Virus record (IMG/VR): IMGVR_UViG_3300025676_000004
Location: 32,001-96,000 of that record
From: a virus
Lineage: Duplodnaviria > Caudoviricetes
DNA: 64,000 bases
Strand: one strand, 5' to 3'
The notes beneath the pieces are model-generated. The model did not search any database, was not told the DNA's origin, and saw only the letters and a list, made by a program, of their open reading frames with translations. Shown here in pieces: positions 1 through 64,000 of this stretch. Each line of letters opens with the position of its first letter. Positions within the stretch are counted from its first letter, which is position 1. Position numbers and translations under genes: made by a program.

Positions 1-1829
1 TTTCAGATTTAGACTTTGATACAATCAAAGCAAATTTAAAAGAATTCTTGAGTGAACAAGAACAATTCAAAGATATTAACTTTGAAGGTTCGGGTATCAA
101 TGTTCTTTTAGATTTGCTTGCATATAATACACACTATCAGGGATTCTATACCAATATGGTTGCGAATGAAATGTTCCTCGACAGTGCTGTTCGTAGAGAT
201 TCGATTGTTTCTCTTGCAAAACATCTTGGTTATACTCCGAATTCTATTACTGCTCCAACAGCAGTTGTGGATATTTACAATCCTACCGCATCACTTACCG
301 ATACCATTCCAATTGGAACTATCATTAAAGGTACGCAAGGAGAGAAAACATATAACTTCTCATTAACAGAAAGTGTTGGATATACTTTGGACAGTGCTGG
401 TCTAACCGCCGCAACAAATATATCAGTTCGTGAAGGTAAAATCGAAACACTTTCTTATGTGTTCACCGATAAAAATACAAATCTAAAATATGTTCTTCCT
501 AAAAATGCAGACACTTCTACATTAACTGTTAGAGTTCAAACATCTATCAGTGATAACACTGGATATACGGATACTTGGTCACTAGCAACAGATTTGAACA
601 GCATTGAAAAAACAGATAAAGCGTATCATATTCAAGAAATTGAAAATGGTGAGTTTGAAGTATATTTCGGTGATAATATCGTTGGTAAAAAACCAGACAA
701 CAACAATGTAATAATCTTACAATATTTAAATACAAGTGGTCCACTTTCAAATGGTATAGGAAGTGCAGACAAAGAAGGTGCTAGAGTATTCACATATTCT
801 GGTACAACGGTTAAAGTTGTTTCTGCATCTTCTGGTGGTGATGTTGCGGAAAGTAATAAATCAATCAAGTATTATGCTCCGAAATCATATCAAGCACAAG
901 ACCGTTCTGTAACTTCAAGAGATTATGAAGCATTATTATTAAAAGATTACCCCGACATTGAATCCGTTTATGTTTGGGGTGGTCAAGACAACGACCCACC
1001 AGAATATGGTAAAGTATTCATTTCACTTAAACCAAAAAGTGGTTTGACCATTGACGAAACAAATAAAGAATCAATCAAAAAAGATATTCTCAAAAAGAAA
1101 AATATCATTTCTGTAACACCTGAAATTGTTGATGCAGATTTCATTTATCTTTTAATGGAAAGTGTCATTACTTATGATTCTTCCAAAACAATTCTAGACA
1201 AAAAATCAATTGAAGGTTTGGTCAATACAACTATTATTGATTATGTTGATAATGATTTAGAAAAATTCGATAAGGATTTATATTTTTCAAAACTTACAGG
1301 ATTGATAGACGGAGTAAGTAATTCAATTGTCGGTAATGATACAAAAATTAAACTACAAAACAGATTCGCACCAACTGTGGGTGTAACAGCAAATTATACT
1401 GTGAACTTTAGCAATTCCTTATATCATCCACACGAAGGTCATATGCCAATATTAGAAAGTTCCTCTTTCAAATATAAAGATGACGATAATAATGAAATAG
1501 ATGCGTATCTGGATGATGATGGTAAAGGTAATATACGATTATACAAATATAATACCCTTTCAGAAAAAGTATTTGTATATTATGATAATACTTCTATTGG
1601 TACAATTGACTATGGTACGGGAATTCTTAAATTTTCCAATTTTAGACCATTATCATTTATTAATGATTCAAATATTAAACTAAATGTATCATTGCAACAT
1701 AAGGATATATTTGCAAATAGAAGTAACATTCTAACAATAGATAAAAATGATTCAAGTGCTATGATTTTATCTGTTAAAAATATAACAGACACAAGCAACA
1801 GACCTGGAACAAGTTCATACAACCAATGA
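1..1829 (+). CDS. gp6: baseplate wedge subunit gp6 (5' truncated by window)
   Basis: Frame open from nt 3 (SDLDFDTIKANLKEFLSEQ); FEGSGINVLLDLLAYNTHY and APKSYQAQDRSVTSRDYE motifs typical of T4 gp6. Confidence 0.93.
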   Translation, partial: SDLDFDTIKANLKEFLSEQEQFKDINFEGSGINVLLDLLAYNTHYQGFYTNMVANEMFLDSAVRRDSIVSLAKHLGYTPNSITAPTAVVDIYNPTASLTDTIPIGTIIKGTQGEKTYNFSLTESVGYTLDSAGLTAATNISVREGKIETLSYVFTDKNTNLKYVLPKNADTSTLTVRVQTSISDNTGYTDTWSLATDLNSIEKTDKAYHIQEIENGEFEVYFGDNIVGKKPDNNNVIILQYLNTSGPLSNGIGSADKEGARVFTYSGTTVKVVSASSGGDVAESNKSIKYYAPKSYQAQDRSVTSRDYEALLLKDYPDIESVYVWGGQDNDPPEYGKVFISLKPKSGLTIDETNKESIKKDILKKKNIISVTPEIVDADFIYLLMESVITYDSSKTILDKKSIEGLVNTTIIDYVDNDLEKFDKDLYFSKLTGLIDGVSNSIVGNDTKIKLQNRFAPTVGVTANYTVNFSNSLYHPHEGHMPILESSSFKYKDDDNNEIDAYLDDDGKGNIRLYKYNTLSEKVFVYYDNTSIGTIDYGTGILKFSNFRPLSFINDSNIKLNVSLQHKDIFANRSNILTIDKNDSSAMILSVKNITDTSNRPGTSSYNQ

Positions 1830-1840
1830 TGGAATAATAT

Positions 1841-3673
1841 ATGTCAATACTTGTACTATTAAAAACCGCAGGAGATTCTTCAACAGCATTATCCGATTTA
1901 ACAATCAAAAAGGATAGTGTTCTTGGTATTTCTTCGTTGGTTGCCGAACAAGTTCCAGATTTTGTTCGAGTGGACCATCCCAGAATGGTAACATTTATGG
2001 AAGCATATTATGAATGGATGGAACAAAAAAATGAAACACTTCATAGTACATTTGTTCTTAGGGATTTTGCAGATGTAGATGATACTATAAGTAATTTTAT
2101 AAAACACTTCAAGACACAATATCTTGACAGATTCCCGCAAAGTCTTGCTTATGACCAAAATACAAATTCCGCAGTCGATGAAAAAAGACTAATTAAGCGT
2201 ATTAAAGAATTCTATAGAGCAAAGGGTACAGAAAAGTCATATAAACTTCTCTTTAAAATTCTTCAAGATGCAACAATTACAGATTTCTATTATCCAAAAA
2301 CAGATATTGTAAAATCATCTAATGGTAAATGGATAGAGAATAAAAGTATTAAAGTTTCCTTAACAAATAAAGACGAAATTTGGAATGCAAAAAACACCAC
2401 AATTGTCCAAAAATCAGAAGCGGGTGAAGTTTTTGCAACTGGAACAGTTCGTGGTGTAAGAAGATATGAAACACAATCTTCTACAGTGGCAGAATTAGTA
2501 ATTGATGAAATTAATGGTAAGTTCCGAGTAAACAAAAATGTACATTTTGATGTTGGTGGAAATACTGCTGAGTTTACTGAAAGTACATATTCAGTAATTG
2601 AAAATATAAAAACCTACAATGATAAAGGTGATAATCCTGTAAGGGGAAGTGGATATAAAATAGGAGAGAAAGTGACACTCTCAAATGCAACAGGCGGAAC
2701 AGATGCATTTGGTTTAATTTCTGAAATTGATGGTAAAGGTGGAATCATATCTGTTGAAATTATAAACTCTGGTATATCTTATAAAGATACCGACCCGATA
2801 ACTTTTAATGTTGCATCTTTGGGTGGAACTGGCGCAGGACTTACTGCATCTATTGGTGCAATGACATCATATAGTGGATACTATTTCAACACACAAGGTC
2901 AACCAAGTTCCAATAAGAGAATGTTTGATAATTATTTTTACCAAGACTTCTCATATGAAATAAAAACAAACATTGCATTAAAATCATATAAGGATACTAT
3001 CTTAGATTTAGTTCATCCTTCTGGAACAAAATTGTTCAATATGATGTTGATGAAAAATACTCATCCTGTATCTACAAAATATAAAACGACAGCAAAACCC
3101 TTTGAGATTTCTATTCTTGGTCACTATACTCCCTATACTTGGAATACCGCAGAAAATCTACGGCATAATAGTCAGAGTGTGGACTTATACCCAGTTGGTT
3201 ATAATCCAACCATAGGAACTGTAAATGAATCTGGTGCTACTGCACATTCTGGAACTACAGCAAGTGGTAGGAGTGGTTCTTATTGGGGATTGGTTTATAA
3301 TGATTATGCGGGACGAACATCACAAAACGATAGCAACACGGGCGGAAATACATTTGCATATGATTTGGGGGTCGGTGGTACTTGGGATGCAGGGACAACA
3401 GGACCACTTTGGTATTTAAGTCAAGGTATATTCTTCACAGCAGGAACAGGTGGAGCATCAGCCTCATATGAATTTCTTGGAACTGCCGATGCAGGTGACT
3501 TTGATAATAACGGTTCATATTGGGTGATATATCCCCACCCAAATATAAGAGGCATAGATAATATACCATCTGGGTGTAGTTTTTCCGCAGTTAAGATGAA
3601 TCCATTCTTCTATATTGATAGAGGAGAAACTGGTGGAATCGAAACGGAATTTTCAACTAATACACCTACATAG
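1841..3673 (+). CDS. gp7: baseplate wedge subunit, gp7-like
   Basis: QVPDFVRVDHP, FYRAKGTEKSYKLLF, YFYQDFSYEI, LVHPSG motifs; lies between gp6 and gp8. Confidence 0.75.
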   Translation: MSILVLLKTAGDSSTALSDLTIKKDSVLGISSLVAEQVPDFVRVDHPRMVTFMEAYYEWMEQKNETLHSTFVLRDFADVDDTISNFIKHFKTQYLDRFPQSLAYDQNTNSAVDEKRLIKRIKEFYRAKGTEKSYKLLFKILQDATITDFYYPKTDIVKSSNGKWIENKSIKVSLTNKDEIWNAKNTTIVQKSEAGEVFATGTVRGVRRYETQSSTVAELVIDEINGKFRVNKNVHFDVGGNTAEFTESTYSVIENIKTYNDKGDNPVRGSGYKIGEKVTLSNATGGTDAFGLISEIDGKGGIISVEIINSGISYKDTDPITFNVASLGGTGAGLTASIGAMTSYSGYYFNTQGQPSSNKRMFDNYFYQDFSYEIKTNIALKSYKDTILDLVHPSGTKLFNMMLMKNTHPVSTKYKTTAKPFEISILGHYTPYTWNTAENLRHNSQSVDLYPVGYNPTIGTVNESGATAHSGTTASGRSGSYWGLVYNDYAGRTSQNDSNTGGNTFAYDLGVGGTWDAGTTGPLWYLSQGIFFTAGTGGASASYEFLGTADAGDFDNNGSYWVIYPHPNIRGIDNIPSGCSFSAVKMNPFFYIDRGETGGIETEFSTNTPT

Positions 3674-3692
3674 GTGATATGGAGAGGTTTTA

Positions 3693-5708
3693 ATGGTAGC
3701 AACTGGCGACAATTCAGTTTTCAAACACGGACTAAGGAGAAGCATTGTAGAATCCTTTGTTGAGGGTTTTGATTTTAAATCCAATGATAGGTATTTTCTG
3801 TTTGTAGGAAAAGTTGACGGATGGACAGGTGGTGATGTTATACCATCACTTACTGATAGTCGTTCCGAAGATGTTGATATTTGGCGAAATATTGTTGGTA
3901 TAAAACAAATAGACAGAAACAGTATTTTCTATATGATTCCAAAATATGAATGGACTAACGGCATTAAGTATACAATGTATGACGATACCGTGGATTTGAC
4001 TGATAAGAAATTTTATGTTTTAAATTCTGAATATAATGTATACAAGTGCATACATAACAACAATCAATTGTCTTCTGTCGAACCCTCTGGTATAAAAGTT
4101 GATGGTAATATAACAACATCAGATGGTTATGTGTGGAAATATATGTACACAATTCCAGAACCACATCGATATCACATTGATGATAATCTAATTCCAGTAA
4201 ATATCGTTTCTTCAAATGGTTCATCAACAGAAACTAATAATCAATGGAAAGTACAAAACAATTCTATAAATGGAGCAATAGAATATATTTATATTGACCA
4301 ATCCACAGTTGGTGTAAACTGGGATAGTGCTTTGGTGATTCCACACAACCCAACAGTAAACTTAACATCAGATAATTCGTTGTCTGGTGCAACAGGAATT
4401 TCATTAAATTCTACACATCTTCAATCAGATGATGATTATAATGGATTGGTTATAACTGTAACAAGTGGAAATGGTTCTGGTCAAAGAAGAATAATTACCG
4501 ATTATGTTGGTGGTTCTGACAATATGGTAAAATTTGACACACCCCTAACAAAAGAAGTACCTATAAATAGTAATTATGAAATTGCCCCAAGGATAACAAT
4601 TTATGGTGACGGTGTTTCAGCAGATGCATATATTGATTTGTATGATTATGATGCTGATTATGCTACACGAAAACAAATTGAAAGAATTGCGATTGCAAAT
4701 AAAGGTAAAAATTATACCTACGCAACTGTAGAATTTACTCCAATTACCGTTTCTGCAAGCATGGATAACGGTGTAACCGCAGATGCTCGACCAATTATAT
4801 CACCTCAAGGTGGTCATGGTTCAAATGCTGTTAGAGAATTAGATTGCACTTCGCTGTTAGTGACTGTTAATATTGACCAGAATGAAAACAACGACTTCCT
4901 TCCAGAAAATGAAATTCGACAATATGGAATTTTAAAGAATCCAATTTTAAATGATACAGATTCTCAGTATCTGGACATAAACGGAAATCCACATAGAGTT
5001 GCAGGGTTAGAAGCATCATTAAAAACGACATTAGAAATTTCCCCAATAAACTCAGAAGCATTTTTACCAGAAACATTATTTACAATTGGAAAGTATATCA
5101 TTGGTAAAGAATCAAAAGCAAATGCCAAGATTGAAAATTGGAGTCCTTCATTAAATAATAATCGTGGCATTCTTACTATAAGTAAATTGAATGGAAATTT
5201 CATTACACCAGTTGATTCATCTGCAACAGGTGAAGGAATTGTTGAATTTGAGCAATCAGGAGATAGTTGGGATTTCAGTACAGTCCAAGTGGCCTCCGTG
5301 TCGGGATTTGATAACATTTATGCCAATACTGTTCCCACATATAATTGTACTTGGACTCTTGGTATTTCGGGGGATTCCCTCACTACTAGTTCATTTCCAA
5401 TTGATATCGGAGTTACTGGGGGGAGTGCTACCACAGGACCGCAAGAACCAACTGGATTGTGTTTGAATTGGGTGGTAGATGACACTGGAACAGGCGGAAC
5501 ATTGACACTAACCGAAGCAATTGGTATATTTAATACTGGTGATTCTATTGGAAGTTCTTCGTATTCTTCCACAACTTCTGTTATAAATAATATAACACAA
5601 CCAGAAATCAAACAAAATACTGGCGAAATAATATATGCTCAGAATATGAAACCAGTTGAAAGAGAACAAGAACAACGAGAACAATATCAGATTATTCTGA
5701 AATTCTAG
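3693..5708 (+). CDS. gp8: baseplate wedge subunit gp8
   Basis: FYVLNSEYNVYKCI, DGYVWKYMY, ISPQGGHGSNAVREL motifs. Confidence 0.88.
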   Translation: MVATGDNSVFKHGLRRSIVESFVEGFDFKSNDRYFLFVGKVDGWTGGDVIPSLTDSRSEDVDIWRNIVGIKQIDRNSIFYMIPKYEWTNGIKYTMYDDTVDLTDKKFYVLNSEYNVYKCIHNNNQLSSVEPSGIKVDGNITTSDGYVWKYMYTIPEPHRYHIDDNLIPVNIVSSNGSSTETNNQWKVQNNSINGAIEYIYIDQSTVGVNWDSALVIPHNPTVNLTSDNSLSGATGISLNSTHLQSDDDYNGLVITVTSGNGSGQRRIITDYVGGSDNMVKFDTPLTKEVPINSNYEIAPRITIYGDGVSADAYIDLYDYDADYATRKQIERIAIANKGKNYTYATVEFTPITVSASMDNGVTADARPIISPQGGHGSNAVRELDCTSLLVTVNIDQNENNDFLPENEIRQYGILKNPILNDTDSQYLDINGNPHRVAGLEASLKTTLEISPINSEAFLPETLFTIGKYIIGKESKANAKIENWSPSLNNNRGILTISKLNGNFITPVDSSATGEGIVEFEQSGDSWDFSTVQVASVSGFDNIYANTVPTYNCTWTLGISGDSLTTSSFPIDIGVTGGSATTGPQEPTGLCLNWVVDDTGTGGTLTLTEAIGIFNTGDSIGSSSYSSTTSVINNITQPEIKQNTGEIIYAQNMKPVEREQEQREQYQIILKF

Positions 5709-5725
5709 CCTAGAAGGTTTAACGA

Positions 5726-8700
5726 ATGACACTAGAGAAATCAAGATTTAATATCGACCCATACTATGATGACTTTGATGAAACTAAAAAGTTTCTTCAA
5801 ATTTTATTTAAGCCAGGTTATTCTATTCAAGCAAGAGAATTAACGCAACTTCAAAGTATACTTAGTAATCAAATGGGCAGATTTGCAGACCATATGTTTG
5901 AAGAAGGTGATGTCATTCAAGGTGGTGGTATAACTGAACGAAAATTAAAGTTTGTTAGGTTGGAATCAGGAACAACTACAGACATTGACGAGTTGGTTGG
6001 ATATAATTTAAAATATACACATACCGTTTCTGATACATCAGAAGGTTTAGAGGATGATGTTCTTACTGGAACAGAAACAGAAATTATCGGTAAAGTAATA
6101 TTCGCATTAGATTCAACTTCTGGTGACCCCTATAAGATTTTGTTCATCGATATTCTTCAAGGTTCGCAAGATGAAAATTCTGAATTTTCTGCCGGTCAAG
6201 AAAATATAACAACAACAAATCCAAACATAAATCCAACACTTAAAATTAAAGATGCAAATTCGGTGGGTGACTCAACAGGTTCTTCTACGGGCGAAGCAAT
6301 AGTAATTTCCATAGAACAAGGATTGTTTTATGTAAATGGTTATTTTGTAATGAGTACCGCACAGTCCATTGCCGCATTTGAAACTGAATCACTTGTACGC
6401 AAATTTACACCTGAAAACAGAACATTGTCAATTGGATTTAGTGTTAATAGGGAAATTGAAACATCAACTACTGATGTTACTTTGCGTGACCCCTCACAAG
6501 GTTCATATAATTATAATGCGCCTGGTTCTGACAGATATAAAATTGATTTAGTAATATCTCAAATTCCATATATCTTTGACGAGCAAGGATATAGAACAGA
6601 TTTTGATACTGACAACTATTTTGAATTTGCACGAATTATCAAAGGTCAGACATTCAAAACTTTAAAATATCCAGAATATGCACAACTAGAAGAAACTTTA
6701 GCAAGAAGAACTTATGATGAATCTGGTCACTATACAGTTAGACCATTTGGTATTGAAACAATAGATTATAATGAAGTTTGGGACCCTGCGGTAACAGGAA
6801 GAACCGACCATTATAATTATCTTGCAGTAGGATTACAAACAGGTAAAGCATATGTTCGTGGTTATGAGTTTGAATTACAAAATACCGAACATCTTGTTGC
6901 AAAGAAAGCAAGAACAACAATAAAACAAAACGATAGAACCATCGACATTGACTTTGGTAATTATGTTTTGGTTGAGCATAATATAGATGGTACTACTCCA
7001 TTGTTTCAATTAGATGGAGCAATGAACGAAAATAATATGAACCTTGTTGGTGGTGATGCTATCCCAGAATATAAAAAAGTAAATTTATCTATAGTGGGTA
7101 GTATTGGTGAGATGACACCAATTGGTTGTGCTAGAATATTCCAGATTGCACCTCACGCATATGACCAAGGTACTTTGGGTGTTGGTACAACATATAGAGT
7201 ATATCTTAATGATATTGTTTTTGGTTCAGATGCAGGCCTGCCCGCATCGGCAGATTTAATGACAATGCACGATGTTGCTTATATTTCTGACCCAATTTCA
7301 GGTAAGAAACTTTTCAAACTTTACATTAAATCTGGAAATGAAAAGAACGATGGATTGTATAGCAAAGGACAAACATCCCTTCTATTCAGAGTACCTGTTG
7401 GTAATACCGTAAAAGAAGTAACTGGTCTTGATTATTATGCACAACGAGATTTCATGTTTGACTTGACAGAGAGTGGTGGGACATGGTCTGGAACTATTTC
7501 AGCGCCAGCAGGAACTAATTGGCAAGGAAGCGGTGACATTAATGACATAACTAACATTGATGAATATATGGTTGCAGTCGATGGTTATATTTTCAATATG
7601 AATCCCGCATCCACTGGTGATTATGGTGGAAACAATTTAGTAGCAGATTCATCTTCAACTTCATTAACTGTAAATCTAATATCAACTGCAACAAACACTT
7701 GGTCGGGTACAAAGAAAGGTTATCTGTTAGCAAATATTCGCATCAATGCAGATGACGAAATTGTTGGTGGGGAATCTTCAACAATTAGAAAGAAAATATT
7801 AAAACGGCACACCGTAAATATTGCAAACAATAATAATGCAGATGGAACTTCCACAATGTGGAACAGTACCCTTGCAAATGGTTGGGGAATCAATCTTGGA
7901 TACTCTGATATCTTTATGCTTGAAAAGGTAGAAGAAATCGGAACAGGTAATAATATTACAAATGATTTTTCACTGAATAATGGACAAACAAGGCATTTAT
8001 ATGACCACGGTTCTATTGTATTAGACAGCGGCAGTGTCGGTGGTACAGGTGGTGTTGAAAATTCTTGGGCACAACCTGGCGCAGGATTCAAAGTAACATT
8101 CTTATATTTTGACCATCAAACATTCGATGGTGGTTTGGATTCCACCGACTATACAACTTTGAAATATCCTTGTGTTGTAAATTCATACATTCACAATGAA
8201 CACGAAGTCACAGAATTTGATAATGGTGGGGTTACTGCCGAATTTGGTAAAGTTGGTGGAGATATTCCTGCTGAACTCTCCGCATATAATTATATTCCTA
8301 TGTTCTCCGATGACAAAGTTGGTCAAACATTAGAACTAAATGATGCAATTGACTTTCGACCAATTAAGGTTGGGGGATGGGACACAAGCCACGCAGAATC
8401 TGGTAAAATTCGTGGTGTTTGGACACCTCAAGACGGTAAACTATTTTTCTGTGATTATGAAAGTTACTTACCAAGAATTGATAAGTTAGTTCTCACCAAA
8501 GACAGAGAATTTAAAATTCTTGAAGGTGTTCCTTCTCTAACACCATTTCCACCAGAACATAATCCAAATGATATGATGGTTCTATATGAATTAAATTGGA
8601 ATCCATACACATTTAATGCAGATGATGTTTCTGTTGAATATCAAGACAATCAAAGATATACAATGGAAATGATTGGTGAACTTGATAATAGAATTAAAGA

Positions 8701-11209
8701 ATTAGAACGAACCACAACATTATCTGCAAATGAATTAGAAACCAAAATAGAAGCCAAATCACACGGTGATAAATTCATTAATGTTATGGCATCTGAAGGG
8801 TTTACTACTTTGCTTTCATCTTCAGTTGAAAGTGCAGAACATAATGTTTCATTCGATAGGGAAAAAGGATTGATGCACCCCGCACAATCATTTACCAATA
8901 TCAATTTAAATGTACATAAGTCTAAATCACTACCAGATGGTATTACTTCATCTGGTGATAATATTTACACATTAACACCAACATCAACAACTGTATCAAC
9001 AGTAAACAACCTTACAGGTAATATTGTACTATATCCGAATCCCTTCTCAAAAACTAATTGGGTTGGTAATCTTAAACTATCCCCATCATCGGACGATTGG
9101 TTCGATGTTACAAAATCACCAAAAATTATAAGTAACGAAGATTCGTCTAATGACACATACTTACTAGCAGTAAAAAGAAAAACAAAAGGTATGAATAGAT
9201 GGGCGTGGGGCATTCCTTGGATTGCTGGATGGTTACATCATCAACCAAGACACAAATCATATGATGATTTTGGCGGATTTAAAAAGTGGAATAGTATGAA
9301 GAATATAAATAATTCCACAATAACAGGAACTAAAATATACAAGAAACACTTTAACAACTACAAAAAGGCTTGTACAAATTCGGGTGGTGGTATAAATTGT
9401 GCTGTATGGATGACAGCAAATCACAGCAAACTAAAAGATAGAGGATATTTCTCAGGTAGTAAGCAAGGAAATAAAGTAGTTGATAATAGTATTAAGAATA
9501 AAGTACGAGCAAAAGAAGTTACTCTTACTTCAGTAAACATGAAACCCAATACTAGATACTGGGTATTTATTGATGGAAAGAAAATTACAGAAACAGTTTC
9601 CAAATACGGTTACATTAAATCAAGTGATAATAGTATGAGAACTAATTCAAATGGTTCTGCTTCTTGTGTTGTGCAAATTCCAGAAAACAATCCATACTAC
9701 TCAGGTAGCATTTTGTTTAGAATGACAGATTCAAAAACAAATGTTGCATCACTTGCAACAACTACATCCGAATCATTCTTTGTTGTAAGGGGTAATGTAA
9801 AATCATCAGAAGGTATAATTAACTGTACTAGAGAAATCACAGCAAAGCGTGATAGTGCAAATAACGAACGAATTACTCAGGATTCCCTAAGCAACGCAAA
9901 AGGACAAGTATTAAGTGATGTTGCAGATTACTTCGATTCAATGGCACAAATTATTGAAATTGATAGTACACAATATCCAAAGGGCGTATTTGCTACTAGT
10001 GTAGATTTATTCTTCCGAGATTTAGATAGTGGGAATTTGCCCTTTAGTGTAGAACTCCGTCCATTGATAAATGATGCACCACATCCGACAACACCAATTC
10101 CATTGTCGGATGTTACAAAAACATCAGGATTCACATCCAATAAAAATGGTCCAGATACAAGTTCACCAACAAGATTTGAATTTTCTTCTCCTGTATTTTT
10201 AGAAAGTGGAAGATATGCGTTAATGATAAAAACAAATAGTACCAAATATACCTTATGGGGAACAGAATTTGGTAAAAAGGGTTTGACTGCGGATGGTTCT
10301 GCTACAAGTAGTGATGTTGAAAAACAACCATATGTTGGGAGTTTATATCTACCACAAAATAACGGTTCACGATATAAAAATACAAATCAAAATGCAATGT
10401 TTAGATTAAATAGAGCAACATATACAATAAACTCAGAAAATACAATGCACCTTCAAGGAGCAACTGCCGATACAATTAATGCTGACAACGAAGTAGTTTC
10501 AACACCAGATTATCATACAGTAACTCTATCAACAGAGTATATTTCTGACCCAGTTACAAGTTTAAAATATTATATGAAGGACGGAACAAATTCCGTTCAA
10601 GTATTGTCTAATGATATTACTGAACTTTCAAAAAGAAAAACCTTTGATTTAGGAAATCAAACAGCAACAGACGAATCTATTAGTGAAGTTATTATGAGTA
10701 CATCTGATGCAAATATAACTCCTGTAGTTGATATGGATAGATTGAGTATGGTAGTAGCAAAGAATGAAATGTCTTCAGACTTATCAAAGGAATTGCTACC
10801 AGATGCTCCAACATCTTCCACTCCAGTTGCACGATATATTGGTAAAATTATCAATACTGGTAACGAAGCAAATTATGTTAGAGTATCGTTTGAAGCATCT
10901 AAACTATATGGAACAGATATCAAATTATATGCAAAAACTGCAAATGATGATACAGACATTACGACAAATCCATACGAAGAACTTTCGGGTGAATTAAGTA
11001 ATGATTCAATTCCAGCATCATCAAGTAAAGATGAATTTTATTCATATAGATTCTATCTCAAAAAACCAGAAGGATTTGCTAATTTCTTAGTTAAATTGGT
11101 TCTTACTGGCGACCCATCCAAATCAGATGTTCCAAGAGTAAAAAATCTCAAAACATATGCATTATATGACCCAGATATTGATACTACTACTTCACAAGGA
11201 ATCATCTGA
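5726..11209 (+). CDS. large virion structural protein, VrlC/DUF4815-like
   Basis: PYYDDFDETKKFLQILFKPGYSIQARELTQLQS, NAPGSDRYKI, LARRTYDESG, GKAYVRGYE motifs; 1827 aa; follows gp8 as in marine T4-like phages. Confidence 0.85.
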   Translation: MTLEKSRFNIDPYYDDFDETKKFLQILFKPGYSIQARELTQLQSILSNQMGRFADHMFEEGDVIQGGGITERKLKFVRLESGTTTDIDELVGYNLKYTHTVSDTSEGLEDDVLTGTETEIIGKVIFALDSTSGDPYKILFIDILQGSQDENSEFSAGQENITTTNPNINPTLKIKDANSVGDSTGSSTGEAIVISIEQGLFYVNGYFVMSTAQSIAAFETESLVRKFTPENRTLSIGFSVNREIETSTTDVTLRDPSQGSYNYNAPGSDRYKIDLVISQIPYIFDEQGYRTDFDTDNYFEFARIIKGQTFKTLKYPEYAQLEETLARRTYDESGHYTVRPFGIETIDYNEVWDPAVTGRTDHYNYLAVGLQTGKAYVRGYEFELQNTEHLVAKKARTTIKQNDRTIDIDFGNYVLVEHNIDGTTPLFQLDGAMNENNMNLVGGDAIPEYKKVNLSIVGSIGEMTPIGCARIFQIAPHAYDQGTLGVGTTYRVYLNDIVFGSDAGLPASADLMTMHDVAYISDPISGKKLFKLYIKSGNEKNDGLYSKGQTSLLFRVPVGNTVKEVTGLDYYAQRDFMFDLTESGGTWSGTISAPAGTNWQGSGDINDITNIDEYMVAVDGYIFNMNPASTGDYGGNNLVADSSSTSLTVNLISTATNTWSGTKKGYLLANIRINADDEIVGGESSTIRKKILKRHTVNIANNNNADGTSTMWNSTLANGWGINLGYSDIFMLEKVEEIGTGNNITNDFSLNNGQTRHLYDHGSIVLDSGSVGGTGGVENSWAQPGAGFKVTFLYFDHQTFDGGLDSTDYTTLKYPCVVNSYIHNEHEVTEFDNGGVTAEFGKVGGDIPAELSAYNYIPMFSDDKVGQTLELNDAIDFRPIKVGGWDTSHAESGKIRGVWTPQDGKLFFCDYESYLPRIDKLVLTKDREFKILEGVPSLTPFPPEHNPNDMMVLYELNWNPYTFNADDVSVEYQDNQRYTMEMIGELDNRIKELERTTTLSANELETKIEAKSHGDKFINVMASEGFTTLLSSSVESAEHNVSFDREKGLMHPAQSFTNINLNVHKSKSLPDGITSSGDNIYTLTPTSTTVSTVNNLTGNIVLYPNPFSKTNWVGNLKLSPSSDDWFDVTKSPKIISNEDSSNDTYLLAVKRKTKGMNRWAWGIPWIAGWLHHQPRHKSYDDFGGFKKWNSMKNINNSTITGTKIYKKHFNNYKKACTNSGGGINCAVWMTANHSKLKDRGYFSGSKQGNKVVDNSIKNKVRAKEVTLTSVNMKPNTRYWVFIDGKKITETVSKYGYIKSSDNSMRTNSNGSASCVVQIPENNPYYSGSILFRMTDSKTNVASLATTTSESFFVVRGNVKSSEGIINCTREITAKRDSANNERITQDSLSNAKGQVLSDVADYFDSMAQIIEIDSTQYPKGVFATSVDLFFRDLDSGNLPFSVELRPLINDAPHPTTPIPLSDVTKTSGFTSNKNGPDTSSPTRFEFSSPVFLESGRYALMIKTNSTKYTLWGTEFGKKGLTADGSATSSDVEKQPYVGSLYLPQNNGSRYKNTNQNAMFRLNRATYTINSENTMHLQGATADTINADNEVVSTPDYHTVTLSTEYISDPVTSLKYYMKDGTNSVQVLSNDITELSKRKTFDLGNQTATDESISEVIMSTSDANITPVVDMDRLSMVVAKNEMSSDLSKELLPDAPTSSTPVARYIGKIINTGNEANYVRVSFEASKLYGTDIKLYAKTANDDTDITTNPYEELSGELSNDSIPASSSKDEFYSYRFYLKKPEGFANFLVKLVLTGDPSKSDVPRVKNLKTYALYDPDIDTTTSQGII

Positions 11210-11403
11210 TGAATAGAATAAAAGTTGAAGGTGAACCATATTTGGTAAGAGACGAATCGTCTAATGCTATCATAAATACAAATAAAAGTGAATATGATAG
11301 GTTTGTTGAGAAGTCTAGGCAGAAAAATAAGATAAATAAACTTGAGGGAGAACTCACCGAGATTAAATCTCTACTCAAGGAATTATTGGAAAAGGGTAAC
11401 TAA
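11209..11403 (+). CDS. small conserved hypothetical protein (coiled-coil C-terminus)
   Basis: KVEGEPYLVRDESSNAIINT; translationally coupled to the VrlC-like gene. Confidence 0.7.
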   Translation: MNRIKVEGEPYLVRDESSNAIINTNKSEYDRFVEKSRQKNKINKLEGELTEIKSLLKELLEKGN

Positions 11404-11406
11404 TAA

Positions 11407-14085
11407 ATGTCAAGTAGTCTCCATTATGTAACACCACTTCAACTCTCTGACACATTCAACGAATGGTTCTTGAGAAGTAACGACCTTATTGATGTTGTCA
11501 ATAAGATTAATGTATACAATGTAGAGAACGGTTGGGGATTGGCAAGATATCGAAGTATTGACGGTACAACACTGATTAGACTTAATATCGGTCAAGAAGA
11601 AAAAGAATATGACGGTACAGCAGTTGCATCTGATTATACTTACGGACTTAGATTTATTGCAAATACCAGTGTAACTGGTGGTGCAAACCCCGATGTTTCT
11701 TCAACTCGAAAAATACTAACATTAGATTTTGAAAATTTACCGAGTGCAACAGGCGGTGTTTCAGGTGCATCTGTACATGAAACAGATTACTTTGCATTCT
11801 CCGATACTTCAAGTGGTACTGGTTCAATTCGTGGCGTTCAAGCACAGGATATGTTACCGTATGGAATTAGTGGTGACCATAGATTCTATGGTAATATTTA
11901 CTTCGATGGTGACAACACCGTCATCAACTCCACCGAACTAAACATTGATGATAAATTAATTTATATTGCGACAAACAATACAAATGATACAACTGATGGA
12001 TACTTAAACGACCAAAACCTTCAAGGTGCTGGTCTTGTTATTCGTGGTGCATCTGGTGATAAAGAATTCACTTACGAATATACTGAAGTAGCGGGTGGTG
12101 GGACATACCACGCATTCAAATCAAATATTGATATAATGTTTGGTGCAGATTCTTCTGCACTATGTGAAGATAATAGTTTGAAATTCTTATCATTGGTTGA
12201 TGATGATTTTGATATAAGTTTCCGAACAATAAACGGTGAAGACAAATTCTGGAAAATTAGAAGAACTAAATCTGGTGATACTCAAGGAAGATTAGTATTC
12301 TTCCATGAAAACACAACTACAGGTATTTCTGCTGATGCGATTTCATTATCTAAACTTGGAACAGTTAAAATCCATCAACTTGATGGTGACATTGTAGATG
12401 GTGTAACACACGAGTCAACATTCAAACATCAACCTGCTCCATATTCTGTACCAACATCTGGTATGAGTGGAGATTCATATCTTCATTATAAATGGACAAA
12501 TAGAAAAACAATAGACCAAGTTGCACACGGATTTACCGCAGGTGACTTGCTTAGATATTACCCATCAGGTACAACTTATGATAAAGCATACAATTCATCA
12601 AAAGCAACAGCAGAAGTAGTTGCAATTGTTGAAGATGGTTCGCCTGGTTCGAGTGCAGACCAATTTGTTGGAGTGTTCTCTGGATTGGTTGATTTGAGTT
12701 TATGGACTCCTCAAGGATGGAGTGCAGGACACGGTACAACAATGTCTGTTGGAGAAGTTTACTTCTTAGACGGAACAGGAAATTCTGGTGGGTTTACTTC
12801 AGACGAACCAATTACAGACGGTGAAATTAGAAAACCCATATTAGTTGCAACAGGACAACAAGAAGGACTATTTGTAAATTACCTTGGTAATGTTGTTGCA
12901 ACTGGTGATGCGGCGAGTGCCACTGGTGATATTGTATATTCTGATGGGTATCTATTAGATACATCAATTCTCCCAAATCAAGAATTTAAAAATAAGGTTG
13001 TAAATGGTGACTTCTCTTTCTGGCAACGAGCAGAAGATGGTATTGTTTCTGGTGGAACATCAGGTGCAATAAACTGGGACGGTTCAACTGGTACAAGATT
13101 TACATCAAGTAATGATGCAATCTATACATCTGATATGTGGATGATTGATACTCGGCCAGATGGAACATTAGCAGAATCCCAGAAACACGGTCATACATTT
13201 GCAAGTGGGCCAAGCAACACCTCACCATATACGACAGGTGTTCGTGGTTCTTATATGAAAGTTCTGAATAACACATCAGGTTCAGGTAGCAAATCATACT
13301 TAATCAATAGAATTGAAAATGTTGGTACACTTGCTCCTTCTTCGGGAACATCATATGCAACATTAAGTTATTATGTACAAGGTTCATCTGCGGGTGTTGC
13401 CTCAATGGACGATATGACAGTATCGCTTTGGCAAGTATTCGATGGTAATAGTGGAGATGGTATAGATTATGGTGGCGGTGCATCATCTTGTTGGGGTGTT
13501 AATTTAGGAAGCGGTGTTACCAATGAAGGTGGACACAGTGCAGACATTCCCACATCTTGGACAAAGCAATCTCACACTTTCATTTTAAAAAATACAGATG
13601 GAATAAGTGCAGGATATAATGAGAATTATAATTGGTTAGAAGTTAAATTTGAACTTCCAACACAATGGGGTGTTAGTGGTGGTATTGATTTAGCAAGAGT
13701 TCAACTTGAAGGTGGTTCAGGTGCCACGGATTGGGATAACAGACCAATACAAATTGAAGAGAGTATAGTTAATAGATACTATCAACGACATTTTGTATTG
13801 TTGAATTCATATGCTGATGCGGGTGGTACATTGGGTGCGAGTGTAAACTTTGACGCAACACCATATCCATATTACGGGTATACTCCTGCAACTAATTTAA
13901 ATAACAAGTGTGTTTATGTTCATAATGCAAGGTCTAATAATTGTGCAGTTGGAGCAACGACAGATGTTTCGAGTGCGGCGCCAGGAAATGGTTTCTTCAT
14001 CGAACGAATTAATAATTCTGGAAGTGCAGGAATGGTAGGAATGGGTGGTATTTACCACTTTGATTTTGGAATCTACGATGATTAA
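11407..14085 (+). CDS. tail fibre / baseplate-attached fibre protein
   Basis: N-terminal SDTFNEWFLRSN attachment-type motif; Gly/Ser/Thr-rich; C-terminal NKVVNGDFSFWQR...VQLEGG module. Confidence 0.7.
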   Translation: MSSSLHYVTPLQLSDTFNEWFLRSNDLIDVVNKINVYNVENGWGLARYRSIDGTTLIRLNIGQEEKEYDGTAVASDYTYGLRFIANTSVTGGANPDVSSTRKILTLDFENLPSATGGVSGASVHETDYFAFSDTSSGTGSIRGVQAQDMLPYGISGDHRFYGNIYFDGDNTVINSTELNIDDKLIYIATNNTNDTTDGYLNDQNLQGAGLVIRGASGDKEFTYEYTEVAGGGTYHAFKSNIDIMFGADSSALCEDNSLKFLSLVDDDFDISFRTINGEDKFWKIRRTKSGDTQGRLVFFHENTTTGISADAISLSKLGTVKIHQLDGDIVDGVTHESTFKHQPAPYSVPTSGMSGDSYLHYKWTNRKTIDQVAHGFTAGDLLRYYPSGTTYDKAYNSSKATAEVVAIVEDGSPGSSADQFVGVFSGLVDLSLWTPQGWSAGHGTTMSVGEVYFLDGTGNSGGFTSDEPITDGEIRKPILVATGQQEGLFVNYLGNVVATGDAASATGDIVYSDGYLLDTSILPNQEFKNKVVNGDFSFWQRAEDGIVSGGTSGAINWDGSTGTRFTSSNDAIYTSDMWMIDTRPDGTLAESQKHGHTFASGPSNTSPYTTGVRGSYMKVLNNTSGSGSKSYLINRIENVGTLAPSSGTSYATLSYYVQGSSAGVASMDDMTVSLWQVFDGNSGDGIDYGGGASSCWGVNLGSGVTNEGGHSADIPTSWTKQSHTFILKNTDGISAGYNENYNWLEVKFELPTQWGVSGGIDLARVQLEGGSGATDWDNRPIQIEESIVNRYYQRHFVLLNSYADAGGTLGASVNFDATPYPYYGYTPATNLNNKCVYVHNARSNNCAVGATTDVSSAAPGNGFFIERINNSGSAGMVGMGGIYHFDFGIYDD

Positions 14086-14098
14086 GAGAGGACACTAA

Positions 14099-16501
14099 AT
14101 GGGTAACAGTGCATTTGAAGGTTCGGGTTCGGGTAATGCCGGCGTTAAAATAACTGTACAACAGTCTAACAACTTTGTTGCAGGTGAAGCACTACGATTA
14201 AATGGTAGTTTGTATGTTCGGGCAGTTGCAACATCTTCCGAAGACTCCGAAGCCATAGGTGTCGTTGAAAGTGCAAGTGGTTCTAGTTTTACCATTGTGT
14301 TTTCTGGTGAAATCAATCTCAGCGATGCTTCTTGGACACCAGTTGAAGGTAGTGTATATTTCTTATCTTCTGCTACAGAAGGCGAACTCACAACTGTTCC
14401 GCCTTTAAGTACAGGTACAGTCAAGAAAACCATTATGGTTGGGACAAGTAACGAAAAAGGTATTATTGTAAACTATCTTGGATTAATGAATGGTATTGGT
14501 GGTAATGATTTAGTAGAACTTGATGGTGTCCAACCAATTGGTAGTATTATACCATACAGTGGTAATATCTCAGAACTATCAAAAATTCCCACAGGATGGT
14601 TGTTGTGTGACGGTTCAAAATTCAACAATATTGATTATCCAGAACTTGCTCTTTTATTAGGAGATTCATTCGGTACAATATCGGGTAATGAATACACACT
14701 TCCTGATTTCAGAGGCAGAACACCTATTGGTGTAAACACTAACAATAATGCAACAGAAATAAATAACGCATTAACACAAAGAGTAATTGGTAATCAGTCA
14801 GGACAAGAAGAGCATGCAATAGGCACTGATGAAATTCCTAGTCACACTCACAGTGCAACACAACTTGCTTATGTGGACGAAGCATCTAATATCGAAAATG
14901 CTTGGCATAATTTACGAGTTGATACAAATGTATATGGTCCAGTTGGTGGTCAAACCGTAACATCAACCAGTTCAGGTGTGACAGCAAACACAGTAGTTAC
15001 AAATATCGGTGCCAAGGGCCCTGTTTGTGGTAATGACTTCGCAGGATGGTGGAATGGTAGTGGTGATGACCTCGATTATGGTTTAGTAAACTTTAATAAT
15101 ATCACAGTAAGTCCTTCAGGCAACGGTTTGCCACACAACAATATGCAACCGTATATTACAGTAAATTGGTTGATTCGTGCAACAGCACAAGCATCGGCCG
15201 CTATATTAACAGTAAATCTGGAAAATCTTGCAGATGTAGATAAAACAAAATCTTGCGGTATCAGTTGTGAAGGTGCGTGTAATTCACCAAAACACGGCGA
15301 TTCTATAGTATTTAATGAAGCAAATACTACCACAAAAAATAATGGACACGGTTCAGATAAATTTGTAATTACTTCGTCAAGCAATCCAAATAAAAATGTC
15401 ATCATTAATGGAAACTTTGATGTGTGGCAAAGAGGAACTTCCTTCAATTTTAATACAGGAAATACACATTTAACCACAGCAGATAGATGGCAGTGGGGGC
15501 AAGGTGCATCAACAAGCATAGTAATGGAAGTACAAAAAACTACACAAAATCCATTTGCAACAGGACAGTCATATATCCCAAGTACATATTCCCTTCAGAC
15601 GATTTTAACAGATGGTTCTACGATGCAATCAGCAGATTATGTGGGACTAAATTATGTTGTTGAAGGTTATGATTTCAGAAATCTTTGGAGTGCTAAATGT
15701 ATGACATTGAGTTTCTTTGTTTCTGTAAATACAGCAGGAACTTATTGTGTATCATTTAGAAATAAAGATTACACACAATCACTTGTTGCCGAATATACAA
15801 TCGACACAGCAAATGTTTGGGAATGGAAAACTATAACAGTGCCACTCCCGACAGAAAGTGCAGTTGGTTGGGACTTTGATAATGATGCGGGATTGAGAAT
15901 CGGTTGGGTTCTTGCTTCTGGTTCAAATTGGCACACAAACACAACAAACCAATGGATGTCTGGTTCTTCTTACGGTACACCAAATCAAGTAAATAGTGTT
16001 GCAGTAGCAGAACCATCTGATGCAGGATTCTCTATATCTCAAGTTCAACTTGAAGCAGGTTCAGTAGCAACTCCCTTCCAACAAAGAAACAGAGAAGAAG
16101 AAATTTCAAAATGTCAACGGTATTATCAGAAAAGTTATGACTTAGATGTATTGCCTGGAACATTTACTTGGAATGGCGCCGCTGGCGACTGGGCAAGACC
16201 ACAAGCAAATGGGCAATCATCTGGTGATGGAGATTTTGGTTGGAGAATAGAATATCCAACTACCTTTAGAAAAAATCCAACGGTAACAGTATATGCTCCA
16301 TATAGTGGAACTATTGGATGGATGTCGCCTGGTAATTCCGTTGCGTCGATACCTCTTGGAAATGCGTGGGAAATTAATGCTAAGGCAGGGCATTCAGGCA
16401 CCAAATCATTCCTAATGGTACATGATGGTGGTCAAGATACCAATTACGCATTTCAACAACAATGGTATGCTCATTATACCGCAGATGCAGAGATACTCTA
16501 A
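14099..16501 (+). CDS. tail fibre protein with phage tail-collar domain
   Basis: PIGSIIPYSG...PTGWLLCDG...YPEL...LPDFRGRTPIG collar motif; HNNMQPY; NVIINGNFDVWQRG module. Confidence 0.85.
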   Translation: MGNSAFEGSGSGNAGVKITVQQSNNFVAGEALRLNGSLYVRAVATSSEDSEAIGVVESASGSSFTIVFSGEINLSDASWTPVEGSVYFLSSATEGELTTVPPLSTGTVKKTIMVGTSNEKGIIVNYLGLMNGIGGNDLVELDGVQPIGSIIPYSGNISELSKIPTGWLLCDGSKFNNIDYPELALLLGDSFGTISGNEYTLPDFRGRTPIGVNTNNNATEINNALTQRVIGNQSGQEEHAIGTDEIPSHTHSATQLAYVDEASNIENAWHNLRVDTNVYGPVGGQTVTSTSSGVTANTVVTNIGAKGPVCGNDFAGWWNGSGDDLDYGLVNFNNITVSPSGNGLPHNNMQPYITVNWLIRATAQASAAILTVNLENLADVDKTKSCGISCEGACNSPKHGDSIVFNEANTTTKNNGHGSDKFVITSSSNPNKNVIINGNFDVWQRGTSFNFNTGNTHLTTADRWQWGQGASTSIVMEVQKTTQNPFATGQSYIPSTYSLQTILTDGSTMQSADYVGLNYVVEGYDFRNLWSAKCMTLSFFVSVNTAGTYCVSFRNKDYTQSLVAEYTIDTANVWEWKTITVPLPTESAVGWDFDNDAGLRIGWVLASGSNWHTNTTNQWMSGSSYGTPNQVNSVAVAEPSDAGFSISQVQLEAGSVATPFQQRNREEEISKCQRYYQKSYDLDVLPGTFTWNGAAGDWARPQANGQSSGDGDFGWRIEYPTTFRKNPTVTVYAPYSGTIGWMSPGNSVASIPLGNAWEINAKAGHSGTKSFLMVHDGGQDTNYAFQQQWYAHYTADAEIL

Positions 16502-16518
16502 ACGATAGGAAATAACAT

Positions 16519-18651
16519 ATGGCGTATTATAGTGCAATAAATGTTCCAACAGATGTTGAGGGATTAGTTCAAATAATCTCTAGCAATATCAATTATTATA
16601 TTAGTCCAGATGGCAATGATTCATCTGGAGTTGGCACATCTGTTAGTCCGTGGAAAACTTTAACAAAAGCATTTGACTTTATTAAAAATAAAAGAATAGC
16701 AAAGGATGCTTCTGTAACATTCACAATCAAAAGAAAAGAAAATATGGATTTTTGGTATGAATATCTTATTGACGATACCAATATTGTTGTAGAGCATCCA
16801 GATGCAGATAGGATTATAATTCAAGGTGAAATTTCAAGCACATTAAATCTTTATGGTGTAAATTATTATGATTCAACATTAAGAGCAATGGGTGACTCTA
16901 TCACTGGTGGATACTTAATGGAAATTACAGTTCAAGATGCCACAAATGTTAGTGTTGGTGACTTCATTACGATTAAGGATAGTAATTATTCTGCCGGTTC
17001 TTCATATACAACTGGTATGTCAGGTGCGACATTTATAGAAACAGATTTTGACCACTACGAAACAAGTCCATATTCTGGCGAAGATATCAGTGGTTCTTCT
17101 GCTGATTATGCTCCACTATCGTTAAGAAAATGTTTAGCATTTGGTTGTCACGAAGTGATTGGTGTAGATGTTGTTGGTGGTTCAATTTCAAGTGATACTG
17201 TTCTTCTTCATATTAGACATACAAATAATACATTTGAATCATATGCAAATGGTACAGATGGTGCTACAGCATATGTTACTCCACAAAGTTTACAATTCTC
17301 ATCCGATGTAAATAATTTCCCATCAACACAAACAACAGCAGGATATATTCAAGGCAATGTTTGGAGTGATGGTGCAACTGGTCATAGACTTGGTGTTACA
17401 GGTACTAACAAACTTCCTGTTTCTGGTGGTTATACAGCAGGAGCATCGGGCAGTTATGGTGGATGGACAGCAGAAGCAAACGGTGGTACAGACATTGGTG
17501 GTATCAGTGGTGGTAATGGTTATTGGTGGGATAAAAGTCCACAACAAAGTAACGGCATGCAAAGTGCATTTAGTGGGATAGAAGTTAAACATCTTCCTTG
17601 TAGAATAAATTTTCAAAATAGTAGTGGTTTAGAATTCAATAGTAGTCAATTAGGAAAACTAAAAGACTTGGTAATTTGTGGACCATCATTTGCATTGGGT
17701 GCAACTGCATCAATATTAACAGATGGTTCTGTTGGTGTAAAAGCAAACGATGGTGGTGGATTAATTGAAACCGATAATATTGCAGTCGTTGGATTTGAAA
17801 GTGGATTTGTTTCAGAAAACAATTCACAAATAATTGCAAGTGGTTCAATTTCAAGTGCTTGTAAATATGGATTTGTTTCAAACAATAACAGTCAAATGGA
17901 AGCAAAACATACTATTGCTTCTGGTTGTTATGATGGATATAGTAGCACCAACCATTCTAATATGAACAGTTCATATAGTATCTCTGTCGCAAATGAAAAT
18001 GACGGAATGCTAGTATCTCATAATAGTAATATGGATGCATCGTTTGGTTTGTCTTGTATGAATACTGGGTATGGTTATCACATAAACAACTCTTCAAATT
18101 TACACTTATCCCCAGATAGAAATATCCTTGGTGAAAATGGTGTGGGCACTACTGCTGATTCACTGAATGGTGGAGCAACAAGTGATGTACGATACCACTA
18201 TTCTGATAAGACAGGTTCATTCGCATTCCGAAATAATCTTTCAGGTGTATATGTAGAAAACTCAAATGTATATGCAACAAATACAAGAAGTAGTTATAAC
18301 TTAAACGCAGGTGTTCTTGCTGATAGAAAATCACACATTGATGCTAACCACATTAACACATTCAATAATGGGTTAAGTGCAGGTAATAATTATCACGGTT
18401 CTGGTTTTGTTGTCAATAACCAAAGTACAGGTATTGTTGGTATGTCCACATCCGAGAACAATAAGGTGTACGGTTTCCATTCGGATTATGGTTCAAACTT
18501 AATTGCGACAGGTGCATCTGGTGGTACTGCTGATGGTGGTCAAGGTGCCGGTACTTATGGATTATATTCCGATAAGGACTCTTTAATATTTAACAACAAT
18601 GCTTCAGGTTCTACGGCATCGGCGAACAACGGAGCGATTCGAGATTATTGA
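16519..18651 (+). CDS. tail spike/fibre with probable parallel beta-helix (pectin-lyase-like)
   Basis: YYISPDGNDSSGVGTSVSPWKTLTKA motif; repetitive Asn/Ser-rich G-x-x-x-x-N-N-S turns in the C-terminal half. Confidence 0.7.
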   Translation: MAYYSAINVPTDVEGLVQIISSNINYYISPDGNDSSGVGTSVSPWKTLTKAFDFIKNKRIAKDASVTFTIKRKENMDFWYEYLIDDTNIVVEHPDADRIIIQGEISSTLNLYGVNYYDSTLRAMGDSITGGYLMEITVQDATNVSVGDFITIKDSNYSAGSSYTTGMSGATFIETDFDHYETSPYSGEDISGSSADYAPLSLRKCLAFGCHEVIGVDVVGGSISSDTVLLHIRHTNNTFESYANGTDGATAYVTPQSLQFSSDVNNFPSTQTTAGYIQGNVWSDGATGHRLGVTGTNKLPVSGGYTAGASGSYGGWTAEANGGTDIGGISGGNGYWWDKSPQQSNGMQSAFSGIEVKHLPCRINFQNSSGLEFNSSQLGKLKDLVICGPSFALGATASILTDGSVGVKANDGGGLIETDNIAVVGFESGFVSENNSQIIASGSISSACKYGFVSNNNSQMEAKHTIASGCYDGYSSTNHSNMNSSYSISVANENDGMLVSHNSNMDASFGLSCMNTGYGYHINNSSNLHLSPDRNILGENGVGTTADSLNGGATSDVRYHYSDKTGSFAFRNNLSGVYVENSNVYATNTRSSYNLNAGVLADRKSHIDANHINTFNNGLSAGNNYHGSGFVVNNQSTGIVGMSTSENNKVYGFHSDYGSNLIATGASGGTADGGQGAGTYGLYSDKDSLIFNNNASGSTASANNGAIRDY

Positions 18652-19112
18652 TAATGGGTATTTTTCGTCATTTGCCAGATGATATAATTGAAATTAATGG
18701 TGAAAAGTTTGATTTGGAACTATTCCTTGAACTTGAACCAGAATATTATTTACCAGAAAATACAATTTCAAGAGAATATGAATCTGGTAGTCATCATATT
18801 CTATATTCAAAGGATAACCAATTTCAAGGTGAGTTTCCGTGGATTAATGGTGACAGATATATTCTTCGTGTTGCAGACTTAAATTTATTATTAAATACAA
18901 TAGAAGAAGATAATAAATATGTCAGGTCTCTACAAAAAGAAAACTCAGAAATAATAAAAGATAGACAAACCGAATATCCAAGAACTGACGAGTTGATTGT
19001 TGCAATGTGGGAGTATTTTGTTGAAGGAAGACCAGCAGAAACTACTATAAATATAGTACAGGAAAAGCGATTAAAAGTGAAGGAGCAATTTCCAAATGAA
19101 GATAACTTATGA
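18648..19112 (+). CDS. fibre-associated / assembly chaperone-like protein
   Basis: C-terminal RQTEYP..DELIVAMWE...LKVKEQFP motif of fibre-adjacent phage proteins. Confidence 0.5.
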   Translation: MIMGIFRHLPDDIIEINGEKFDLELFLELEPEYYLPENTISREYESGSHHILYSKDNQFQGEFPWINGDRYILRVADLNLLLNTIEEDNKYVRSLQKENSEIIKDRQTEYPRTDELIVAMWEYFVEGRPAETTINIVQEKRLKVKEQFPNEDNL

Positions 19113-19482
19113 ACAACTATATCGGTCATATCCAGTATTTAACCATCTATTAGACCAACCACTACCAATTCAAACATCTTTGAAATTTCAAGATTTGCTT
19201 GAAAGTGTCAATCCACATCTAAAGCAAATTGAAAATATTCAAAATGAATTGATTGATAAATATGCAGAAGATAGTGATGAAGAAGGTGTGGTAGAAGTAC
19301 CAGAAAACAAAAGAGAAGAGTTTATTAAAGAACTTGAAAAATCTCTACAAAACGAAATCATCATCTCTTGGGATACGATTAAATTGCAGGATTTGGGTGA
19401 ACAAGTAAATATATCGGTTAGGGGATTGGAAACCATCTCCTATCTTCTTGAAGATTATAGTAAAATGGCTGTTATATCATAA
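19096..19482 (+). CDS. hypothetical helical protein (DUF1617-like)
   Basis: AAGGAG RBS; LPIQTSLK...NELIDKYAE pattern. Confidence 0.5.
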   Translation: MKITYEQLYRSYPVFNHLLDQPLPIQTSLKFQDLLESVNPHLKQIENIQNELIDKYAEDSDEEGVVEVPENKREEFIKELEKSLQNEIIISWDTIKLQDLGEQVNISVRGLETISYLLEDYSKMAVIS

Positions 19483-19496
19483 TATCCTTTTTATAT

Positions 19497-19504
19497 TATA
19501 CATA
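19497..19504 (+). promoter_or_regulatory. variant late promoter (gp13)
   Basis: Intergenic TATACATA. Confidence 0.7.
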
Positions 19505-19527
19505 TAGAAGAAAAGGAGAATGACGGA

Positions 19528-20274
19528 ATGGCTCTATCATCAAGACAACAACTTAAAGACTACGCTCTACGCCGACTCGGTAGTCCTGTAATTGATATTA
19601 ATGTGGACGATTCTCAATTAGAGGATAGATTAGATGATGCACTTCAATTTTTCGCAGACTATCATTACGATGGAGCAGAAAAACTTTACATAACTCATCT
19701 AGTAACACAAGATGACATTGACAATGGATATCTCGATATGACAAATATTGATGATTCTGTAATTAGTGTTTCAAATATATTTCAATTCTCTAACAATTCA
19801 AGTAATATGTTCGATATGCAATATCAAATGGCACTGAATGATTGGTATGGATGGCACAGTGGTGGGACAATGACAAACTATGTAATGGTTCGTCAAAATA
19901 TGGCATTGGTTCAACAAATGCTCGACCCTGCCAAATCATACAGATTCACAAGAGCAACTATGCGATTATATCTTGATATGAATTGGAGTGAGGAAGTTAA
20001 AGTTGGAGAATATCTAACAGCAGAAGTATGGGCAATCATTGACCCAGAAGCACACACAAGAGTTTATAATAATAGACTCCTCAAGCAATATGTTGCTTCA
20101 TTATTCAAACGACAATGGGGTGCAAACCTTTCCAAATTTGAAAATATTCAATTGCCTGGTGGTGTATCATTTAATGGACAACAAATTTTCGACCAAGCAA
20201 ACGAAGAAGTAATGAAAATTGAAGAAGAAATGCAGTTGAAATTTGAAGAACCGCCTGGTTTCATTGTAGGATAA
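19528..20274 (+). CDS. gp13: neck protein gp13
   Basis: LKDYALRRLGSPVIDINVDD; QWGANLSKF..IQLPGGV. Confidence 0.95.
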   Translation: MALSSRQQLKDYALRRLGSPVIDINVDDSQLEDRLDDALQFFADYHYDGAEKLYITHLVTQDDIDNGYLDMTNIDDSVISVSNIFQFSNNSSNMFDMQYQMALNDWYGWHSGGTMTNYVMVRQNMALVQQMLDPAKSYRFTRATMRLYLDMNWSEEVKVGEYLTAEVWAIIDPEAHTRVYNNRLLKQYVASLFKRQWGANLSKFENIQLPGGVSFNGQQIFDQANEEVMKIEEEMQLKFEEPPGFIVG

Positions 20275-20277
20275 TAA

Positions 20278-21132
20278 ATGGCAAAGAATCCATATTTTAA
20301 ACATACCAACAACGAACAACAAATTGTTGAAGACCTTACCATCGAAGCAATCAAAATTCACGGTGAGGATATGGTATACATTCCCCGAACAATTGTAAAT
20401 AAAGACGAATTGTTTGGTGAAGATACTATTAGTAAATTTGAGGGTGGTACTCAAATTGAAATGTATGTTGAGAGTGTTGATGGATTTGAAGGTGATGGAG
20501 ATTTCATATCAAAGTTTGGTCTTGAAATTCGTGATAGTATTTCTCTAGTTGTATCTAAGAAAAGATTCGTACAAGAAATTGCCAATGGTAGACCACTTGA
20601 AGGGGATTTAATTTACTTCCCACTCACCAAAGGTTTGTTTGAAATTAAATTTGTCGAACACGAAAATCCATTCTACCAATTAGGTAAACTTTACACATAT
20701 AAACTTTCCTGTGAATTATTCCAATACAGTCAAGAAGACTTGAATACAGGATGGTCAGATGTTGATACGATTGAAGATACACATCAAGACACAACGATGA
20801 ACTTAGTATTCTCTGCATCAACAGGTTCATTTGTGGTTGGAGAATCTATCACAACCGTAAGTGGGTTTAGTGCAAAGGTTGTTGCTTGGGCAGGAACTAC
20901 AAATACCCTTGTGGTACATAATCTTTCAGGGACTCTCTCAGGGGGCGATACAGTCACTGGTTCGTCCTCCAGTGCGACAGGAACATTCCAATCACAATCT
21001 GCTCCTGCAATACCAACAATCATCCCCAACGCAAGCACAGACCCGTTTGACGCATCTGATGATATGCAAGTCAACGCAGATGACATATTCGACTTTACCG
21101 ACATTGACCCGTTCTCAGATGGGGGATATTAA
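20278..21132 (+). CDS. gp14: neck protein gp14
   Basis: EAIKIHG..YIPR, SKFGLEIRD, RPLEGDLIYFP, FVEHENPFYQLGK. Confidence 0.95.
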   Translation: MAKNPYFKHTNNEQQIVEDLTIEAIKIHGEDMVYIPRTIVNKDELFGEDTISKFEGGTQIEMYVESVDGFEGDGDFISKFGLEIRDSISLVVSKKRFVQEIANGRPLEGDLIYFPLTKGLFEIKFVEHENPFYQLGKLYTYKLSCELFQYSQEDLNTGWSDVDTIEDTHQDTTMNLVFSASTGSFVVGESITTVSGFSAKVVAWAGTTNTLVVHNLSGTLSGGDTVTGSSSSATGTFQSQSAPAIPTIIPNASTDPFDASDDMQVNADDIFDFTDIDPFSDGGY

Positions 21133-21950
21133 TGTTTACATATTTTAATAACAATTCAGTACGAAATCTTGTGGTAGCATTTGGTTCACTCTTTAATAAT
21201 CTTCGCATTCAAAGATATAATACAGATGGTTCAGTAAAAGAAAATATCAGAATTCCACTTGCATATGGTGCTAAAGAAAAATATCTACGGCGTATTGATG
21301 AAGGTGGTTCTATTCAAAATGAAGATGGTCAAGTAGTTGCAATTACTTTACCAAGAATGAGTTTTGAACTTGAATCGGTGGATTACGATACTACACGAAA
21401 AAGAAACACAATGCAGAAATTGGCTGGTGTGCATACAGACGACAGCAAAATGAATTATACTTATGCAGAAGTTCCATACAATGTCAATTTCAATTTATAC
21501 ATTATGACAAAGTTTATGGACGATGGATTGCAGATTGTTGAGCAAATCCTCCCATATTTTACTCCAGAATTTACAGTATCAATTAATCCAACCACTCTTG
21601 CTACCAAAATGGATATTCCTATCGTTCTGAATAGTGTTAGTAGTGAAGAAGATTGGGAAGGTGATTTTGATTCAAGAAGAAGTTTAACTTGGACTCTCGG
21701 ATTTACAGCAAAGACATATATCTATGGTAGAAAATCCGACCAAGAAAGAATCAAGAGAGTATTGGCAACTATACTTGATGGTGGTATTGCATCTGGGACT
21801 ACTGGTGCCGCATCGAGTATGATTGATGTTGGAGTAACAGGACCTTCTGGTGCTTCTTCCGATTCTTCTAATTATGACCCAGATATTACATTTAGAGTAT
21901 GGGGTAGTGGTACAGGTGATATAGATATTTATGGAGATATAATAGGGTGA
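21132..21950 (+). CDS. gp15: tail terminator gp15
   Basis: VAFGSLFNN, PLAYG.KEK, TLPRMSFE, QIVEQILPYFTPE. Confidence 0.95.
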   Translation: MFTYFNNNSVRNLVVAFGSLFNNLRIQRYNTDGSVKENIRIPLAYGAKEKYLRRIDEGGSIQNEDGQVVAITLPRMSFELESVDYDTTRKRNTMQKLAGVHTDDSKMNYTYAEVPYNVNFNLYIMTKFMDDGLQIVEQILPYFTPEFTVSINPTTLATKMDIPIVLNSVSSEEDWEGDFDSRRSLTWTLGFTAKTYIYGRKSDQERIKRVLATILDGGIASGTTGAASSMIDVGVTGPSGASSDSSNYDPDITFRVWGSGTGDIDIYGDIIG

Positions 21951-22465
21951 GTGATAAGAAAAAAGTTGATGAACAAATAGAAGATGCATTAGATTTAGAA
22001 ATAACAGAAGACAGTGAAATAGTACACGATGGAATGTCTGCTGGCGGAAGTCCAATTATGATTCCGACAAGTGATGAAGACAAACTCAAGCGTGACTATA
22101 ATCTTGTAAGAAAAAACCTAAAAGATATTATTGATACAGGGAATACTGCCATTGATGGTATTCTTACTGTTGCATCTGAAACAGAATCACCAAGAGCATA
22201 TGAAGTTGCCGCTCAGATGATTAAGAATGTTGCTGATGTGAATAAAGACCTTATTGAAATGCACAACAAGATGAAGCAAATTAGAAAAGAAGATGGTACA
22301 CAAAAAGCACAGAACATTACCAACAATTCTCTTTTTGTAGGTTCTACTCAAGAACTTCAAAAACTATTGAAACAGCAAAGAGAACAATTGATTGAAAGTG
22401 AAATTGAAGAAAAAGAAGCACTTGATATTATTGATGTAGAGTATGAAGATAATGACAAAGAATGA
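21947..22465 (+). CDS. gp16: terminase small subunit
   Basis: DYNLVRKNL, ESPRAYEVA, NNSLFVGSTQELQKLL. Confidence 0.92.
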   Translation: MSDKKKVDEQIEDALDLEITEDSEIVHDGMSAGGSPIMIPTSDEDKLKRDYNLVRKNLKDIIDTGNTAIDGILTVASETESPRAYEVAAQMIKNVADVNKDLIEMHNKMKQIRKEDGTQKAQNITNNSLFVGSTQELQKLLKQQREQLIESEIEEKEALDIIDVEYEDNDKE

Positions 22466-24098
22466 ACATTACTTAGGAAATCCAAATCTAAAGGCAAAAG
22501 GTGTCAATTTAGATTTTACCACAGAACAAGTTGGTGAATATCTAAAATGTCAGCAAGACCCAATCTACTTCATTAAGAAGTATGTGAAGATTGTTCATCT
22601 TGATAGGGGTTTGATTAATTTTGAATTGTATGATTTCCAAGAGAACATCGTAAATACGATTCATGAAAACCGTTTTGTAATTTGCAAACTTCCAAGGCAG
22701 TCTGGTAAATCTACAACTACAATTGCTTATCTTCTACATTATGTACTTTTCAATTCAGAAATGAGTGTTGCCATTCTTGCAAATAAGCAAGCAACGGCAA
22801 GGGAACTCTTACACAGACTTCAATTAGCATACGAACATCTACCAAAATGGTTACAACAAGGCGTTGAACAATGGAACAAAGGTTCTATTGAATTGGAAAA
22901 TGGTTCAAGAATCTTGGCATCTGCAACATCATCCAGTGCTATTCGTGGTAGTTCATTCAATCTGATTTTTCTTGACGAATTTGCATTCGTTCCTCACGAA
23001 GTGGCAGATGAATTCTTCAGTTCTGTATATCCGACAATTACATCTGGTAAGACAACGAAAGTATTGATGGTTTCTACACCGCACGGTATGAATCTATTCT
23101 ATAAATTCTGGACGGATGCGTCAAATGGCAGAAGTTCATATATTCCCATTGAGATTCACTGGAGTCAAGTTCCAGGTCGTGATGAGAAATGGAAAGAAGA
23201 AACGATTGCCAATACAAGTGAGCAACAGTTCCGCACGGAATTTGAGTGTGACTTCGTAGGTAGTGTAAACACCCTCATCGAATCTAAGAAACTTAAAGAA
23301 TTGACATACAATGACTATGTGTTTAGGAATGATGAGGGATTTGATGTTTTAATTGAACCAGAAGAAGACCATAGTTATGTAATGTGTGTGGATGTTTCAA
23401 GGGGGCAAGGTCTTGACTATCACGCATTTACTGTTGTGGATATTACATCTATGCCATATAAGGTGGTTGCCAAATTCAGAAACAATCAAATGTCACCCTT
23501 AGTATATCCAAATGCAATTTATGCGGCGGCAATGCAATATAACCAAGCACATATTCTTGTCGAGATAAATGATATCGGTGGACAAGTAGCAGATATTCTC
23601 CATCACGAAATGGAATATGACAATTTATTAGTAACCACAGTTCGTGGTAGAAAAGGTCAAACCCTCGATGGTGGTTTTGGTTCTGGTCAAAGTCAATATG
23701 GTATTCGTACCACAGAAGCAGTAAAACGAGTAGGTTGTTCTCTTCTGAAAAGTATGATTGAAGAAGATAAACTACTTGTTGAAGATTTTGATATAATTAA
23801 AGAGTTTGTTTCATTCATTTCCAAGAAAAAGTCATATCAGGCTGAAACTGGTCATCACGATGACCTTATAATGACTTTGGTTCTGTTTGGATGGTTGACA
23901 ACTCAATCATATTTTAAAGAATTGACAAATTTAGATATCCGTAAAGACCTCTATGAAGACAAAATGAAGCAAATTGAGGATGATATGACTCCATTCGGAT
24001 TCATCGAAGACGGTGTGAACAATCAAATTGAAAAATTCACCGATGAAACAGGTCAACAGTGGAATGTTATAGACAATGAAGACGGTTGGATTATGTAA
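22443..24098 (+). CDS. gp17: terminase large subunit
   Basis: YLGNPNLK, PRQSGKST Walker A, IFLDEFAF Walker B, HDDLIM nuclease motif (start may be 22452). Confidence 0.97.
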   Translation: MKIMTKNEHYLGNPNLKAKGVNLDFTTEQVGEYLKCQQDPIYFIKKYVKIVHLDRGLINFELYDFQENIVNTIHENRFVICKLPRQSGKSTTTIAYLLHYVLFNSEMSVAILANKQATARELLHRLQLAYEHLPKWLQQGVEQWNKGSIELENGSRILASATSSSAIRGSSFNLIFLDEFAFVPHEVADEFFSSVYPTITSGKTTKVLMVSTPHGMNLFYKFWTDASNGRSSYIPIEIHWSQVPGRDEKWKEETIANTSEQQFRTEFECDFVGSVNTLIESKKLKELTYNDYVFRNDEGFDVLIEPEEDHSYVMCVDVSRGQGLDYHAFTVVDITSMPYKVVAKFRNNQMSPLVYPNAIYAAAMQYNQAHILVEINDIGGQVADILHHEMEYDNLLVTTVRGRKGQTLDGGFGSGQSQYGIRTTEAVKRVGCSLLKSMIEEDKLLVEDFDIIKEFVSFISKKKSYQAETGHHDDLIMTLVLFGWLTTQSYFKELTNLDIRKDLYEDKMKQIEDDMTPFGFIEDGVNNQIEKFTDETGQQWNVIDNEDGWIM

Positions 24099-24109
24099 TG
24101 CTTTATTAT

Positions 24110-24117
24110 TATACATA
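24110..24117 (+). promoter_or_regulatory. variant late promoter (gp18)
   Basis: Intergenic TATACATA. Confidence 0.7.
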
Positions 24118-24182
24118 TTAGGAAAGAAATTCAAAAAGCACGAGAATGCTTAATCAAATAAGTCAAAAAAGGAGAAGATTCA

Positions 24183-26222
24183 ATGCCATTTCAAATTAGT
24201 CCCGGCGTGAATGTTACCGAAAAGGACCTCACAAATATTGTCCCTGCTGTTGCAACAACAATTGGTGGTATCGCAGGATACTTCCAATGGGGACCTTGTG
24301 AGGAACGAGTTTTGGTAGACAGCGAGGACAACCTCGTTACATTATTCGGAAAACCCAACAACAACACAGCAGAATATTTCTGGACAGCCGCAAACTTCCT
24401 CGGATATACCAATGCACTACAAGTCGTTCGCAAGATTGACACTGATGGTGCAAATGCAGTTTCAATTGCAGATGGTTTAAGAGGAGATACTGCAATCGGA
24501 AATACAGGTGACAGTAAACTCATCAAGAACAAAGATTCATATGATGACACATACTCCGATGGTATTTCTGGTGGCGATATGTACTTTGCTGCCAAATATC
24601 CTGGCATCCTTGGTTCTTCACTGAAAGTATCGATGTCGGATAAACACACTGCCGCATTTACTGGCATTACAGCAACTGTTGACACAGCATATGTTGATGT
24701 TACTGGATTAGATATTAAAGGCGAAGTTGCAGTTGGTGACATCCTCAAATTAGATTCAAACTATACAGTTTCTGGATTTAGTGGTGGTTCACTGCACGCC
24801 AATGACTCTGGCACGGCAGCAAGTCACTCAACAGAAACCGCAGAATACACTCACATTCACCTATCTTCAGATATTTTATCTACCGATGCAGGTACTGGTT
24901 TGACAGGTACAGTAACTTGGGCATACGCTAGTAACTTTAATGCAACACCAGACACATCTACAGATGCCGCAAAATTCAATGCAGTAAATGACGAAATTGA
25001 TATTGCAGTTATTGATGAACAAGGTTTATTTAGTGGAGCAAAAGGAACTGTTCTTGAAACATTCTCTGCTTCTAAAGCATCTGATGCTAAAAAGTTTGAT
25101 GGTTCTGGTAACTTCTATAAGACTGTTATCAATAATGAATCAAAATATATCTGGTGGGGCTCACACCCTTCCACTGCATTGACATCCACTACTGGTTTGT
25201 CTGGTGGAACAGATGGTACAGATTGGGGTGCATCATTAGCAGATGTAGACTCTGGTAGTGAAGGTGCAACTTTCGATTCATTCAACAGAAACTTTTACAG
25301 TTCTCTTGCAAATGGTCATGATGGTACTGGTACTACTGCCGCATCACTATACACAAACGGTTATGAATTGTTTGCAGATGCAGAAACAGTAGATTGTGCA
25401 TTATTGCTCGGTGGACCAGCAGAAGAAACTCTTAGTGGACAACTCATCGACCTAGTTGATGCAAGAAAAGATTGCGTAGCATTCCTTTCACCACCAAAAG
25501 CAGATGTTGTTAATCAAACATCAGTAACAGTTGCACAACAAAATGCAGTAGATTACTATAATAACGACCTAAATAAATCATCCTCATACGGTGTATTTGA
25601 TTGTGGTTGGAAGTATCAGTATGACCGATACAATGACATCTACCGATGGATTCCATTGAACGGTGACATTGCTGGTCTTTGTGCAAGAACTGAAAAAACT
25701 AACGATGCTTGGTGGAGTCCCGCAGGTTTCAACCGTGGTCAAATCCGTAACATCGTTAAACTTGCATATAACCCACGAAAAGCACACAGAGATAATCTTT
25801 ATAAGAACAATCTCAACCCAGTAGTTGCCTTCCCAGGCGAAGGAACGGTTCTTTTCGGGGATAAGACAATGCAAAGAAAACCAAGTGCATTCGATAGAAT
25901 CAATGTTCGTAGATTGTTCATTGTTCTTGAAAAAGCAATTTCAACTGCCTCAAAGTATCAACTCTTCGAGTTCAATGATGAATTCACTCGTTCCAATTTC
26001 GTAAATATGGTTTCACCATTCTTGCGAGATGTTCAAGGACGAAGAGGTATTTATGATTACAAAGTAGTATGCGATGAAACTAATAACACCGCAGAAGTTA
26101 TTGACCGAAACGAATTTGTTGCAGACATCTACATCAAACCTGCTCGTTCGATTAACTTCATCCAACTCAACTTTGTTGCAGTTAGAACTGGTGTTGCATT
26201 CGAGGAAATCGCAGGAGCGTAA
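24183..26222 (+). CDS. gp18: tail sheath protein
   Basis: SPGVNVTEKDL, WWSPAGFNRG, FDRINVRRLF, KPARSINFI. Confidence 0.97.
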   Translation: MPFQISPGVNVTEKDLTNIVPAVATTIGGIAGYFQWGPCEERVLVDSEDNLVTLFGKPNNNTAEYFWTAANFLGYTNALQVVRKIDTDGANAVSIADGLRGDTAIGNTGDSKLIKNKDSYDDTYSDGISGGDMYFAAKYPGILGSSLKVSMSDKHTAAFTGITATVDTAYVDVTGLDIKGEVAVGDILKLDSNYTVSGFSGGSLHANDSGTAASHSTETAEYTHIHLSSDILSTDAGTGLTGTVTWAYASNFNATPDTSTDAAKFNAVNDEIDIAVIDEQGLFSGAKGTVLETFSASKASDAKKFDGSGNFYKTVINNESKYIWWGSHPSTALTSTTGLSGGTDGTDWGASLADVDSGSEGATFDSFNRNFYSSLANGHDGTGTTAASLYTNGYELFADAETVDCALLLGGPAEETLSGQLIDLVDARKDCVAFLSPPKADVVNQTSVTVAQQNAVDYYNNDLNKSSSYGVFDCGWKYQYDRYNDIYRWIPLNGDIAGLCARTEKTNDAWWSPAGFNRGQIRNIVKLAYNPRKAHRDNLYKNNLNPVVAFPGEGTVLFGDKTMQRKPSAFDRINVRRLFIVLEKAISTASKYQLFEFNDEFTRSNFVNMVSPFLRDVQGRRGIYDYKVVCDETNNTAEVIDRNEFVADIYIKPARSINFIQLNFVAVRTGVAFEEIAGA

Positions 26223-26233
26223 ATTAATTTTGG

Positions 26234-26270
26234 TATTTATGGGGGGGGTTATCAAAATCCCCCCTAAATA
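26234..26270. terminator. hairpin between gp18 and gp19 overlapping a late-promoter motif
   Basis: TATTTATGGGGGGGGTT-ATCAA-AATCCCCCCTAAATA imperfect inverted repeat. Confidence 0.6.
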
Positions 26271-26288
26271 CTATTAAAGGAGTAATAC

Positions 26289-26816
26289 ATGAATCTTAAT
26301 GAATTCAAATCACAAGCACTACAACAAGGTGGTGCAAGAGCAAACTTGTTTGAGGTAGAAGGTGCTATCGGTAATAATTCCGATGGTGGACTTTTAAAGT
26401 TCCTCTGCAAATCAGCATCCATCCCTGCTTCGGAAATTGGTGAAATAACCGTTCCTTGGCGTGGGCGACAATTCAAATTGCCTGGCGACAGGATATTTAC
26501 CGATTGGGATATCGTCATCACAAGTGATGCCGCTTACGACTTACGAGATAAGTTTGAAACTTGGCATAACTCATTCCAACATCACCAAGGAAATGTTTCC
26601 GAAGTTGGTGATGTTTCCACACCATTGTTCCAAGATTGGAGCATTTATTGGTTGGGTAGAGATGGTGAACGAAGCAATGCTAGAAAATATACAATGGTAG
26701 GTGCTTGGCCAAAATCTGTTGGTTCAATTGACCTAGCAATGGATACAAATGACACATTAGCAGAGTTTACTGTGACAATGACCTATCAGTGGTGGGAATC
26801 CCCATCTACTAAGTAA
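26289..26816 (+). CDS. gp19: tail tube protein
   Basis: GGARANLFEV, PGDRIFTDW, EFTVTMTYQWW. Confidence 0.95.
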   Translation: MNLNEFKSQALQQGGARANLFEVEGAIGNNSDGGLLKFLCKSASIPASEIGEITVPWRGRQFKLPGDRIFTDWDIVITSDAAYDLRDKFETWHNSFQHHQGNVSEVGDVSTPLFQDWSIYWLGRDGERSNARKYTMVGAWPKSVGSIDLAMDTNDTLAEFTVTMTYQWWESPSTK

Positions 26817-26839
26817 TTTTAGTAAGGAAATATTATATT

Positions 26840-28369
26840 ATGCCAATTGACTTTTTTGGATTTACTATTGGAAAAAAAGATAAAGCGAATAAAGTTGGTC
26901 TTGAATCCAGTATTCGCCGCCCTGTGTCTTTTGTCCCACCCGATTATGATGATGGTGCTACAACCATCGAAGCAGGAAACTTCTTCGGACAATATGTTGA
27001 CTTTGATGGAAACATCAAGAATGACATAGAACTCATTAAGAAGTACAGAGAGATGTCTATGCACGCCGAAGTAGATAGTGCAATAGATGACATTGTGAAT
27101 GAAGCAATTGTTCAAGATGATATTAAAAAGATGGTTCAAATGGACTTAGAACATGTTGACCTATCCGATAATATCAAAGATACAATGCAGAAGGAGTTTG
27201 GACATATCTTAAAACTCCTTCATTTTACTAGTAGGGGTTATGAACTTTTCCGAAAATGGTATATTGATGGTAAAATGTATTTCCATATTGTAATTGACGA
27301 TAAGAAAAAGAAACAGGGTATTAAAGAATTACGACCAGTAGATTCCACTTCCATCCGAAAGATTCGTAAAGTTGAAAAAGAAACGGGCGAAGGTGGTGTT
27401 AAGGTAATCAAAGATGTGGAAGAATTCTTTGTATACACTGAACAAGATAAAGATGATAGGTTAGGTGGAGTTGATGCCGTGGAAGGTATTAAAATTCATC
27501 CAGACTCAATTCTCTACATTCATTCTGGAATGTATGATATTGATAAAAGAAGGGTATTTGGTAATCTTCATAAATGCATAAAACCCCTTAACCAATTGCG
27601 TATGATTGAAGATGCGGTAGTAATTTATCGTATCTCACGGGCGCCAGAGCGAAGAATTTTCTATGTTGATGTTGGTTCACTTCCAAAAAACAAAGCAGAA
27701 CAATATCTTCGTGACATTATGAATCGGTATAGAAACAAACTAGTTTATGATGTAAATACAGGCGAAATTCGAGATGACAAGAAACATATGTCAATGCTTG
27801 AAGATTTCTGGATGCCACGGAGAGAAGGTGGTAGGGGTACTGAGGTTGATACACTTTCGGGTGGCGAAAATCTTGGTGAGATGGAAGATGTCGAATACTT
27901 CAAGAAGAAGTTATATCGTGCATTGAATGTTCCAATCTCACGACTTGAATCTGACAACGGATTCAATATGGGTCGTTCTTCTGAAATCAATAGAGATGAA
28001 CTCAAGTTTTTTAAGTTCATTGAGAAGCAACGACAGAAGTTTTCTGAATTGTTCCTTCAAGCAATGCGAGTACACCTTCTATTGAAGGGTATTATGAACG
28101 AAGAAGATTGGTATGATATTAAGGATGATATTAAATTTGATTATGCAAGGGATTCGTATTTTACGGAACTCAAAAATAATGAGATTATGACCGAAAGAAT
28201 GAATCTTTTAAGTCAAATGAATGAACATATCGGTAAATATTATTCAATCGAATGGATTAGAAAACATGTCTTGCATCAGAATGAAGTAGAAATGGAAGAT
28301 ATGGATAAGGAAATCCAAACAGAACGAGAGAAGGGTCTATTAACCACAGGAACAGAGGAATACTATTGA
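26840..28369 (+). CDS. gp20: portal protein
   Basis: NQLRMIEDAVVIYRISRAPERRIFYVDVG; MLEDFWMPRREGGRGTE. Confidence 0.97.
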   Translation: MPIDFFGFTIGKKDKANKVGLESSIRRPVSFVPPDYDDGATTIEAGNFFGQYVDFDGNIKNDIELIKKYREMSMHAEVDSAIDDIVNEAIVQDDIKKMVQMDLEHVDLSDNIKDTMQKEFGHILKLLHFTSRGYELFRKWYIDGKMYFHIVIDDKKKKQGIKELRPVDSTSIRKIRKVEKETGEGGVKVIKDVEEFFVYTEQDKDDRLGGVDAVEGIKIHPDSILYIHSGMYDIDKRRVFGNLHKCIKPLNQLRMIEDAVVIYRISRAPERRIFYVDVGSLPKNKAEQYLRDIMNRYRNKLVYDVNTGEIRDDKKHMSMLEDFWMPRREGGRGTEVDTLSGGENLGEMEDVEYFKKKLYRALNVPISRLESDNGFNMGRSSEINRDELKFFKFIEKQRQKFSELFLQAMRVHLLLKGIMNEEDWYDIKDDIKFDYARDSYFTELKNNEIMTERMNLLSQMNEHIGKYYSIEWIRKHVLHQNEVEMEDMDKEIQTEREKGLLTTGTEEYY

Positions 28370-29193
28370 TGCAATCCACCAATAAAATTATGGATTCTAT
28401 AAAAAATGAAGATGTAAAAACCTTCAAAGATTTATCCAATGATATTCTTCGTCATAAAGTTTCTTTATCAATAGAAGAAAAGAAACAAGAAATTAAAGAT
28501 GTAATGATGAGTGAAGAAGAAGAGGCAGAAGTAAATATGGATTCTCCTGAAATTGCTCTTGACCCAAAACTAGAAAAAGAAATCTGGATTGATTCTTTTG
28601 AGATAAATGGTAAAACAGTTGTCATTAAAGCATTGGGATTAGGGGCAACCAAACCTGTAGTTGTCTATATTGACGATGTACGATGGGAAGTATTTCCTGG
28701 ACCAAAGATTGCTAAACGAGAAGCAAGACGACATATCAAGAAGAGCAAAAGTGTCAAGAACGAAAATCTTGATGTTGATTTTGAATCAATGCTCAATGAA
28801 GTTTCTGTGATGGTAAGTAAACCTGAAGTGGTCAAATGGGTAAAGAAGAACAGAAGAAAATTTGACAATGGTGCAGAGGCCGCATTTGCTGTTGCTGATG
28901 AATTTGGTATGGAAGATGAATTAGAGAACGAAAAGCATTGGATTTGGAGTATCATTAAAAAGATATACAAAGAATCATACGAACCTTTCTCTAATATGCT
29001 AGAATCAAATTCCTTCCGATTAGCAGATAACACTAAAATTAATTTGGATGAAGAACTATCGTCCAAAATTAAACTTGTATATGAACATTTGGAAGATAAC
29101 AATAAAGCCAAATTCAGAGAGGCTTTTGTTATAAATAAAGAAAACCACAACAAAATTATTAAATTTGTTGAAGAGCAGACTAAAGGAACTTGA
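28366..29193 (+). CDS. prohead core-type protein (gp67/68 locus)
   Basis: Position between gp20 and gp21; N-terminus resembles the small protein at 29196. Confidence 0.55.
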   Translation: MMQSTNKIMDSIKNEDVKTFKDLSNDILRHKVSLSIEEKKQEIKDVMMSEEEEAEVNMDSPEIALDPKLEKEIWIDSFEINGKTVVIKALGLGATKPVVVYIDDVRWEVFPGPKIAKREARRHIKKSKSVKNENLDVDFESMLNEVSVMVSKPEVVKWVKKNRRKFDNGAEAAFAVADEFGMEDELENEKHWIWSIIKKIYKESYEPFSNMLESNSFRLADNTKINLDEELSSKIKLVYEHLEDNNKAKFREAFVINKENHNKIIKFVEEQTKGT

Positions 29194-29195
29194 TT

Positions 29196-29366
29196 ATGGA
29201 TACTAGAGATATAATTGATGCATTAAGAAACAATAACTTGGATGTTGCAAGAGATGAAACACAAAAGGTATTGTATAAGAAATCTGGTGAAGGTATGGCG
29301 GATAAAAGGTTGGAAATTTCTTCCACAATAGGACAAAAACAAGAACCAGAGGTAAATGACGAATGA
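29196..29366 (+). CDS. small prohead core protein, gp67-like (56 aa; not in ORF track)
   Basis: ATG 29196 to TGA 29366, MDTRDIIDALRNNNLDVARDETQKVLYKK...; ATGA overlap with gp21. Confidence 0.7.
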   Translation: MDTRDIIDALRNNNLDVARDETQKVLYKKSGEGMADKRLEISSTIGQKQEPEVNDE

Positions 29367-30013
29367 AACTAATTACAGAAACAACAGAAGATGTAAATTA
29401 TATCGTAGAATCGGCTGAAGAAGGAAAAGATAAATCCTACTACATCGAAGGTATCTTTATGCAAGCAGAGCAAAAGAACCGAAACGGTCGAGTTTACCCA
29501 AAAGACACACTAATGAAAGAAGTTTCTCGGTACAGTAAAGACCTTGTAGAAACTAAAAGAGCAATGGGAGAACTTGGTCATCCAGAAGGACCAAGTCTAA
29601 ATCTTGAAAGAGTTTCCCATATCATTACAGAACTTCGAGAAGATAGCAATAATATCATCGGTAAAGCAAAAGTTTTAGATACCCCATACGGTAAGATTGT
29701 AAAGAATCTTATTGATGAAGGTGCTAAACTTGGCGTTTCAAGTCGTGGCATGGGTTCACTTAAAAAGAATGATGACGGTACAAATGTTGTGCAAGAAGAT
29801 TTTATGCTTGCCACCGTTGATATTGTAGCAGACCCTTCTGCACCTGATGCTTTTGTAAATGGTATTATGGAAGGGAAGGAATGGGTATGGAATAATGGCG
29901 TTCTAGAACCTCAAACTATTGAAATTTATGAGAACATTTTATCCAGAGCAGATAAAAATACTATCGAAGAAGCCAAACTTATCGTATTTAAACATTTCTT
30001 GTCTAATATCTAA
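29363..30013 (+). CDS. gp21: prohead protease
   Basis: KNRNGRVYP, GELGHP, GVSSRGMGSL, DIVADPSAPDAFV. Confidence 0.96.
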   Translation: MKLITETTEDVNYIVESAEEGKDKSYYIEGIFMQAEQKNRNGRVYPKDTLMKEVSRYSKDLVETKRAMGELGHPEGPSLNLERVSHIITELREDSNNIIGKAKVLDTPYGKIVKNLIDEGAKLGVSSRGMGSLKKNDDGTNVVQEDFMLATVDIVADPSAPDAFVNGIMEGKEWVWNNGVLEPQTIEIYENILSRADKNTIEEAKLIVFKHFLSNI

Positions 30014-30017
30014 AAAA

Positions 30018-30025
30018 TATACATA
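30018..30025 (+). promoter_or_regulatory. variant late promoter (gp22)
   Basis: Intergenic TATACATA. Confidence 0.7.
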
Positions 30026-30060
30026 TAGTAGCAATTTAAAAAAGTCAAAAGGAGATTACA

Positions 30061-31068
30061 ATGTCCAACAAAGACATCCTAGAAACAGCAAAAGAAATCA
30101 TAGAGTCAGAAGTGACTCTTGATGAAAGTACCCCAGAAGTCGAAGCAGACTCAAAGGGTACAGTTAATACAAAGTCTAAAGGCGAGAAGCCAGCAGAATC
30201 ACCATCTGTTAATACTGACAGCATCGAAGATGAAGACATCTACAGTGCTGATGGTGCAGGTGCAAAAGTAAATGAACCAGAAGCAGATGAAGACGAAGCA
30301 GACGAAAATGCTGACTCCGTTGATATGAAAGCATCTTCGGCGGCCGCAACACAAGAGCATATGGATGCTTTGTTCGGTGGTGAAGAACTTTCAGAAGACT
30401 TCCGCAACAAAGCAGAAGTTATCTTCTCATCCGCAATCAATGAGCGTTCAGAAGCAATCCGTTCCGAACTACAAGAAGCATTTGATGCTCAACTTGCAGA
30501 AGAAACTGATAAAATTTCAAATGAACTATCCGAAAAACTAGACGACTATCTAAACTATGTTGTCAAGGAATGGATGGACGAAAATGAAATCGCAATTGAA
30601 CACGGACTCAAGAATGAAATTTCAGAGTCATTCATTGCAGACTTAAAGACACTCTTTGAAAGTCACAACATTGAAGTTCCAGAAGAAAAGTTCGATGCAC
30701 TTGCAGAGGCCAACGAAAAGGTTGAAACTCTTGAAGCAAAACTCAACGAACAACTCGAAAAGAACATTGAACTTTCAAAAGGTAACGAAGAACTAGAATG
30801 TGTAAAGGTATTTGCAGAATCCGCTAAAGATTTAACTGATACTGACACTGAAAAACTTCGCAGTCTTTCAGAAGGTTTAGAGTTTGATAGCGTTGAACAA
30901 TACAACGAAAAATTAAACCTTCTTAAAGATAGTTACTTCAGAGCAACCTCAGAAAACAATGATGATGTTGAAGAAAACACACTTACAGAAGAAACAACAA
31001 ATACTCGACAAATGGATTCATACTTGGATTCAATTACACGAGTAGGAAAATCACCAAGGCAATCGTAA
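30061..31068 (+). CDS. gp22: prohead core scaffold protein
   Basis: Acidic; LSEDFRNKAEVIF, DDYLNYVVKEWMDENEIAIE. Confidence 0.92.
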   Translation: MSNKDILETAKEIIESEVTLDESTPEVEADSKGTVNTKSKGEKPAESPSVNTDSIEDEDIYSADGAGAKVNEPEADEDEADENADSVDMKASSAAATQEHMDALFGGEELSEDFRNKAEVIFSSAINERSEAIRSELQEAFDAQLAEETDKISNELSEKLDDYLNYVVKEWMDENEIAIEHGLKNEISESFIADLKTLFESHNIEVPEEKFDALAEANEKVETLEAKLNEQLEKNIELSKGNEELECVKVFAESAKDLTDTDTEKLRSLSEGLEFDSVEQYNEKLNLLKDSYFRATSENNDDVEENTLTEETTNTRQMDSYLDSITRVGKSPRQS

Positions 31069-31080
31069 AAGCCTAAATTT

Positions 31081-31088
31081 TATAAATA
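31081..31088 (+). promoter_or_regulatory. gp55-type late promoter (gp23)
   Basis: Intergenic TATAAATA. Confidence 0.8.
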
Positions 31089-31135
31089 AACTATACTTAT
31101 CAAATAAGTAATTTCAATAACTAAGGAGAAATCAA

Positions 31136-32467
31136 ATGGATGATAAAGCACTATTGGCCGAACAACTTCAAAAGAAGTGGGCGCCAGTTTTAGAACATCC
31201 TGAACTTCCAAAAATTGAGAACAGTTACCGTAAAAATGTAACTACTGTTCTTTTGGAAAATCAGGAACAAGCACTAATGGAAACACCCGCTAACGCAATG
31301 GGTGCAGGAAACTCACCTCATATGGGCGGCGCAGGTAATGTTGCGACATTCGACCCTGTACTTATCTCACTTGTACGCAGGTCAATGCCTAACCTTATCG
31401 CATACGATATCGCAGGTGTTCAACCAATGACAGGTCCTACTGGACTTATCTTTGCAATGCGTTCCAAGTATGTAACACAAGACGGTGCAGAAGCATTTTA
31501 CAACGAAGCAGACACCGATGGTGTTTCTGGTGGTGGTACAGGTACTCACGCAGGTACTGACCCGCTTGGTGGTTCATATACTAGTGGTACTGGTATGGGA
31601 ACAGAAGATGCAGAAGGCAAAACCCCTAACGAAATGGCATTCAGTATTGAACGAGTTGCTGTTGAAGCAAAGAGCCGTATGCTCAAAGCAGAATACAGTA
31701 CAGAACTTGCTCAAGACTTGAAAGCAGTTCATGGTTTAGATGCAGAAGCAGAATTGTCAAATATCCTCTCAAGCGAAATCCTTGCGGAAATCAACCGAGA
31801 AGTTATTCGTACAGTTTATAACCAAGCAAAACTTGGTTGCGACCAAACTGACCTTGCTAACAGTGACGGTGTTACTGTAGACGGTACTGGGGGTAAAACC
31901 GCCGGTGTTTATGACCTGCTCAAGGACTCAGACGGCCGTTGGAGTGCAGAACGCTTCCGTGGTTTGATGTTCCAAATCGAACGAGAAGCAAATGTAATTG
32001 CTAAAGAAACACGCCGTGGTAAAGGTAACATCGTTATCTGCTCCTCAGATGTTGCTTCAGCACTTTCAATGAGTGGTATTCTTAACCACGACCCAGCATT
32101 CGGAAATCTAACTGTAGATGACACTGGTAACACATTCGTTGGTGTACTTAACGGTAACTGTAAAGTTTATGTTGACCCATACGCATCAACTAACTATGTT
32201 TGCGTTGGATATCGTGGTGAAAGTCAATATGACGCAGGTTTATTCTACTGCCCATATGTTCCACTACAAATGGTTCGTGCCGTTGATGCTAGTACATTCC
32301 AACCAAAAATTGGATTCAAGACTCGTTACGGTATGGTTGAAAACCCATTCGCTCGTGGAACGAGTGCCGCAGTTGATAACATCGGTGGTACAAGAGCAAA
32401 CACTTATTACAGAATCTTCCGAGTTGATAACCTACACGGTATCAACGCAGGTGGTGCAACTTCCTGA
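31136..32467 (+). CDS. gp23: major capsid protein
   Basis: DPVLISLVRRSMPNLIAYDIAGVQPMTGPTGLIFAMR; FYCPYVPLQMV; FQPKIGFKTRYG. Confidence 0.98.
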   Translation: MDDKALLAEQLQKKWAPVLEHPELPKIENSYRKNVTTVLLENQEQALMETPANAMGAGNSPHMGGAGNVATFDPVLISLVRRSMPNLIAYDIAGVQPMTGPTGLIFAMRSKYVTQDGAEAFYNEADTDGVSGGGTGTHAGTDPLGGSYTSGTGMGTEDAEGKTPNEMAFSIERVAVEAKSRMLKAEYSTELAQDLKAVHGLDAEAELSNILSSEILAEINREVIRTVYNQAKLGCDQTDLANSDGVTVDGTGGKTAGVYDLLKDSDGRWSAERFRGLMFQIEREANVIAKETRRGKGNIVICSSDVASALSMSGILNHDPAFGNLTVDDTGNTFVGVLNGNCKVYVDPYASTNYVCVGYRGESQYDAGLFYCPYVPLQMVRAVDASTFQPKIGFKTRYGMVENPFARGTSAAVDNIGGTRANTYYRIFRVDNLHGINAGGATS

Positions 32468-32494
32468 TAAGTGGTAACTAACAACCAATGAATT

Positions 32495-32526
32495 AGGGGA
32501 GTCCTTCGGGACTCCCCTTTTCTTTT
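32495..32526 (+). terminator. rho-independent terminator after gp23
   Basis: AGGGGAGTCC-TTCG-GGACTCCCCT perfect stem with UUCG tetraloop, followed by a T-run. Confidence 0.95.
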
Positions 32527-32533
32527 ATACATA
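32526..32533 (+). promoter_or_regulatory. variant late promoter (gp3)
   Basis: TATACATA immediately after the gp23 terminator. Confidence 0.7.
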
Positions 32534-32548
32534 CTATAGGAGAATATT

Positions 32549-33163
32549 ATGCCAAGTAGAGATAATTATAGAGAAATTGATAGTAATATTATTGGTAGTG
32601 GAGATGTTACATCAGCATCGCCACCGGCGGATGATTCATTGTTTGGTTATGATAGTTTAACACACAAATCAGCAGAACGACAACCAGACAATCTCAATCC
32701 ACTCTATCCTACATACTTTCAATTTAGTTTAGAAAAAACACCAAAACTTACCTATTTTTGTCAAAGTGTTAATCTGCCTGGAATGTCATTAAATATGATT
32801 CCACAATCAACACGGTTTGTCAATATTCCACAATCGGCAGGTTCTCCCGAATTTGATGATTTGACTGTTAATTTCCTTGTTGATGAAAATCTTACAAACT
32901 GGTTAGAGATTTGGAATTGGATGCGAACTGCTTCTAATACAAAAGACCATACAGAATATATTGATGCTAAAGACCATTATTCTGATGCAAGTCTTGTCGT
33001 TCTTAACAGTGCAATGAACGCCAAAATTAGAGTAGAGTTTGAAAATATTATACCAACAAGTATTTCGGCATTAGAGTTTGACAGCACAGTATCTAATCCT
33101 GATGCAATGGTTGCAACGGCGACCTTCCAATATACAACATATGAGATTATAAATTTGTCTTGA
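32549..33163 (+). CDS. gp3: tail completion / tube terminator gp3-like
   Basis: PKLTYFCQSVNLPG, FLVDENLTNWLEIWNW, ATATFQY. Confidence 0.85.
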   Translation: MPSRDNYREIDSNIIGSGDVTSASPPADDSLFGYDSLTHKSAERQPDNLNPLYPTYFQFSLEKTPKLTYFCQSVNLPGMSLNMIPQSTRFVNIPQSAGSPEFDDLTVNFLVDENLTNWLEIWNWMRTASNTKDHTEYIDAKDHYSDASLVVLNSAMNAKIRVEFENIIPTSISALEFDSTVSNPDAMVATATFQYTTYEIINLS

Positions 33164-33188
33164 CTTCTCTGCCTTTTCGTGTTATAAT
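33160..33188 (+). promoter_or_regulatory. sigma70-type early promoter (uvsY)
   Basis: TTGACT-17 nt-TATAAT with an extended TG. Confidence 0.8.
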
Positions 33189-33214
33189 TAATTATATTTT
33201 ATGGAGTAAAGTGT

Positions 33215-33649
33215 ATGAAGTTTGATGATATTAGAAAAATGGTCGCAAAAGATATGGTGATTGACGACACCGAACTCGACCTCGAATCTTTAAAGATTCC
33301 ACAATTACATAACAAGTATCTGAATATGTTTCACGATGAACGATTGGTTCTACGGAAATTTGAAGCAGACCAACGAGAACTCTCTAGAGATAAGTGGGAG
33401 TATTATACTGGCAAGATGAGTCAAGAAGAACTTGATAGACGAGGTTGGCAACCATTTCAACTAAAAGTCCTCAAACAAGACTTAGATAGGTATCTCTATT
33501 CCGATAGTGATGTTACTTTACTTATGGACAAAATAACATTGCAGAAGGAAAAGGTAGATTACCTTGCATCCACAGTAAAAAGTATTAGTGGTCGTGGTTG
33601 GGAAATTAAAAATGCTATTGAGTGGCGGAGATTCACAAGTGGTGTATAA
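33215..33649 (+). CDS. uvsY: recombination mediator UvsY
   Basis: ESLKIPQLHNKY, KWEYYTGK, IKNAIEW. Confidence 0.92.
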   Translation: MKFDDIRKMVAKDMVIDDTELDLESLKIPQLHNKYLNMFHDERLVLRKFEADQRELSRDKWEYYTGKMSQEELDRRGWQPFQLKVLKQDLDRYLYSDSDVTLLMDKITLQKEKVDYLASTVKSISGRGWEIKNAIEWRRFTSGV

Positions 33650-34154
33650 TTTACAAAATGACCCTATGCACAGTGTATATTTTAGACAACTATATCAGTA
33701 TGCAATGAATAACTCTAAAGACACATCCACTCAATTGGCGGCAATATTAACAGACCCTGGGTCGGGTATTGTTGCAATGGAATGTAATAATATTCCAGAC
33801 AAAGTACATCAAACTCCAAATAGAATGGAACGACCAACGAAATATCATTATGTCGAACACGCAGAACGAAATGTTCTATACAAAGCAATTAGAATGGGTA
33901 TGTCAACACAAGATTTAACAATGTATTGTCCTTGGTATTCGTGTTCCGATTGTGCAAGAGCAATCATTCAATGTGGTGTAAAAAGAATAATTGGTCATAA
34001 AGAATATTTTGATAGAACACCCGATAGATGGAAAGAGTCCTGTGCAATAGGTATAGAGATGATGCAGGAAGCAGGGATTGACTGTATAGTGTGGTCTGGT
34101 GAAGTGGGTGGAAGATTAAGTGTTCTTGTGGATGGGGAAGTTTTTAGTCCCTAA
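33639..34154 (+). CDS. cd: dCMP deaminase
   Basis: HAERN and PWYSCSDC zinc motifs; probable GTG start at 33639 after GGAG. Confidence 0.88.
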   Translation: MVYNLQNDPMHSVYFRQLYQYAMNNSKDTSTQLAAILTDPGSGIVAMECNNIPDKVHQTPNRMERPTKYHYVEHAERNVLYKAIRMGMSTQDLTMYCPWYSCSDCARAIIQCGVKRIIGHKEYFDRTPDRWKESCAIGIEMMQEAGIDCIVWSGEVGGRLSVLVDGEVFSP

Positions 34155-34161
34155 ATATAGT

Positions 34162-35673
34162 ATGAGTGATATATCCATAGAGTATAAGGATTCCGTGTAT
34201 ATTAAGGTGAACTGTGATAGGGGTATCGCACAGGAATTATCCGAATACTTTACCTTTAAAGTGCCGGGTTATCAATTTATGCCAGCATATAAAAATAAAA
34301 TGTGGGATGGTACAATAAAACTCTACAACATATATGGAGAGGAATTGTATGCGGGTCTGGATAAGTATGTTAAGCACTTTGCAGATGAACGAGGATATAC
34401 TGTAGAGTTTGGTGAAAATTTAGCATCGCCAGCAAATCTCTCAAAAGAAGAAATTGAGAAGTATGTAAACGACCACTTACAACCTACTTATAAGGATGAA
34501 ATCCTTAAAGCATACGAACATCAAATTGATGCAATTCACCACGCAATAAACAATAACCGTTGTTTGTTATTGTCACCAACTGCATCTGGTAAGAGTTTAA
34601 TCATATATGCATTGCTCCGTTACTATATGGATATACTACCAAAAGACAAGAAGATACTTGTTATTGTTCCTACCATTTCTTTGGTAACACAGATGTATGA
34701 AGACTTTAAAGAATATTCACAGGCGGACGATTCATTTGAAGTAAGTCGAGATTGTCATCCAGTATTTGCAGGTCAAAAGAAAATAAGTACAAGTAAGATT
34801 ATCATTTCAACTTGGCAAAGTGTTTATAAAATGAAGAAAGAATATTTTGACAACTTTGGTGCTGTATTTGGTGATGAATGCCATTTGTTTAAGAGTAAGT
34901 CCCTCACAAACATAATGACCAAATTAAAGACCTGTCCATATCGAATTGGTACAACAGGAACACTAGATGGTACACAAACTCACAAATTAGTTATTGAAGG
35001 TTTGTTCGGTTCAGTGTATAATGTAATAAAGACTAGCGAATTGATGGAACAAGATTTGCTATCACAATTGTCTATTGATTGTATATTACTGAAGCATAAA
35101 GAAGAAGAACGAAAAGAAATGAAACGAGCAAAATACTTTGATGAATTGGAATGGTTGGTGCAGAACGATGCACGAAACAATTTCATTGCTAATATGGCAA
35201 ACAAAATTAACGGTAATACTCTTATTCTCTTTCAATTGGTAGAGAAGCACGGTAAGCACCTTCAGAAGTTAATCAAAGAACGATGTCCTAACCATAAGGT
35301 ATTCTTTGTGTTTGGTGGTACAAGTGCAGAGGATAGAGAAGAAGTGAGAAAACTCACAGAAGAGAACAACAATGCAATCATAGTGGCATCTTATGGTACA
35401 TTCTCCACTGGTATCTCTATTCGCAGACTTCATAATATTATTTTTGCATCACCCTCTAAATCACGAATTAGAGTGTTGCAGTCTATTGGAAGACAGTTAA
35501 GAAAGTCTAAATATAAAGAGAAAGCGAAGTTATATGATATTGGTGATGATTTGACTTGGAAGAGTTGGACAAATCACACACTAAAGCATTTTGTGGAACG
35601 CATAAAGATTTACAATAAAGAAAAATTTGATTACAAGACGATAAAAATTAATCTAGGAGAACAAAATGACTGA
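34162..35673 (+). CDS. uvsW: UvsW helicase
   Basis: SPTASGKS, GDECH, GTTGT, QSIGR motifs; start moved to MSDISIE. Confidence 0.95.
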   Translation: MSDISIEYKDSVYIKVNCDRGIAQELSEYFTFKVPGYQFMPAYKNKMWDGTIKLYNIYGEELYAGLDKYVKHFADERGYTVEFGENLASPANLSKEEIEKYVNDHLQPTYKDEILKAYEHQIDAIHHAINNNRCLLLSPTASGKSLIIYALLRYYMDILPKDKKILVIVPTISLVTQMYEDFKEYSQADDSFEVSRDCHPVFAGQKKISTSKIIISTWQSVYKMKKEYFDNFGAVFGDECHLFKSKSLTNIMTKLKTCPYRIGTTGTLDGTQTHKLVIEGLFGSVYNVIKTSELMEQDLLSQLSIDCILLKHKEEERKEMKRAKYFDELEWLVQNDARNNFIANMANKINGNTLILFQLVEKHGKHLQKLIKERCPNHKVFFVFGGTSAEDREEVRKLTEENNNAIIVASYGTFSTGISIRRLHNIIFASPSKSRIRVLQSIGRQLRKSKYKEKAKLYDIGDDLTWKSWTNHTLKHFVERIKIYNKEKFDYKTIKINLGEQND

Positions 35674-36328
35674 TATTTACAAAAACTACAAACTATCTTC
35701 TGGAGATGAAATCATCGGTAAATTAGTAGGAAACAACCTAGATTCTATTACAGTCAACCGACCATTGTGTATTAAAATATTTCCAATTCAAGACCCAACA
35801 ACTGGTGCTATGCGTGATATGATGATTCTTCGTCCTTGGAATACAGTTTCAACTGAACTTAAATATGAAATTAAAAGAGAACATATTGTGTTAGAAAGTA
35901 ACCCAATGCCTGAAGTAATTCAAATTTATCTTGAACAACTCGAAAAGGAAGATATAGTTTCTGACCTTTATGCTGATTTAATGAGTGACCCCGAACGATT
36001 AGAAGACTATCTTAAAACAGTTATTGAAGAAGATTTAGAACCAAATATTCAAGAAGAAACAATGGAACAGGAACAACCAGAAGAAGGAGAGAATGTTCAT
36101 ATGAATTTTCTTATTCCTAATGCTATGTTCTTGGCATTTCTTATGAACGGTATTGTTAGTTTAGACCCAGAACAAGAAGATGAAGGTAATGATATACCAC
36201 AATTGGATTTTAACATTCAAGAGTTTCTTAATCTTAAAAATAGTAAAGGGTTTAAAAGTAAAAAGTATTCCAAGAATCGGAATGTTGATATAGAGAAACA
36301 GTTTAAGAACTGGAATCCAGAACCTTAA
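35666..36328 (+). CDS. hypothetical protein with Sm-like N-terminal domain
   Basis: KLSSGDEIIG...PW pattern; usual position between uvsW and gp55. Confidence 0.55.
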   Translation: MTDIYKNYKLSSGDEIIGKLVGNNLDSITVNRPLCIKIFPIQDPTTGAMRDMMILRPWNTVSTELKYEIKREHIVLESNPMPEVIQIYLEQLEKEDIVSDLYADLMSDPERLEDYLKTVIEEDLEPNIQEETMEQEQPEEGENVHMNFLIPNAMFLAFLMNGIVSLDPEQEDEGNDIPQLDFNIQEFLNLKNSKGFKSKKYSKNRNVDIEKQFKNWNPEP

Positions 36329-36376
36329 TAACTTAGTAATTAATTAATTCTTTTCTTGTTTCCCCTGACACAGATA

Positions 36377-36404
36377 AGGATACCTCAAATTTATACAATG
36401 TCAA
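36377..36404 (-). promoter_or_regulatory. antisense sigma70-type promoter upstream of gp55
   Basis: Minus strand TTGACA-ttgtataaatttgagg-TATCCT (16 nt spacer), same architecture as the gp45 promoter. Confidence 0.6.
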
Positions 36405-36420
36405 GGAGAAAATGTGAAAA

Positions 36421-37029
36421 ATGAGTAAAAAGAAGAAAAAAGCAAATCATTATGTAGACAATGAAAAGTTCTTTAAAGAAATGTGCGAATGGAAGAAATT
36501 AGTAATAGAAGCATCTGAAGTAGACGAATCTCGTCCACCCATAAATGAATATATTGGTACTTGTTTTGTAGAGATTGCAGAACGATTATCACATAGACCA
36601 AACTTTATTAACTATGAATATCGTGAAGAAATGGTGGGTGATGGTATTGAAAATTGTCTGATGTATGCCCACAATTTCAATCCAGAAAAATCAAAGAATC
36701 CATTTTCATATTTTACACAGATAATATACTATGCATTCTTACGAAGAATACAAAAAGAAAAGAAACAGATGTATGTCAAATATAAACTTATCGAAGAAAT
36801 AGATAAAGACCATTTATTTCCAAGATGGGTTGAAGATAATGTTGAAGTAGATATGACAGAATCAAAGAATGTTGCTGCCGATTATTATAGATTGTCTGAT
36901 TCGGATATAGAAAAGTTTATACCGAAGAAAGAACGAGAGCGTTTAGAGCGTGAAAAGGCAAAGAATAAAGGTATAACATTAGATTCTTTCTTAAAGGATG
37001 ACAAGAGTGAAGATAGCACTGATAAATGA
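36421..37029 (+). CDS. gp55: late-transcription sigma factor
   Basis: HYVDNEKF, LSHRPNFINY, NPFSYFTQIIYYAFLRRIQKEKKQ. Confidence 0.96.
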   Translation: MSKKKKKANHYVDNEKFFKEMCEWKKLVIEASEVDESRPPINEYIGTCFVEIAERLSHRPNFINYEYREEMVGDGIENCLMYAHNFNPEKSKNPFSYFTQIIYYAFLRRIQKEKKQMYVKYKLIEEIDKDHLFPRWVEDNVEVDMTESKNVAADYYRLSDSDIEKFIPKKERERLEREKAKNKGITLDSFLKDDKSEDSTDK

Positions 37030-38059
37030 TACCCACTTTGGGGCGAGAGGTGACTCTCAATTATTTTTTGATTACTTTATGAAATTCTTTGATGATGTGT
37101 TTTTTCCATATCTCAAAGAAAACAATATAAAGACAGTAATACACGCAGGCGACCTGATGGATAGGCGTAAGTTTGTCAATTTCAATATCCTAAACCAAAT
37201 AAGGACACAGTTCATTGAAAGACTACAAGATGAAGGAATCGAGATGCACTGTATTCTCGGAAACCACGATGTATATTATCGTAATACTAACAATGTCAAT
37301 TCTGTTTCTGAGTTGTTCGGTAATAAACCTAACATAACCATTTATGAAGAACCAGAGGTGCTAACTTTTGGTGCATTAGACATTGCAATGCTTCCGTGGG
37401 TAAACAAAGAGAACTACAACCAATCCGTAGAGTTCGTTAAGACAGCAGAAGCACCCTTCCTCATCGGACACCTTGAGTTAGGTGGTTATGAAGTAATGCG
37501 TGGTGTGAAGTTTGATGGTGGGTTAGATGCCAAACTATTCAAACGATATGAGAAGGTTCTCTCTGGACACTTCCATTGTCGCCAAGAACAAGACAACATC
37601 TATTATATGGGAACGCAATATCAAATCACATTTGCAGATTTGAATGAAACAAAAGGTTTTCATATCCTCGACACTAGCACAAGAGAAGTAGAGTTCATCG
37701 AGAACCCATACAAGATGTTCTATTCAGTAACATACAACGATAAAGATGGACCTATTGAACCAGATAAGTTTGATTGTCAATATCTCAAGGGTGCATATGT
37801 AAAACTATTCATAGAACACAAAGAGCATCCGTATTCGTTTGACCGATATATGGATAAACTCTATGAATGTGGTGTTGCAAAGATTACAGTTGTAGAAGAA
37901 TTGGTAAATTCTGATTGGACAAAGGAAGAGATTGTCGATATGTCACAAGACACAGTTACCCTCATCAATAGTGAAGTTGATGTAATGGAAGAAGTGAAAG
38001 ACAAAGAAAAGATGAAACGCATCATCAAGGATTTGTATATGGAGAGTTTGTCATTATAA
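37007..38059 (+). CDS. gp47: recombination endonuclease subunit (Mre11/SbcD-like)
   Basis: DTHFG, GDLMDRRK, GNHD, SGHFH; GTG start after AAGGA. Confidence 0.95.
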   Translation: MKIALINDTHFGARGDSQLFFDYFMKFFDDVFFPYLKENNIKTVIHAGDLMDRRKFVNFNILNQIRTQFIERLQDEGIEMHCILGNHDVYYRNTNNVNSVSELFGNKPNITIYEEPEVLTFGALDIAMLPWVNKENYNQSVEFVKTAEAPFLIGHLELGGYEVMRGVKFDGGLDAKLFKRYEKVLSGHFHCRQEQDNIYYMGTQYQITFADLNETKGFHILDTSTREVEFIENPYKMFYSVTYNDKDGPIEPDKFDCQYLKGAYVKLFIEHKEHPYSFDRYMDKLYECGVAKITVVEELVNSDWTKEEIVDMSQDTVTLINSEVDVMEEVKDKEKMKRIIKDLYMESLSL

Positions 38060-39765
38060 TATTTTCAAAATTGAGTTGGAAGAATTTTCTTTCAACAGGA
38101 AACTACAAAACAACACTAGAACTCACCAAAGATAACAACACACTTATCTCTGGTGAGAACGGTGCAGGTAAGTCAACCATGCTTGATGCGTTGTGCTTTT
38201 CTCTATTCGGTAAGTCATTCCGTGGTATCAATATTCCACAACTTCCCAATTCAATCAACGAAAAGGATTGTGAAGTAGAGATTGAATTTACAGTTGGCAG
38301 GGACAGTTACAGAATATTCCGTTCACTCAAACCAAAGAAGTTTGAGATATTTAAGAACGGTGACTTGCTCAATCAAGATGCCAAATCAAAAGACTACCAG
38401 AAGATTCTTGAAGAGCAAATCCTCAAGATGACATATAAATCATTCTGTCAAGTAGTTATCTTGGGGAGTAGCAATTACATTCCCTTTATGAAACTCTCTG
38501 CAAAGGATAGGCGATTGGTTGTAGAGAACCTCTTAGACATTGATGTGTTCTCTGTAATGAATACTCTTGTTCGTGCAAGACTACAAATGGCAAAAGAGTA
38601 TATCAGGGACATTGACTACAAGGTAGAAATCGTCAAGAGTAAAGTTGAAGAAAAAGAGAAATTAATAAAAACGCTTGAGAAGAAATCGTCCGATTCTGTA
38701 GAAAGTTATAAAGGCGAAATCAAGAATTCCCATACACAGATAGAAGAACTACAAGAAGAAATCAAGAAGAAGAAAGAGAATGTGGACCACTTATACGAAC
38801 AGGTAAAAGACAAGGACGATGTACCACGAAGACTTCTGAAGATGGAAGGGTTAGAGCAACAACTCAAGAGCAAGATAAAGAACATTGAAAAGAATGTGAA
38901 GTTCTATGAAGAGAACGATACTTGTCCATCTTGCAAGCAGGACATTCAGGAACACCACAAGGAATGTGTGTTCAAAGAAAAGGCGGAAGAGAAGAAAGAG
39001 GTAGAAGATGGTGTGGGTGAGTTGATAGTGAATATGACGGACACAGGAAAACGATTAGATGACATCAACTCTATTCTGCAAACGGTCGATACTATACAAA
39101 GACAAATCAACGAGAAGCAAAACCAAATTAATTCTTCCCTTCGTTACATTGGGAAGATGCAAAATAACATTGATGAAATAGTGGGTGAGGGTGTAGAGGT
39201 AGAAGAATCCAAAAAGGAATTGAATGAATTGCTTGGCGAAGGTAAGGGGTATATTGGCGAACGCAAGGAACGAGTAGAGGACAAACACTACTACGAGATT
39301 GCAAGTGTATTGCTGAAAGATACAGGCATCAAAGCAAAGATTATCAAACACTACCTGCCAATTATGAACAAACTCATCAACAAGTATCTTGGAGATATGG
39401 ATTTCTTTTGCCAGTTTGACTTGGATGAAAACTTTGATGAAACAATCAAGAGTCGCCATCGTGACGAGTTTTCATACTACAGTTTCAGTGAGGGCGAGCG
39501 TTTGCGGATTGACTTGTCGTTGCTCTTGGCGTGGCGAGAGATTGCCAGATTGAAGAATAGTGTGAATTGTAACTTGCTGATATTAGACGAGGTATTCGAT
39601 TCGTCATTAGATACAGTTGGCACTGAGGAGTTTCTAAAACTTCTAACAACTTTCGGAAATCGTGCAAATATATTTGTAATCTCACATAAATCTGATATAA
39701 TGACAGATAAGTTCAGCAAACACATTGTGTTTGAGAAGAAGAATAATTTTAGTAGGATAAGATGA
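38053..39765 (+). CDS. gp46: recombination ATPase subunit (Rad50/SbcC-like)
   Basis: WKNFLSTGN, GENGAGKST, CPSC hook, FSEGE, LILDEVFDSSLD; probable ATT start at 38053. Confidence 0.95.
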   Translation: MIIFSKLSWKNFLSTGNYKTTLELTKDNNTLISGENGAGKSTMLDALCFSLFGKSFRGINIPQLPNSINEKDCEVEIEFTVGRDSYRIFRSLKPKKFEIFKNGDLLNQDAKSKDYQKILEEQILKMTYKSFCQVVILGSSNYIPFMKLSAKDRRLVVENLLDIDVFSVMNTLVRARLQMAKEYIRDIDYKVEIVKSKVEEKEKLIKTLEKKSSDSVESYKGEIKNSHTQIEELQEEIKKKKENVDHLYEQVKDKDDVPRRLLKMEGLEQQLKSKIKNIEKNVKFYEENDTCPSCKQDIQEHHKECVFKEKAEEKKEVEDGVGELIVNMTDTGKRLDDINSILQTVDTIQRQINEKQNQINSSLRYIGKMQNNIDEIVGEGVEVEESKKELNELLGEGKGYIGERKERVEDKHYYEIASVLLKDTGIKAKIIKHYLPIMNKLINKYLGDMDFFCQFDLDENFDETIKSRHRDEFSYYSFSEGERLRIDLSLLLAWREIARLKNSVNCNLLILDEVFDSSLDTVGTEEFLKLLTTFGNRANIFVISHKSDIMTDKFSKHIVFEKKNNFSRIR

Positions 39766-39775
39766 AGAATATAAA

Positions 39776-41386
39776 ATGATGACAGATACAAAACACTTTT
39801 ATGAACGCAACGATTATGTAATCAATTCAGATTGCAATTGCCTGTTTGAAGATTTACTTGAGATGACACCCGATGAATTTCGTGAGTGGGTTATCAAGTT
39901 CCGCAAGACGGTGAAAGAATCTTGGGACAAGTATGGTTGTCCGCCACGAACAGGTAAGAATGAAGAAGGCATCATTGATGTGTTCAATAAGATTGCCGAA
40001 TACCCCATCCACAAGTTTACACGCAGTGACGAGTTGTCCAATGTTCCAGACGATGTTATCATCAACAAGTCACGCATTGGCGGAGAAGCAGACCAATGGT
40101 TTAGTAATATGATGCAGACACGCATCAACTATACTGAGAAGGATATAGGATATTCCATCTACGATTTGTTTGTAGATGATAAACACTTGGAGAAGATGGT
40201 GAAGGGTGGTATGAGGCATTTTAGGCGTGATAGTTTGTATGAACACGCAAAGAGTGCATTCACTAATAACAAGAAATATGCCATTGTGTCCACAGCAGAT
40301 GCACACGAATGGATGGAAGCATTCCATAACAACAAGAACATCTTCAAGGATTATGACTTTATGTTAGAAGAAGTCAAGAAACGAGAAGGTCTAAACAGTG
40401 GATACTTCCAAGTTGAACAAGATGAAATTCTAAACTTGTCAATGGACGAAGTAAAAGAATACAAAGATAAGGGATGGTTGGAATATCGCCATCACTCTAC
40501 ATTTGATATAGACAATATGTCTAACGAGAAACGATACAATATTCGTGTGTATAAGAAGGGGAAGAAGATGTTCCCTAAAGCATTCGCCGCATATCGTATA
40601 GGTTTTATTCAACCTGCTGTCAATTTTCCACCAATGACTGCTAAATACCTATATGAAAGATTCACGGAAGATTTCAAAGACCAAGAGGTTATTAACATCT
40701 ATGACCCGTCTAGTGGTTGGGGCGGCCGCATACTCGGTGCTATGGGTGTTAGGGATGATAGGACTATTCACTATATTGGGACTGACCCTAATCCTGACAA
40801 TTTTATCGGGGATGGTGGTTACAGTAAGTATGCTTCTCTCGCTGATTTCTACAACACCAAAACTTATCGTGGAAACCCATTCTTTTCCGAAACTAATACT
40901 TATGATGTATACCAAGAAGGGTCGGAAGAAATTCAACACCACGAACGATTCCAAAAGTACAGAGGAAAACTCGACCTTATCTTTACTTCACCACCTTATT
41001 TCAACAGAGAGGCGTATAGCGAAGACGAAAATCAGTCGTACAAAAAATACGGGTCGTCCTACGAATCTTGGAGAGATGGATTCCTCAGACCAACCCTAGA
41101 AACTTGTGCAGAGTATCTAAAACCAAATAGATATTTGTTGTGGAATGTTGCAGATATTTTGGTCAGTGGAAAATACTTACCAATAGAACAAGATAGTATT
41201 GATATCCTTGAGTCGTGTGGTATGATGTATAAATACACATTGAAGATGGCATTAGAAGGAATGCCTGGGCAGAACAGAATGGGTGAAGACGGTAAACCTA
41301 CTTGTAAAAATTACTGTATGATTGATGGAAAGTATATGAAATACGAACCAGTGTTTGTTTTCTATAAGAAAGAGAGAGATGAATGA
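39776..41386 (+). CDS. DNA amino-methyltransferase (N4-C or N6-A)
   Basis: SAM-binding YDPSSGWGGR followed by catalytic FTSPPYF. Confidence 0.8.
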   Translation: MMTDTKHFYERNDYVINSDCNCLFEDLLEMTPDEFREWVIKFRKTVKESWDKYGCPPRTGKNEEGIIDVFNKIAEYPIHKFTRSDELSNVPDDVIINKSRIGGEADQWFSNMMQTRINYTEKDIGYSIYDLFVDDKHLEKMVKGGMRHFRRDSLYEHAKSAFTNNKKYAIVSTADAHEWMEAFHNNKNIFKDYDFMLEEVKKREGLNSGYFQVEQDEILNLSMDEVKEYKDKGWLEYRHHSTFDIDNMSNEKRYNIRVYKKGKKMFPKAFAAYRIGFIQPAVNFPPMTAKYLYERFTEDFKDQEVINIYDPSSGWGGRILGAMGVRDDRTIHYIGTDPNPDNFIGDGGYSKYASLADFYNTKTYRGNPFFSETNTYDVYQEGSEEIQHHERFQKYRGKLDLIFTSPPYFNREAYSEDENQSYKKYGSSYESWRDGFLRPTLETCAEYLKPNRYLLWNVADILVSGKYLPIEQDSIDILESCGMMYKYTLKMALEGMPGQNRMGEDGKPTCKNYCMIDGKYMKYEPVFVFYKKERDE

Positions 41387-42471
41387 CAGAGTATCAGGTA
41401 AATGCTTCAGCACAAATCACAGTAAAACTAGAGTATGTCTGGTTGGATGGTTATAAATCAAAAAATACACGAAGTAAGGTGCGGTATGTAGAATGGACTA
41501 TGGATTCCGAAAGTGGCAATATGTCAAGAGAATCCGTTCTTGATAGGATTCCTGATTGGAACTTTGATGGTTCAAGTACCAAGCAAGCAGTAACAGAAAA
41601 CAGTGATATTATACTTGTACCTGTAAAAGTATATCACAATCCAATGGAGCAATCGGAGATGCCTTCTTTTATTGTTCTATGTGAAACTTACAATACAGAT
41701 GGTTCACCACACGAAAGCAACCACAGACACCAATTGGAAAATGTATTGGATAGTGATATTTGGTTTGCTGTTGAACAAGAATATACTTTGATGGATGTGG
41801 AGACAGATAAACCTGTTGGATTTTCCAAAAAAGAAAATGTTCAAGAACAAGGAGAATACTATTGCGGTAACGGTGGTGCAAATGTTACTAATAGATTCAT
41901 TGTAGAACAACACGCATTTGCTTGTATTCAAAGTGGCATCTCTATCTACGGTACAAATGCAGAAGTTCTTTTATCACAATGGGAATATCAACTTAATCCA
42001 AACAATGCAATTGATATGGCAGACGATTTATGGGTTTCACGATTCCTTCTTCAACGAATTTGCGAGGACTATGGCGTATATGCATCATTCCATCCAAAAC
42101 CTATATCGGGTGATTGGAATGGAGCAGGCGCCCATATCAATTTCAGTACAGAATATATGAGAGAAAATTCTGACAAAGAATATATTGAAAATGTTTGTGA
42201 AGTGTTAAGAGAAACACACGATGAACATATTGCAGTTTATGGTGAAGACAATGAACTTCGTTTAACAGGAGATTGTGAAACGCAACATATTTCTAAATTT
42301 TCTTATGGTGTTAATGACCGTGGTGCATCAATTCGCATCCCATCTATCACCGCAGAAAATTGGAAGGGATATCTTGAAGATAGGCGACCTTCTGCAAATA
42401 TGGACCCGTATGAAGCATTTATTATTATTACGGAAAATGTATCTAAAATTTGCGAACAAATTGAAGCATAA
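41383..42471 (+). CDS. glnII: glutamine synthetase type II
   Basis: EYVWLDG, WNFDGSST, EQEY, QWEYQ, HPKP.SGDWNGAGAH, RGASIRIP, YLEDRRP. Confidence 0.92.
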   Translation: MTEYQVNASAQITVKLEYVWLDGYKSKNTRSKVRYVEWTMDSESGNMSRESVLDRIPDWNFDGSSTKQAVTENSDIILVPVKVYHNPMEQSEMPSFIVLCETYNTDGSPHESNHRHQLENVLDSDIWFAVEQEYTLMDVETDKPVGFSKKENVQEQGEYYCGNGGANVTNRFIVEQHAFACIQSGISIYGTNAEVLLSQWEYQLNPNNAIDMADDLWVSRFLLQRICEDYGVYASFHPKPISGDWNGAGAHINFSTEYMRENSDKEYIENVCEVLRETHDEHIAVYGEDNELRLTGDCETQHISKFSYGVNDRGASIRIPSITAENWKGYLEDRRPSANMDPYEAFIIITENVSKICEQIEA

Positions 42472-42496
42472 ATCCATACATAGTATGGAGAACTAT

Positions 42497-43288
42497 ATGA
42501 ATAATATAACCGAACTTTGGTATGTTAATAAACGGACAGGAATTGAAGAACAACTTTCTGACTCCGATGTACTTGCACATAAACGAGTAAACTACGAATC
42601 CCCAAAAGGCAAATATACACTCAGCATTACTCCTGTTGTTTTTGAAGAAGATGATAGATATTGGGCATACACTACTGGTAAGATTGTAACCAAAAAAGAA
42701 GACAAAACTGGCAAGATTTTGTTTACTGTTTTTAGGAATAGTGAAAAATTCCCTTTTGTATTTTTAGAAGGTCATAGTGATGGACACGACTATTTAATTT
42801 GTGGTGAAGATTACCAAGGACAAACCATTTTACAATTAGACACTGGCGAACGGATGGATTATATTGGTGAAAAGGCAAAACGAAATATGGAATTTTGTTG
42901 GCAGAAGTTTCATCTATCACCCAATGGAAAAACTTTGGCAGTCGAGGGTTATGCAAAAAATAAACCAAAGGATATGATTGAATACCGTTCGATTCGATTC
43001 TTTGATATAAAGAACCCACTTGATTTACCTTATAGAGAAGTTGGTAATAGGATTTCGTTCCATTACGATTCTGGAGTTGCTTGGGAAGATGATAATCATT
43101 TCACTATCTCTGTAGTAGAAGATAGGCGAAAAGAAGACTTGAAACGAGTTAAAGATTTACCAGAAGAAGAACGAATGAAATGTCTTGAAAGTGCCAATTA
43201 TGGTAAACGAAACACCGTATACAGTGTTCCTGTTGATGGTGGCGAGGAAGACATAAAAGAAGTATATTCCGAGTGGTTTAGCACTTGA
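42497..43288 (+). CDS. hypothetical beta-rich protein
   Basis: GGAG RBS before ATG 42497; FHLSPNGKTLAVEG resembles a propeller blade. Confidence 0.55.
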   Translation: MNNITELWYVNKRTGIEEQLSDSDVLAHKRVNYESPKGKYTLSITPVVFEEDDRYWAYTTGKIVTKKEDKTGKILFTVFRNSEKFPFVFLEGHSDGHDYLICGEDYQGQTILQLDTGERMDYIGEKAKRNMEFCWQKFHLSPNGKTLAVEGYAKNKPKDMIEYRSIRFFDIKNPLDLPYREVGNRISFHYDSGVAWEDDNHFTISVVEDRRKEDLKRVKDLPEEERMKCLESANYGKRNTVYSVPVDGGEEDIKEVYSEWFST

Positions 43289-43312
43289 CACAAAATATTT
43301 TTAAATTATAAT
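43285..43312 (+). promoter_or_regulatory. sigma70-type early promoter
   Basis: TTGACA-16 nt-TATAAT, 6 nt before ATG 43319. Confidence 0.8.
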
Positions 43313-43318
43313 GATGAT

Positions 43319-44431
43319 ATGTCTAAAAGAAAATACAGTTTAACCACAGAACCAATCTGGGATAACACAGAGGAAAGTGTTATTCGTTGTGTCTGTTGGT
43401 ACAGGACAAACACCAGTAGTAAAAATTGTAAAAAATGGACTCTTGAATATCTCAAAAAGAATGGTTTCTCTAAAGAAAATATAGAGTTTATTAGTGTATG
43501 CGACACTGCATCCTTTGAATTTGTTGGTCCTTATTGCAGAATATCTAACCAAGCAGATTGCAAATTACCCACTGAAGGCGGATGGCAATCTGCAATTGAT
43601 AGTAAGTTGAATTCTTTAATATTTCAAGGTAAAAGAAAACTTAAAGAACGAAAGAATCGAAACAATAAAAAACCAAAGGTGCAAACCACTTCAATTCAAG
43701 AACGAATTGAAAATCAAGTTTCTGAATTTATTGGCGATTTAGAATCCAAGATAGATTCCTTCCTTGATAGGGTAAGTATTGTTAAAAAATCCGATTACCT
43801 TGATGTTGTTGATTGGTTAAAAGAGTATGAAGTCAAATCCATACAATCAAAAATGATTGCAGATTACTTTAGAAAGTATGTAAAAGAATTAAAAAAAGCC
43901 TACTCTAAAAAAGATGAACAACTTACAGAGGGTTATAGTTTTTTGACTAGACCACAATTGAAAAAATTCATCGACTTCGTTGAGTATATTGTCACCACTT
44001 GCAATAACCACTCTGATATTGTCAAGAAAGCAAGAAAACCTCGCCGCAAGAAAAAGAAAGCACCAGGCGTAATTGTTAAAAAGTTACAATATGAAAAAGA
44101 GAATAAAGAGTTTGGTATCAAATCTATCGACCCAAAAATGATTATAGGTGCAACCAAATTGATTGTCTTTAATACCAAATATAAAAAACTTACGATTTTT
44201 GAATCATCGCCTCATGTAGAAGGTCTTTCCGTTAAGGGAACTACTATTGTTGGATTTGATGAAAAGAAATCAAGAGAGAAGACCGTACGGAAACCAAAAG
44301 AACTATTGAAAGATTGTGCAAGTTCTGGAATTCGTGCGATAAATAATAAGTACAATAAACTAACCACTAAGGAAAAAGTACCAACAGGTCGAATAAATAA
44401 GAACTGTGTAATTTTACAGGTAATGAAATGA
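43319..44431 (+). CDS. conserved T4-like hypothetical protein
   Basis: 370 aa basic ORF; EGYSFL, FNTKYKKL, TGRIN motifs; lies upstream of rnh. Confidence 0.65.
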   Translation: MSKRKYSLTTEPIWDNTEESVIRCVCWYRTNTSSKNCKKWTLEYLKKNGFSKENIEFISVCDTASFEFVGPYCRISNQADCKLPTEGGWQSAIDSKLNSLIFQGKRKLKERKNRNNKKPKVQTTSIQERIENQVSEFIGDLESKIDSFLDRVSIVKKSDYLDVVDWLKEYEVKSIQSKMIADYFRKYVKELKKAYSKKDEQLTEGYSFLTRPQLKKFIDFVEYIVTTCNNHSDIVKKARKPRRKKKKAPGVIVKKLQYEKENKEFGIKSIDPKMIIGATKLIVFNTKYKKLTIFESSPHVEGLSVKGTTIVGFDEKKSREKTVRKPKELLKDCASSGIRAINNKYNKLTTKEKVPTGRINKNCVILQVMK

Positions 44432-45270
44432 TTTTAATTGATATGAGTCAAGTGATACTGGGAAACCTTTTCGGATATACGAGAGATATTTCCCAAGTAG
44501 ATGAAGATGCTATTCGGCATCTAACATTAAATTCTTTGAGAATCTACAAGAACAAGTTTAAGAACTATGGAGAAATGGTTCTTGTGTTTGATTCTGGAGA
44601 TTATTGGCGTAAAGAAAACTTCCCGCACTATAAGGGAGTTCGCAAGGCAAAGCAGGAATCCAAAAAAGAAGAATGGTCTAAAATTTGGAGTATTGTACGA
44701 ACCATTTACGCAGAATTAGAAGAAACCTTTCCGTATAAAGTTATGAAAGTGGGCAGGGCAGAAGCAGATGATGTTATTGCACATCTCGCCAAGAAATTCC
44801 ACGCAACAGAAAAAATTATGATTGTGTCTTCTGATAAAGACTTCCAACAATTACAGCGTTATCCTAATGTGTCGCAGTTCAGTCCTAAGAATAAAGCAAA
44901 AGTTGTATGCAAGAAACCCAAGGAATTCCTTGTAGAGCATATCATTAAAGGGGATACCTCAGATGGTGTTCCTAATATCCTATCGGATGATGACACCCTA
45001 GTAAATCCCGACAAACGACAAAAAAGATTAACTAAGAAGGTATTGGATTCCATTAATGAAGACTTGTCTTTTGGCGAATTACCAAAAGGATACGAAGACA
45101 ATTGGAAAAGAAATCAAGAACTCGTTGATTTGGAAAAAATCCCAGATTGGGTAATTGAGAAGATTGAAAGTAAATGGAATACGCCGATTGCTGGCAAAAG
45201 AAGTAACATCTTTAACTATTTCATTCAACATAAACTAAAAAATTTAATGGAACACATCGGAGAGTTTTAA
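44428..45270 (+). CDS. rnh: RNase H / 5'-3' exonuclease
   Basis: MILIDMSQ, EADDVIA, SSDKDFQQL, GDTSDGVPN. Confidence 0.95.
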   Translation: MILIDMSQVILGNLFGYTRDISQVDEDAIRHLTLNSLRIYKNKFKNYGEMVLVFDSGDYWRKENFPHYKGVRKAKQESKKEEWSKIWSIVRTIYAELEETFPYKVMKVGRAEADDVIAHLAKKFHATEKIMIVSSDKDFQQLQRYPNVSQFSPKNKAKVVCKKPKEFLVEHIIKGDTSDGVPNILSDDDTLVNPDKRQKRLTKKVLDSINEDLSFGELPKGYEDNWKRNQELVDLEKIPDWVIEKIESKWNTPIAGKRSNIFNYFIQHKLKNLMEHIGEF

Positions 45271-45272
45271 AA

Positions 45273-45437
45273 GTGTCCAACAAAAAAGAAGACAAAAAAG
45301 AAGATGTCCCGCACAAATCCTTTAAAAAAGGAAAACAGCAAAGAGCAAAGAAGAGGCACAATGAAAAGCGGTTCATGAAAGAAATTCAAAAAGGTGATTA
45401 TGACTTAGGAAATATCGAAAATTTTGAAAAATGGTAA
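45273..45437 (+). CDS. small Lys-rich protein (54 aa; not in ORF track)
   Basis: GTG 45273 to TAA 45437 fills the rnh-gp45 gap; GGAG upstream. Confidence 0.55.
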   Translation: MSNKKEDKKEDVPHKSFKKGKQQRAKKRHNEKRFMKEIQKGDYDLGNIENFEKW

Positions 45438-45465
45438 TTGACATTATACCAAAATATGGTATATT
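45438..45465 (+). promoter_or_regulatory. sigma70-type early promoter (gp45 operon)
   Basis: TTGACA-16 nt-TATATT with an extended TG. Confidence 0.75.
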
Positions 45466-45492
45466 AAGTAAAACTGTTATGGAGAATATATT

Positions 45493-46179
45493 ATGACAAC
45501 AGCAACGCAAACGAAACTATCAAAGAAAACATTGGGTCTTCTGAAGAATTACTCTTCGATTAACTCTAATATTCTGGTGAAACCAGGCAGTACAATCAGT
45601 ACCATTTCACCTGTAAAGAATGTTATGTCACAATCGAAAGTAGAAGAAACATTCGATGTTCAATTTGGTATTTGGGATTTGAATAAGTTTCTGGGTGTGG
45701 TTTCATTGTTTGAAAACCCTACCTTTGAATTCAACGAAAAGTATGTAGACATTGAAAATGGCAACGGTTCATCCGTTCGTTATTATTATTGTGAACCATC
45801 ACTTCTCACAGTACCAACTAAATCAATTACTATGCCAGATAGTGTAGTGAGTTTTGATTTATCAAAAAGTGTATTGTCTGAGGTTCTTCGTGCATCATCA
45901 ATCCTACAAGCATCTGATTTGGCGGTTCGTTCAAACGATGGTAAAGTAGAATTGGTGGTAATGGATAAAGCAGATGTTTCAAGTAACACATACTCTATTG
46001 ATGTTGACGAAACAACCGATGCAGATTTTGCATTCTACTTTAAAGTAGAAAATCTCAAGATGGTTGATGGTTCATATACAGTAGATATTAGTGATAAGAA
46101 CATCAGTCAATTCACAAACAAAGGCACCGATACAACTTATTGGATTGCACTAGAAACGGATTCAAAATACAACGGATGA
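45493..46179 (+). CDS. gp45: sliding clamp
   Basis: LKNYSSINSNI, FGIWDLNKFL, YWIALE. Confidence 0.95.
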   Translation: MTTATQTKLSKKTLGLLKNYSSINSNILVKPGSTISTISPVKNVMSQSKVEETFDVQFGIWDLNKFLGVVSLFENPTFEFNEKYVDIENGNGSSVRYYYCEPSLLTVPTKSITMPDSVVSFDLSKSVLSEVLRASSILQASDLAVRSNDGKVELVVMDKADVSSNTYSIDVDETTDADFAFYFKVENLKMVDGSYTVDISDKNISQFTNKGTDTTYWIALETDSKYNG

Positions 46180-47126
46180 CAAACACACTCACAAAGGATT
46201 ATTTGTGGGTGGAGAAATACCGTCCACAAACCATAGAAACTTGCATTCTTCCTGTATCAATTAAAACCACCTTCCAACAGATGGTAGATGCAGGAGAAGC
46301 ACAGAACCTTCTTTTGTCTGGTGGAGCAGGATGTGGTAAGACCACAATTGCAAAGGCACTTTGTACCGAATTGGATTCTGACCATATTATGATTAACTGT
46401 TCGGAAGATGGAAACATCGACACACTCCGAACCAGAATTCGTAGTTTTGCCAGTTCCGTTTCAATTGCAGGCGGTAAGAAGATTGTTATTCTTGATGAAT
46501 TTGACTATGCAAACGCACAGTCGATGCAACCTGCCCTTCGTGGGTTCATTGAGGAGTTCTCTAAGAACTGTCGGTTCATTCTTACTTGTAACTTCAAGAA
46601 TCGAATCATTGAACCAATTCATTCACGATGTACTTGTATAGAATTTAGAATTCCGAACAAAGACAAACCTAAAATGGCTTCATCATTTTTGGATAGATGT
46701 AAATATATTCTTGATGATGAGGGTGTTGGGTATGATGAGAAGGTTCTTGCTGAACTTATCCTTAAACATTTCCCAGACTTTAGAAGGATACTCAACGAAC
46801 TGCAACGGTATTCTGTTGCAGGAACAATTGATATGGGTATTCTCACACAGATTGGGGAAATTTGTACCAAAGATTTGATTACTCATATGAAAGAAAAGAA
46901 CTTTACAGAAGTTCGTAAATGGGTAGTGCAAAATCTTGACAATGATACAACTCGTTTGTTTAGGAATCTGTATGATGGGTTCTATGAATATCTTGAACCA
47001 CAGTCAATTCCTACTGCCATTCTAATTTTGGCAGAGTATCAATACAAAGATGCATTTGTTGCAGACAATGAAATCAATACAACTGCGTGTCTTGTTCAAC
47101 TTATGATGGAGTGTAAATTTAAATGA
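46176..47126 (+). CDS. gp44: clamp loader large subunit
   Basis: LWVEKYRP, GGAGCGKTT, ILDEFD, SRC motif. Confidence 0.96.
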   Translation: MTNTLTKDYLWVEKYRPQTIETCILPVSIKTTFQQMVDAGEAQNLLLSGGAGCGKTTIAKALCTELDSDHIMINCSEDGNIDTLRTRIRSFASSVSIAGGKKIVILDEFDYANAQSMQPALRGFIEEFSKNCRFILTCNFKNRIIEPIHSRCTCIEFRIPNKDKPKMASSFLDRCKYILDDEGVGYDEKVLAELILKHFPDFRRILNELQRYSVAGTIDMGILTQIGEICTKDLITHMKEKNFTEVRKWVVQNLDNDTTRLFRNLYDGFYEYLEPQSIPTAILILAEYQYKDAFVADNEINTTACLVQLMMECKFK

Positions 47127-47425
47127 GTAGGGGGTTTAAACCAAGCAGAGGCAGGGTAGCAATACGACACATTGCAGGTGACAATACATCACCAAGTGGA
47201 ATCATCTACACAACGCAAGAGAATCCCCATTATAGTAAGGGACAGGTTCTATCAATAGGACATCCAGAATTACTACCGAATGGTACTCCAATTCCTGTAG
47301 ATTTTGAAGTAGGTGATTTTATTGTCTATAATAAAAAGGAAGGTTGGGGAGAATTTTCTGGTGTCCGTATTATTGTACCAGACCAAGTTGTGGCGATAAT
47401 TGACGAGGATACCCAAATCGGATGA
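47123..47425 (+). CDS. groES: GroES/Cpn10-like co-chaperonin
   Basis: KPSRGRV, mobile loop TSPSGIIY, GQVLSIG, EVGDFIVY. Confidence 0.8.
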   Translation: MSRGFKPSRGRVAIRHIAGDNTSPSGIIYTTQENPHYSKGQVLSIGHPELLPNGTPIPVDFEVGDFIVYNKKEGWGEFSGVRIIVPDQVVAIIDEDTQIG

Positions 47426-47805
47426 AACTCGGAGAATATCTAACAGCAATTAACTATTCCAAAGAACCTCTCTTTGACACAGAAGATACCACAGTGGAGA
47501 AAGAATATACACCTTATATCATTAACAGGTGTTTATCTAATTTTCCCGATACACTTCTGCAAGTCAACGAGATGAATTTTTGGTGTAGTATCGACAAGAA
47601 GATGCATTTTGATTTTCTTTTGAATGGCACAAGAACACGAAAACGATTTAGTAAATGGCTGAAAGATGTTAAACCAGAAGACTTTGCAGTAGTCAAAGAG
47701 TATTTTGGATATTCCGATAGGAAGACAAGAGAAGTGATGGACATATTAAATGCTGATGATATTGCAAATATGAAGTTAGATATGGATAAAGGTGGCAAAA
47801 AGTAA
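47422..47805 (+). CDS. gp62: clamp loader small subunit
   Basis: YLTAINYSK, YTPYIINRCLS, RKRFSKW, VKEYFGYS. Confidence 0.93.
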   Translation: MKLGEYLTAINYSKEPLFDTEDTTVEKEYTPYIINRCLSNFPDTLLQVNEMNFWCSIDKKMHFDFLLNGTRTRKRFSKWLKDVKPEDFAVVKEYFGYSDRKTREVMDILNADDIANMKLDMDKGGKK

Positions 47806-47810
47806 AAAAA

Positions 47811-47818
47811 TATAAATA
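47811..47818 (+). promoter_or_regulatory. gp55-type late promoter upstream of regA and the glycan cluster
   Basis: Intergenic TATAAATA. Confidence 0.65.
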
Positions 47819-47877
47819 CTCTGTGTTAGCATATTATTGTGGCACATCTCAATTATGAAATAATATGGAGTATTAAT

Positions 47878-48291
47878 ATGGAAGAACGATATATTGAAAT
47901 AGAAGTGAGTGACTTATTAGAAATCACTCTCAAGAAAGAAGATGATTTCTTGAAGGTAAAGGAAACCCTTACCAGAATTGGCGTTTCATCTCGCAAAGAA
48001 AAGAAACTGTGGCAATCGTGTCATATCTTGCACAAAAGAGGCAAGTATTACATAGTACACTTTAAAGAACTTTTTGCGTTAGATGGACTACCAACAAATC
48101 TATCAGACGAAGACCTTGCTAGAAGGAACACCATAGCAAACCTTTTAGAGGAATGGGAACTGTTGGAAATAGTAGACCAAGAGAAGTCAGAAGAACCAAT
48201 AATTTCTGTGGGTAAGATTAAGATTTTACCGCACAGGGAAAAAGATGAGTGGGAATTGTGTCCTAAATACCATATAGGTAAGAAAAGATGA
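47878..48291 (+). CDS. regA: translational repressor RegA
   Basis: DDFLKVKETLTRIG, QSCHILHKRGKYYIVHFKELF; start at ATG 47878 after GGAG. Confidence 0.96.
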   Translation: MEERYIEIEVSDLLEITLKKEDDFLKVKETLTRIGVSSRKEKKLWQSCHILHKRGKYYIVHFKELFALDGLPTNLSDEDLARRNTIANLLEEWELLEIVDQEKSEEPIISVGKIKILPHREKDEWELCPKYHIGKKR

Positions 48292-48306
48292 TGAAGGATT
48301 TATATT

Positions 48307-48954
48307 ATGATACCAAAGATTATTCACCAAATCTGGATTGGTGACCAGTCAAAACGACCAGACAATTTAATTGAAACTTGGTGTGAGAAAAATCCAACTT
48401 GGGAACATATGCTTTGGACGGATGAAAATCTTCCAGAGATATTCAATAAACCACAATTTGATGCAATGAAAGAATTGCCAGGCAAAGCAGATATACTTAG
48501 GTATGAACTGCTTTATAATATTGGTGGTATGTTTATAGATGCAGATGCAGAATGTCTAAATCCCCTTGATGATTTTTTTGTAGACAATGATTCATTTTGT
48601 TGTTGGGAAAATGAATATGTACGAACTGGTCTAATGTCGAATGGTTATCTTGGTGCATCCAAGAATAATTTGTTGATGCAAAAACTAATCAATAGAGTTG
48701 GACTAATTCCAACCGAAATATTAGAATCTGCACCAAATCTTACTGCATGGAAGATTACAGGACCAGCATTCCTAACAGACACTGTAAAACAATCTGCATA
48801 TAACCAATTAAGAATTTACCCATCTCATTATTTTATTCCTAGACATTACAGTGGATTAGAGTATAATGGTAACGAAAAGGTTTATGCTAACCAATACTGG
48901 GGTAGCACTGAAACCATCACTGGAAAGATGGGGATGACTTATGGACTTGCGTAA
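48307..48954 (+). CDS. glycosyltransferase family 32 (OCH1-like, DxD)
   Basis: IPKIIHQIWIG, ADILRYELLYNIGGMFIDAD, TGPAFLT. Confidence 0.9.
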   Translation: MIPKIIHQIWIGDQSKRPDNLIETWCEKNPTWEHMLWTDENLPEIFNKPQFDAMKELPGKADILRYELLYNIGGMFIDADAECLNPLDDFFVDNDSFCCWENEYVRTGLMSNGYLGASKNNLLMQKLINRVGLIPTEILESAPNLTAWKITGPAFLTDTVKQSAYNQLRIYPSHYFIPRHYSGLEYNGNEKVYANQYWGSTETITGKMGMTYGLA

Positions 48955-49588
48955 AGATGTACGGATAGATTGGATTACTGTTGAACTTGCCAAGGAAAGA
49001 CATCACAGAATGTCTGTGTTGTTTGATACATTTGGTTTCAGCAACACAAATCAAATTAATGGTAGACTAGTCGATAAATCAAATAAAACATTTATAGAAA
49101 TCCAAAAACTAAAGAGTCACGCAGTTGCAGAAACCCACGAACAAGCACTCGGACAGAAGGGTGAGGTGTTGATTCTTGAAGATGATGTCTGGTTCACAGA
49201 GGCAATGGTGCCAATTATTAATAACATTCCTTCTGATGCTGATGCAGTGTATTTGGGTACTTCTGTATACGGAATGGTGAATGGTATATCCACACCAAAT
49301 GGTACACAATATAAAAAAATAGATGATAATTGGGATAAGCCACTCAATATGTTAGGCATTCACGCAGTATTATATTTAACAGAATCATATAAACAAAAGG
49401 CCATTGAAAATCTTTTAGGTGCAAAAGATAATGGAATGTATTGTGATGAACCTATCGCAATAGATATGAAAAACCATAATGTATATTCTTGTGTTGTTCC
49501 GATGCTATATCAAAATGATGGACATAACAACAATGTAACTAGAATACCTTTACGACAAATGCAGATACCTGTAAGGGGTGGACAATGA
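48941..49588 (+). CDS. glycosyltransferase, GT25-like
   Basis: VLILEDDV, DAVYLG, GIHAVLY. Confidence 0.7.
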   Translation: MDLRKDVRIDWITVELAKERHHRMSVLFDTFGFSNTNQINGRLVDKSNKTFIEIQKLKSHAVAETHEQALGQKGEVLILEDDVWFTEAMVPIINNIPSDADAVYLGTSVYGMVNGISTPNGTQYKKIDDNWDKPLNMLGIHAVLYLTESYKQKAIENLLGAKDNGMYCDEPIAIDMKNHNVYSCVVPMLYQNDGHNNNVTRIPLRQMQIPVRGGQ

Positions 49589-50223
49589 AAGTAGTGGCAT
49601 ATAGTTTATGGGGAGAAGACCCAAAATATACAGTAGGTGCAATAAAGAATGCACAAGGAATTTGTGAATTATATCCAGAATGGATTGGAAGATTTTATTG
49701 TGGACAAAGTGTTCCTTCTGAAATTATTAAAGAATTAAAGCAAACTCCAAATACAGAAGTTATATTGATGGATGAAGATGGAGATTGGACAGGGATGTTT
49801 TGGCGATTCCTTTCAGCAGATAGTGATGATGTTATGTTATCGAGGGATACAGATTCACGAATCACACAACGAGAAGTGGATGCTGTATCTGAATGGTTGG
49901 AATCAGATAAAGATTTTCATATTATGCGTGACCATCCATACCACGGAACACAAATTCTTGGTGGGATGTGGGGATGCAGAAACGGAATATTAAAAGGTAT
50001 AAGTGAATGGATGGAAAAATACACCAAAGGAGATTTTTGGCAAGTAGACCAGAACTTCTTAAGGGAGATGATATATCCAAAAATACAAAACAACACTTTT
50101 GTACACGATGAATTTTTTGAGAAGAAACCATTTCCAACAAAAAGAAAACCAAGAGAGTTTGTAGGTCAGGCATTTAATGAGGATAACAGTGAGTGCGAAA
50201 CAAAGCACGGAGATATGGTTTGA
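49585..50223 (+). CDS. GT-A-like putative glycosyltransferase
   Basis: YSLWG..PKY..GAIKNA, MFWRFL, SRDTDSR, MRDHPYH, GGMWG, DQNFL. Confidence 0.65.
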   Translation: MKVVAYSLWGEDPKYTVGAIKNAQGICELYPEWIGRFYCGQSVPSEIIKELKQTPNTEVILMDEDGDWTGMFWRFLSADSDDVMLSRDTDSRITQREVDAVSEWLESDKDFHIMRDHPYHGTQILGGMWGCRNGILKGISEWMEKYTKGDFWQVDQNFLREMIYPKIQNNTFVHDEFFEKKPFPTKRKPREFVGQAFNEDNSECETKHGDMV

Positions 50224-51050
50224 GAATATTATTAATCCAAGAAAATGGAAGACACGAAGAGAATAGAAACTACAGAGAATGTTTTTCGTTGCAAAGGTCG
50301 TTTGAAAAGTTTGGAAATGACTGTGATGTGTGGGGATTTGGACACGACAACTTTGATGTTGTTCCTGATTGGGAATCTTATGATTGGATTATTAATTTAG
50401 AAAATTATGATAGCACTGGATGGGTGCCTGATTTGTCTGGTGTAAAGAATCCAAAGAAGTTTTTGTGGAGTATCGATGCACATTGCAGGGGAGAGGCAAT
50501 TTACGAAAATACTTTTAGAATAGGCAATTATGATATTCTCTTACATTCCACGAAAGACTTTGTAAAACAAAAATACCATCGTTGGTTTCCGAATGCATTC
50601 GATGATTCATTAATAAAACCATTGGACATCGAAACAAAATACGAATTGGGTTTCTGTGGAAACTATGTAAACAGAAAACCAATTCTGGAATGGTTAGAAC
50701 AGAATCACGGACTACATCTGGACATATTCGTAATCGGTGATGCTATGGTAGAAGCAGTCAATTCTTATAAATGTCAATTTAATCTTAATATTGGAAACGA
50801 TATAAACTATAGGTCGTTTGAAACTATAGGTTGTGGTACACTTCTTCTTACGAACCACAACTATCAGTATGAAGAACTTGGTTTTGTTGATGGTAAAAAT
50901 TGCCTAATGTACAAAAATCAAAATGAACTAGAAGAAAAAATTCAGTTCATCAAAACTAATAATGTTGAAGAAATTGCAAACAAAGGTTTTGAACTTTCTT
51001 TGAATAACACATATAATAATAGAGTAGAAGAACTACTAAGAAATGAATAA
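50220..51050 (+). CDS. GT-B glycosyltransferase (CgeB / Glyco_trans_1_2-like)
   Basis: FCGN...R, NYRSFETIGCGTLLLT; TTG start after GGAG. Confidence 0.8.
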   Translation: MRILLIQENGRHEENRNYRECFSLQRSFEKFGNDCDVWGFGHDNFDVVPDWESYDWIINLENYDSTGWVPDLSGVKNPKKFLWSIDAHCRGEAIYENTFRIGNYDILLHSTKDFVKQKYHRWFPNAFDDSLIKPLDIETKYELGFCGNYVNRKPILEWLEQNHGLHLDIFVIGDAMVEAVNSYKCQFNLNIGNDINYRSFETIGCGTLLLTNHNYQYEELGFVDGKNCLMYKNQNELEEKIQFIKTNNVEEIANKGFELSLNNTYNNRVEELLRNE

Positions 51051-51846
51051 AATGACTGCTTTAAGTATTTCAACAAAAGATGCCATATCTCTCATAAAGG
51101 ATAAAGGACTGAAGACTATACAAAATAGTTGGCACTTTAATTACAATATTGAAATATTTTATGAGAAGTGTGGACTTCTCTATGATAAAATAAATGAAAT
51201 TGTTTATTTAGACTATAAAAACTTATTGGGACCTTGGAGTCCTCTACCAATTTGGACACTGGATGGGAACGCAATTCCGTTGCACTATAGTCTTCAAGAA
51301 ATCGACATCACCCCCAATGAAGATACTTTCTATTTTTGGAGAACTATAACGAATAATTTCGATGATTATTTAAATATAAGAACAAAAAGAGCGAAGAAGC
51401 AGAATCATTTCCCCACAATTTCTAGTTATAACAAACTAAAAAATAATGAAAATATTAGATTAATGATTTTTGATTTTAATTTGAAGAATTATAGTGAAAT
51501 CGAAAGAAACCAAAAGGCAGACTGGCACGCGGGTGCGGCCACATACTTACAGCACCCAGGCGTTGGTTGGTCTAGTTCTCCAGAAGAATGGAAAAAAATG
51601 GCATATCTGTATCACGAAGATGAAGTTGTTGCAACGGCTCCCATATTAGTTGATAATAATAGCATTTCCTTATTAAACACTACTGCAAAAAGAACAAAGT
51701 ATTCGTATGGAGTTATTCTTTGTTGTGAAATCATTAAATGGTGTTGTGAAAATGGAAAAATGTCTTTTGATTGTGGTATATCAAAAGATAGGGGTTGCTA
51801 TAAGCAAAAATCTTTTTTAGATTGTATTGGGGTTTATGGAAAATAA
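51043..51846 (+). CDS. putative GNAT-fold acyltransferase
   Basis: C-terminal YSYGVILCCEIIKWCCENGKMSFDCG...YK resembles GNAT/FemAB-type C-termini. Confidence 0.5.
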   Translation: MNKMTALSISTKDAISLIKDKGLKTIQNSWHFNYNIEIFYEKCGLLYDKINEIVYLDYKNLLGPWSPLPIWTLDGNAIPLHYSLQEIDITPNEDTFYFWRTITNNFDDYLNIRTKRAKKQNHFPTISSYNKLKNNENIRLMIFDFNLKNYSEIERNQKADWHAGAATYLQHPGVGWSSSPEEWKKMAYLYHEDEVVATAPILVDNNSISLLNTTAKRTKYSYGVILCCEIIKWCCENGKMSFDCGISKDRGCYKQKSFLDCIGVYGK

Positions 51847-52393
51847 AAAATTAGACAATCTTGATTTGGAATGGGTGAATTGTGCTTCAGGTGACGGTAC
51901 TTGGTATGCCAATTCTGCAAATAATCATTTTTTGGATATCGTTTCAAACATCACCAACACGAACAAAATGAATTTTCTTGATATTGGATGCGGTAAGGGT
52001 GGAGTCATATTTTTGGCATCTGATATATTCAATAATGCTATTGGGGTAGAGAGAAATAAAAAATGTTATGAGGTTTGTTTGGACAATCTAAAGGAATTAA
52101 AAAATTGTAAAATCTACAACTTAGATGCTAATGATTTTAACGATTATGAAAATATTGATTTCGTTTATATGTACAATCCATTTGGTAACAAAACAATGAA
52201 GAGTGTTTTGGACAACATAAACAAATCTCGTATTAATAAACCAAGAGATATTCTCATATTATACAAAAATCCAATAGAAAATGATTTATTATTGGAAAAT
52301 GGGTTTGTTTGCATTTCGACTCATAACGACCATACAAGAGAAGACAATATGGTTAGTAAATTATACAAAAAGGATTATGGAAATGTTAGTTAG
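51836..52393 (+). CDS. class I SAM-dependent methyltransferase
   Basis: FLDIGCGKG, GVE, YMYNPF. Confidence 0.85.
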   Translation: MENKKLDNLDLEWVNCASGDGTWYANSANNHFLDIVSNITNTNKMNFLDIGCGKGGVIFLASDIFNNAIGVERNKKCYEVCLDNLKELKNCKIYNLDANDFNDYENIDFVYMYNPFGNKTMKSVLDNINKSRINKPRDILILYKNPIENDLLLENGFVCISTHNDHTREDNMVSKLYKKDYGNVS

Positions 52394-53075
52394 AGTTGAT
52401 GATTTCCCTCACCTGTCCCCAAAAGAGTTTCACGGTCATTTGTATTTTGATGATTATAAAGAAAAGGCATTACAATGGATTCTTCCGTTTGAGAAACATA
52501 AAATAGATTACATCTTGGGCGTGACTCCGCTACTAATAGACGAATCAGATATCGAATTTTTAAATGAACATATAAAACACGGAAGAATAGTTATGCACGG
52601 GTTTGACCATTCTTTTGCTTCTTGGAAAATATTACAATCGCTAAACATACCAATAACATCAACTTGGAACAATGGTGGAGAATTTGTAAATTGGAATAGA
52701 AAAGAATTGTCAATTAGATATAACCTCTGCAACAAATATATGAAAGACATATTGCGGTATGATGAAAATCATTTCATACCCCCATTTAATGCCATAACAC
52801 AAAATCTTTTGGATTTTCTAAACGAAGAAACAAAAGTAAGTACAATACACGACACTTCTATATGTAACGAACAACAAAACCACAATAGATTCAATTATGG
52901 GAATCTAAATAATATGATTGCCATATCAAACAAAGAATCAGCAGACATAAAAACAGTTATCAACAACCTAACAAAAAAAACAAAATATATTGTTTTGCAT
53001 TGGATTTTTGACTATCAAAATTTAGATGACTATGGTACACTAGCAGAACACATAAGGAAAATAAATGATGAATAA
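52383..53075 (+). CDS. polysaccharide deacetylase-like (CE4/DUF2334)
   Basis: RVDD, LGVTP, MHGFDH, FIPPFN, VLHW. Confidence 0.8.
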   Translation: MLVRVDDFPHLSPKEFHGHLYFDDYKEKALQWILPFEKHKIDYILGVTPLLIDESDIEFLNEHIKHGRIVMHGFDHSFASWKILQSLNIPITSTWNNGGEFVNWNRKELSIRYNLCNKYMKDILRYDENHFIPPFNAITQNLLDFLNEETKVSTIHDTSICNEQQNHNRFNYGNLNNMIAISNKESADIKTVINNLTKKTKYIVLHWIFDYQNLDDYGTLAEHIRKINDE

Positions 53076-53661
53076 TTTTTTAATAACGCAAGGTTCTTGT
53101 GGAACATATGCACTAAAATATTGTATGGGAGAGTATTTTAATTATGGATATAAAATACCTTGGAACACACATTCCAACAACCCAAACACACCACCCAAAG
53201 ATTCCAGAGTTGTTTATTTATTTGCAAATCCATATGACACAATATTGTCGTATTTTAGAAGAGATAAAGTGGAGTTTAATTGTAATGGTGGTTTTTTGTT
53301 TCCACACACTACCAATATCGGTGGAGATGTTGACTATTTTAAAAATCCTGAAAATAGAATAATTGAAAATTTTCTAAAGGATGAGTATGACCCTTTCTTT
53401 TTAAGAGAGCATTATGATAAATGGGCAACCTACAATGAAAGAAATTATGATTTGGTGATGATGCGATATGAAGAACTGAGTGAAAATGGTGTATCTTCAT
53501 TTATAGATTATTGGGACTTACCAAAAAATTTAGAGTTTAAATTTAGAAAAAGAAGTAGTGATTGGCAGAACGAACCACAAGAAATACAAGATAGATTAAA
53601 ACAAAAATATGGAGAATATTTTGATGCATATCATTCTCTCCCACTGGTATCGATAGGATAA
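53065..53661 (+). CDS. sulfotransferase-fold protein
   Basis: GSCGT (5'-PSB-like), VVYLFANPYDTILSY (3'-PB-like), RYEEL. Confidence 0.6.
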   Translation: MMNNFLITQGSCGTYALKYCMGEYFNYGYKIPWNTHSNNPNTPPKDSRVVYLFANPYDTILSYFRRDKVEFNCNGGFLFPHTTNIGGDVDYFKNPENRIIENFLKDEYDPFFLREHYDKWATYNERNYDLVMMRYEELSENGVSSFIDYWDLPKNLEFKFRKRSSDWQNEPQEIQDRLKQKYGEYFDAYHSLPLVSIG

Positions 53662-53664
53662 ACA

Positions 53665-54297
53665 ATGATGAATAAATTACAAGAACTTGCGGGTAAATAC
53701 GGAACAGACAAAACAAAAGATTGTCATACATTTGCTAATAAAAACTATATGCACAGATATGAATACTTGTTCTCGCCCATAAGAGAGGAAGTAGAATACT
53801 TTCTAGAAATAGGTGTTTATGGTGGATGTTCTCTTAGAGTTTGGGAAGAATATTTTCCAAATGCAAAAATTTTAGGGCTGGATATAAATCCTACCGCGAA
53901 AGTATTTGAAACTGATAGAATCAAAATATTTATAGGCTCACAAGATGACCCCGATACATTGGATGCTGTCATAGAAGAATGTGGTGGTAAGTTAAATGCC
54001 GTCATTGATGATGGTAGTCACTTAGTGGAACATATGATATCATCCTTTGAATATTTATTCCCCAGTGTTACAGAAAAAGGGCATTACATTATAGAAGATA
54101 CTTCCACCACCTATCGTGATTTGACAGCAGAATCTCAAGGTTGGCCTGGAATGCACTTAAATAATTGTTCTCACACAAATGATAGAATTAAATTTAACGA
54201 GTGGTTGTTGAACAAACTAGAAGAAATAGACCACAAAACTGGCACAATAGATAGTATTGGTTTATATCACCAACAAGTAGCGTTTAGGAAAATTTGA
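53665..54297 (+). CDS. sugar O-methyltransferase (MycE/TylE-like)
   Basis: YGTDK..H.Y, LEIGV..G.SLRVWEEYFP, IDDGSH, YIIED. Confidence 0.82.
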   Translation: MMNKLQELAGKYGTDKTKDCHTFANKNYMHRYEYLFSPIREEVEYFLEIGVYGGCSLRVWEEYFPNAKILGLDINPTAKVFETDRIKIFIGSQDDPDTLDAVIEECGGKLNAVIDDGSHLVEHMISSFEYLFPSVTEKGHYIIEDTSTTYRDLTAESQGWPGMHLNNCSHTNDRIKFNEWLLNKLEEIDHKTGTIDSIGLYHQQVAFRKI

Positions 54298-55245
54298 ATG
54301 AAATATATCGTAACAGGCGGAGCAGGATTCATCGGTTCACATATAGTGGATAGGTTGGTGGATGATGGAAATGAAGTTATAATAATTGATAATGAATCAG
54401 CAGAATCACACGACCAATTCTACCATAACAATTCCGCAAAATACTACAAATATGATATATGTGATTATGATATTATTGCTCCTTTATTTGAAGATGTGGA
54501 TACTGTTTTTCATCTGGCGGCAGAATCAAGAATTCAACCAACCATTATCAATCCAACACAAGCAGTAAAAACAAATACATTTGGTACTTGCAATGTACTA
54601 CAAACATCCAGAGAGAATAATGTAAGAAGGTTTGTGTATTCTTCCACTGCTTCTGCATACGGAACAAAAAATTCTATACCAAATAAAGAAACACAAATTG
54701 AAAACTGTCTAAACCCATATTCAGTATCGAAGGTATCGGGGGAAAAATTATGTACAATGTACTATGAATTATATGGATTAGAAACTATAATGTTTAGATA
54801 TTTTAATGTATATGGTGAACGACAACCAATTCGTGGACAATATGCTCCAGTGGTAGGCAAGTTTATAGAGCAAAATTTAATAGAATCACCATTAACCATT
54901 GTTGGTGACGGAAAACAAAAAAGAGATTTTGTAAATGTGAAAGATGTGGTTGAAGCAAATATACTAGCATCAACGGTGCAGTTAGATGAATTGTTTCAAA
55001 TAGAAAACAATAGATATGAGCGTGTTGATTATGGAGAAGTTATCAATATAGGAACTGGAAAAAACCACACTATAAAAGAAATTGCAACAATGATTTCTGA
55101 TTATCATATAAACATAGAAGAGAGAAGTGGGGAATTACAAGAATCTTTATCTTGTATAAATAAAGCAAAGAGTGTTTTAAACTGGACTCCAAAGGTGAAA
55201 CTAGAAGATTGGATTCAATCCCAACAAAAGGAAATTAAATTATGA
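54298..55245 (+). CDS. NAD-dependent nucleotide-sugar epimerase/dehydratase
   Basis: VTGGAGFIGSH, FHLAA, YSVSK, RYFNVYG, RDFV. Confidence 0.93.
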   Translation: MKYIVTGGAGFIGSHIVDRLVDDGNEVIIIDNESAESHDQFYHNNSAKYYKYDICDYDIIAPLFEDVDTVFHLAAESRIQPTIINPTQAVKTNTFGTCNVLQTSRENNVRRFVYSSTASAYGTKNSIPNKETQIENCLNPYSVSKVSGEKLCTMYYELYGLETIMFRYFNVYGERQPIRGQYAPVVGKFIEQNLIESPLTIVGDGKQKRDFVNVKDVVEANILASTVQLDELFQIENNRYERVDYGEVINIGTGKNHTIKEIATMISDYHINIEERSGELQESLSCINKAKSVLNWTPKVKLEDWIQSQQKEIKL

Positions 55246-56570
55246 GCAAACCAACAGTAACATTGTGTATGATTGTGAAAGACGAGGAGCATATCATTCT
55301 TGAATGCTTGGAATCTATGCACACACAAATCGACAGATACGATATTACCGATACAGGTTCTACCGACAATACAAAGAAAATCATCACAGATTTCTTTGAG
55401 GAAAAAGGAATTCCTGGCGAAATCCACGACCATGAATGGGATGGATTTGGTAAGTCACGAACACAATCATTGCGTAATTGCGATGGTAAAGCAGACTATG
55501 CTTGGGTGATTGATGCAGATGATACACTTCAAGGCACATTCAACTTTCCAGAAGATTTACTTCTTGATTCATATTCATTAAAAATCAAGCGAGGTGACTT
55601 CACTTGGTGGAGAAATCAAATCTTCAAGACAGATTCTAATTGGGTGTATACAGGAGTCCTTCACGAATTTGCTGAGTGTCCAGATAAACAAGCAGACGGT
55701 TCTCTCCGACAAGGAAGAATTGGAACAGAGGGATATCACATCGAAGCACGAACACTCGGTGCAAGAAATGTTGGTATTGACCCCATAGACAAATACAAGA
55801 AAGATGCAGAAGTATTTCTTAGTTGCTTGACAAATGAAGACGACCAAAACTACGAACCAGAAAACACACGATATCTTTTCTATCTTGCTCAATCATATTT
55901 CGATTCAAAGCAATTTGATTTGGCAAAAGAATGGTATATGAAACGAGCAGAAGCAGGTGGTTGGGAAGAAGAAGTATTTTACTCATTGTTCCGTACTGCT
56001 ATTTGTAGTAGTATCACACAAGAACCTTGGGAAAAGACAATGCAATATTTCCTTAGTGCTTGGAACTATCGACCAGTTCGTGCAGAACCACTATATCAAA
56101 TTGCACGAATCTATCGTTTGTCTGGACACCCAAGACTCGGTTATCTTTTTGCCAAACAAGCACAGTCGATTCCTTACCCACATCAAGATATTTTATTCCT
56201 TGCGAATGAAGTTTGGGATTGGCAAGTTCTTGACGAGATTGGTTCTTGTGCGTTCTATGCGGGACAATTTGAAGATGGATATAATGCTTGTATGCAACTA
56301 CTCAAGGAAAATAAATTTCCTGAAGGTGAACGACAACGCATTATGAATAACCTTGAACAATATCAAATAAAGATGCAAGAGATTCAACAGATGCAACAAG
56401 AGCAGGTTAAAAAGAACGAAAAAATAAATGCTGAGATTGAACAAGTCCGTTCTGAAAGACTCGCCAAAGAGAAAGAAGAACGAGCAGTTAAGGTTGCTGT
56501 TCAAAATAAAAATAAAGCAAAAGCACAAAAAGATAAAAAGAAACGAACCAAGAAAAAGCAAAAGGCATAG
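55242..56570 (+). CDS. GT2 glycosyltransferase fused to TPR repeats
   Basis: LCMIVKDE, DTGSTD, IDADD, GVLHE; TPR-like RYLFYLAQSY, AWNYRPVRAEPLY; Lys-rich tail. Confidence 0.9.
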   Translation: MSKPTVTLCMIVKDEEHIILECLESMHTQIDRYDITDTGSTDNTKKIITDFFEEKGIPGEIHDHEWDGFGKSRTQSLRNCDGKADYAWVIDADDTLQGTFNFPEDLLLDSYSLKIKRGDFTWWRNQIFKTDSNWVYTGVLHEFAECPDKQADGSLRQGRIGTEGYHIEARTLGARNVGIDPIDKYKKDAEVFLSCLTNEDDQNYEPENTRYLFYLAQSYFDSKQFDLAKEWYMKRAEAGGWEEEVFYSLFRTAICSSITQEPWEKTMQYFLSAWNYRPVRAEPLYQIARIYRLSGHPRLGYLFAKQAQSIPYPHQDILFLANEVWDWQVLDEIGSCAFYAGQFEDGYNACMQLLKENKFPEGERQRIMNNLEQYQIKMQEIQQMQQEQVKKNEKINAEIEQVRSERLAKEKEERAVKVAVQNKNKAKAQKDKKKRTKKKQKA

Positions 56571-56577
56571 ATATATT

Positions 56578-57006
56578 ATGAAAGCAGGAAACTACGACAT
56601 ATCGTTAGACCAAGGTTCTACCTTCGTTTTTCACTTAACCTACCAAGACTCTAGTGGGACTGCTATCGACTTGTCAAGTTATACCGCATCAATGCAGGTA
56701 CGCCGTTCCACAACTGACCCAGACATCCTTCTTGATATTTCAAGTGCTGGCGGTGTTACTGGTGGTGGAAGCACAGGAGAATATAGTTCAGGTGGTGGTT
56801 CAGCAGGAGTCGGGGGTATGACACTTAATGCTTCTGTCGTTGGCGCCGCAGGAACAACAGGTGGTATCTATATTAAAATTGATGCAGACACAATGAAGAA
56901 TGTACCACACGGAAAACATCGTTACGATTTTGAATTAACAAATTCTGGAACGGTAGATAAAATTCTAAATGGCAGGTTTGAAGTTGATGCAGAGGTAACA
57001 AGATGA
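56578..57006 (+). CDS. small virion-type structural protein
   Basis: YDISLDQGSTF, DLSSYTASMQVR, YDFEL...KILNG.F.V..EVTR; late-promoter-like motif directly upstream. Confidence 0.65.
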   Translation: MKAGNYDISLDQGSTFVFHLTYQDSSGTAIDLSSYTASMQVRRSTTDPDILLDISSAGGVTGGGSTGEYSSGGGSAGVGGMTLNASVVGAAGTTGGIYIKIDADTMKNVPHGKHRYDFELTNSGTVDKILNGRFEVDAEVTR

Positions 57007-57113
57007 AAATTGTTGTAAGAGAACAACTACCACCAAAAATTACAGTATCTTCAAAGAATAGTATTGTAATCAAACAGAAAGATGATAGAATACTTGTAAT
57101 CAAAACTGTTTAA
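57003..57113 (+). CDS. 36 aa hypothetical peptide (not in ORF track)
   Basis: ATGA overlap with the previous stop; MKIVVREQLPPKITVSSKNSIVIKQKDDRILVIKTV. Confidence 0.45.
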   Translation: MKIVVREQLPPKITVSSKNSIVIKQKDDRILVIKTV

Positions 57114-57133
57114 CTTAGTGAATATGGTATAGA

Positions 57134-57619
57134 ATGAATTACAACAACATCGTTGAAGATATTATAAAAGCATCAGAGTCAGCAAGAAAAATTGGTATTA
57201 CTAATATTCTTCAACCTGGTCTTGTTAAAGAAATGATAATTGCGGATATACTAAACCACAAAATCATTCTTACCAAGCACGATGCTGATGCACATCACCC
57301 AAACGACCCAACAGAAAAATATGAATACCTCTCCTGTAAAGAAGGTGGCAGTGGTCAACTTGACAGAATGTTCAAGACACCAATAGATAAACGAGAAAAG
57401 TCTCTCGACAGAATCTCAAGAAACTCTATGATATACTATGCAGTATTCTACAAATCAAACCAAATTAAGTGTAAAGTAATATACAAAATAGAACCATCAA
57501 TTATGCTTCAAGAAGCAAATAGGCAATTGGATGCAAGTTCAAATGATATTGCCCATTTAGGATTTTCCATTTCTTGGGTAAAAAAGAATGGTACGGTTGT
57601 ATATGAAGATGTTGTTTAA
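57134..57619 (+). CDS. PvuII-fold restriction endonuclease-like protein
   Basis: End-to-end resemblance to R.PvuII as recalled: GITNILQ, DAD..., YEYLS, YAVF, IYKIEP, WVKKNGTVVY; 161 aa. Confidence 0.7.
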   Translation: MNYNNIVEDIIKASESARKIGITNILQPGLVKEMIIADILNHKIILTKHDADAHHPNDPTEKYEYLSCKEGGSGQLDRMFKTPIDKREKSLDRISRNSMIYYAVFYKSNQIKCKVIYKIEPSIMLQEANRQLDASSNDIAHLGFSISWVKKNGTVVYEDVV

Positions 57620-57636
57620 CCCATAAAGGATTTATT

Positions 57637-58170
57637 ATGAATACTAATTTAGATTGTTACCGTTTATATGATGATGCTACTCTACCAGAAAAAGCAACAG
57701 CAGGTTCTGCCTGCTTTGATATTTCTTCTTATCTAAGAGAAGATGTTCTTGTTACTGTTTATGATATGAGTAATGCTAAAATAGAACGAACACCAGAATA
57801 CCATACAATTGATGGAAAAGAAAAACTCTGTTTGCGACTCGACCCTGCTGATAGGGTATTAGTTCCGACAGGAATCATATTCAAAATCCCTTTTGGTTAT
57901 TCTATGAGATTACATACTCGTTCAAGTGTTTCTCTGAAGAAGGGAATTATTATGCCAAACGGTGAAGGTATTATTGACAGTGATTATTATCATCAAACTT
58001 ATGTGATGCTATTGAATGCATCTGCCGATACTGCTTATATTTCAGACAAAGAACGAATCGCCCAAGGTGAATTGGTACAAACAGAATATTATACTATTGA
58101 AGAAACACTCCAAAAACCAGAACAAGTGACCGAACGAGCAGGCGGTTTTGGAAGTACAGGAGTTAATTGA
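57637..58170 (+). CDS. dut: trimeric dUTPase
   Basis: ATAGSACFD, VPTG, RSS, GIIDSDY, ERIAQ, RAGGFGSTG. Confidence 0.95.
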   Translation: MNTNLDCYRLYDDATLPEKATAGSACFDISSYLREDVLVTVYDMSNAKIERTPEYHTIDGKEKLCLRLDPADRVLVPTGIIFKIPFGYSMRLHTRSSVSLKKGIIMPNGEGIIDSDYYHQTYVMLLNASADTAYISDKERIAQGELVQTEYYTIEETLQKPEQVTERAGGFGSTGVN

Positions 58171-58490
58171 TGAACAGACAAGAACTATTCAAATTGCACG
58201 GTGAACTATGCCAAACGGCATTGGACATTATGAAAAAGAAAAATCACGACTATGCAGGACAGGGTGGCGAAACACCATTCGCCAATTTTACTCGGTCGGA
58301 AGCAATGGGCATATGTTCTACCGAACAAGGATTTTTGGTACGGATGTGTGATAAGTTGTCACGACTTTCTACTTTCGCCAGTGCGGGAGAACTCAAAGCA
58401 GATAACGAAAGTTATGAAGATGCCATTTTGGATATCATCAACTACTCTATACTTTTCTATGGATATGTTTCCACAAAAGAAAACAATTGA
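58167..58490 (+). CDS. DUF1599-like (nucleotide-modification-associated) helical protein
   Basis: KKNHDYA...FANF, RMCDKLSRL, ESYEDAILDIINY. Confidence 0.6.
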   Translation: MMNRQELFKLHGELCQTALDIMKKKNHDYAGQGGETPFANFTRSEAMGICSTEQGFLVRMCDKLSRLSTFASAGELKADNESYEDAILDIINYSILFYGYVSTKENN

Positions 58491-58514
58491 ATTTCCAGTA
58501 ATATGTGGTATAAT
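58487..58514 (+). promoter_or_regulatory. sigma70-type early promoter (lysozyme-gp43)
   Basis: TTGAAT-16 nt-TATAAT with an extended TG, 6 nt before ATG 58521. Confidence 0.7.
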
Positions 58515-58520
58515 TTAAGT

Positions 58521-58967
58521 ATGAAAAACCCTATTCAGAAACATCATATTATCGCAACCGCAGTATGTGCCATTGTAGTATCCGCAAGTATTTTCACTGG
58601 TAAATGTGAAGCACAAATTAGAAAGAAAAATCTGATGGATGCCATTTGTAATGTTGAATCAAACTGCGACTCGTCCAAAGTTGGCGACAACGGAGATTCG
58701 ATTGGTGCATACCAAATCCAATACGCATACTGGTTAGATGCAACAGAGTTTTCTGGTATCGGTGGAGAATACGAAGATGTTCTTGATGACGAATATGCAC
58801 AACAGATTGTCCTTGCATACTGGAACAGGTATGCTACAATGAAACGACTTGGACGAATCCCAACAGACGAAGACCGTGCGAGGATTCATAATGGTGGTCC
58901 TAACGGTTACAAGAAAACAGCAACCGTAATATACTGGAACAATATCAAGAAAGAGTTGAATGACTGA
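58521..58967 (+). CDS. invertebrate (i-type/destabilase-like) lysozyme with N-terminal signal
   Basis: ICNVES, GAYQIQYAYWLD, ARIHNGGPNG, YWNNIK; hydrophobic N-terminus. Confidence 0.78.
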   Translation: MKNPIQKHHIIATAVCAIVVSASIFTGKCEAQIRKKNLMDAICNVESNCDSSKVGDNGDSIGAYQIQYAYWLDATEFSGIGGEYEDVLDDEYAQQIVLAYWNRYATMKRLGRIPTDEDRARIHNGGPNGYKKTATVIYWNNIKKELND

Positions 58968-61530
58968 ATTTTATACAAATATCTCAATGAGGGGAAAGTA
59001 TATTCTCTATCGGGGTGTGGATGAACTTGGAAATCGTATTTCACGCAAAGAAGAATTTCATCCAACGATGTTTGTCCCTTCACAATCTAAAACAGAATGG
59101 ACAACTCTTGATGGTTTCTATGTAGAACCTGTACAACCAGGCGATATGACAGATACCAGAGAATTCATAAAGCAATACAAAGACATTCAAGGTTTCGACA
59201 TTTACGGAAACACTGATTATGTTTGTCAATATATCGCAGAGAATTATACAGGGGATGTTGAATACGACCTCGACAAAATTGTTGTTGCCAATATTGATAT
59301 TGAAACTGAATCCGAATATGGTTTCCCAGAGATTAACAATCCACTTGAAAGAGTGAATGCAATCTCCGTAGACTTCAACGGAAAGATGTATGTTCTTGGT
59401 CTTGGTGAGTTTACATTACCAGAAGACGATGTACATTACCAAGAACAATTTTCAGAAGAAGAAGATTTGCTCAAAGCATTCCTTGATATTTGGGAACAAG
59501 AATCTCCCGATGTTGTTACAGGGTGGAATGTTCGATTCTTTGATATCCCCTATCTTGTCAATCGAATAACAAAGGTTCTTAGTGGAAAAGAAGCAAAACG
59601 ACTTTCCCCTTGGAAGTTTTTCCGTGAAAGAACTGTAACCAAATTCAACAGAGAAAATGTTGTCTATGAGTTAAGTGGAATTGCAACACTCGACTATTAC
59701 GAATTGTATCAGACATTCACTTATGTCAATCAAGCATCCTATGCACTCAATCATATTGCAGAGGTGGAACTTGGCGAGAAGAAGTTAGATTACTCTGAAT
59801 ACGATTCAATGGCAGATTTCTATCGGAACGACTTCCAGAAGTTTATGGAATACAATGTTCTCGATACTCGTTTGGTGATGCGATTAGAAGACAAGATGAA
59901 ACTCTTGGAACTTGCAATCACTCTTGGGTATTCTGCCAAACTCGGAAACTATATGGAAGTGTTCGGTCAGTTGAGAACTTGGGATTCAATCATCTACCAC
60001 TTCCTACACGAACACAAAATTGCTATTCCACCGAAGAAGGGTGGACAAAGTAAGAATGAAAAGTATGCAGGTGCATATGTGAAAGAACCAATCACAGGTA
60101 TGCATGATTGGGTTGTGTCGTTTGACCTTGCCAGTTTGTATCCTTCAATCATTCGTTGGTTGAATCTTTCACCAGAAACAAAGACAGATGATGGATTCAG
60201 AAAAATGTTTGGGGTTGATTCTATACTTAACAACAACGACATTGCGATGGAGATGATAAAGGAAAGAACAGATAAGGGATTGTGTGTTGCCGCCAATGGT
60301 ACAACATACCATCAGAAGCATCAAGGTTTCCTCCCTGCACTCATGGAGAAGTTATACAACGAACGGAAGATGTATAAGGGGAAGATGATTGATACACAGA
60401 AGAAACGACAAAGCATTCTGAGATCTGGTGCATTGGGTGGTGATGTGACAAAACTACTCCACGAAACAGACAAAGAAATAACCAAGTACCACAACTTTCA
60501 GTTGGTTCGGAAGATTCAGTTGAATAGTTGTTATGGTGCATTGGGAAATGAGTATGGACGATATTACGATTTAGATTTGGCAGAAGCAATCACACTAAGT
60601 GGTCAGTTGATTATTCAATGGATTGCAAATAAACTCAACGAATATCTAAACAAAACAATCGGAACAGAGGATTATGATTATGTTGTCGCAAGTGATACAG
60701 ATAGTGTTTATCTCCGCCTTGGGAATCTTGTGGATAAACTTTGTCCTAACAGAAGAAAAGAACAGGTAGTAGAATTCCTCAACAAAGCATCAGAGGGAAT
60801 CTTAGTTCCGTTCATTGACAAGCAATACACAGAATTGTCAGATATAATGGGTGCAATGCAACCTGATGTTATTATGATGGAACGAGAAGTCATCGCAGAC
60901 AAAGCAGTATGGACTGCAAAGAAACGATACATGATGCGTGTGTTTGATTCGGAAGGTGTTCGTTATGACCCACCGAAGCAAAAGATTATGGGTATTGAAA
61001 CAACACGAAGTTCTACACCACAGGTGGTTCGTGACTCTTTGAAAGAAGCAATCAATTTGATTCTAACTACCGATGAAGACTCGGTAATTGAATTCATTGA
61101 AGATTTCCGAGAGAAGTTTGAGAACTTTTCAATTGAAGAAATTGCATTCCCAAGAGGTGTGAATGGTATGGTGAAGTATGCAGACAGAGGAAGCATCTAT
61201 CAGAAATCCACACCCATTGCAGTCAAGGGAAGTTTGATTTACAACCACTATGTTAGTAAATTGAAACTTGGCAAAAAGCATCGAAAGATTGTGGACGGTG
61301 ATAAAATCAAGTTTGTTCATTTGAAGAAACCGAATCCAGTTGGTGGAGTTGCGGGACAGGACCAAGTGATTGCATTCCCGAACGATTTACCAACCGAGTT
61401 TGGTCTTGATGAGTTTATTGATTACGACCATCAATTTGATAAAGCATTTTTGAATCCATTGAAAACTATCTTGGAAAATATTGGATGGAACTGGGAACAC
61501 ATTTCAACATTGGAAGGTTTCTTTGGATGA
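58960..61530 (+). CDS. gp43: family B DNA polymerase
   Basis: DIET exonuclease motif, SFDLASLYPSII, KIQLNSCYG, SDTDS, KKRY; C-terminal clamp-binding TLEGFF. Confidence 0.98.
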   Translation: MTEFYTNISMRGKYILYRGVDELGNRISRKEEFHPTMFVPSQSKTEWTTLDGFYVEPVQPGDMTDTREFIKQYKDIQGFDIYGNTDYVCQYIAENYTGDVEYDLDKIVVANIDIETESEYGFPEINNPLERVNAISVDFNGKMYVLGLGEFTLPEDDVHYQEQFSEEEDLLKAFLDIWEQESPDVVTGWNVRFFDIPYLVNRITKVLSGKEAKRLSPWKFFRERTVTKFNRENVVYELSGIATLDYYELYQTFTYVNQASYALNHIAEVELGEKKLDYSEYDSMADFYRNDFQKFMEYNVLDTRLVMRLEDKMKLLELAITLGYSAKLGNYMEVFGQLRTWDSIIYHFLHEHKIAIPPKKGGQSKNEKYAGAYVKEPITGMHDWVVSFDLASLYPSIIRWLNLSPETKTDDGFRKMFGVDSILNNNDIAMEMIKERTDKGLCVAANGTTYHQKHQGFLPALMEKLYNERKMYKGKMIDTQKKRQSILRSGALGGDVTKLLHETDKEITKYHNFQLVRKIQLNSCYGALGNEYGRYYDLDLAEAITLSGQLIIQWIANKLNEYLNKTIGTEDYDYVVASDTDSVYLRLGNLVDKLCPNRRKEQVVEFLNKASEGILVPFIDKQYTELSDIMGAMQPDVIMMEREVIADKAVWTAKKRYMMRVFDSEGVRYDPPKQKIMGIETTRSSTPQVVRDSLKEAINLILTTDEDSVIEFIEDFREKFENFSIEEIAFPRGVNGMVKYADRGSIYQKSTPIAVKGSLIYNHYVSKLKLGKKHRKIVDGDKIKFVHLKKPNPVGGVAGQDQVIAFPNDLPTEFGLDEFIDYDHQFDKAFLNPLKTILENIGWNWEHISTLEGFFG

Positions 61531-61718
61531 ATCTAAGCAAAAGAGAACAGAAGAAAATGGTTCTAAATATATTAGAATCAAAATTGAAAGAATGGCGTGT
61601 AAGTGCCAAACTAATGTTGGAAGATAAGAATTGTGATTTACAAACTTACGAAAAATTAGTAGACAACTGCACAGAATTAGAGTATACTATACAACAGATG
61701 GAGAAACATTATGATTGA
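61527..61718 (+). CDS. hypothetical protein
   Basis: ATGA overlap with the gp43 stop; 63 aa. Confidence 0.55.
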   Translation: MNLSKREQKKMVLNILESKLKEWRVSAKLMLEDKNCDLQTYEKLVDNCTELEYTIQQMEKHYD

Positions 61719-61935
61719 AGGTACAAAATTAGAAGCATTGATTGACAGTGCATTTGACGGACTAGACAGAATGCTTGGTGTTAGCAGACGAGCAAGAGAA
61801 GCAGACGGAACATATAGAGCAGACGACCCCTCAACTGTAAAGACGAACGAGGCGTACACATCTGGTAAGAGTCCTACAAATAAGGTTTCAGTAAAAAAGA
61901 AATCACAGAAGAAAAAGGTTAGCAAAAAGAAATGA
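61711..61935 (+). CDS. small basic protein
   Basis: GGAG RBS; RARE.DG.YRADDPST..NEAY motif and poly-Lys tail. Confidence 0.6.
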   Translation: MIEGTKLEALIDSAFDGLDRMLGVSRRAREADGTYRADDPSTVKTNEAYTSGKSPTNKVSVKKKSQKKKVSKKK

Positions 61936-62243
61936 TTATTAGAAACATAAAACTACGAAGTGGTGAAGAAATTCTTTGCGAAGTTGAAGAAAAAGAAAAT
62001 TCATATAATATGAAAAATCCTTGTGTTCTTGTCCCATCGGGACAAACAGGGATTGCAATGGCGCCTTGGATGCCATTTACAGACTTCAAAAACGAAGGTA
62101 TTGAAATTCCCAAAGATGCAGTATTGGTGGTTGTGAAAGTTATTGATGAAATTGAAACTCAATATGAATCACAATTTGGAAGTGGTCTAATTAAACCCAA
62201 TTCCAAAATCGTAACACCTAACGATTTAAAATTGACAACATAA
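61932..62243 (+). CDS. Sm-like hypothetical protein
   Basis: [11 protein letters not shown]...NPCVL...APWMP. Confidence 0.65.
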
Positions 62244-62257
62244 ATGAGGAGTGTGAT

Positions 62258-63325
62258 ATGAGAAATTCATTCTTAAATAGTATAATTAAGGAAACAGGAA
62301 ATAAATATGCAACGATTGCGGCAGATGGTATTGATGGGTCTGATGTTAATAGTTGGACTGATACTGGATGTTATGCTCTTAATGCCTTGGTTAGTGGTTC
62401 TTTGTTTGGGGGTATACCTTCTAATAAAATCACTGCATTAGCAGGCGAATCAGCAACAGGTAAGACTTACTTTGCGTTAGGTATTTGTAATAAGTTTTTG
62501 CGTGACAATCCCGATGGAAATATTGTGTATTTTGATACAGAGTCGGCAGTTACATCAGAGATGATTTCAGATAGAGGAATCAACCCAGAACAAGTTGGCA
62601 TTTTTCCTGTAACAACAGTTGAAGAATTCCGACATCAAGCAATTAAGATTGTTGATTCATATAATACATTAACAAAAGACCAAAGGAAACCAATTATGAT
62701 TGTATTGGATTCCCTTGGTATGCTTTCTACTGAAAAGGAAATGGCAGATACTGCGGATGGAAAGACAACAAGGGATATGACCCGTGCCCAAATTGTGAAA
62801 GCAACATTCCGTGTGCTTACACTTAAACTTGGTCAAGCAGGAATTCCGTTGATTCTTACCAACCACACTTATGCAGTAATTGGTTCTATGTTCCCCACAA
62901 AAGAAATGAGTGGGGGTTCTGGTTTGAAGTACGCCGCTTCGACAATCATCTATCTTTCAAAGAGGAAGGTAAAAGAAGGCACGGATATTATTGGCAATAT
63001 CATCCATTGTAAACTTTACAAATCACGATTAACTAAAGAAAATGCTTTGGTGGATGTGATGTTAGATTACAAAAAAGGATTGAATCCTTACTATGGTCTT
63101 GTAGACATTGCATTGAAGTATGAAATTTTCAATAAAGTATCAACACGCATTGAAATGCCAGACGGAACAAAGGTTTACGAGAAGGTAATCTATAAGACAC
63201 CCGAAAAGTATTTTACTGATGATATAATGGCACAACTTGAAATTGCTGTTGCTTCCGAATTTAAATATGGCAGTGATGCGGTAGAGGAAGAAGTAGAGAT
63301 TGAAGTTGAGTCAACCGATGCTTAA
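62258..63325 (+). CDS. uvsX: RecA-like recombinase UvsX
   Basis: [36 protein letters not shown]. Confidence 0.96.
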
Positions 63326-63632
63326 TTATACCTATGTTCCGCACGAACTAGCAGAAGAAAATCAAGCAATAAAGATTCTAAAAGGTAAATATAAAAATAT
63401 AGTATTTACATTTGGTCGTGTTAGTTTTTATGAAGTTGATGACTCCCCACATATAAAATTTGATTATACTGTATTGGAAGGAAATGACCCCGATAACGAA
63501 GATTTTAATAATATTCTTGGGGATGTTGTAGTGGACATTCTCGAAAGAGAATTCAAAGAAAACGCAAATGGAGTTTTGGTAGATAATGCAGACTATAGAG
63601 AAAATAATACTACACAGTCTTCTGAAGAATGA
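63318..63632 (+). CDS. hypothetical protein at the gp40 position
   Basis: Between uvsX and gp41; [18 protein letters not shown]. Confidence 0.55.
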
Positions 63633-64000
63633 AGAGTTTACAAGAAAGGTTGTACCTTTTCTTAAAGAAGAGTATTTTATGGATAAGATTGAACGACTTG
63701 TTTATGTGTCCGCCTCTTCATTCATTACTAAGTACAATTCATTACCAACAAAAGAATCACTTAGCATTAATTTGGGTTCAAACACAACGGTAACGGAAGA
63801 TGAATTTAAAGAGGCAAATGAACTTATAGAATTAATTGACAGTGGTTCTACAGATTGTAACGCAGAATGGTTGTTGGAACAGACTGAAAAGTTCTGTAAA
63901 GACAAAGCAGTATACAATGCTATTATGGAATCCATTCATATTATTGATGGTAAATCTACAAGTGAAAAGACTGAAAATGCCATACCAGAAATACTCACCG
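63586..64000 (+). CDS. gp41: replicative helicase gp41 (3' truncated)
   Basis: [31 protein letters not shown]...EKFCKDKAVYNAIMESI. Confidence 0.9.
   Translation, partial: MQTIEKIILHSLLKNEEFTRKVVPFLKEEYFMDKIERLVYVSASSFITKYNSLPTKESLSINLGSNTTVTEDEFKEANELIELIDSGSTDCNAEWLLEQTEKFCKDKAVYNAIMESIHIIDGKSTSEKTENAIPEILT

Follow-up and report, generated by a model that had tools for sequence, protein, structure and literature searches.

The closest described counterpart of the enzyme discussed here is SgtA of Clostridioides difficile (PMC7157674). SgtA joins a GT-A domain at its N-terminus to TPRs at its C-terminus, and in vitro it places beta-O-GlcNAc on both Thr and Ser of G-x-T-G and G-x-S-G peptides, unfolded ones with a single site (G-A-T-G and G-A-S-G) included. 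Its gene adjoins that of its collagen-like (G-P-T)n substrate, bclA3. The collagen-like region of this one spore exosporium protein, BclA3, is the sole known substrate of SgtA. GmaR, a flagellin O-GlcNAc transferase, and SunS/ThuS, the S/O-glycosyltransferases of glycocins, likewise combine GT2 with TPR, work in the cytoplasm and attach sugar to Ser, Thr or Cys residues of proteins or peptides, but their targets are flagellin or a single bacteriocin precursor, and none of them is known with a G-x-T-G motif spread over a proteome.

In phages, Freeman et al. 2023 (Cell Host Microbe) reportedly found that mycobacteriophage-encoded glycosyltransferases modify virion structural proteins, the sites being said to lie in the C-terminal parts of capsid and tail-tube subunits. 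That system differs from the present one in belonging to actinobacteriophages and in using other glycosyltransferases. We know of no description in which a collagen-mimic motif, or a T4-like or marine phage, figures in virion glycosylation, and a literature search for a published phage virion motif of the G-x-[ST]-[GA] kind found none. The marine T4-like pelagimyophages carry many glycosyltransferase and sugar-nucleotide genes near fibre and hypervariable regions, and their glycosyltransferases have been assigned to modification of the host O-antigen (LPS) (PMC7029224). Among GenBank isolates of pelagimyophages the enzyme treated below was not found, and in contrast to the O-antigen assignment our results suggest that it acts on virion proteins of the phage itself.

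The DNA analysed, referred to as the window, is a stretch of 64,000 nucleotides from a Caudoviricetes record (IMGVR_UViG_3300025676_000004). The initial annotation of this stretch had noticed that the motif G-x-[ST]-[GA] is abundant in virion proteins and had read it as a surface-exposed acceptor sequon for a glycan cluster. The counts that it gave for individual proteins are all reproduced exactly, down to the eight tetrapeptides of the gp18 sheath (Table 1), and gp43 has one match while gp17, gp20 and gp46 have none.

Table 1. Positions of the motif-bearing proteins and of the glycan cluster in the window, with motif matches observed and expected.
Feature	Position	Strand	Length (aa)	Matches, observed vs expected	Remarks
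gp7-like baseplate wedge protein	1841..3673	+	610	9 vs 1.6	PHROG baseplate wedge
gp8-like baseplate wedge protein	3693..5708	+	671	7 vs 1.2	D or G next in 5
Tail fibre protein	11407..14085	+	892	17 vs 3.8	13 are G-x-S/T-G/A-D/G
Fibre or spike protein	16519..18651	+	710	15 vs 3.5	without family match
gp15 tail sheath stabiliser	21132..21950	+	272	4 vs 0.5	
gp18 tail sheath	24183..26222	+	679	8 vs 1.9	all within residues 101-386
gp23 major capsid protein	31136..32467	+	443	5 vs 1.3	weak evidence
Variable glycan-tailoring genes	47839..54297	+			GT32-like, Glyco_trans_1_2, GNAT-like, DUF2334 (deacetylase-like), sulfotransferase-like, methyltransferase-like (Pfam)
NAD-dependent sugar epimerase/dehydratase	54298..55245	+			Pfam E 1e-54 to 3e-55
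GT2-TPR glycosyltransferase	55242..56570	+	442		Pfam Glycos_transf_2, E 9e-12
Small protein	56578..57006	+	142	4 vs 0.6	

GT2-TPR and its gene neighbourhood

The GT2-TPR glycosyltransferase is laid out as a GT-A domain (residues 1-180), TPR-like helices (181-356) and a long C-terminal helix (361-441). In the AF2 model (pLDDT 93.6) strands and helices alternate over the first of these regions, and the second is made up of paired helices with pLDDT above 90. The DADD sequence (D91-A92-D93-D94) does not vary among 43 homologues and is paired with IDADE in the alignment to GmaR, and indeed the best sequence match among solved structures is GmaR of Listeria (E 3e-12), although it covers residues 3-96 only. 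The top Foldseek matches are ThuS/SunS, which align over the full length (about 400 columns, E 3e-15) at 14-17% identity, and Foldseek furthermore returns consensus TPR proteins, to which the sequence matches are weak. With a GT-A domain that carries the DxD motif for binding metal and nucleotide sugar, and with a TPR-like region in the model, the protein is assigned to the protein or peptide glycosyltransferases of the GT-A plus TPR class, and it is predicted to be active in transfer. Its likeness to SgtA is drawn from the shared architecture and from a similar gene linkage. No Clostridioides locus is present among the best 80 bacterial matches, and SgtA is with its 358 residues devoid of the long C-terminal helix.

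The gene linkage concerns, first, the small protein, whose gene directly follows that of GT2-TPR in 53-54 of 80 viral loci and which has 4-7 motif matches in most of them, those of the window being placed in a conserved Gly-rich central loop (GVTGGGSTGE...GTTGG). PHROG 1084 and BppU_N are weak leads to its identity, and judged from the gene adjacency it is likely to be the cognate substrate of GT2-TPR. In about 15 of these 53-54 loci a collagen-like (G-x-T)n gene comes after the small protein. Linkage to collagen-like G-x-T genes is likewise seen in bacteria, where 46 of 67 GT2-TPR loci have, no farther than 6 kb away, a reading frame of 20 or more collagen triplets, and Thr is the commonest third triplet residue in 32 of the 46.

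The epimerase gene is found beside that of GT2-TPR in 50 of 80 loci, and the conserved core consists of the epimerase, GT2-TPR and the small protein only, the rest of the glycan cluster being variable. The T4 late-promoter consensus occurs 28 nt before the cluster, where TATAAATA at 47811 is late-promoter-like and lies just upstream of the tailoring genes, and again 87 nt before the enzyme gene. Since the cluster holds several further transferases, among them the GT32-like protein with its weak match of the TcdA/TcdB type, and since the tie of GT2-TPR to the motif sites is indirect, it must be considered that the motif is recognised by something else, be it another enzyme of the cluster such as the GT32-like one, a kinase, a host factor or a component of the host surface. 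Each of the other cluster genes is however present in only 0-11 of 80 related loci, while the motif excess described below is clade-wide, and the collagen-like linkage is moreover specific to the GT2-TPR family, whose members share the conserved core with the epimerase and the small protein. We accordingly regard a recogniser other than GT2-TPR as quite improbable.

The motif in virion proteins

Pooled over 14 virion proteins, G-x-[ST]-[GA] is observed 79 times, as compared with 22.4 +/- 4.5 expected from global shuffles (z 12.6) and 31.1 +/- 5.2 when residues are shuffled inside 10-residue blocks (z 9.3). Twelve alternative orders of the same residue classes give z of 0.4-6.3 in global and -1.3 to 4.0 in local shuffles, and since these scores are far lower, the signal is specific to the order of the residues and richness in Gly, Ser and Thr alone is ruled out as its source. 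Taken one by one, the motif-rich proteins (the gp7-like and gp8-like proteins, the two fibres, gp15, gp18, gp23 and the 142-aa protein) each reach p 0.0005-0.009 in 2,000 composition-preserving shuffles.

It should also be mentioned that the proteins from which the motif was first defined by eye are those that later served for counting it, which raises the concern that it was picked post hoc, and by chance, from fibre proteins rich in Gly, Ser and Thr. Against this stand its survival in local shuffles and order permutations and its recovery when all 8,000 a-x-b-c patterns were scanned without bias, a scan in which G.TG (z 15.7) and G.TA (z 14.2) rank at the top behind only a Cys repeat, the corresponding ratios in phages without the enzyme being 1.09-1.26. 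The pattern is furthermore replicated in 5 other genomes and at least 80 loci that were outside the view of the initial annotation, so that an origin in post hoc choice is effectively refuted and carries a negligible probability.

Tandem copies can likewise be ruled out as the cause of the high counts, because the sequences flanking the 17 sites of the tail fibre vary from site to site and because the enrichment persists, in global and local shuffles alike, once collagen runs are removed. Uninterrupted G-x-y triplet runs are in fact limited to two short ones in the genome of the window phage, with 12 triplets in total, which is below what counts as collagen-like, and the motif matches are isolated with dissimilar flanks. 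True (G-x-T)n proteins are encoded by relatives. In this respect the phage differs from the SgtA-BclA3 pair, since its motif is scattered as isolated sites over many virion proteins that are not collagen-like.

The motif can be refined to G-[AIVLPFM]-[T>S]-[G/A/F/L], with charged residues disfavoured at positions 2 and 4 and with Gly fixed two residues upstream of the Ser or Thr. A five-residue form with D or G at position 5 occurs 38 times in the window phage, as opposed to 4-7 expected, but the preference is only modest across the clade (1.9-fold for G and 1.5-fold for D), and position 5 was therefore not adopted as part of the core motif. The O-glycosylation motif of Bacteroidota, D-[S/T]-[A/I/L/V/M/T], has an acidic residue right before the modified Ser or Thr. 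Such a residue is not a feature of the present motif, in which A, I, V, L or P takes this place and Asp has an observed/expected ratio of 0.89.

The excess is confined to the virion module, where the observed/expected ratio is 2.0-3.2 as against about 1 elsewhere, and 2 matches, with about 4.3 expected, fall in the 29 non-virion genes at 32.5-56.5 kb. Non-virion proteins nevertheless do not avoid the motif, which speaks against an acceptor role, as some avoidance might be anticipated if the enzyme were promiscuous in the cytoplasm.

Motif and enzyme across genomes

The excess is furthermore limited to genomes that carry the enzyme. With collagen runs masked, the whole-genome observed/expected ratio is 1.6-2.3 (z 5.6-8.8) in 6 genomes with GT2-TPR and 1.0-1.25 in 5 complete T4-like genomes without it, and HTVC008M, Melnitz-3, S-SSM5, S-RIM2 and RB59 thereby rule out that the motif is a general trait of T4-like structural proteins. 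The difference is also seen in gp15, which has 2-5 matches in the 6 genomes with the enzyme and none in the 5 without. A gp15 tail bearing the motif is present in 13 of 15 enzyme-bearing contigs, the other two lacking a strict match, and in none of 7 genomes without the enzyme. The gp7-like orthologues of enzyme-bearing phages have 17 matches with 3.5 expected, 13 with 3.0 and 7 with 1.6, apart from G005 with none and 0.5 expected, and those of HTVC008M and Melnitz, which lack the enzyme, have 4 with 3.1 and 3 with 2.5 expected. For the gp8-like orthologues the figures are 12 (2.6 expected) and 7 (2.0) in phages with the enzyme, as compared with 4 (1.7), 1 (2.2), 1 (1.7) and 2 (1.6) in phages without. 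The proposed comparison with T4-like phages lacking GT2-TPR thus separates the two groups genome-wide and in gp15, but gp23 is indistinct, since it has 1-6 matches in phages without the enzyme and since its GPTG at residue 100 is an ancestral, structural site conserved in those phages as well, and gp23 was therefore downgraded as evidence.

As to where the sites are found, three of those in gp15 belong to the C-terminal tail, which is rich in G/S/T, and the fourth (GFTA at 190) shortly precedes this tail, four of the eight gp18 sites (103, 108, 129 and 340) fall in loops with pLDDT below 50 in the AF2 model, and the motif region of gp18 aligns to residues ~94-351 of T4 gp18, that is to outward-facing domains. 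In gp23, the sites at 129-136 are in a variable loop and that at 253 is in a clade-specific loop insert (240-255). The claim that many sites occupy variable loops or tails hence holds for gp15, for the variable outer part of gp18 and for the gp23 insert, and the check for outer-surface exposure on gp18 gave sites that are not buried, so that the models and alignments support exposed rather than buried positions. The positions also change between relatives. While GVTG at residues 234-237 of gp15 is kept in all 6 genomes with GT2-TPR, the gp18 proteins of the same 6 genomes have 33 sites spread over 27 alignment columns, with none common to 4 or more genomes, and closer relatives retain 3-5 of the 8 gp18 sites, yet their totals are still 7-8.

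Several of these facts may nonetheless be accommodated by a different explanation, namely that the motif reflects structure or composition in this clade, for instance a turn, a mini-collagen or a fibre-packing element, and is unrelated to glycosylation. GT2-TPR would then act on nothing but the small protein and collagen-like fibres, or on a target other than protein. The 6 enzyme-bearing genomes form one clade, and the co-occurrence of motif and enzyme therefore amounts to a single evolutionary event. Two cyanophages without the enzyme have a mild motif excess (ratio 1.23-1.25, z about 3), and the conserved GPTG of gp23 points in the same direction. Furthermore, the unrelated soil phage Tunturi_5 encodes an enzyme homologue and, at a distance of about 4 kb, a (GPT/GAT)n tail fibre, but its isolated-site ratio is 1.03, so that the enzyme alone does not produce the motif pattern, and Tunturi_5 fails as an independent replicate although the link to a collagen-like fibre is present. 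Enzyme loss within the clade does not help to separate the two explanations, as the fragments with class A gp15 are only 20-38% complete and the absence of the enzyme from them is meaningless. On the other hand, the sites are found in non-homologous proteins and mostly in low-confidence loops and terminal tails, and a turnover of positions at a maintained number is unusual for an element determined by the fold. The residue preferences (Thr over Ser, a small or hydrophobic residue at position 4 and no charge) moreover match those of the enzyme-linked substrates. We therefore consider a purely structural or compositional origin unlikely, though it is the most serious of the alternatives.

A putative acceptor motif and its consequences

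Taken together, these observations make it fairly probable that G-x-[T/S]-[G/A] is the acceptor motif of a phage-encoded soluble O-glycosyltransferase of the GT-A plus TPR type and that it mimics the collagen triplet, a proposal drawn from sequences and predicted structures. The outcomes that had been named beforehand as speaking against an acceptor sequon, i.e. a lack of enrichment over shuffled controls, buried or luminal positions and equal frequency in phages without the glycan cluster, did not occur and this reading is thus supported, although gp23 contributes little to it and the link to glycosylation is one that we infer.

GT2-TPR would be made late in infection and would transfer the first sugar from a nucleotide sugar, which the adjacent epimerase/dehydratase may supply or alter, onto the Thr or Ser of a target motif that imitates a single junction between triplets in a collagen-like (G-x-T)n repeat. 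Extension and decoration of the glycan might then fall to the variable transferases and tailoring enzymes encoded nearby. The enzyme presumably served at first to modify the small protein and the collagen-like fibre, whose genes lie just downstream of its own. In the marine T4-like clade, single motif copies may later have arisen, and been retained by selection, in loops and tails that are exposed on the sheath, gp15, the baseplate and the fibres. With exposed motif copies on all of these, the virion would carry a glycan coat; transfer at the motif sites, the identity of the sugar and the purpose of the coat are all what we infer.

We lean slightly towards the wider picture in which the abundant, uncultured marine T4-like phages of a deep clade cover their whole tail, baseplate and fibres with O-glycans by way of single collagen-triplet mimics scattered through surface loops and read by an SgtA-like GT2-TPR that was ancestrally a collagen-fibre enzyme. 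In such phages the sites would turn over like the sequons of viral glycan shields, and the tailoring genes would diversify the glycan.

The glycosyltransferases of marine T4-like phages are usually read as modifiers of host LPS or of DNA. Should the motif indeed accept sugars, an entire ocean-phage clade would instead build glycosylated particles, and adsorption, stickiness to marine gels, resistance to proteases and recognition by grazers or antibodies would be affected. G-[hydrophobic]-T/S-G/A is a simple rule for searching metagenomes and for designing peptide tests, and with it an O-glycosylation motif of a phage virion would for the first time be defined by sequence. A function would furthermore be assigned to a widespread bacterial family of more than 360 GT2-TPR genes (in Mycolicibacterium, Streptomyces, Burkholderiales and others), namely the glycosylation of surface proteins of the collagen-like type, which has been documented to date in spores of Bacillus and Clostridioides only. 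The turnover of sites at a maintained count would give bacterial viruses an equivalent of the glycan shields known from animal viruses.

Motif enrichment in the virion proteins

The window takes in 64 kb of G000, an uncultured marine myophage of T4-like type with a length of 134.8 kb. Its gp23 shares about 60% identity with the protein of Methylophilales phage Melnitz and about 50% with those of cyanomyophages. The main genes of the window all lie on the + strand, with gp43 next after the glycan cluster. A 536-aa protein that weakly matches N6/N4 DNA methylases and the glutamine-synthetase-like protein that follows it may form a DNA-modification pair unconnected to the motif discussed here.

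The initial annotation counted G-x-[S/T]-[G/A] by eye in individual proteins, and all of its counts, including the eight tetrapeptides of the gp18 sheath protein, were reproduced exactly. With 2,000 composition-preserving shuffles per protein the excess has p values of 0.0005-0.009 for the gp7-like and gp8-like proteins, both fibres, gp15, gp18, gp23 and the 142-aa small protein encoded just downstream of the glycosyltransferase GT2-TPR, and when 14 virion proteins are pooled 79 matches stand against 22.4 +/- 4.5 by global shuffling (z 12.6) and 31.1 +/- 5.2 by shuffling inside 10-residue blocks (z 9.3). The caveat that fibres are naturally rich in G, S and T fails to account for this signal, since twelve alternative orders of the motif residue classes score far lower (z 0.4-6.3 globally, -1.3 to 4.0 locally). 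The described scarcity outside virion proteins is likewise found, the 29 non-virion genes at 32.5-56.5 kb having 2 matches against about 4.3 expected. Over the whole genome the virion module has 111 against 44.0 and the remainder 27 against 25.3, and the fact that no avoidance of the motif in non-virion proteins is seen at this scale counts against a reading as glycosylation. Such a reading also leaves unexplained the matches of the small terminase subunit, which is no virion surface protein (2 against 0.08 expected, p 0.0015). Two adjacent proteins of 333 and 300 aa without family match, encoded ahead of the window, are motif-rich as well (6 against 0.9 and 8 against 2.3).

Coordinates of the features discussed
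Feature	Coordinates	Strand	Remark
Baseplate, fibre, neck, sheath, head genes	window 48-32467	+	
Small terminase subunit	window 21947-22465		
gp23	window 31136-32467		
Recombination and replication genes	window 32.5-47 kb	+	
Methylase-like and glutamine-synthetase-like proteins	window 39776-42471		
Glycan cluster	window 47.8-57.0 kb	+	last genes: NAD-dependent epimerase/dehydratase, 442-aa GT2 enzyme, 142-aa protein
GT2-TPR	window 55242-56570		
Small protein	window 56578-57006		
333- and 300-aa proteins	G000 own-genome 5548-7461	-	
Giant Cys-rich fibre-like proteins	G000 own-genome 21180-29854		just before window
GT2-TPR, small protein, collagen-like protein(s)	L012:12329-14281, L016:11827-14220, L036:11723-17913, L064:11789-15865		example viral loci; about ten more among L004-L083

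Comparison with phages lacking the enzyme

Homologues of GT2-TPR occur at 144 loci in IMG/VR, and tblastn against 50,697 GenBank phage records gave six distant matches and none in cyanophage, pelagiphage, Melnitz or T4-type isolates, which were therefore used as controls for G000 and five long homologue-carrying contigs (G001-G005). With collagen runs removed and shuffles confined to 20-residue blocks, the comparison with enzyme-lacking T4-like phages proposed in the initial annotation bears out an excess in all six enzyme-bearing genomes, although the mild excess in cyanophages without the enzyme counts against glycosylation.

Motif content of enzyme-bearing and control phages (HTVC008M, Melnitz-3, S-SSM5, S-RIM2, RB59)
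Quantity	Enzyme-bearing	Controls
G.[ST][GA], observed/expected	1.62-2.31	1.01-1.25
z	5.6-8.8	0.1-3.1
Hydrophobic-x form, observed/expected	2.0-3.2	0.87-1.47
gp7-like, observed/expected	4-6 (one at 0)	1.2-2.1
gp15 matches	4, 5, 5, 5, 2, 4	0, 0, 0, 0, 0
gp18 matches	8, 4, 6, 3, 6, 6	1, 2, 4, 5, 2
gp23 matches	5, 3, 5, 0, 3, 2	1, 5, 3, 6, 1

The gp23 part of the claim is weak because the counts fail to separate the two groups, so that the five matches of this phage stand and their lineage specificity does not. The GPTG at gp23 residue 100 is ancestral, being kept in the enzyme-lacking HTVC008M, Melnitz and cyanophages. Four of the six phages with the enzyme have APTG instead, and the motif may have been removed there from a position that is buried and constrained. 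An insert in the loop at 240-255 and an extension of the C-terminus are specific to the clade and carry the motif in several members. Two classes can be told apart among eighty further gp15 loci, one with a G/S/T tail bearing the motif (locus-wide ratio about 2-5) and one with an acidic DDDFGF tail and no matches (about 1.1-2.0), and two near-complete contigs of the latter class are without the enzyme. None of nine additional enzyme-bearing contigs has the acidic tail, their gp15 matches being 6, 5, 2, 3, 2, 0, 2, 3 and 0, and overall gp15 bears the motif in 13 of 15 enzyme-bearing against 0 of 7 enzyme-lacking phages.

With collagen runs masked, six related genomes were furthermore scanned for all 8,000 a-x-b-c patterns. 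Below a Cys-rich fibre repeat the top patterns are G.TG (268 against 106, z 15.7) and G.TA (194 against 73, z 14.2), with G.TF, G.TL, G.SG and G.SA also leading, and in control phages the same top patterns reach ratios of 1.1-1.45. Position 2 favors A, I, V, L, P, F and M in the clade (ratio 2.3-3.8, against 0.7-2.1 in controls, Ala alone above 1.5), Asp and Lys show no enrichment there in the six-genome residue analysis, Thr is preferred over Ser at position 3, and Lys, Arg and Glu are disfavored at position 4. The proposed core is thus retained, but scan and residue preferences are better expressed by G-[AIVLPFM]-[T>S]-[G/A/F/L]. Enrichment of D or G directly after the motif is marked in this phage (38 against 4-7) and mild clade-wide. 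The most over-represented tripeptide patterns of the clade are G.CC, ACC and GAC (G.CC, for example, 115 against 19), which stem from Cys-rich repeats of giant fibre-like proteins and their G001-G005 orthologues and are absent from control phages.

In a tree of gp17, gp19, gp20 and gp23 the six enzyme-bearing genomes group together as a sister clade of Kyanoviridae, and the co-occurrence of motif and enzyme is therefore a single evolutionary event. The main alternative, that the motif is a structural habit of this clade, seems rather unlikely to us, and descent leaves the turnover of sites unexplained. In gp18 the six genomes have 33 sites over 27 alignment columns with no site common to four or more. 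At that depth each of the eight sites in this phage is private; relatives with 49-61% identity in the variable region keep three to five of the eight while totalling 7-8, and at kept sites x and position 4 drift within the motif class (GLTG/GATA/GNTF; GLSG/GTSG/GVSG). In gp15 three motif columns are conserved and others vary. Turnover with a steady total is what selection on the number of sites, and not on any particular site, would be expected to produce.

The GT2-TPR enzyme and linked collagen-like proteins

Pfam finds GT2 at residues 8-96 of the enzyme and weak TPR matches, and the best sequence match among solved structures is Listeria GmaR (E 3e-12), a flagellin O-GlcNAc transferase, followed by ThuS and SunS. 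The AF2 model (43 homologues, pLDDT 93.6) has GT-A at 1-180, TPR-like helix pairs at 181-356 and then an 80-residue C-terminal helix, DADD 91-94 is invariant among these homologues, and Foldseek ranks the full-length glycocin glycosyltransferases ThuS/SunS first (E 3e-15, about 400 columns), ahead of teichoic-acid enzymes matching the GT-A part only. Together these features place GT2-TPR in the GT-A + TPR class, whose members glycosylate proteins or peptides in the cytoplasm. The predicted helix of about 80 residues (361-441), with a Lys-rich tip, is lacking in SunS and ThuS and could serve in oligomerisation or docking. The T4 late-promoter consensus TATAAATA lies 55 nt before gp23, 28 nt before the first glycan-cluster gene and 87 nt before the GT2-TPR gene, but its total (11 against 6.6) is not significant and the sites are therefore simply consistent with late expression.

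Over 80 viral loci the conserved core consists of the epimerase/dehydratase (50), GT2-TPR (80) and the small protein (53), each remaining glycan gene of this phage occurring in only 0-11. Across these loci the ends of the small protein are conserved and beta-rich, and its central loop, rich in Gly, keeps GVTGgG[ST]TGe and G[TV]TGG; it has 4-7 matches against about 1 expected. In about 15 of the 80 the next gene, often overlapping the stop codon of the small-protein gene, is that of a collagen-like protein containing runs of (GPT)n or (GAT)n (30-88 matches), one or two such large proteins following in related viral contigs; in this phage the collagen-like gene has been lost from that position, where a PvuII-like nuclease gene is found instead. 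Enzyme-bearing phages commonly have collagen runs with Thr third, which the controls lack. In the soil jumbo phage Tunturi_5 a homologue of 34% identity lies about 4 kb from a tail fibre with (GPT/GAT)n, and once collagen runs are masked its isolated sites show no excess (ratio 1.03), which counts against the glycosylation reading; occurrence of the motif across many virion proteins is therefore special to the marine clade and no automatic outcome of carrying the enzyme.

Bacterial homologues number 364 (35-46% identity; Burkholderiales, Mycolicibacterium, Streptomyces, Acidobacteriota and others). Among 67 bacterial loci of at least 8 kb (contigs L256-L335), 46 have a collagen-like open frame with at least 20 collagen triplets within 6 kb. 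The triplets are mostly G-A-T or G-P-T, with Thr the commonest third residue in 32 loci, and G-A-Q, with Gln third, in a Streptomyces subset. To judge from these contig sequences, glycosyltransferase and collagen-like protein seem to form a pair that is widespread and undescribed.

Exposure of the sheath sites and reading of the motif

The initial annotation had proposed that the sites are surface-exposed, and mapping on a predicted gp18 structure is in agreement with this. In the AF2 model (22 sequences, mean pLDDT 69) Ser/Thr 103, 108, 129 and 340 lie in loops with pLDDT <50, 200 adjoins another such loop, 163 and 241 are at strand ends and 385 is in a loop, and the conserved inner core has no motif sites. 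The eight sites align to T4 gp18 residues ~94-351, a stretch that corresponds to domains I and II, which face outward in the structure of the T4 sheath (Aksyuk et al. 2009).

By architecture and gene linkage the phage enzyme may be likened to C. difficile SgtA. That enzyme, 358 aa long, combines a GT-A domain with four TPRs, and its gene directly precedes collagen-like bclA3; in recombinant form it transfers beta-O-GlcNAc from UDP-GlcNAc onto Thr of collagen-region peptides (PMC7157674). SgtA also modifies single-site peptides with G-A-T-G or G-P-T-G, and Ser variants with G-A-S-G (PMC7157674), so an enzyme of GT-A + TPR build is able to act on a G-x-T/S-G site that is isolated and unfolded. 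Pelagimyophage glycosyltransferases have been read as modifiers of host LPS (PMC7029224), and a literature search found no phage virion motif of this kind. Counts, shuffles, order controls and pattern scan all confirm the enrichment first observed, and its interpretation as a glycan acceptor, now with a refined motif and a specific enzyme, is the best-supported explanation: the motif is somewhat probably an O-glycosylation acceptor for GT2-TPR, which would join two kinds of process already known, protein O-glycosylation by GT-A + TPR enzymes and the glycosylation of phage virions.

Follow-up and report, generated by a model that had tools for sequence, protein, structure and literature searches.

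Viral nucleases that destroy host DNA while sparing viral DNA are known from T4, whose endonucleases EndoII and EndoIV (denA and denB) degrade host DNA while the viral DNA is spared by base modification (hmC), and from chloroviruses, whose restriction–modification (R-M) systems tell viral from host DNA by methylation. The marine phage contig described here (G000) carries a nuclease gene for which this discrimination would, unlike in T4 and the chloroviruses, be achieved by sequence alone.

Restriction enzymes without a methyltransferase have been described before. R.PacI of Pseudomonas alcaligenes, as cited in PMC3488263, is a solitary restriction enzyme in a host genome devoid of its TTAATTAA site, and the likeness to our locus lies in an enzyme lacking a methyltransferase and self-protected by an AT-rich palindrome missing from the carrier genome. 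PacI is, however, an HNH enzyme from a GC-rich bacterium, where few 8-bp AT sites would arise by chance, whereas the phage protein is a PD-(D/E)XK enzyme in a 37%-GC genome with a putative 6-bp AT-only site. With 60–128 copies of this site expected by chance, it must have been actively purged from the phage. Palindrome avoidance is an established sequence-level strategy of phages (Rusinov et al. 2018, PMC6286503) and is generally interpreted as protection from host enzymes; in our case the avoided word TATATA tracks a phage-borne enzyme instead. Phages are known to carry solitary restriction endonucleases, of which one survey listed 12 among 831 phages and left them unexplained (Oliveira et al. 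2014, PMC4176335). In the open-access literature we found neither a description of a TATATA-specific enzyme nor an account of phage orphan restriction enzymes with site-free genomes, PacI being a bacterial precedent.

The closest described protein is R.PvuII (Type IIP, CAG^CTG; PF09225; PDB 1pvi, 1f0o, 1ni0, 3ksk), with which the phage nuclease shares the fold, the size, homology over the full length and the catalytic D/E residues; it is likewise small and, by analogy only, a homodimer. It differs in its identity of only ~18%, in an E-Y-L-S-C-K stretch that replaces the E-x-K lysine, in the adenine-type, MboIIA-like methyltransferase that partners its family (M.PvuII is an N4-cytosine enzyme), in that no C-protein was seen with the family, and in its inferred target, TATATA rather than CAGCTG. 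The phage nuclease is a superfamily relative of R.PvuII and not an isoschizomer. On comparative grounds, it is probably a captured Type IIP enzyme cutting TATATA, with the phage immune to it since its own genome lacks the site.

Results

Genomic context of the nuclease gene

The window, the whole 64-kb stretch of DNA analysed, comprises bases 32001–96000 of a single 134,816-bp IMG/VR virus contig (G000; CheckV completeness estimate 75%) from an uncultured marine T4-like phage. Its closest cultured kin are cyanomyoviruses, with a gp43 protein just 49% identical. The nuclease ORF is placed between a 142-aa ORF, which ends a glycosyltransferase cluster, and a set of genes comprising dUTPase, a weakly matching DUF1599 gene, a destabilase-type lysozyme and gp43 (Table 1). 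A preliminary description of the window had listed this ORF together with its dUTPase and DUF1599-like neighbours, all of which we recover, and had read the arrangement as a nucleotide-recycling link. The link is positional only: relatives lacking the nuclease retain the dUTPase and DUF1599-like genes, and in one of them (G002) orf142 directly adjoins the dUTPase at the site holding the nuclease in G000. The two genes are thus context and lie outside the nuclease system.

Upstream of the nuclease gene, the leader shows a weak resemblance to a sigma-70 promoter (TTGTAA-16-TAGAAT, with TG), overlapped by a direct repeat, CTTGTAATCAAA(A)C, at 57064–57125 with copies ~40 bp apart. A promoter scan of the leader gave matches no better than chance, and the T4 late-promoter motif TATAAATA was not found within its 127 bp.

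Table 1 Features of the nuclease locus and of the methyltransferase-like gene (window coordinates).
Feature	Position	Strand	Remarks
Methyltransferase-like core gene, 536 aa	39776..41386	+	motif I DPSSGWGGR before motif IV FTSPPYF; PF01555 match
Intergenic leader, 127 bp	57007..57133	+	upstream of nuclease gene
Orphan PvuII-family Type II restriction endonuclease gene	57134..57619	+	ATG start, 161 aa
dUTPase and DUF1599-like gene	57637..58490	+	directly downstream of nuclease; kept in nuclease-free relatives

Homology, fold and conserved residues of the nuclease

Searched as a single sequence, the nuclease yielded no match in Pfam (none at E ≤ 1), NCBIfam or the PDB. A profile built from 50 diverse homologs, in contrast to the single sequence, matched R.PvuII over its full length (positions 10–162 versus 11–157, E 5e-6 to 1e-5) and the tandem single-chain PvuII with an E of 1e-13, aligning D52 with the catalytic D58 of PvuII and E64 with E68. 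The sequence identity lies under the Pfam PF09225 threshold, and one bacterial homolog bears a precomputed PF09225 label. The missing Pfam match together with a profile E-value of ~1e-5 indicates homology at the superfamily level, outside the curated PF09225 family. The AlphaFold model (pLDDT 97.6, pTM 0.90) is predicted to adopt the PvuII fold, as PvuII structures occupied all 11 top ranks in a Foldseek search (E 2e-8, TM 0.64–0.75), followed by BisI-family enzymes. The resemblance to PvuII along the whole protein, recognized in the preliminary description, is therefore genuine though remote, and the structure prediction suggested there returns PvuII as the best fold match.

Also correctly noted there was that the E-L-K of PvuII reads E-Y-L-S-C-K in the phage protein. 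The position of the E-x-K lysine is taken by L66, while K69, offset from it, is invariant even in a phage group of 35–45% identity and may be the catalytic lysine. Invariant throughout the family are YEYLSCK, Q75-x-D77-R78, R93, R96-N97 and H141, and the phage nuclease retains every one of these residues. YEYLSCK, Q-x-D-R, R..RN and H141 are identical between the window protein and the phage homologs of 35–45% identity; these positions are candidate recognition residues and would fit one shared specificity. The S81/H84/H85 region and N140/N141 of PvuII, the base-contacting positions in the PvuII–DNA structures, are not conserved in the alignment. Comparison with a 76%-identical phage copy from Tara Oceans gave a dN of 0.17 and a dS of ~1.7 (dN/dS ~0.1), indicative of an intact gene under strong purifying selection.

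A bacterial R-M operon as source of the phage gene

The nuclease belongs to a large unannotated family with more than 1,200 cluster representatives at ~60–68% identity, carried by at least 224 GTDB species of bacteria and archaea, ranging over Chloroflexota, Planctomycetota, Verrucomicrobiota, Acidobacteriota, Proteobacteria, CPR phyla and one archaeon. At 79 of 80 GTDB bacterial loci, a methyltransferase of 264–275 aa (PF01555) is encoded immediately upstream of the nuclease on the same strand, often overlapping it. The arrangement is that of an orthodox M→R Type II operon, in which the bacterial branch of the nuclease supplies the R gene of a highly mobile pair; separate adjacent R and M genes are thus the arrangement in bacteria and not in the phage. 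The best PDB relative of the partner methyltransferase is M.MboIIA (1.5e-30), followed by CcrM, DpnA and RsrI, with M.PvuII reaching only 7.6e-6. Its motif IV reads D-G-P-Y, the adenine type, whereas the S-P-P-F of M.PvuII is of the N4-cytosine type. The partner can hence be classified from its motifs as an adenine-type beta-class methyltransferase, MboIIA-like and not M.PvuII-like; a search for named or characterised relatives of it returned none.

The preliminary description had seen no methyltransferase next to the phage gene. This holds: a methyltransferase-like ORF lies 16 kb upstream, none is adjacent, and G000 (estimated 75% complete) and the Tara contigs contain no homolog of the partner-type enzyme. 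A maximum-likelihood tree groups the three T4-like phage copies with 100/100 support and places them inside the bacterial R-M-linked clade; this nesting points to a single capture from a bacterial system. The nuclease copies of two T4-like lineages are 76% identical, compared with 48–75% for most core genes. A homolog search of 50,697 deposited phage genome records retrieved none.

On a Chloroflexota chromosome (L001), we observed the R-M pair in a defence island (2095–4122 and 5612–10522), adjoining an AlwI-type endonuclease, a second PF01555 methyltransferase and type III CRISPR (RAMP/Csm1) genes.

The absence of AGCT is a clade trait

The window contains no AGCT, where 206 copies are expected from base composition, 125 ± 11 from dinucleotide shuffles and 54 from a second-order Markov model, and the whole contig is equally devoid of it. 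This upholds the preliminary description, which had reported no AGCT against about 200 predicted and had proposed the Markov comparison as a check. From this void it had gone on to suggest that the nuclease recognizes a site containing AGCT (AGCT itself or CAGCTG), with the phage protected by sequence alone, adding that equal loss of AGCT in relatives without the gene would speak against the idea. The homology to PvuII favours such a site, and a genome without AGCT, hence without CAGCTG, would render this specificity harmless as well.

The distribution of the void does not bear this out. We fetched 80 gp43-related contigs, and almost all with at least 57% gp43 identity had zero AGCT (~45 contigs without the word); counts of GATC, ACGT, CGCG, CCGG and TCGA differed by subclade, and no nuclease was found in the fetched stretch of the 80 contigs. 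Three close relatives, G001 (118.5 kb), G002 (126 kb) and G003 (123 kb; gp43 83% identical), contain no AGCT versus 393–434 expected, and full-length tblastn searches of them with seven family members, all of which recovered the gene in G000, as well as a profile search, detected no nuclease homolog. Conversely, other phages with orphan homologs contain 368 AGCT sites in 320 kb. Absent where the gene is absent and present where the gene is present, AGCT marks a clade by its lack independently of the nuclease, and both AGCT and CAGCTG were rejected as the target. Together with an adenine-type, MboIIA-like partner methyltransferase and the lack of conservation at the PvuII base contacts, these counts make an AGCT-containing site scarcely credible. 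What stands of the earlier proposal is immunity by sequence alone, since a site-free orphan enzyme is well supported, with AGCT not being the site.

More distant relatives do contain AGCT (332 in G004, 264 in G065). The D-arms of tRNA-Arg(tct) and tRNA-Lys(ttt), located past the window end (genome 112658–115163), read GTAACTCAG...AGAGT in place of the usual GTAGCTCAG...AGAGC. These tRNA genes dodge AGCT by a paired D-stem change, which argues for a strong pressure against the word. A search for genes restricted to AGCT-free genomes returned only a DUF5710 ORF without nuclease signature, and no candidate was found for a phage-encoded nuclease accounting for the void. The AGCT void is unrelated to the nuclease gene.

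AGCT is one among many purged palindromes, a point missed in the preliminary description. G000 contains 0 ACGT, 1 GATC (at genome 92422, within gp43), 5 CGCG, 39 CCGG and 98 CATG, and the hexamers TATATA, CTGCAG, GTGCAC, TTCGAA and CTCGAG are at zero. GATC looked promising at first, with 10 of the 18 distant-homolog loci lacking it, but was discarded as a target, as other orphan carriers have 21–79 GATC per locus and the nuclease-free G002 and G003 are also without it. ACGT was discarded as well, being absent alike from G000 and G003 and present in other carriers. As separate observations, G000 is specifically poor in CATG (98 versus 444) and AGTACT (2 versus 22) compared with its closest relative G003, and the non-palindromic GGAACC is at zero in the nuclease-bearing T4-like DNA.

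The absence of TATATA follows the nuclease

Within the window, TATATA occurs 0 times versus 28 ± 5.4 expected from shuffles, whereas ATATAT occurs 40 times versus 40.8 expected; the whole of G000 holds 0 TATATA, versus 60–128 expected, and 79 ATATAT. In five nuclease-free T4-like contigs the TATATA/ATATAT counts are 25/37, 65/83, 62/109, 46/66 and 34/59. A second nuclease-bearing T4-like phage, from Tara Oceans (L008, 9.7 kb), again has no TATATA, with 29 TATAT, 34 ATATA and 11 ATATAT. In its core genes, L008 is nearer to the nuclease-free G001 (gp44 86%, gp62 74%) than to G000 (75% and 60%). G001 shares the epimerase–orf125–rnh gene order, with ~94 bp where L008 carries the nuclease. This kinship of core genes and the empty sites in G001 and G002 indicate clean insertion at two loci, with the TATATA void accompanying the gene.

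A second, unrelated group of phages comprises 18 IMG/VR loci with orphan homologs of 35–45% identity. In its eight whole contigs, of 60–172 kb and together 878 kb long, TATATA is absent and ATATAT occurs 375 times, while each of the 78 relatives lacking the gene at this locus contains TATATA (711 copies in 1.35 Mb, with 986 ATATAT). An unbiased scan of all 4-, 5- and 6-mers in non-redundant DNA of nuclease-bearing phages (320 kb) singled out TATATA, counted twice versus 367 expected from composition or 125 from the Markov model, and missing altogether from 10 of 12 sequences; no 4-mer or 5-mer was missing from every sequence. The nine one-mismatch neighbours of TATATA occur at 0.83–1.22 times their frequency in nuclease-free relatives. 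Phages in general under-represent TATATA mildly (observed/Markov 0.66 at gp43 control loci).

Among the nuclease-free relatives of both phage groups, a term meaning that the gene is not on the available 65–78% of the genome, all phage records being incomplete (18–78%), TATATA-free genomes number 0 of 83. This favours the phage's own enzyme over host restriction alone as keeper of the void. The association between the gene and the TATATA void is tight, and recognition of TATATA, as read from site avoidance, appears the most likely specificity, for which the comparative evidence is strong.

Two carriers retain the word. L023, where alone among the phage copies a methyltransferase adjoins the nuclease, is the first branch of its clade and has 2 TATATA in 46.6 kb; this fits a capture of R and M together, followed by the purge and then by loss of M. 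L021/G088, with an intact-looking nuclease, has 7 TATATA in 114 kb, four of them inside 1.6 kb near one end, and 29 ATATAT, being ~9-fold depleted, not empty.

At the locus where L017 carries its TATATA-linked nuclease, a relative of that phage (L226, ~880–1360) encodes a much more divergent PvuII-like homolog, 26% identical to the window protein, in DNA that does contain TATATA. This homolog may be an allele of other specificity and the locus a hotspot of nuclease swapping.

The methyltransferase-like core gene is not the partner of the nuclease

The methyltransferase-like gene of the window (Table 1), whose N-terminal ~300 aa have no assigned function, is 67–85% identical in four nuclease-free relatives and has no similarity to the bacterial partner methyltransferase. 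Being core in phages without the nuclease and unrelated to the cognate enzyme, it was dismissed as the nuclease's partner; its presence in the AGCT-containing relative G004 also dismissed it as an AGCT-linked gene. Such a gene, with its S-P-P-Y motif, or a base modification involving the DUF1599 neighbourhood, a domain that Pfam describes as nucleotide-modification-associated, could in principle shield the phage DNA in trans and make the lack of sites incidental. We regard this as highly improbable, as there are zero TATATA sites needing protection, a modified genome would not require such a sharp hexamer avoidance, and the gene, dissimilar to the cognate methyltransferase, belongs to the core of the four nuclease-free relatives, which contain TATATA.

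TATATA in bacterial hosts of the system

Across the 30 R-M-bearing bacterial genomes tested, TATATA was without exception less frequent than ATATAT (1539 versus 6824 summed), the ratio of the two falling below 0.1 in 10 of the 30, with a baseline of ~0.4. Four carriers in a first bacterial family (that of G015) show ratios of 0.03–0.16 versus a median of ~0.40 in 23 non-carriers. Three non-carriers of this family, G047, G051 and G053, are purged too (1/477, 18/438 and 19/422), and neither R nor M was detectable in them. They may have lost the system recently, carry an unrelated isoschizomer or be incomplete MAGs, and with purged genomes lacking detectable R and M, the contrast within the first family may reflect one purged clade. 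A second bacterial family shows no depletion (carriers 0.44–0.51 versus non-carriers 0.34–0.57). The evidence for TATATA avoidance on the host side is mixed. Restriction-site avoidance is reportedly tied, according to one paper, to the residence time of an R-M system; if so, a heterogeneous depletion among hosts would be expected.

Host restriction also underlies a different reading of the phage data, in which hosts with a TATATA R-M system imposed the void and the R gene was merely picked up as a silent or irrelevant passenger. The phage copies do nest in a bacterial R-M clade, the genome avoids many other restriction sites, necessarily driven by hosts, and either avoidance or help by a methyltransferase had to precede toleration of an orphan R. 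Yet the gene is under strong purifying selection with every invariant residue kept and persists in two phage clades; the void is absolute, beyond merely strong, in 10 of 12 carriers; and host restriction should have purged some of the 83 nuclease-free relatives, none of which is free of TATATA. We therefore consider a passenger gene unlikely.

Discussion

Homology to PvuII, the fold, the intactness of the gene and the purifying selection acting on it, the linkage of M and R in bacteria and the absence of the partner methyltransferase from the phage are directly supported by the data presented here. As in a solitary restriction enzyme system, G000, at an estimated 75% completeness, lacks a cognate methyltransferase, and its genome is site-free, conditional on TATATA being the site. 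We infer nuclease activity in infection, a blunt cut and a biological role of the enzyme; a dN/dS of ~0.1 and the retention of all invariant residues are indirect signs that it may be active.

For a TATATA-cutting enzyme, the following course of events can be proposed. T4-like marine phages would have captured the R gene once from a bacterial R-M system, and it would have spread between their lineages without M. Its target would be the palindrome TATATA, where the cut may be blunt (TAT^ATA) as in PvuII, and the phage genome would be immune with no TATATA left to cut. For the purge to begin, the phage probably had to pass through a stage with a methyltransferase, like that of L023, or to live in hosts that carried this system. 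The enzyme would attack DNA containing TATATA, whether from an AT-rich host or from co-infecting phages, and with one TATATA every ~0.5–2 kb in the relatives measured, such DNA would be fragmented. The role may be breakdown of host DNA, for shut-off and nucleotide supply, exclusion of rivals or selfish spread.

Selfish spread can be put as a variant of its own, in which the nuclease cuts TATATA-bearing sibling phages during co-infection and thereby favours its own transmission, analogous to the T4 seg/mob endonucleases. The clean presence/absence polymorphism at two loci, the greater identity of the gene than of most core genes between lineages (76% versus 48–75%) and the divergent PvuII-like allele at the same locus in L226 would agree with it; dozens of sites per rival genome would, however, lead to destruction and not to targeted gene conversion, and we hold this variant to be improbable.

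Returning to the wider reading of a captured TATATA enzyme, we find it moderately likely that this PvuII-like branch, present in at least 224 bacterial and archaeal species and in two phage groups, constitutes a TATATA restriction system whose nuclease phages have repeatedly made into a methylase-free weapon by erasing all TATATA from genomes of 130–300 kb, with self and non-self told apart purely in sequence and the avoidance imposed by the phage's own gene, not by the host.

If confirmed, TATATA would be a predicted new Type IIP specificity, an all-A/T hexamer readable from comparative genomics and possibly useful as a reagent. As a method, searching for a word absent solely where an orphan nuclease is present would give access to the specificity of uncharacterised restriction enzymes. 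The phage would provide a clear natural example of a virus that tells its own DNA from foreign DNA by sequence composition, needing neither methylation nor base modification, with the purge following the viral nuclease, and restriction-site avoidance in phages would then not always be the footprint of host enzymes.
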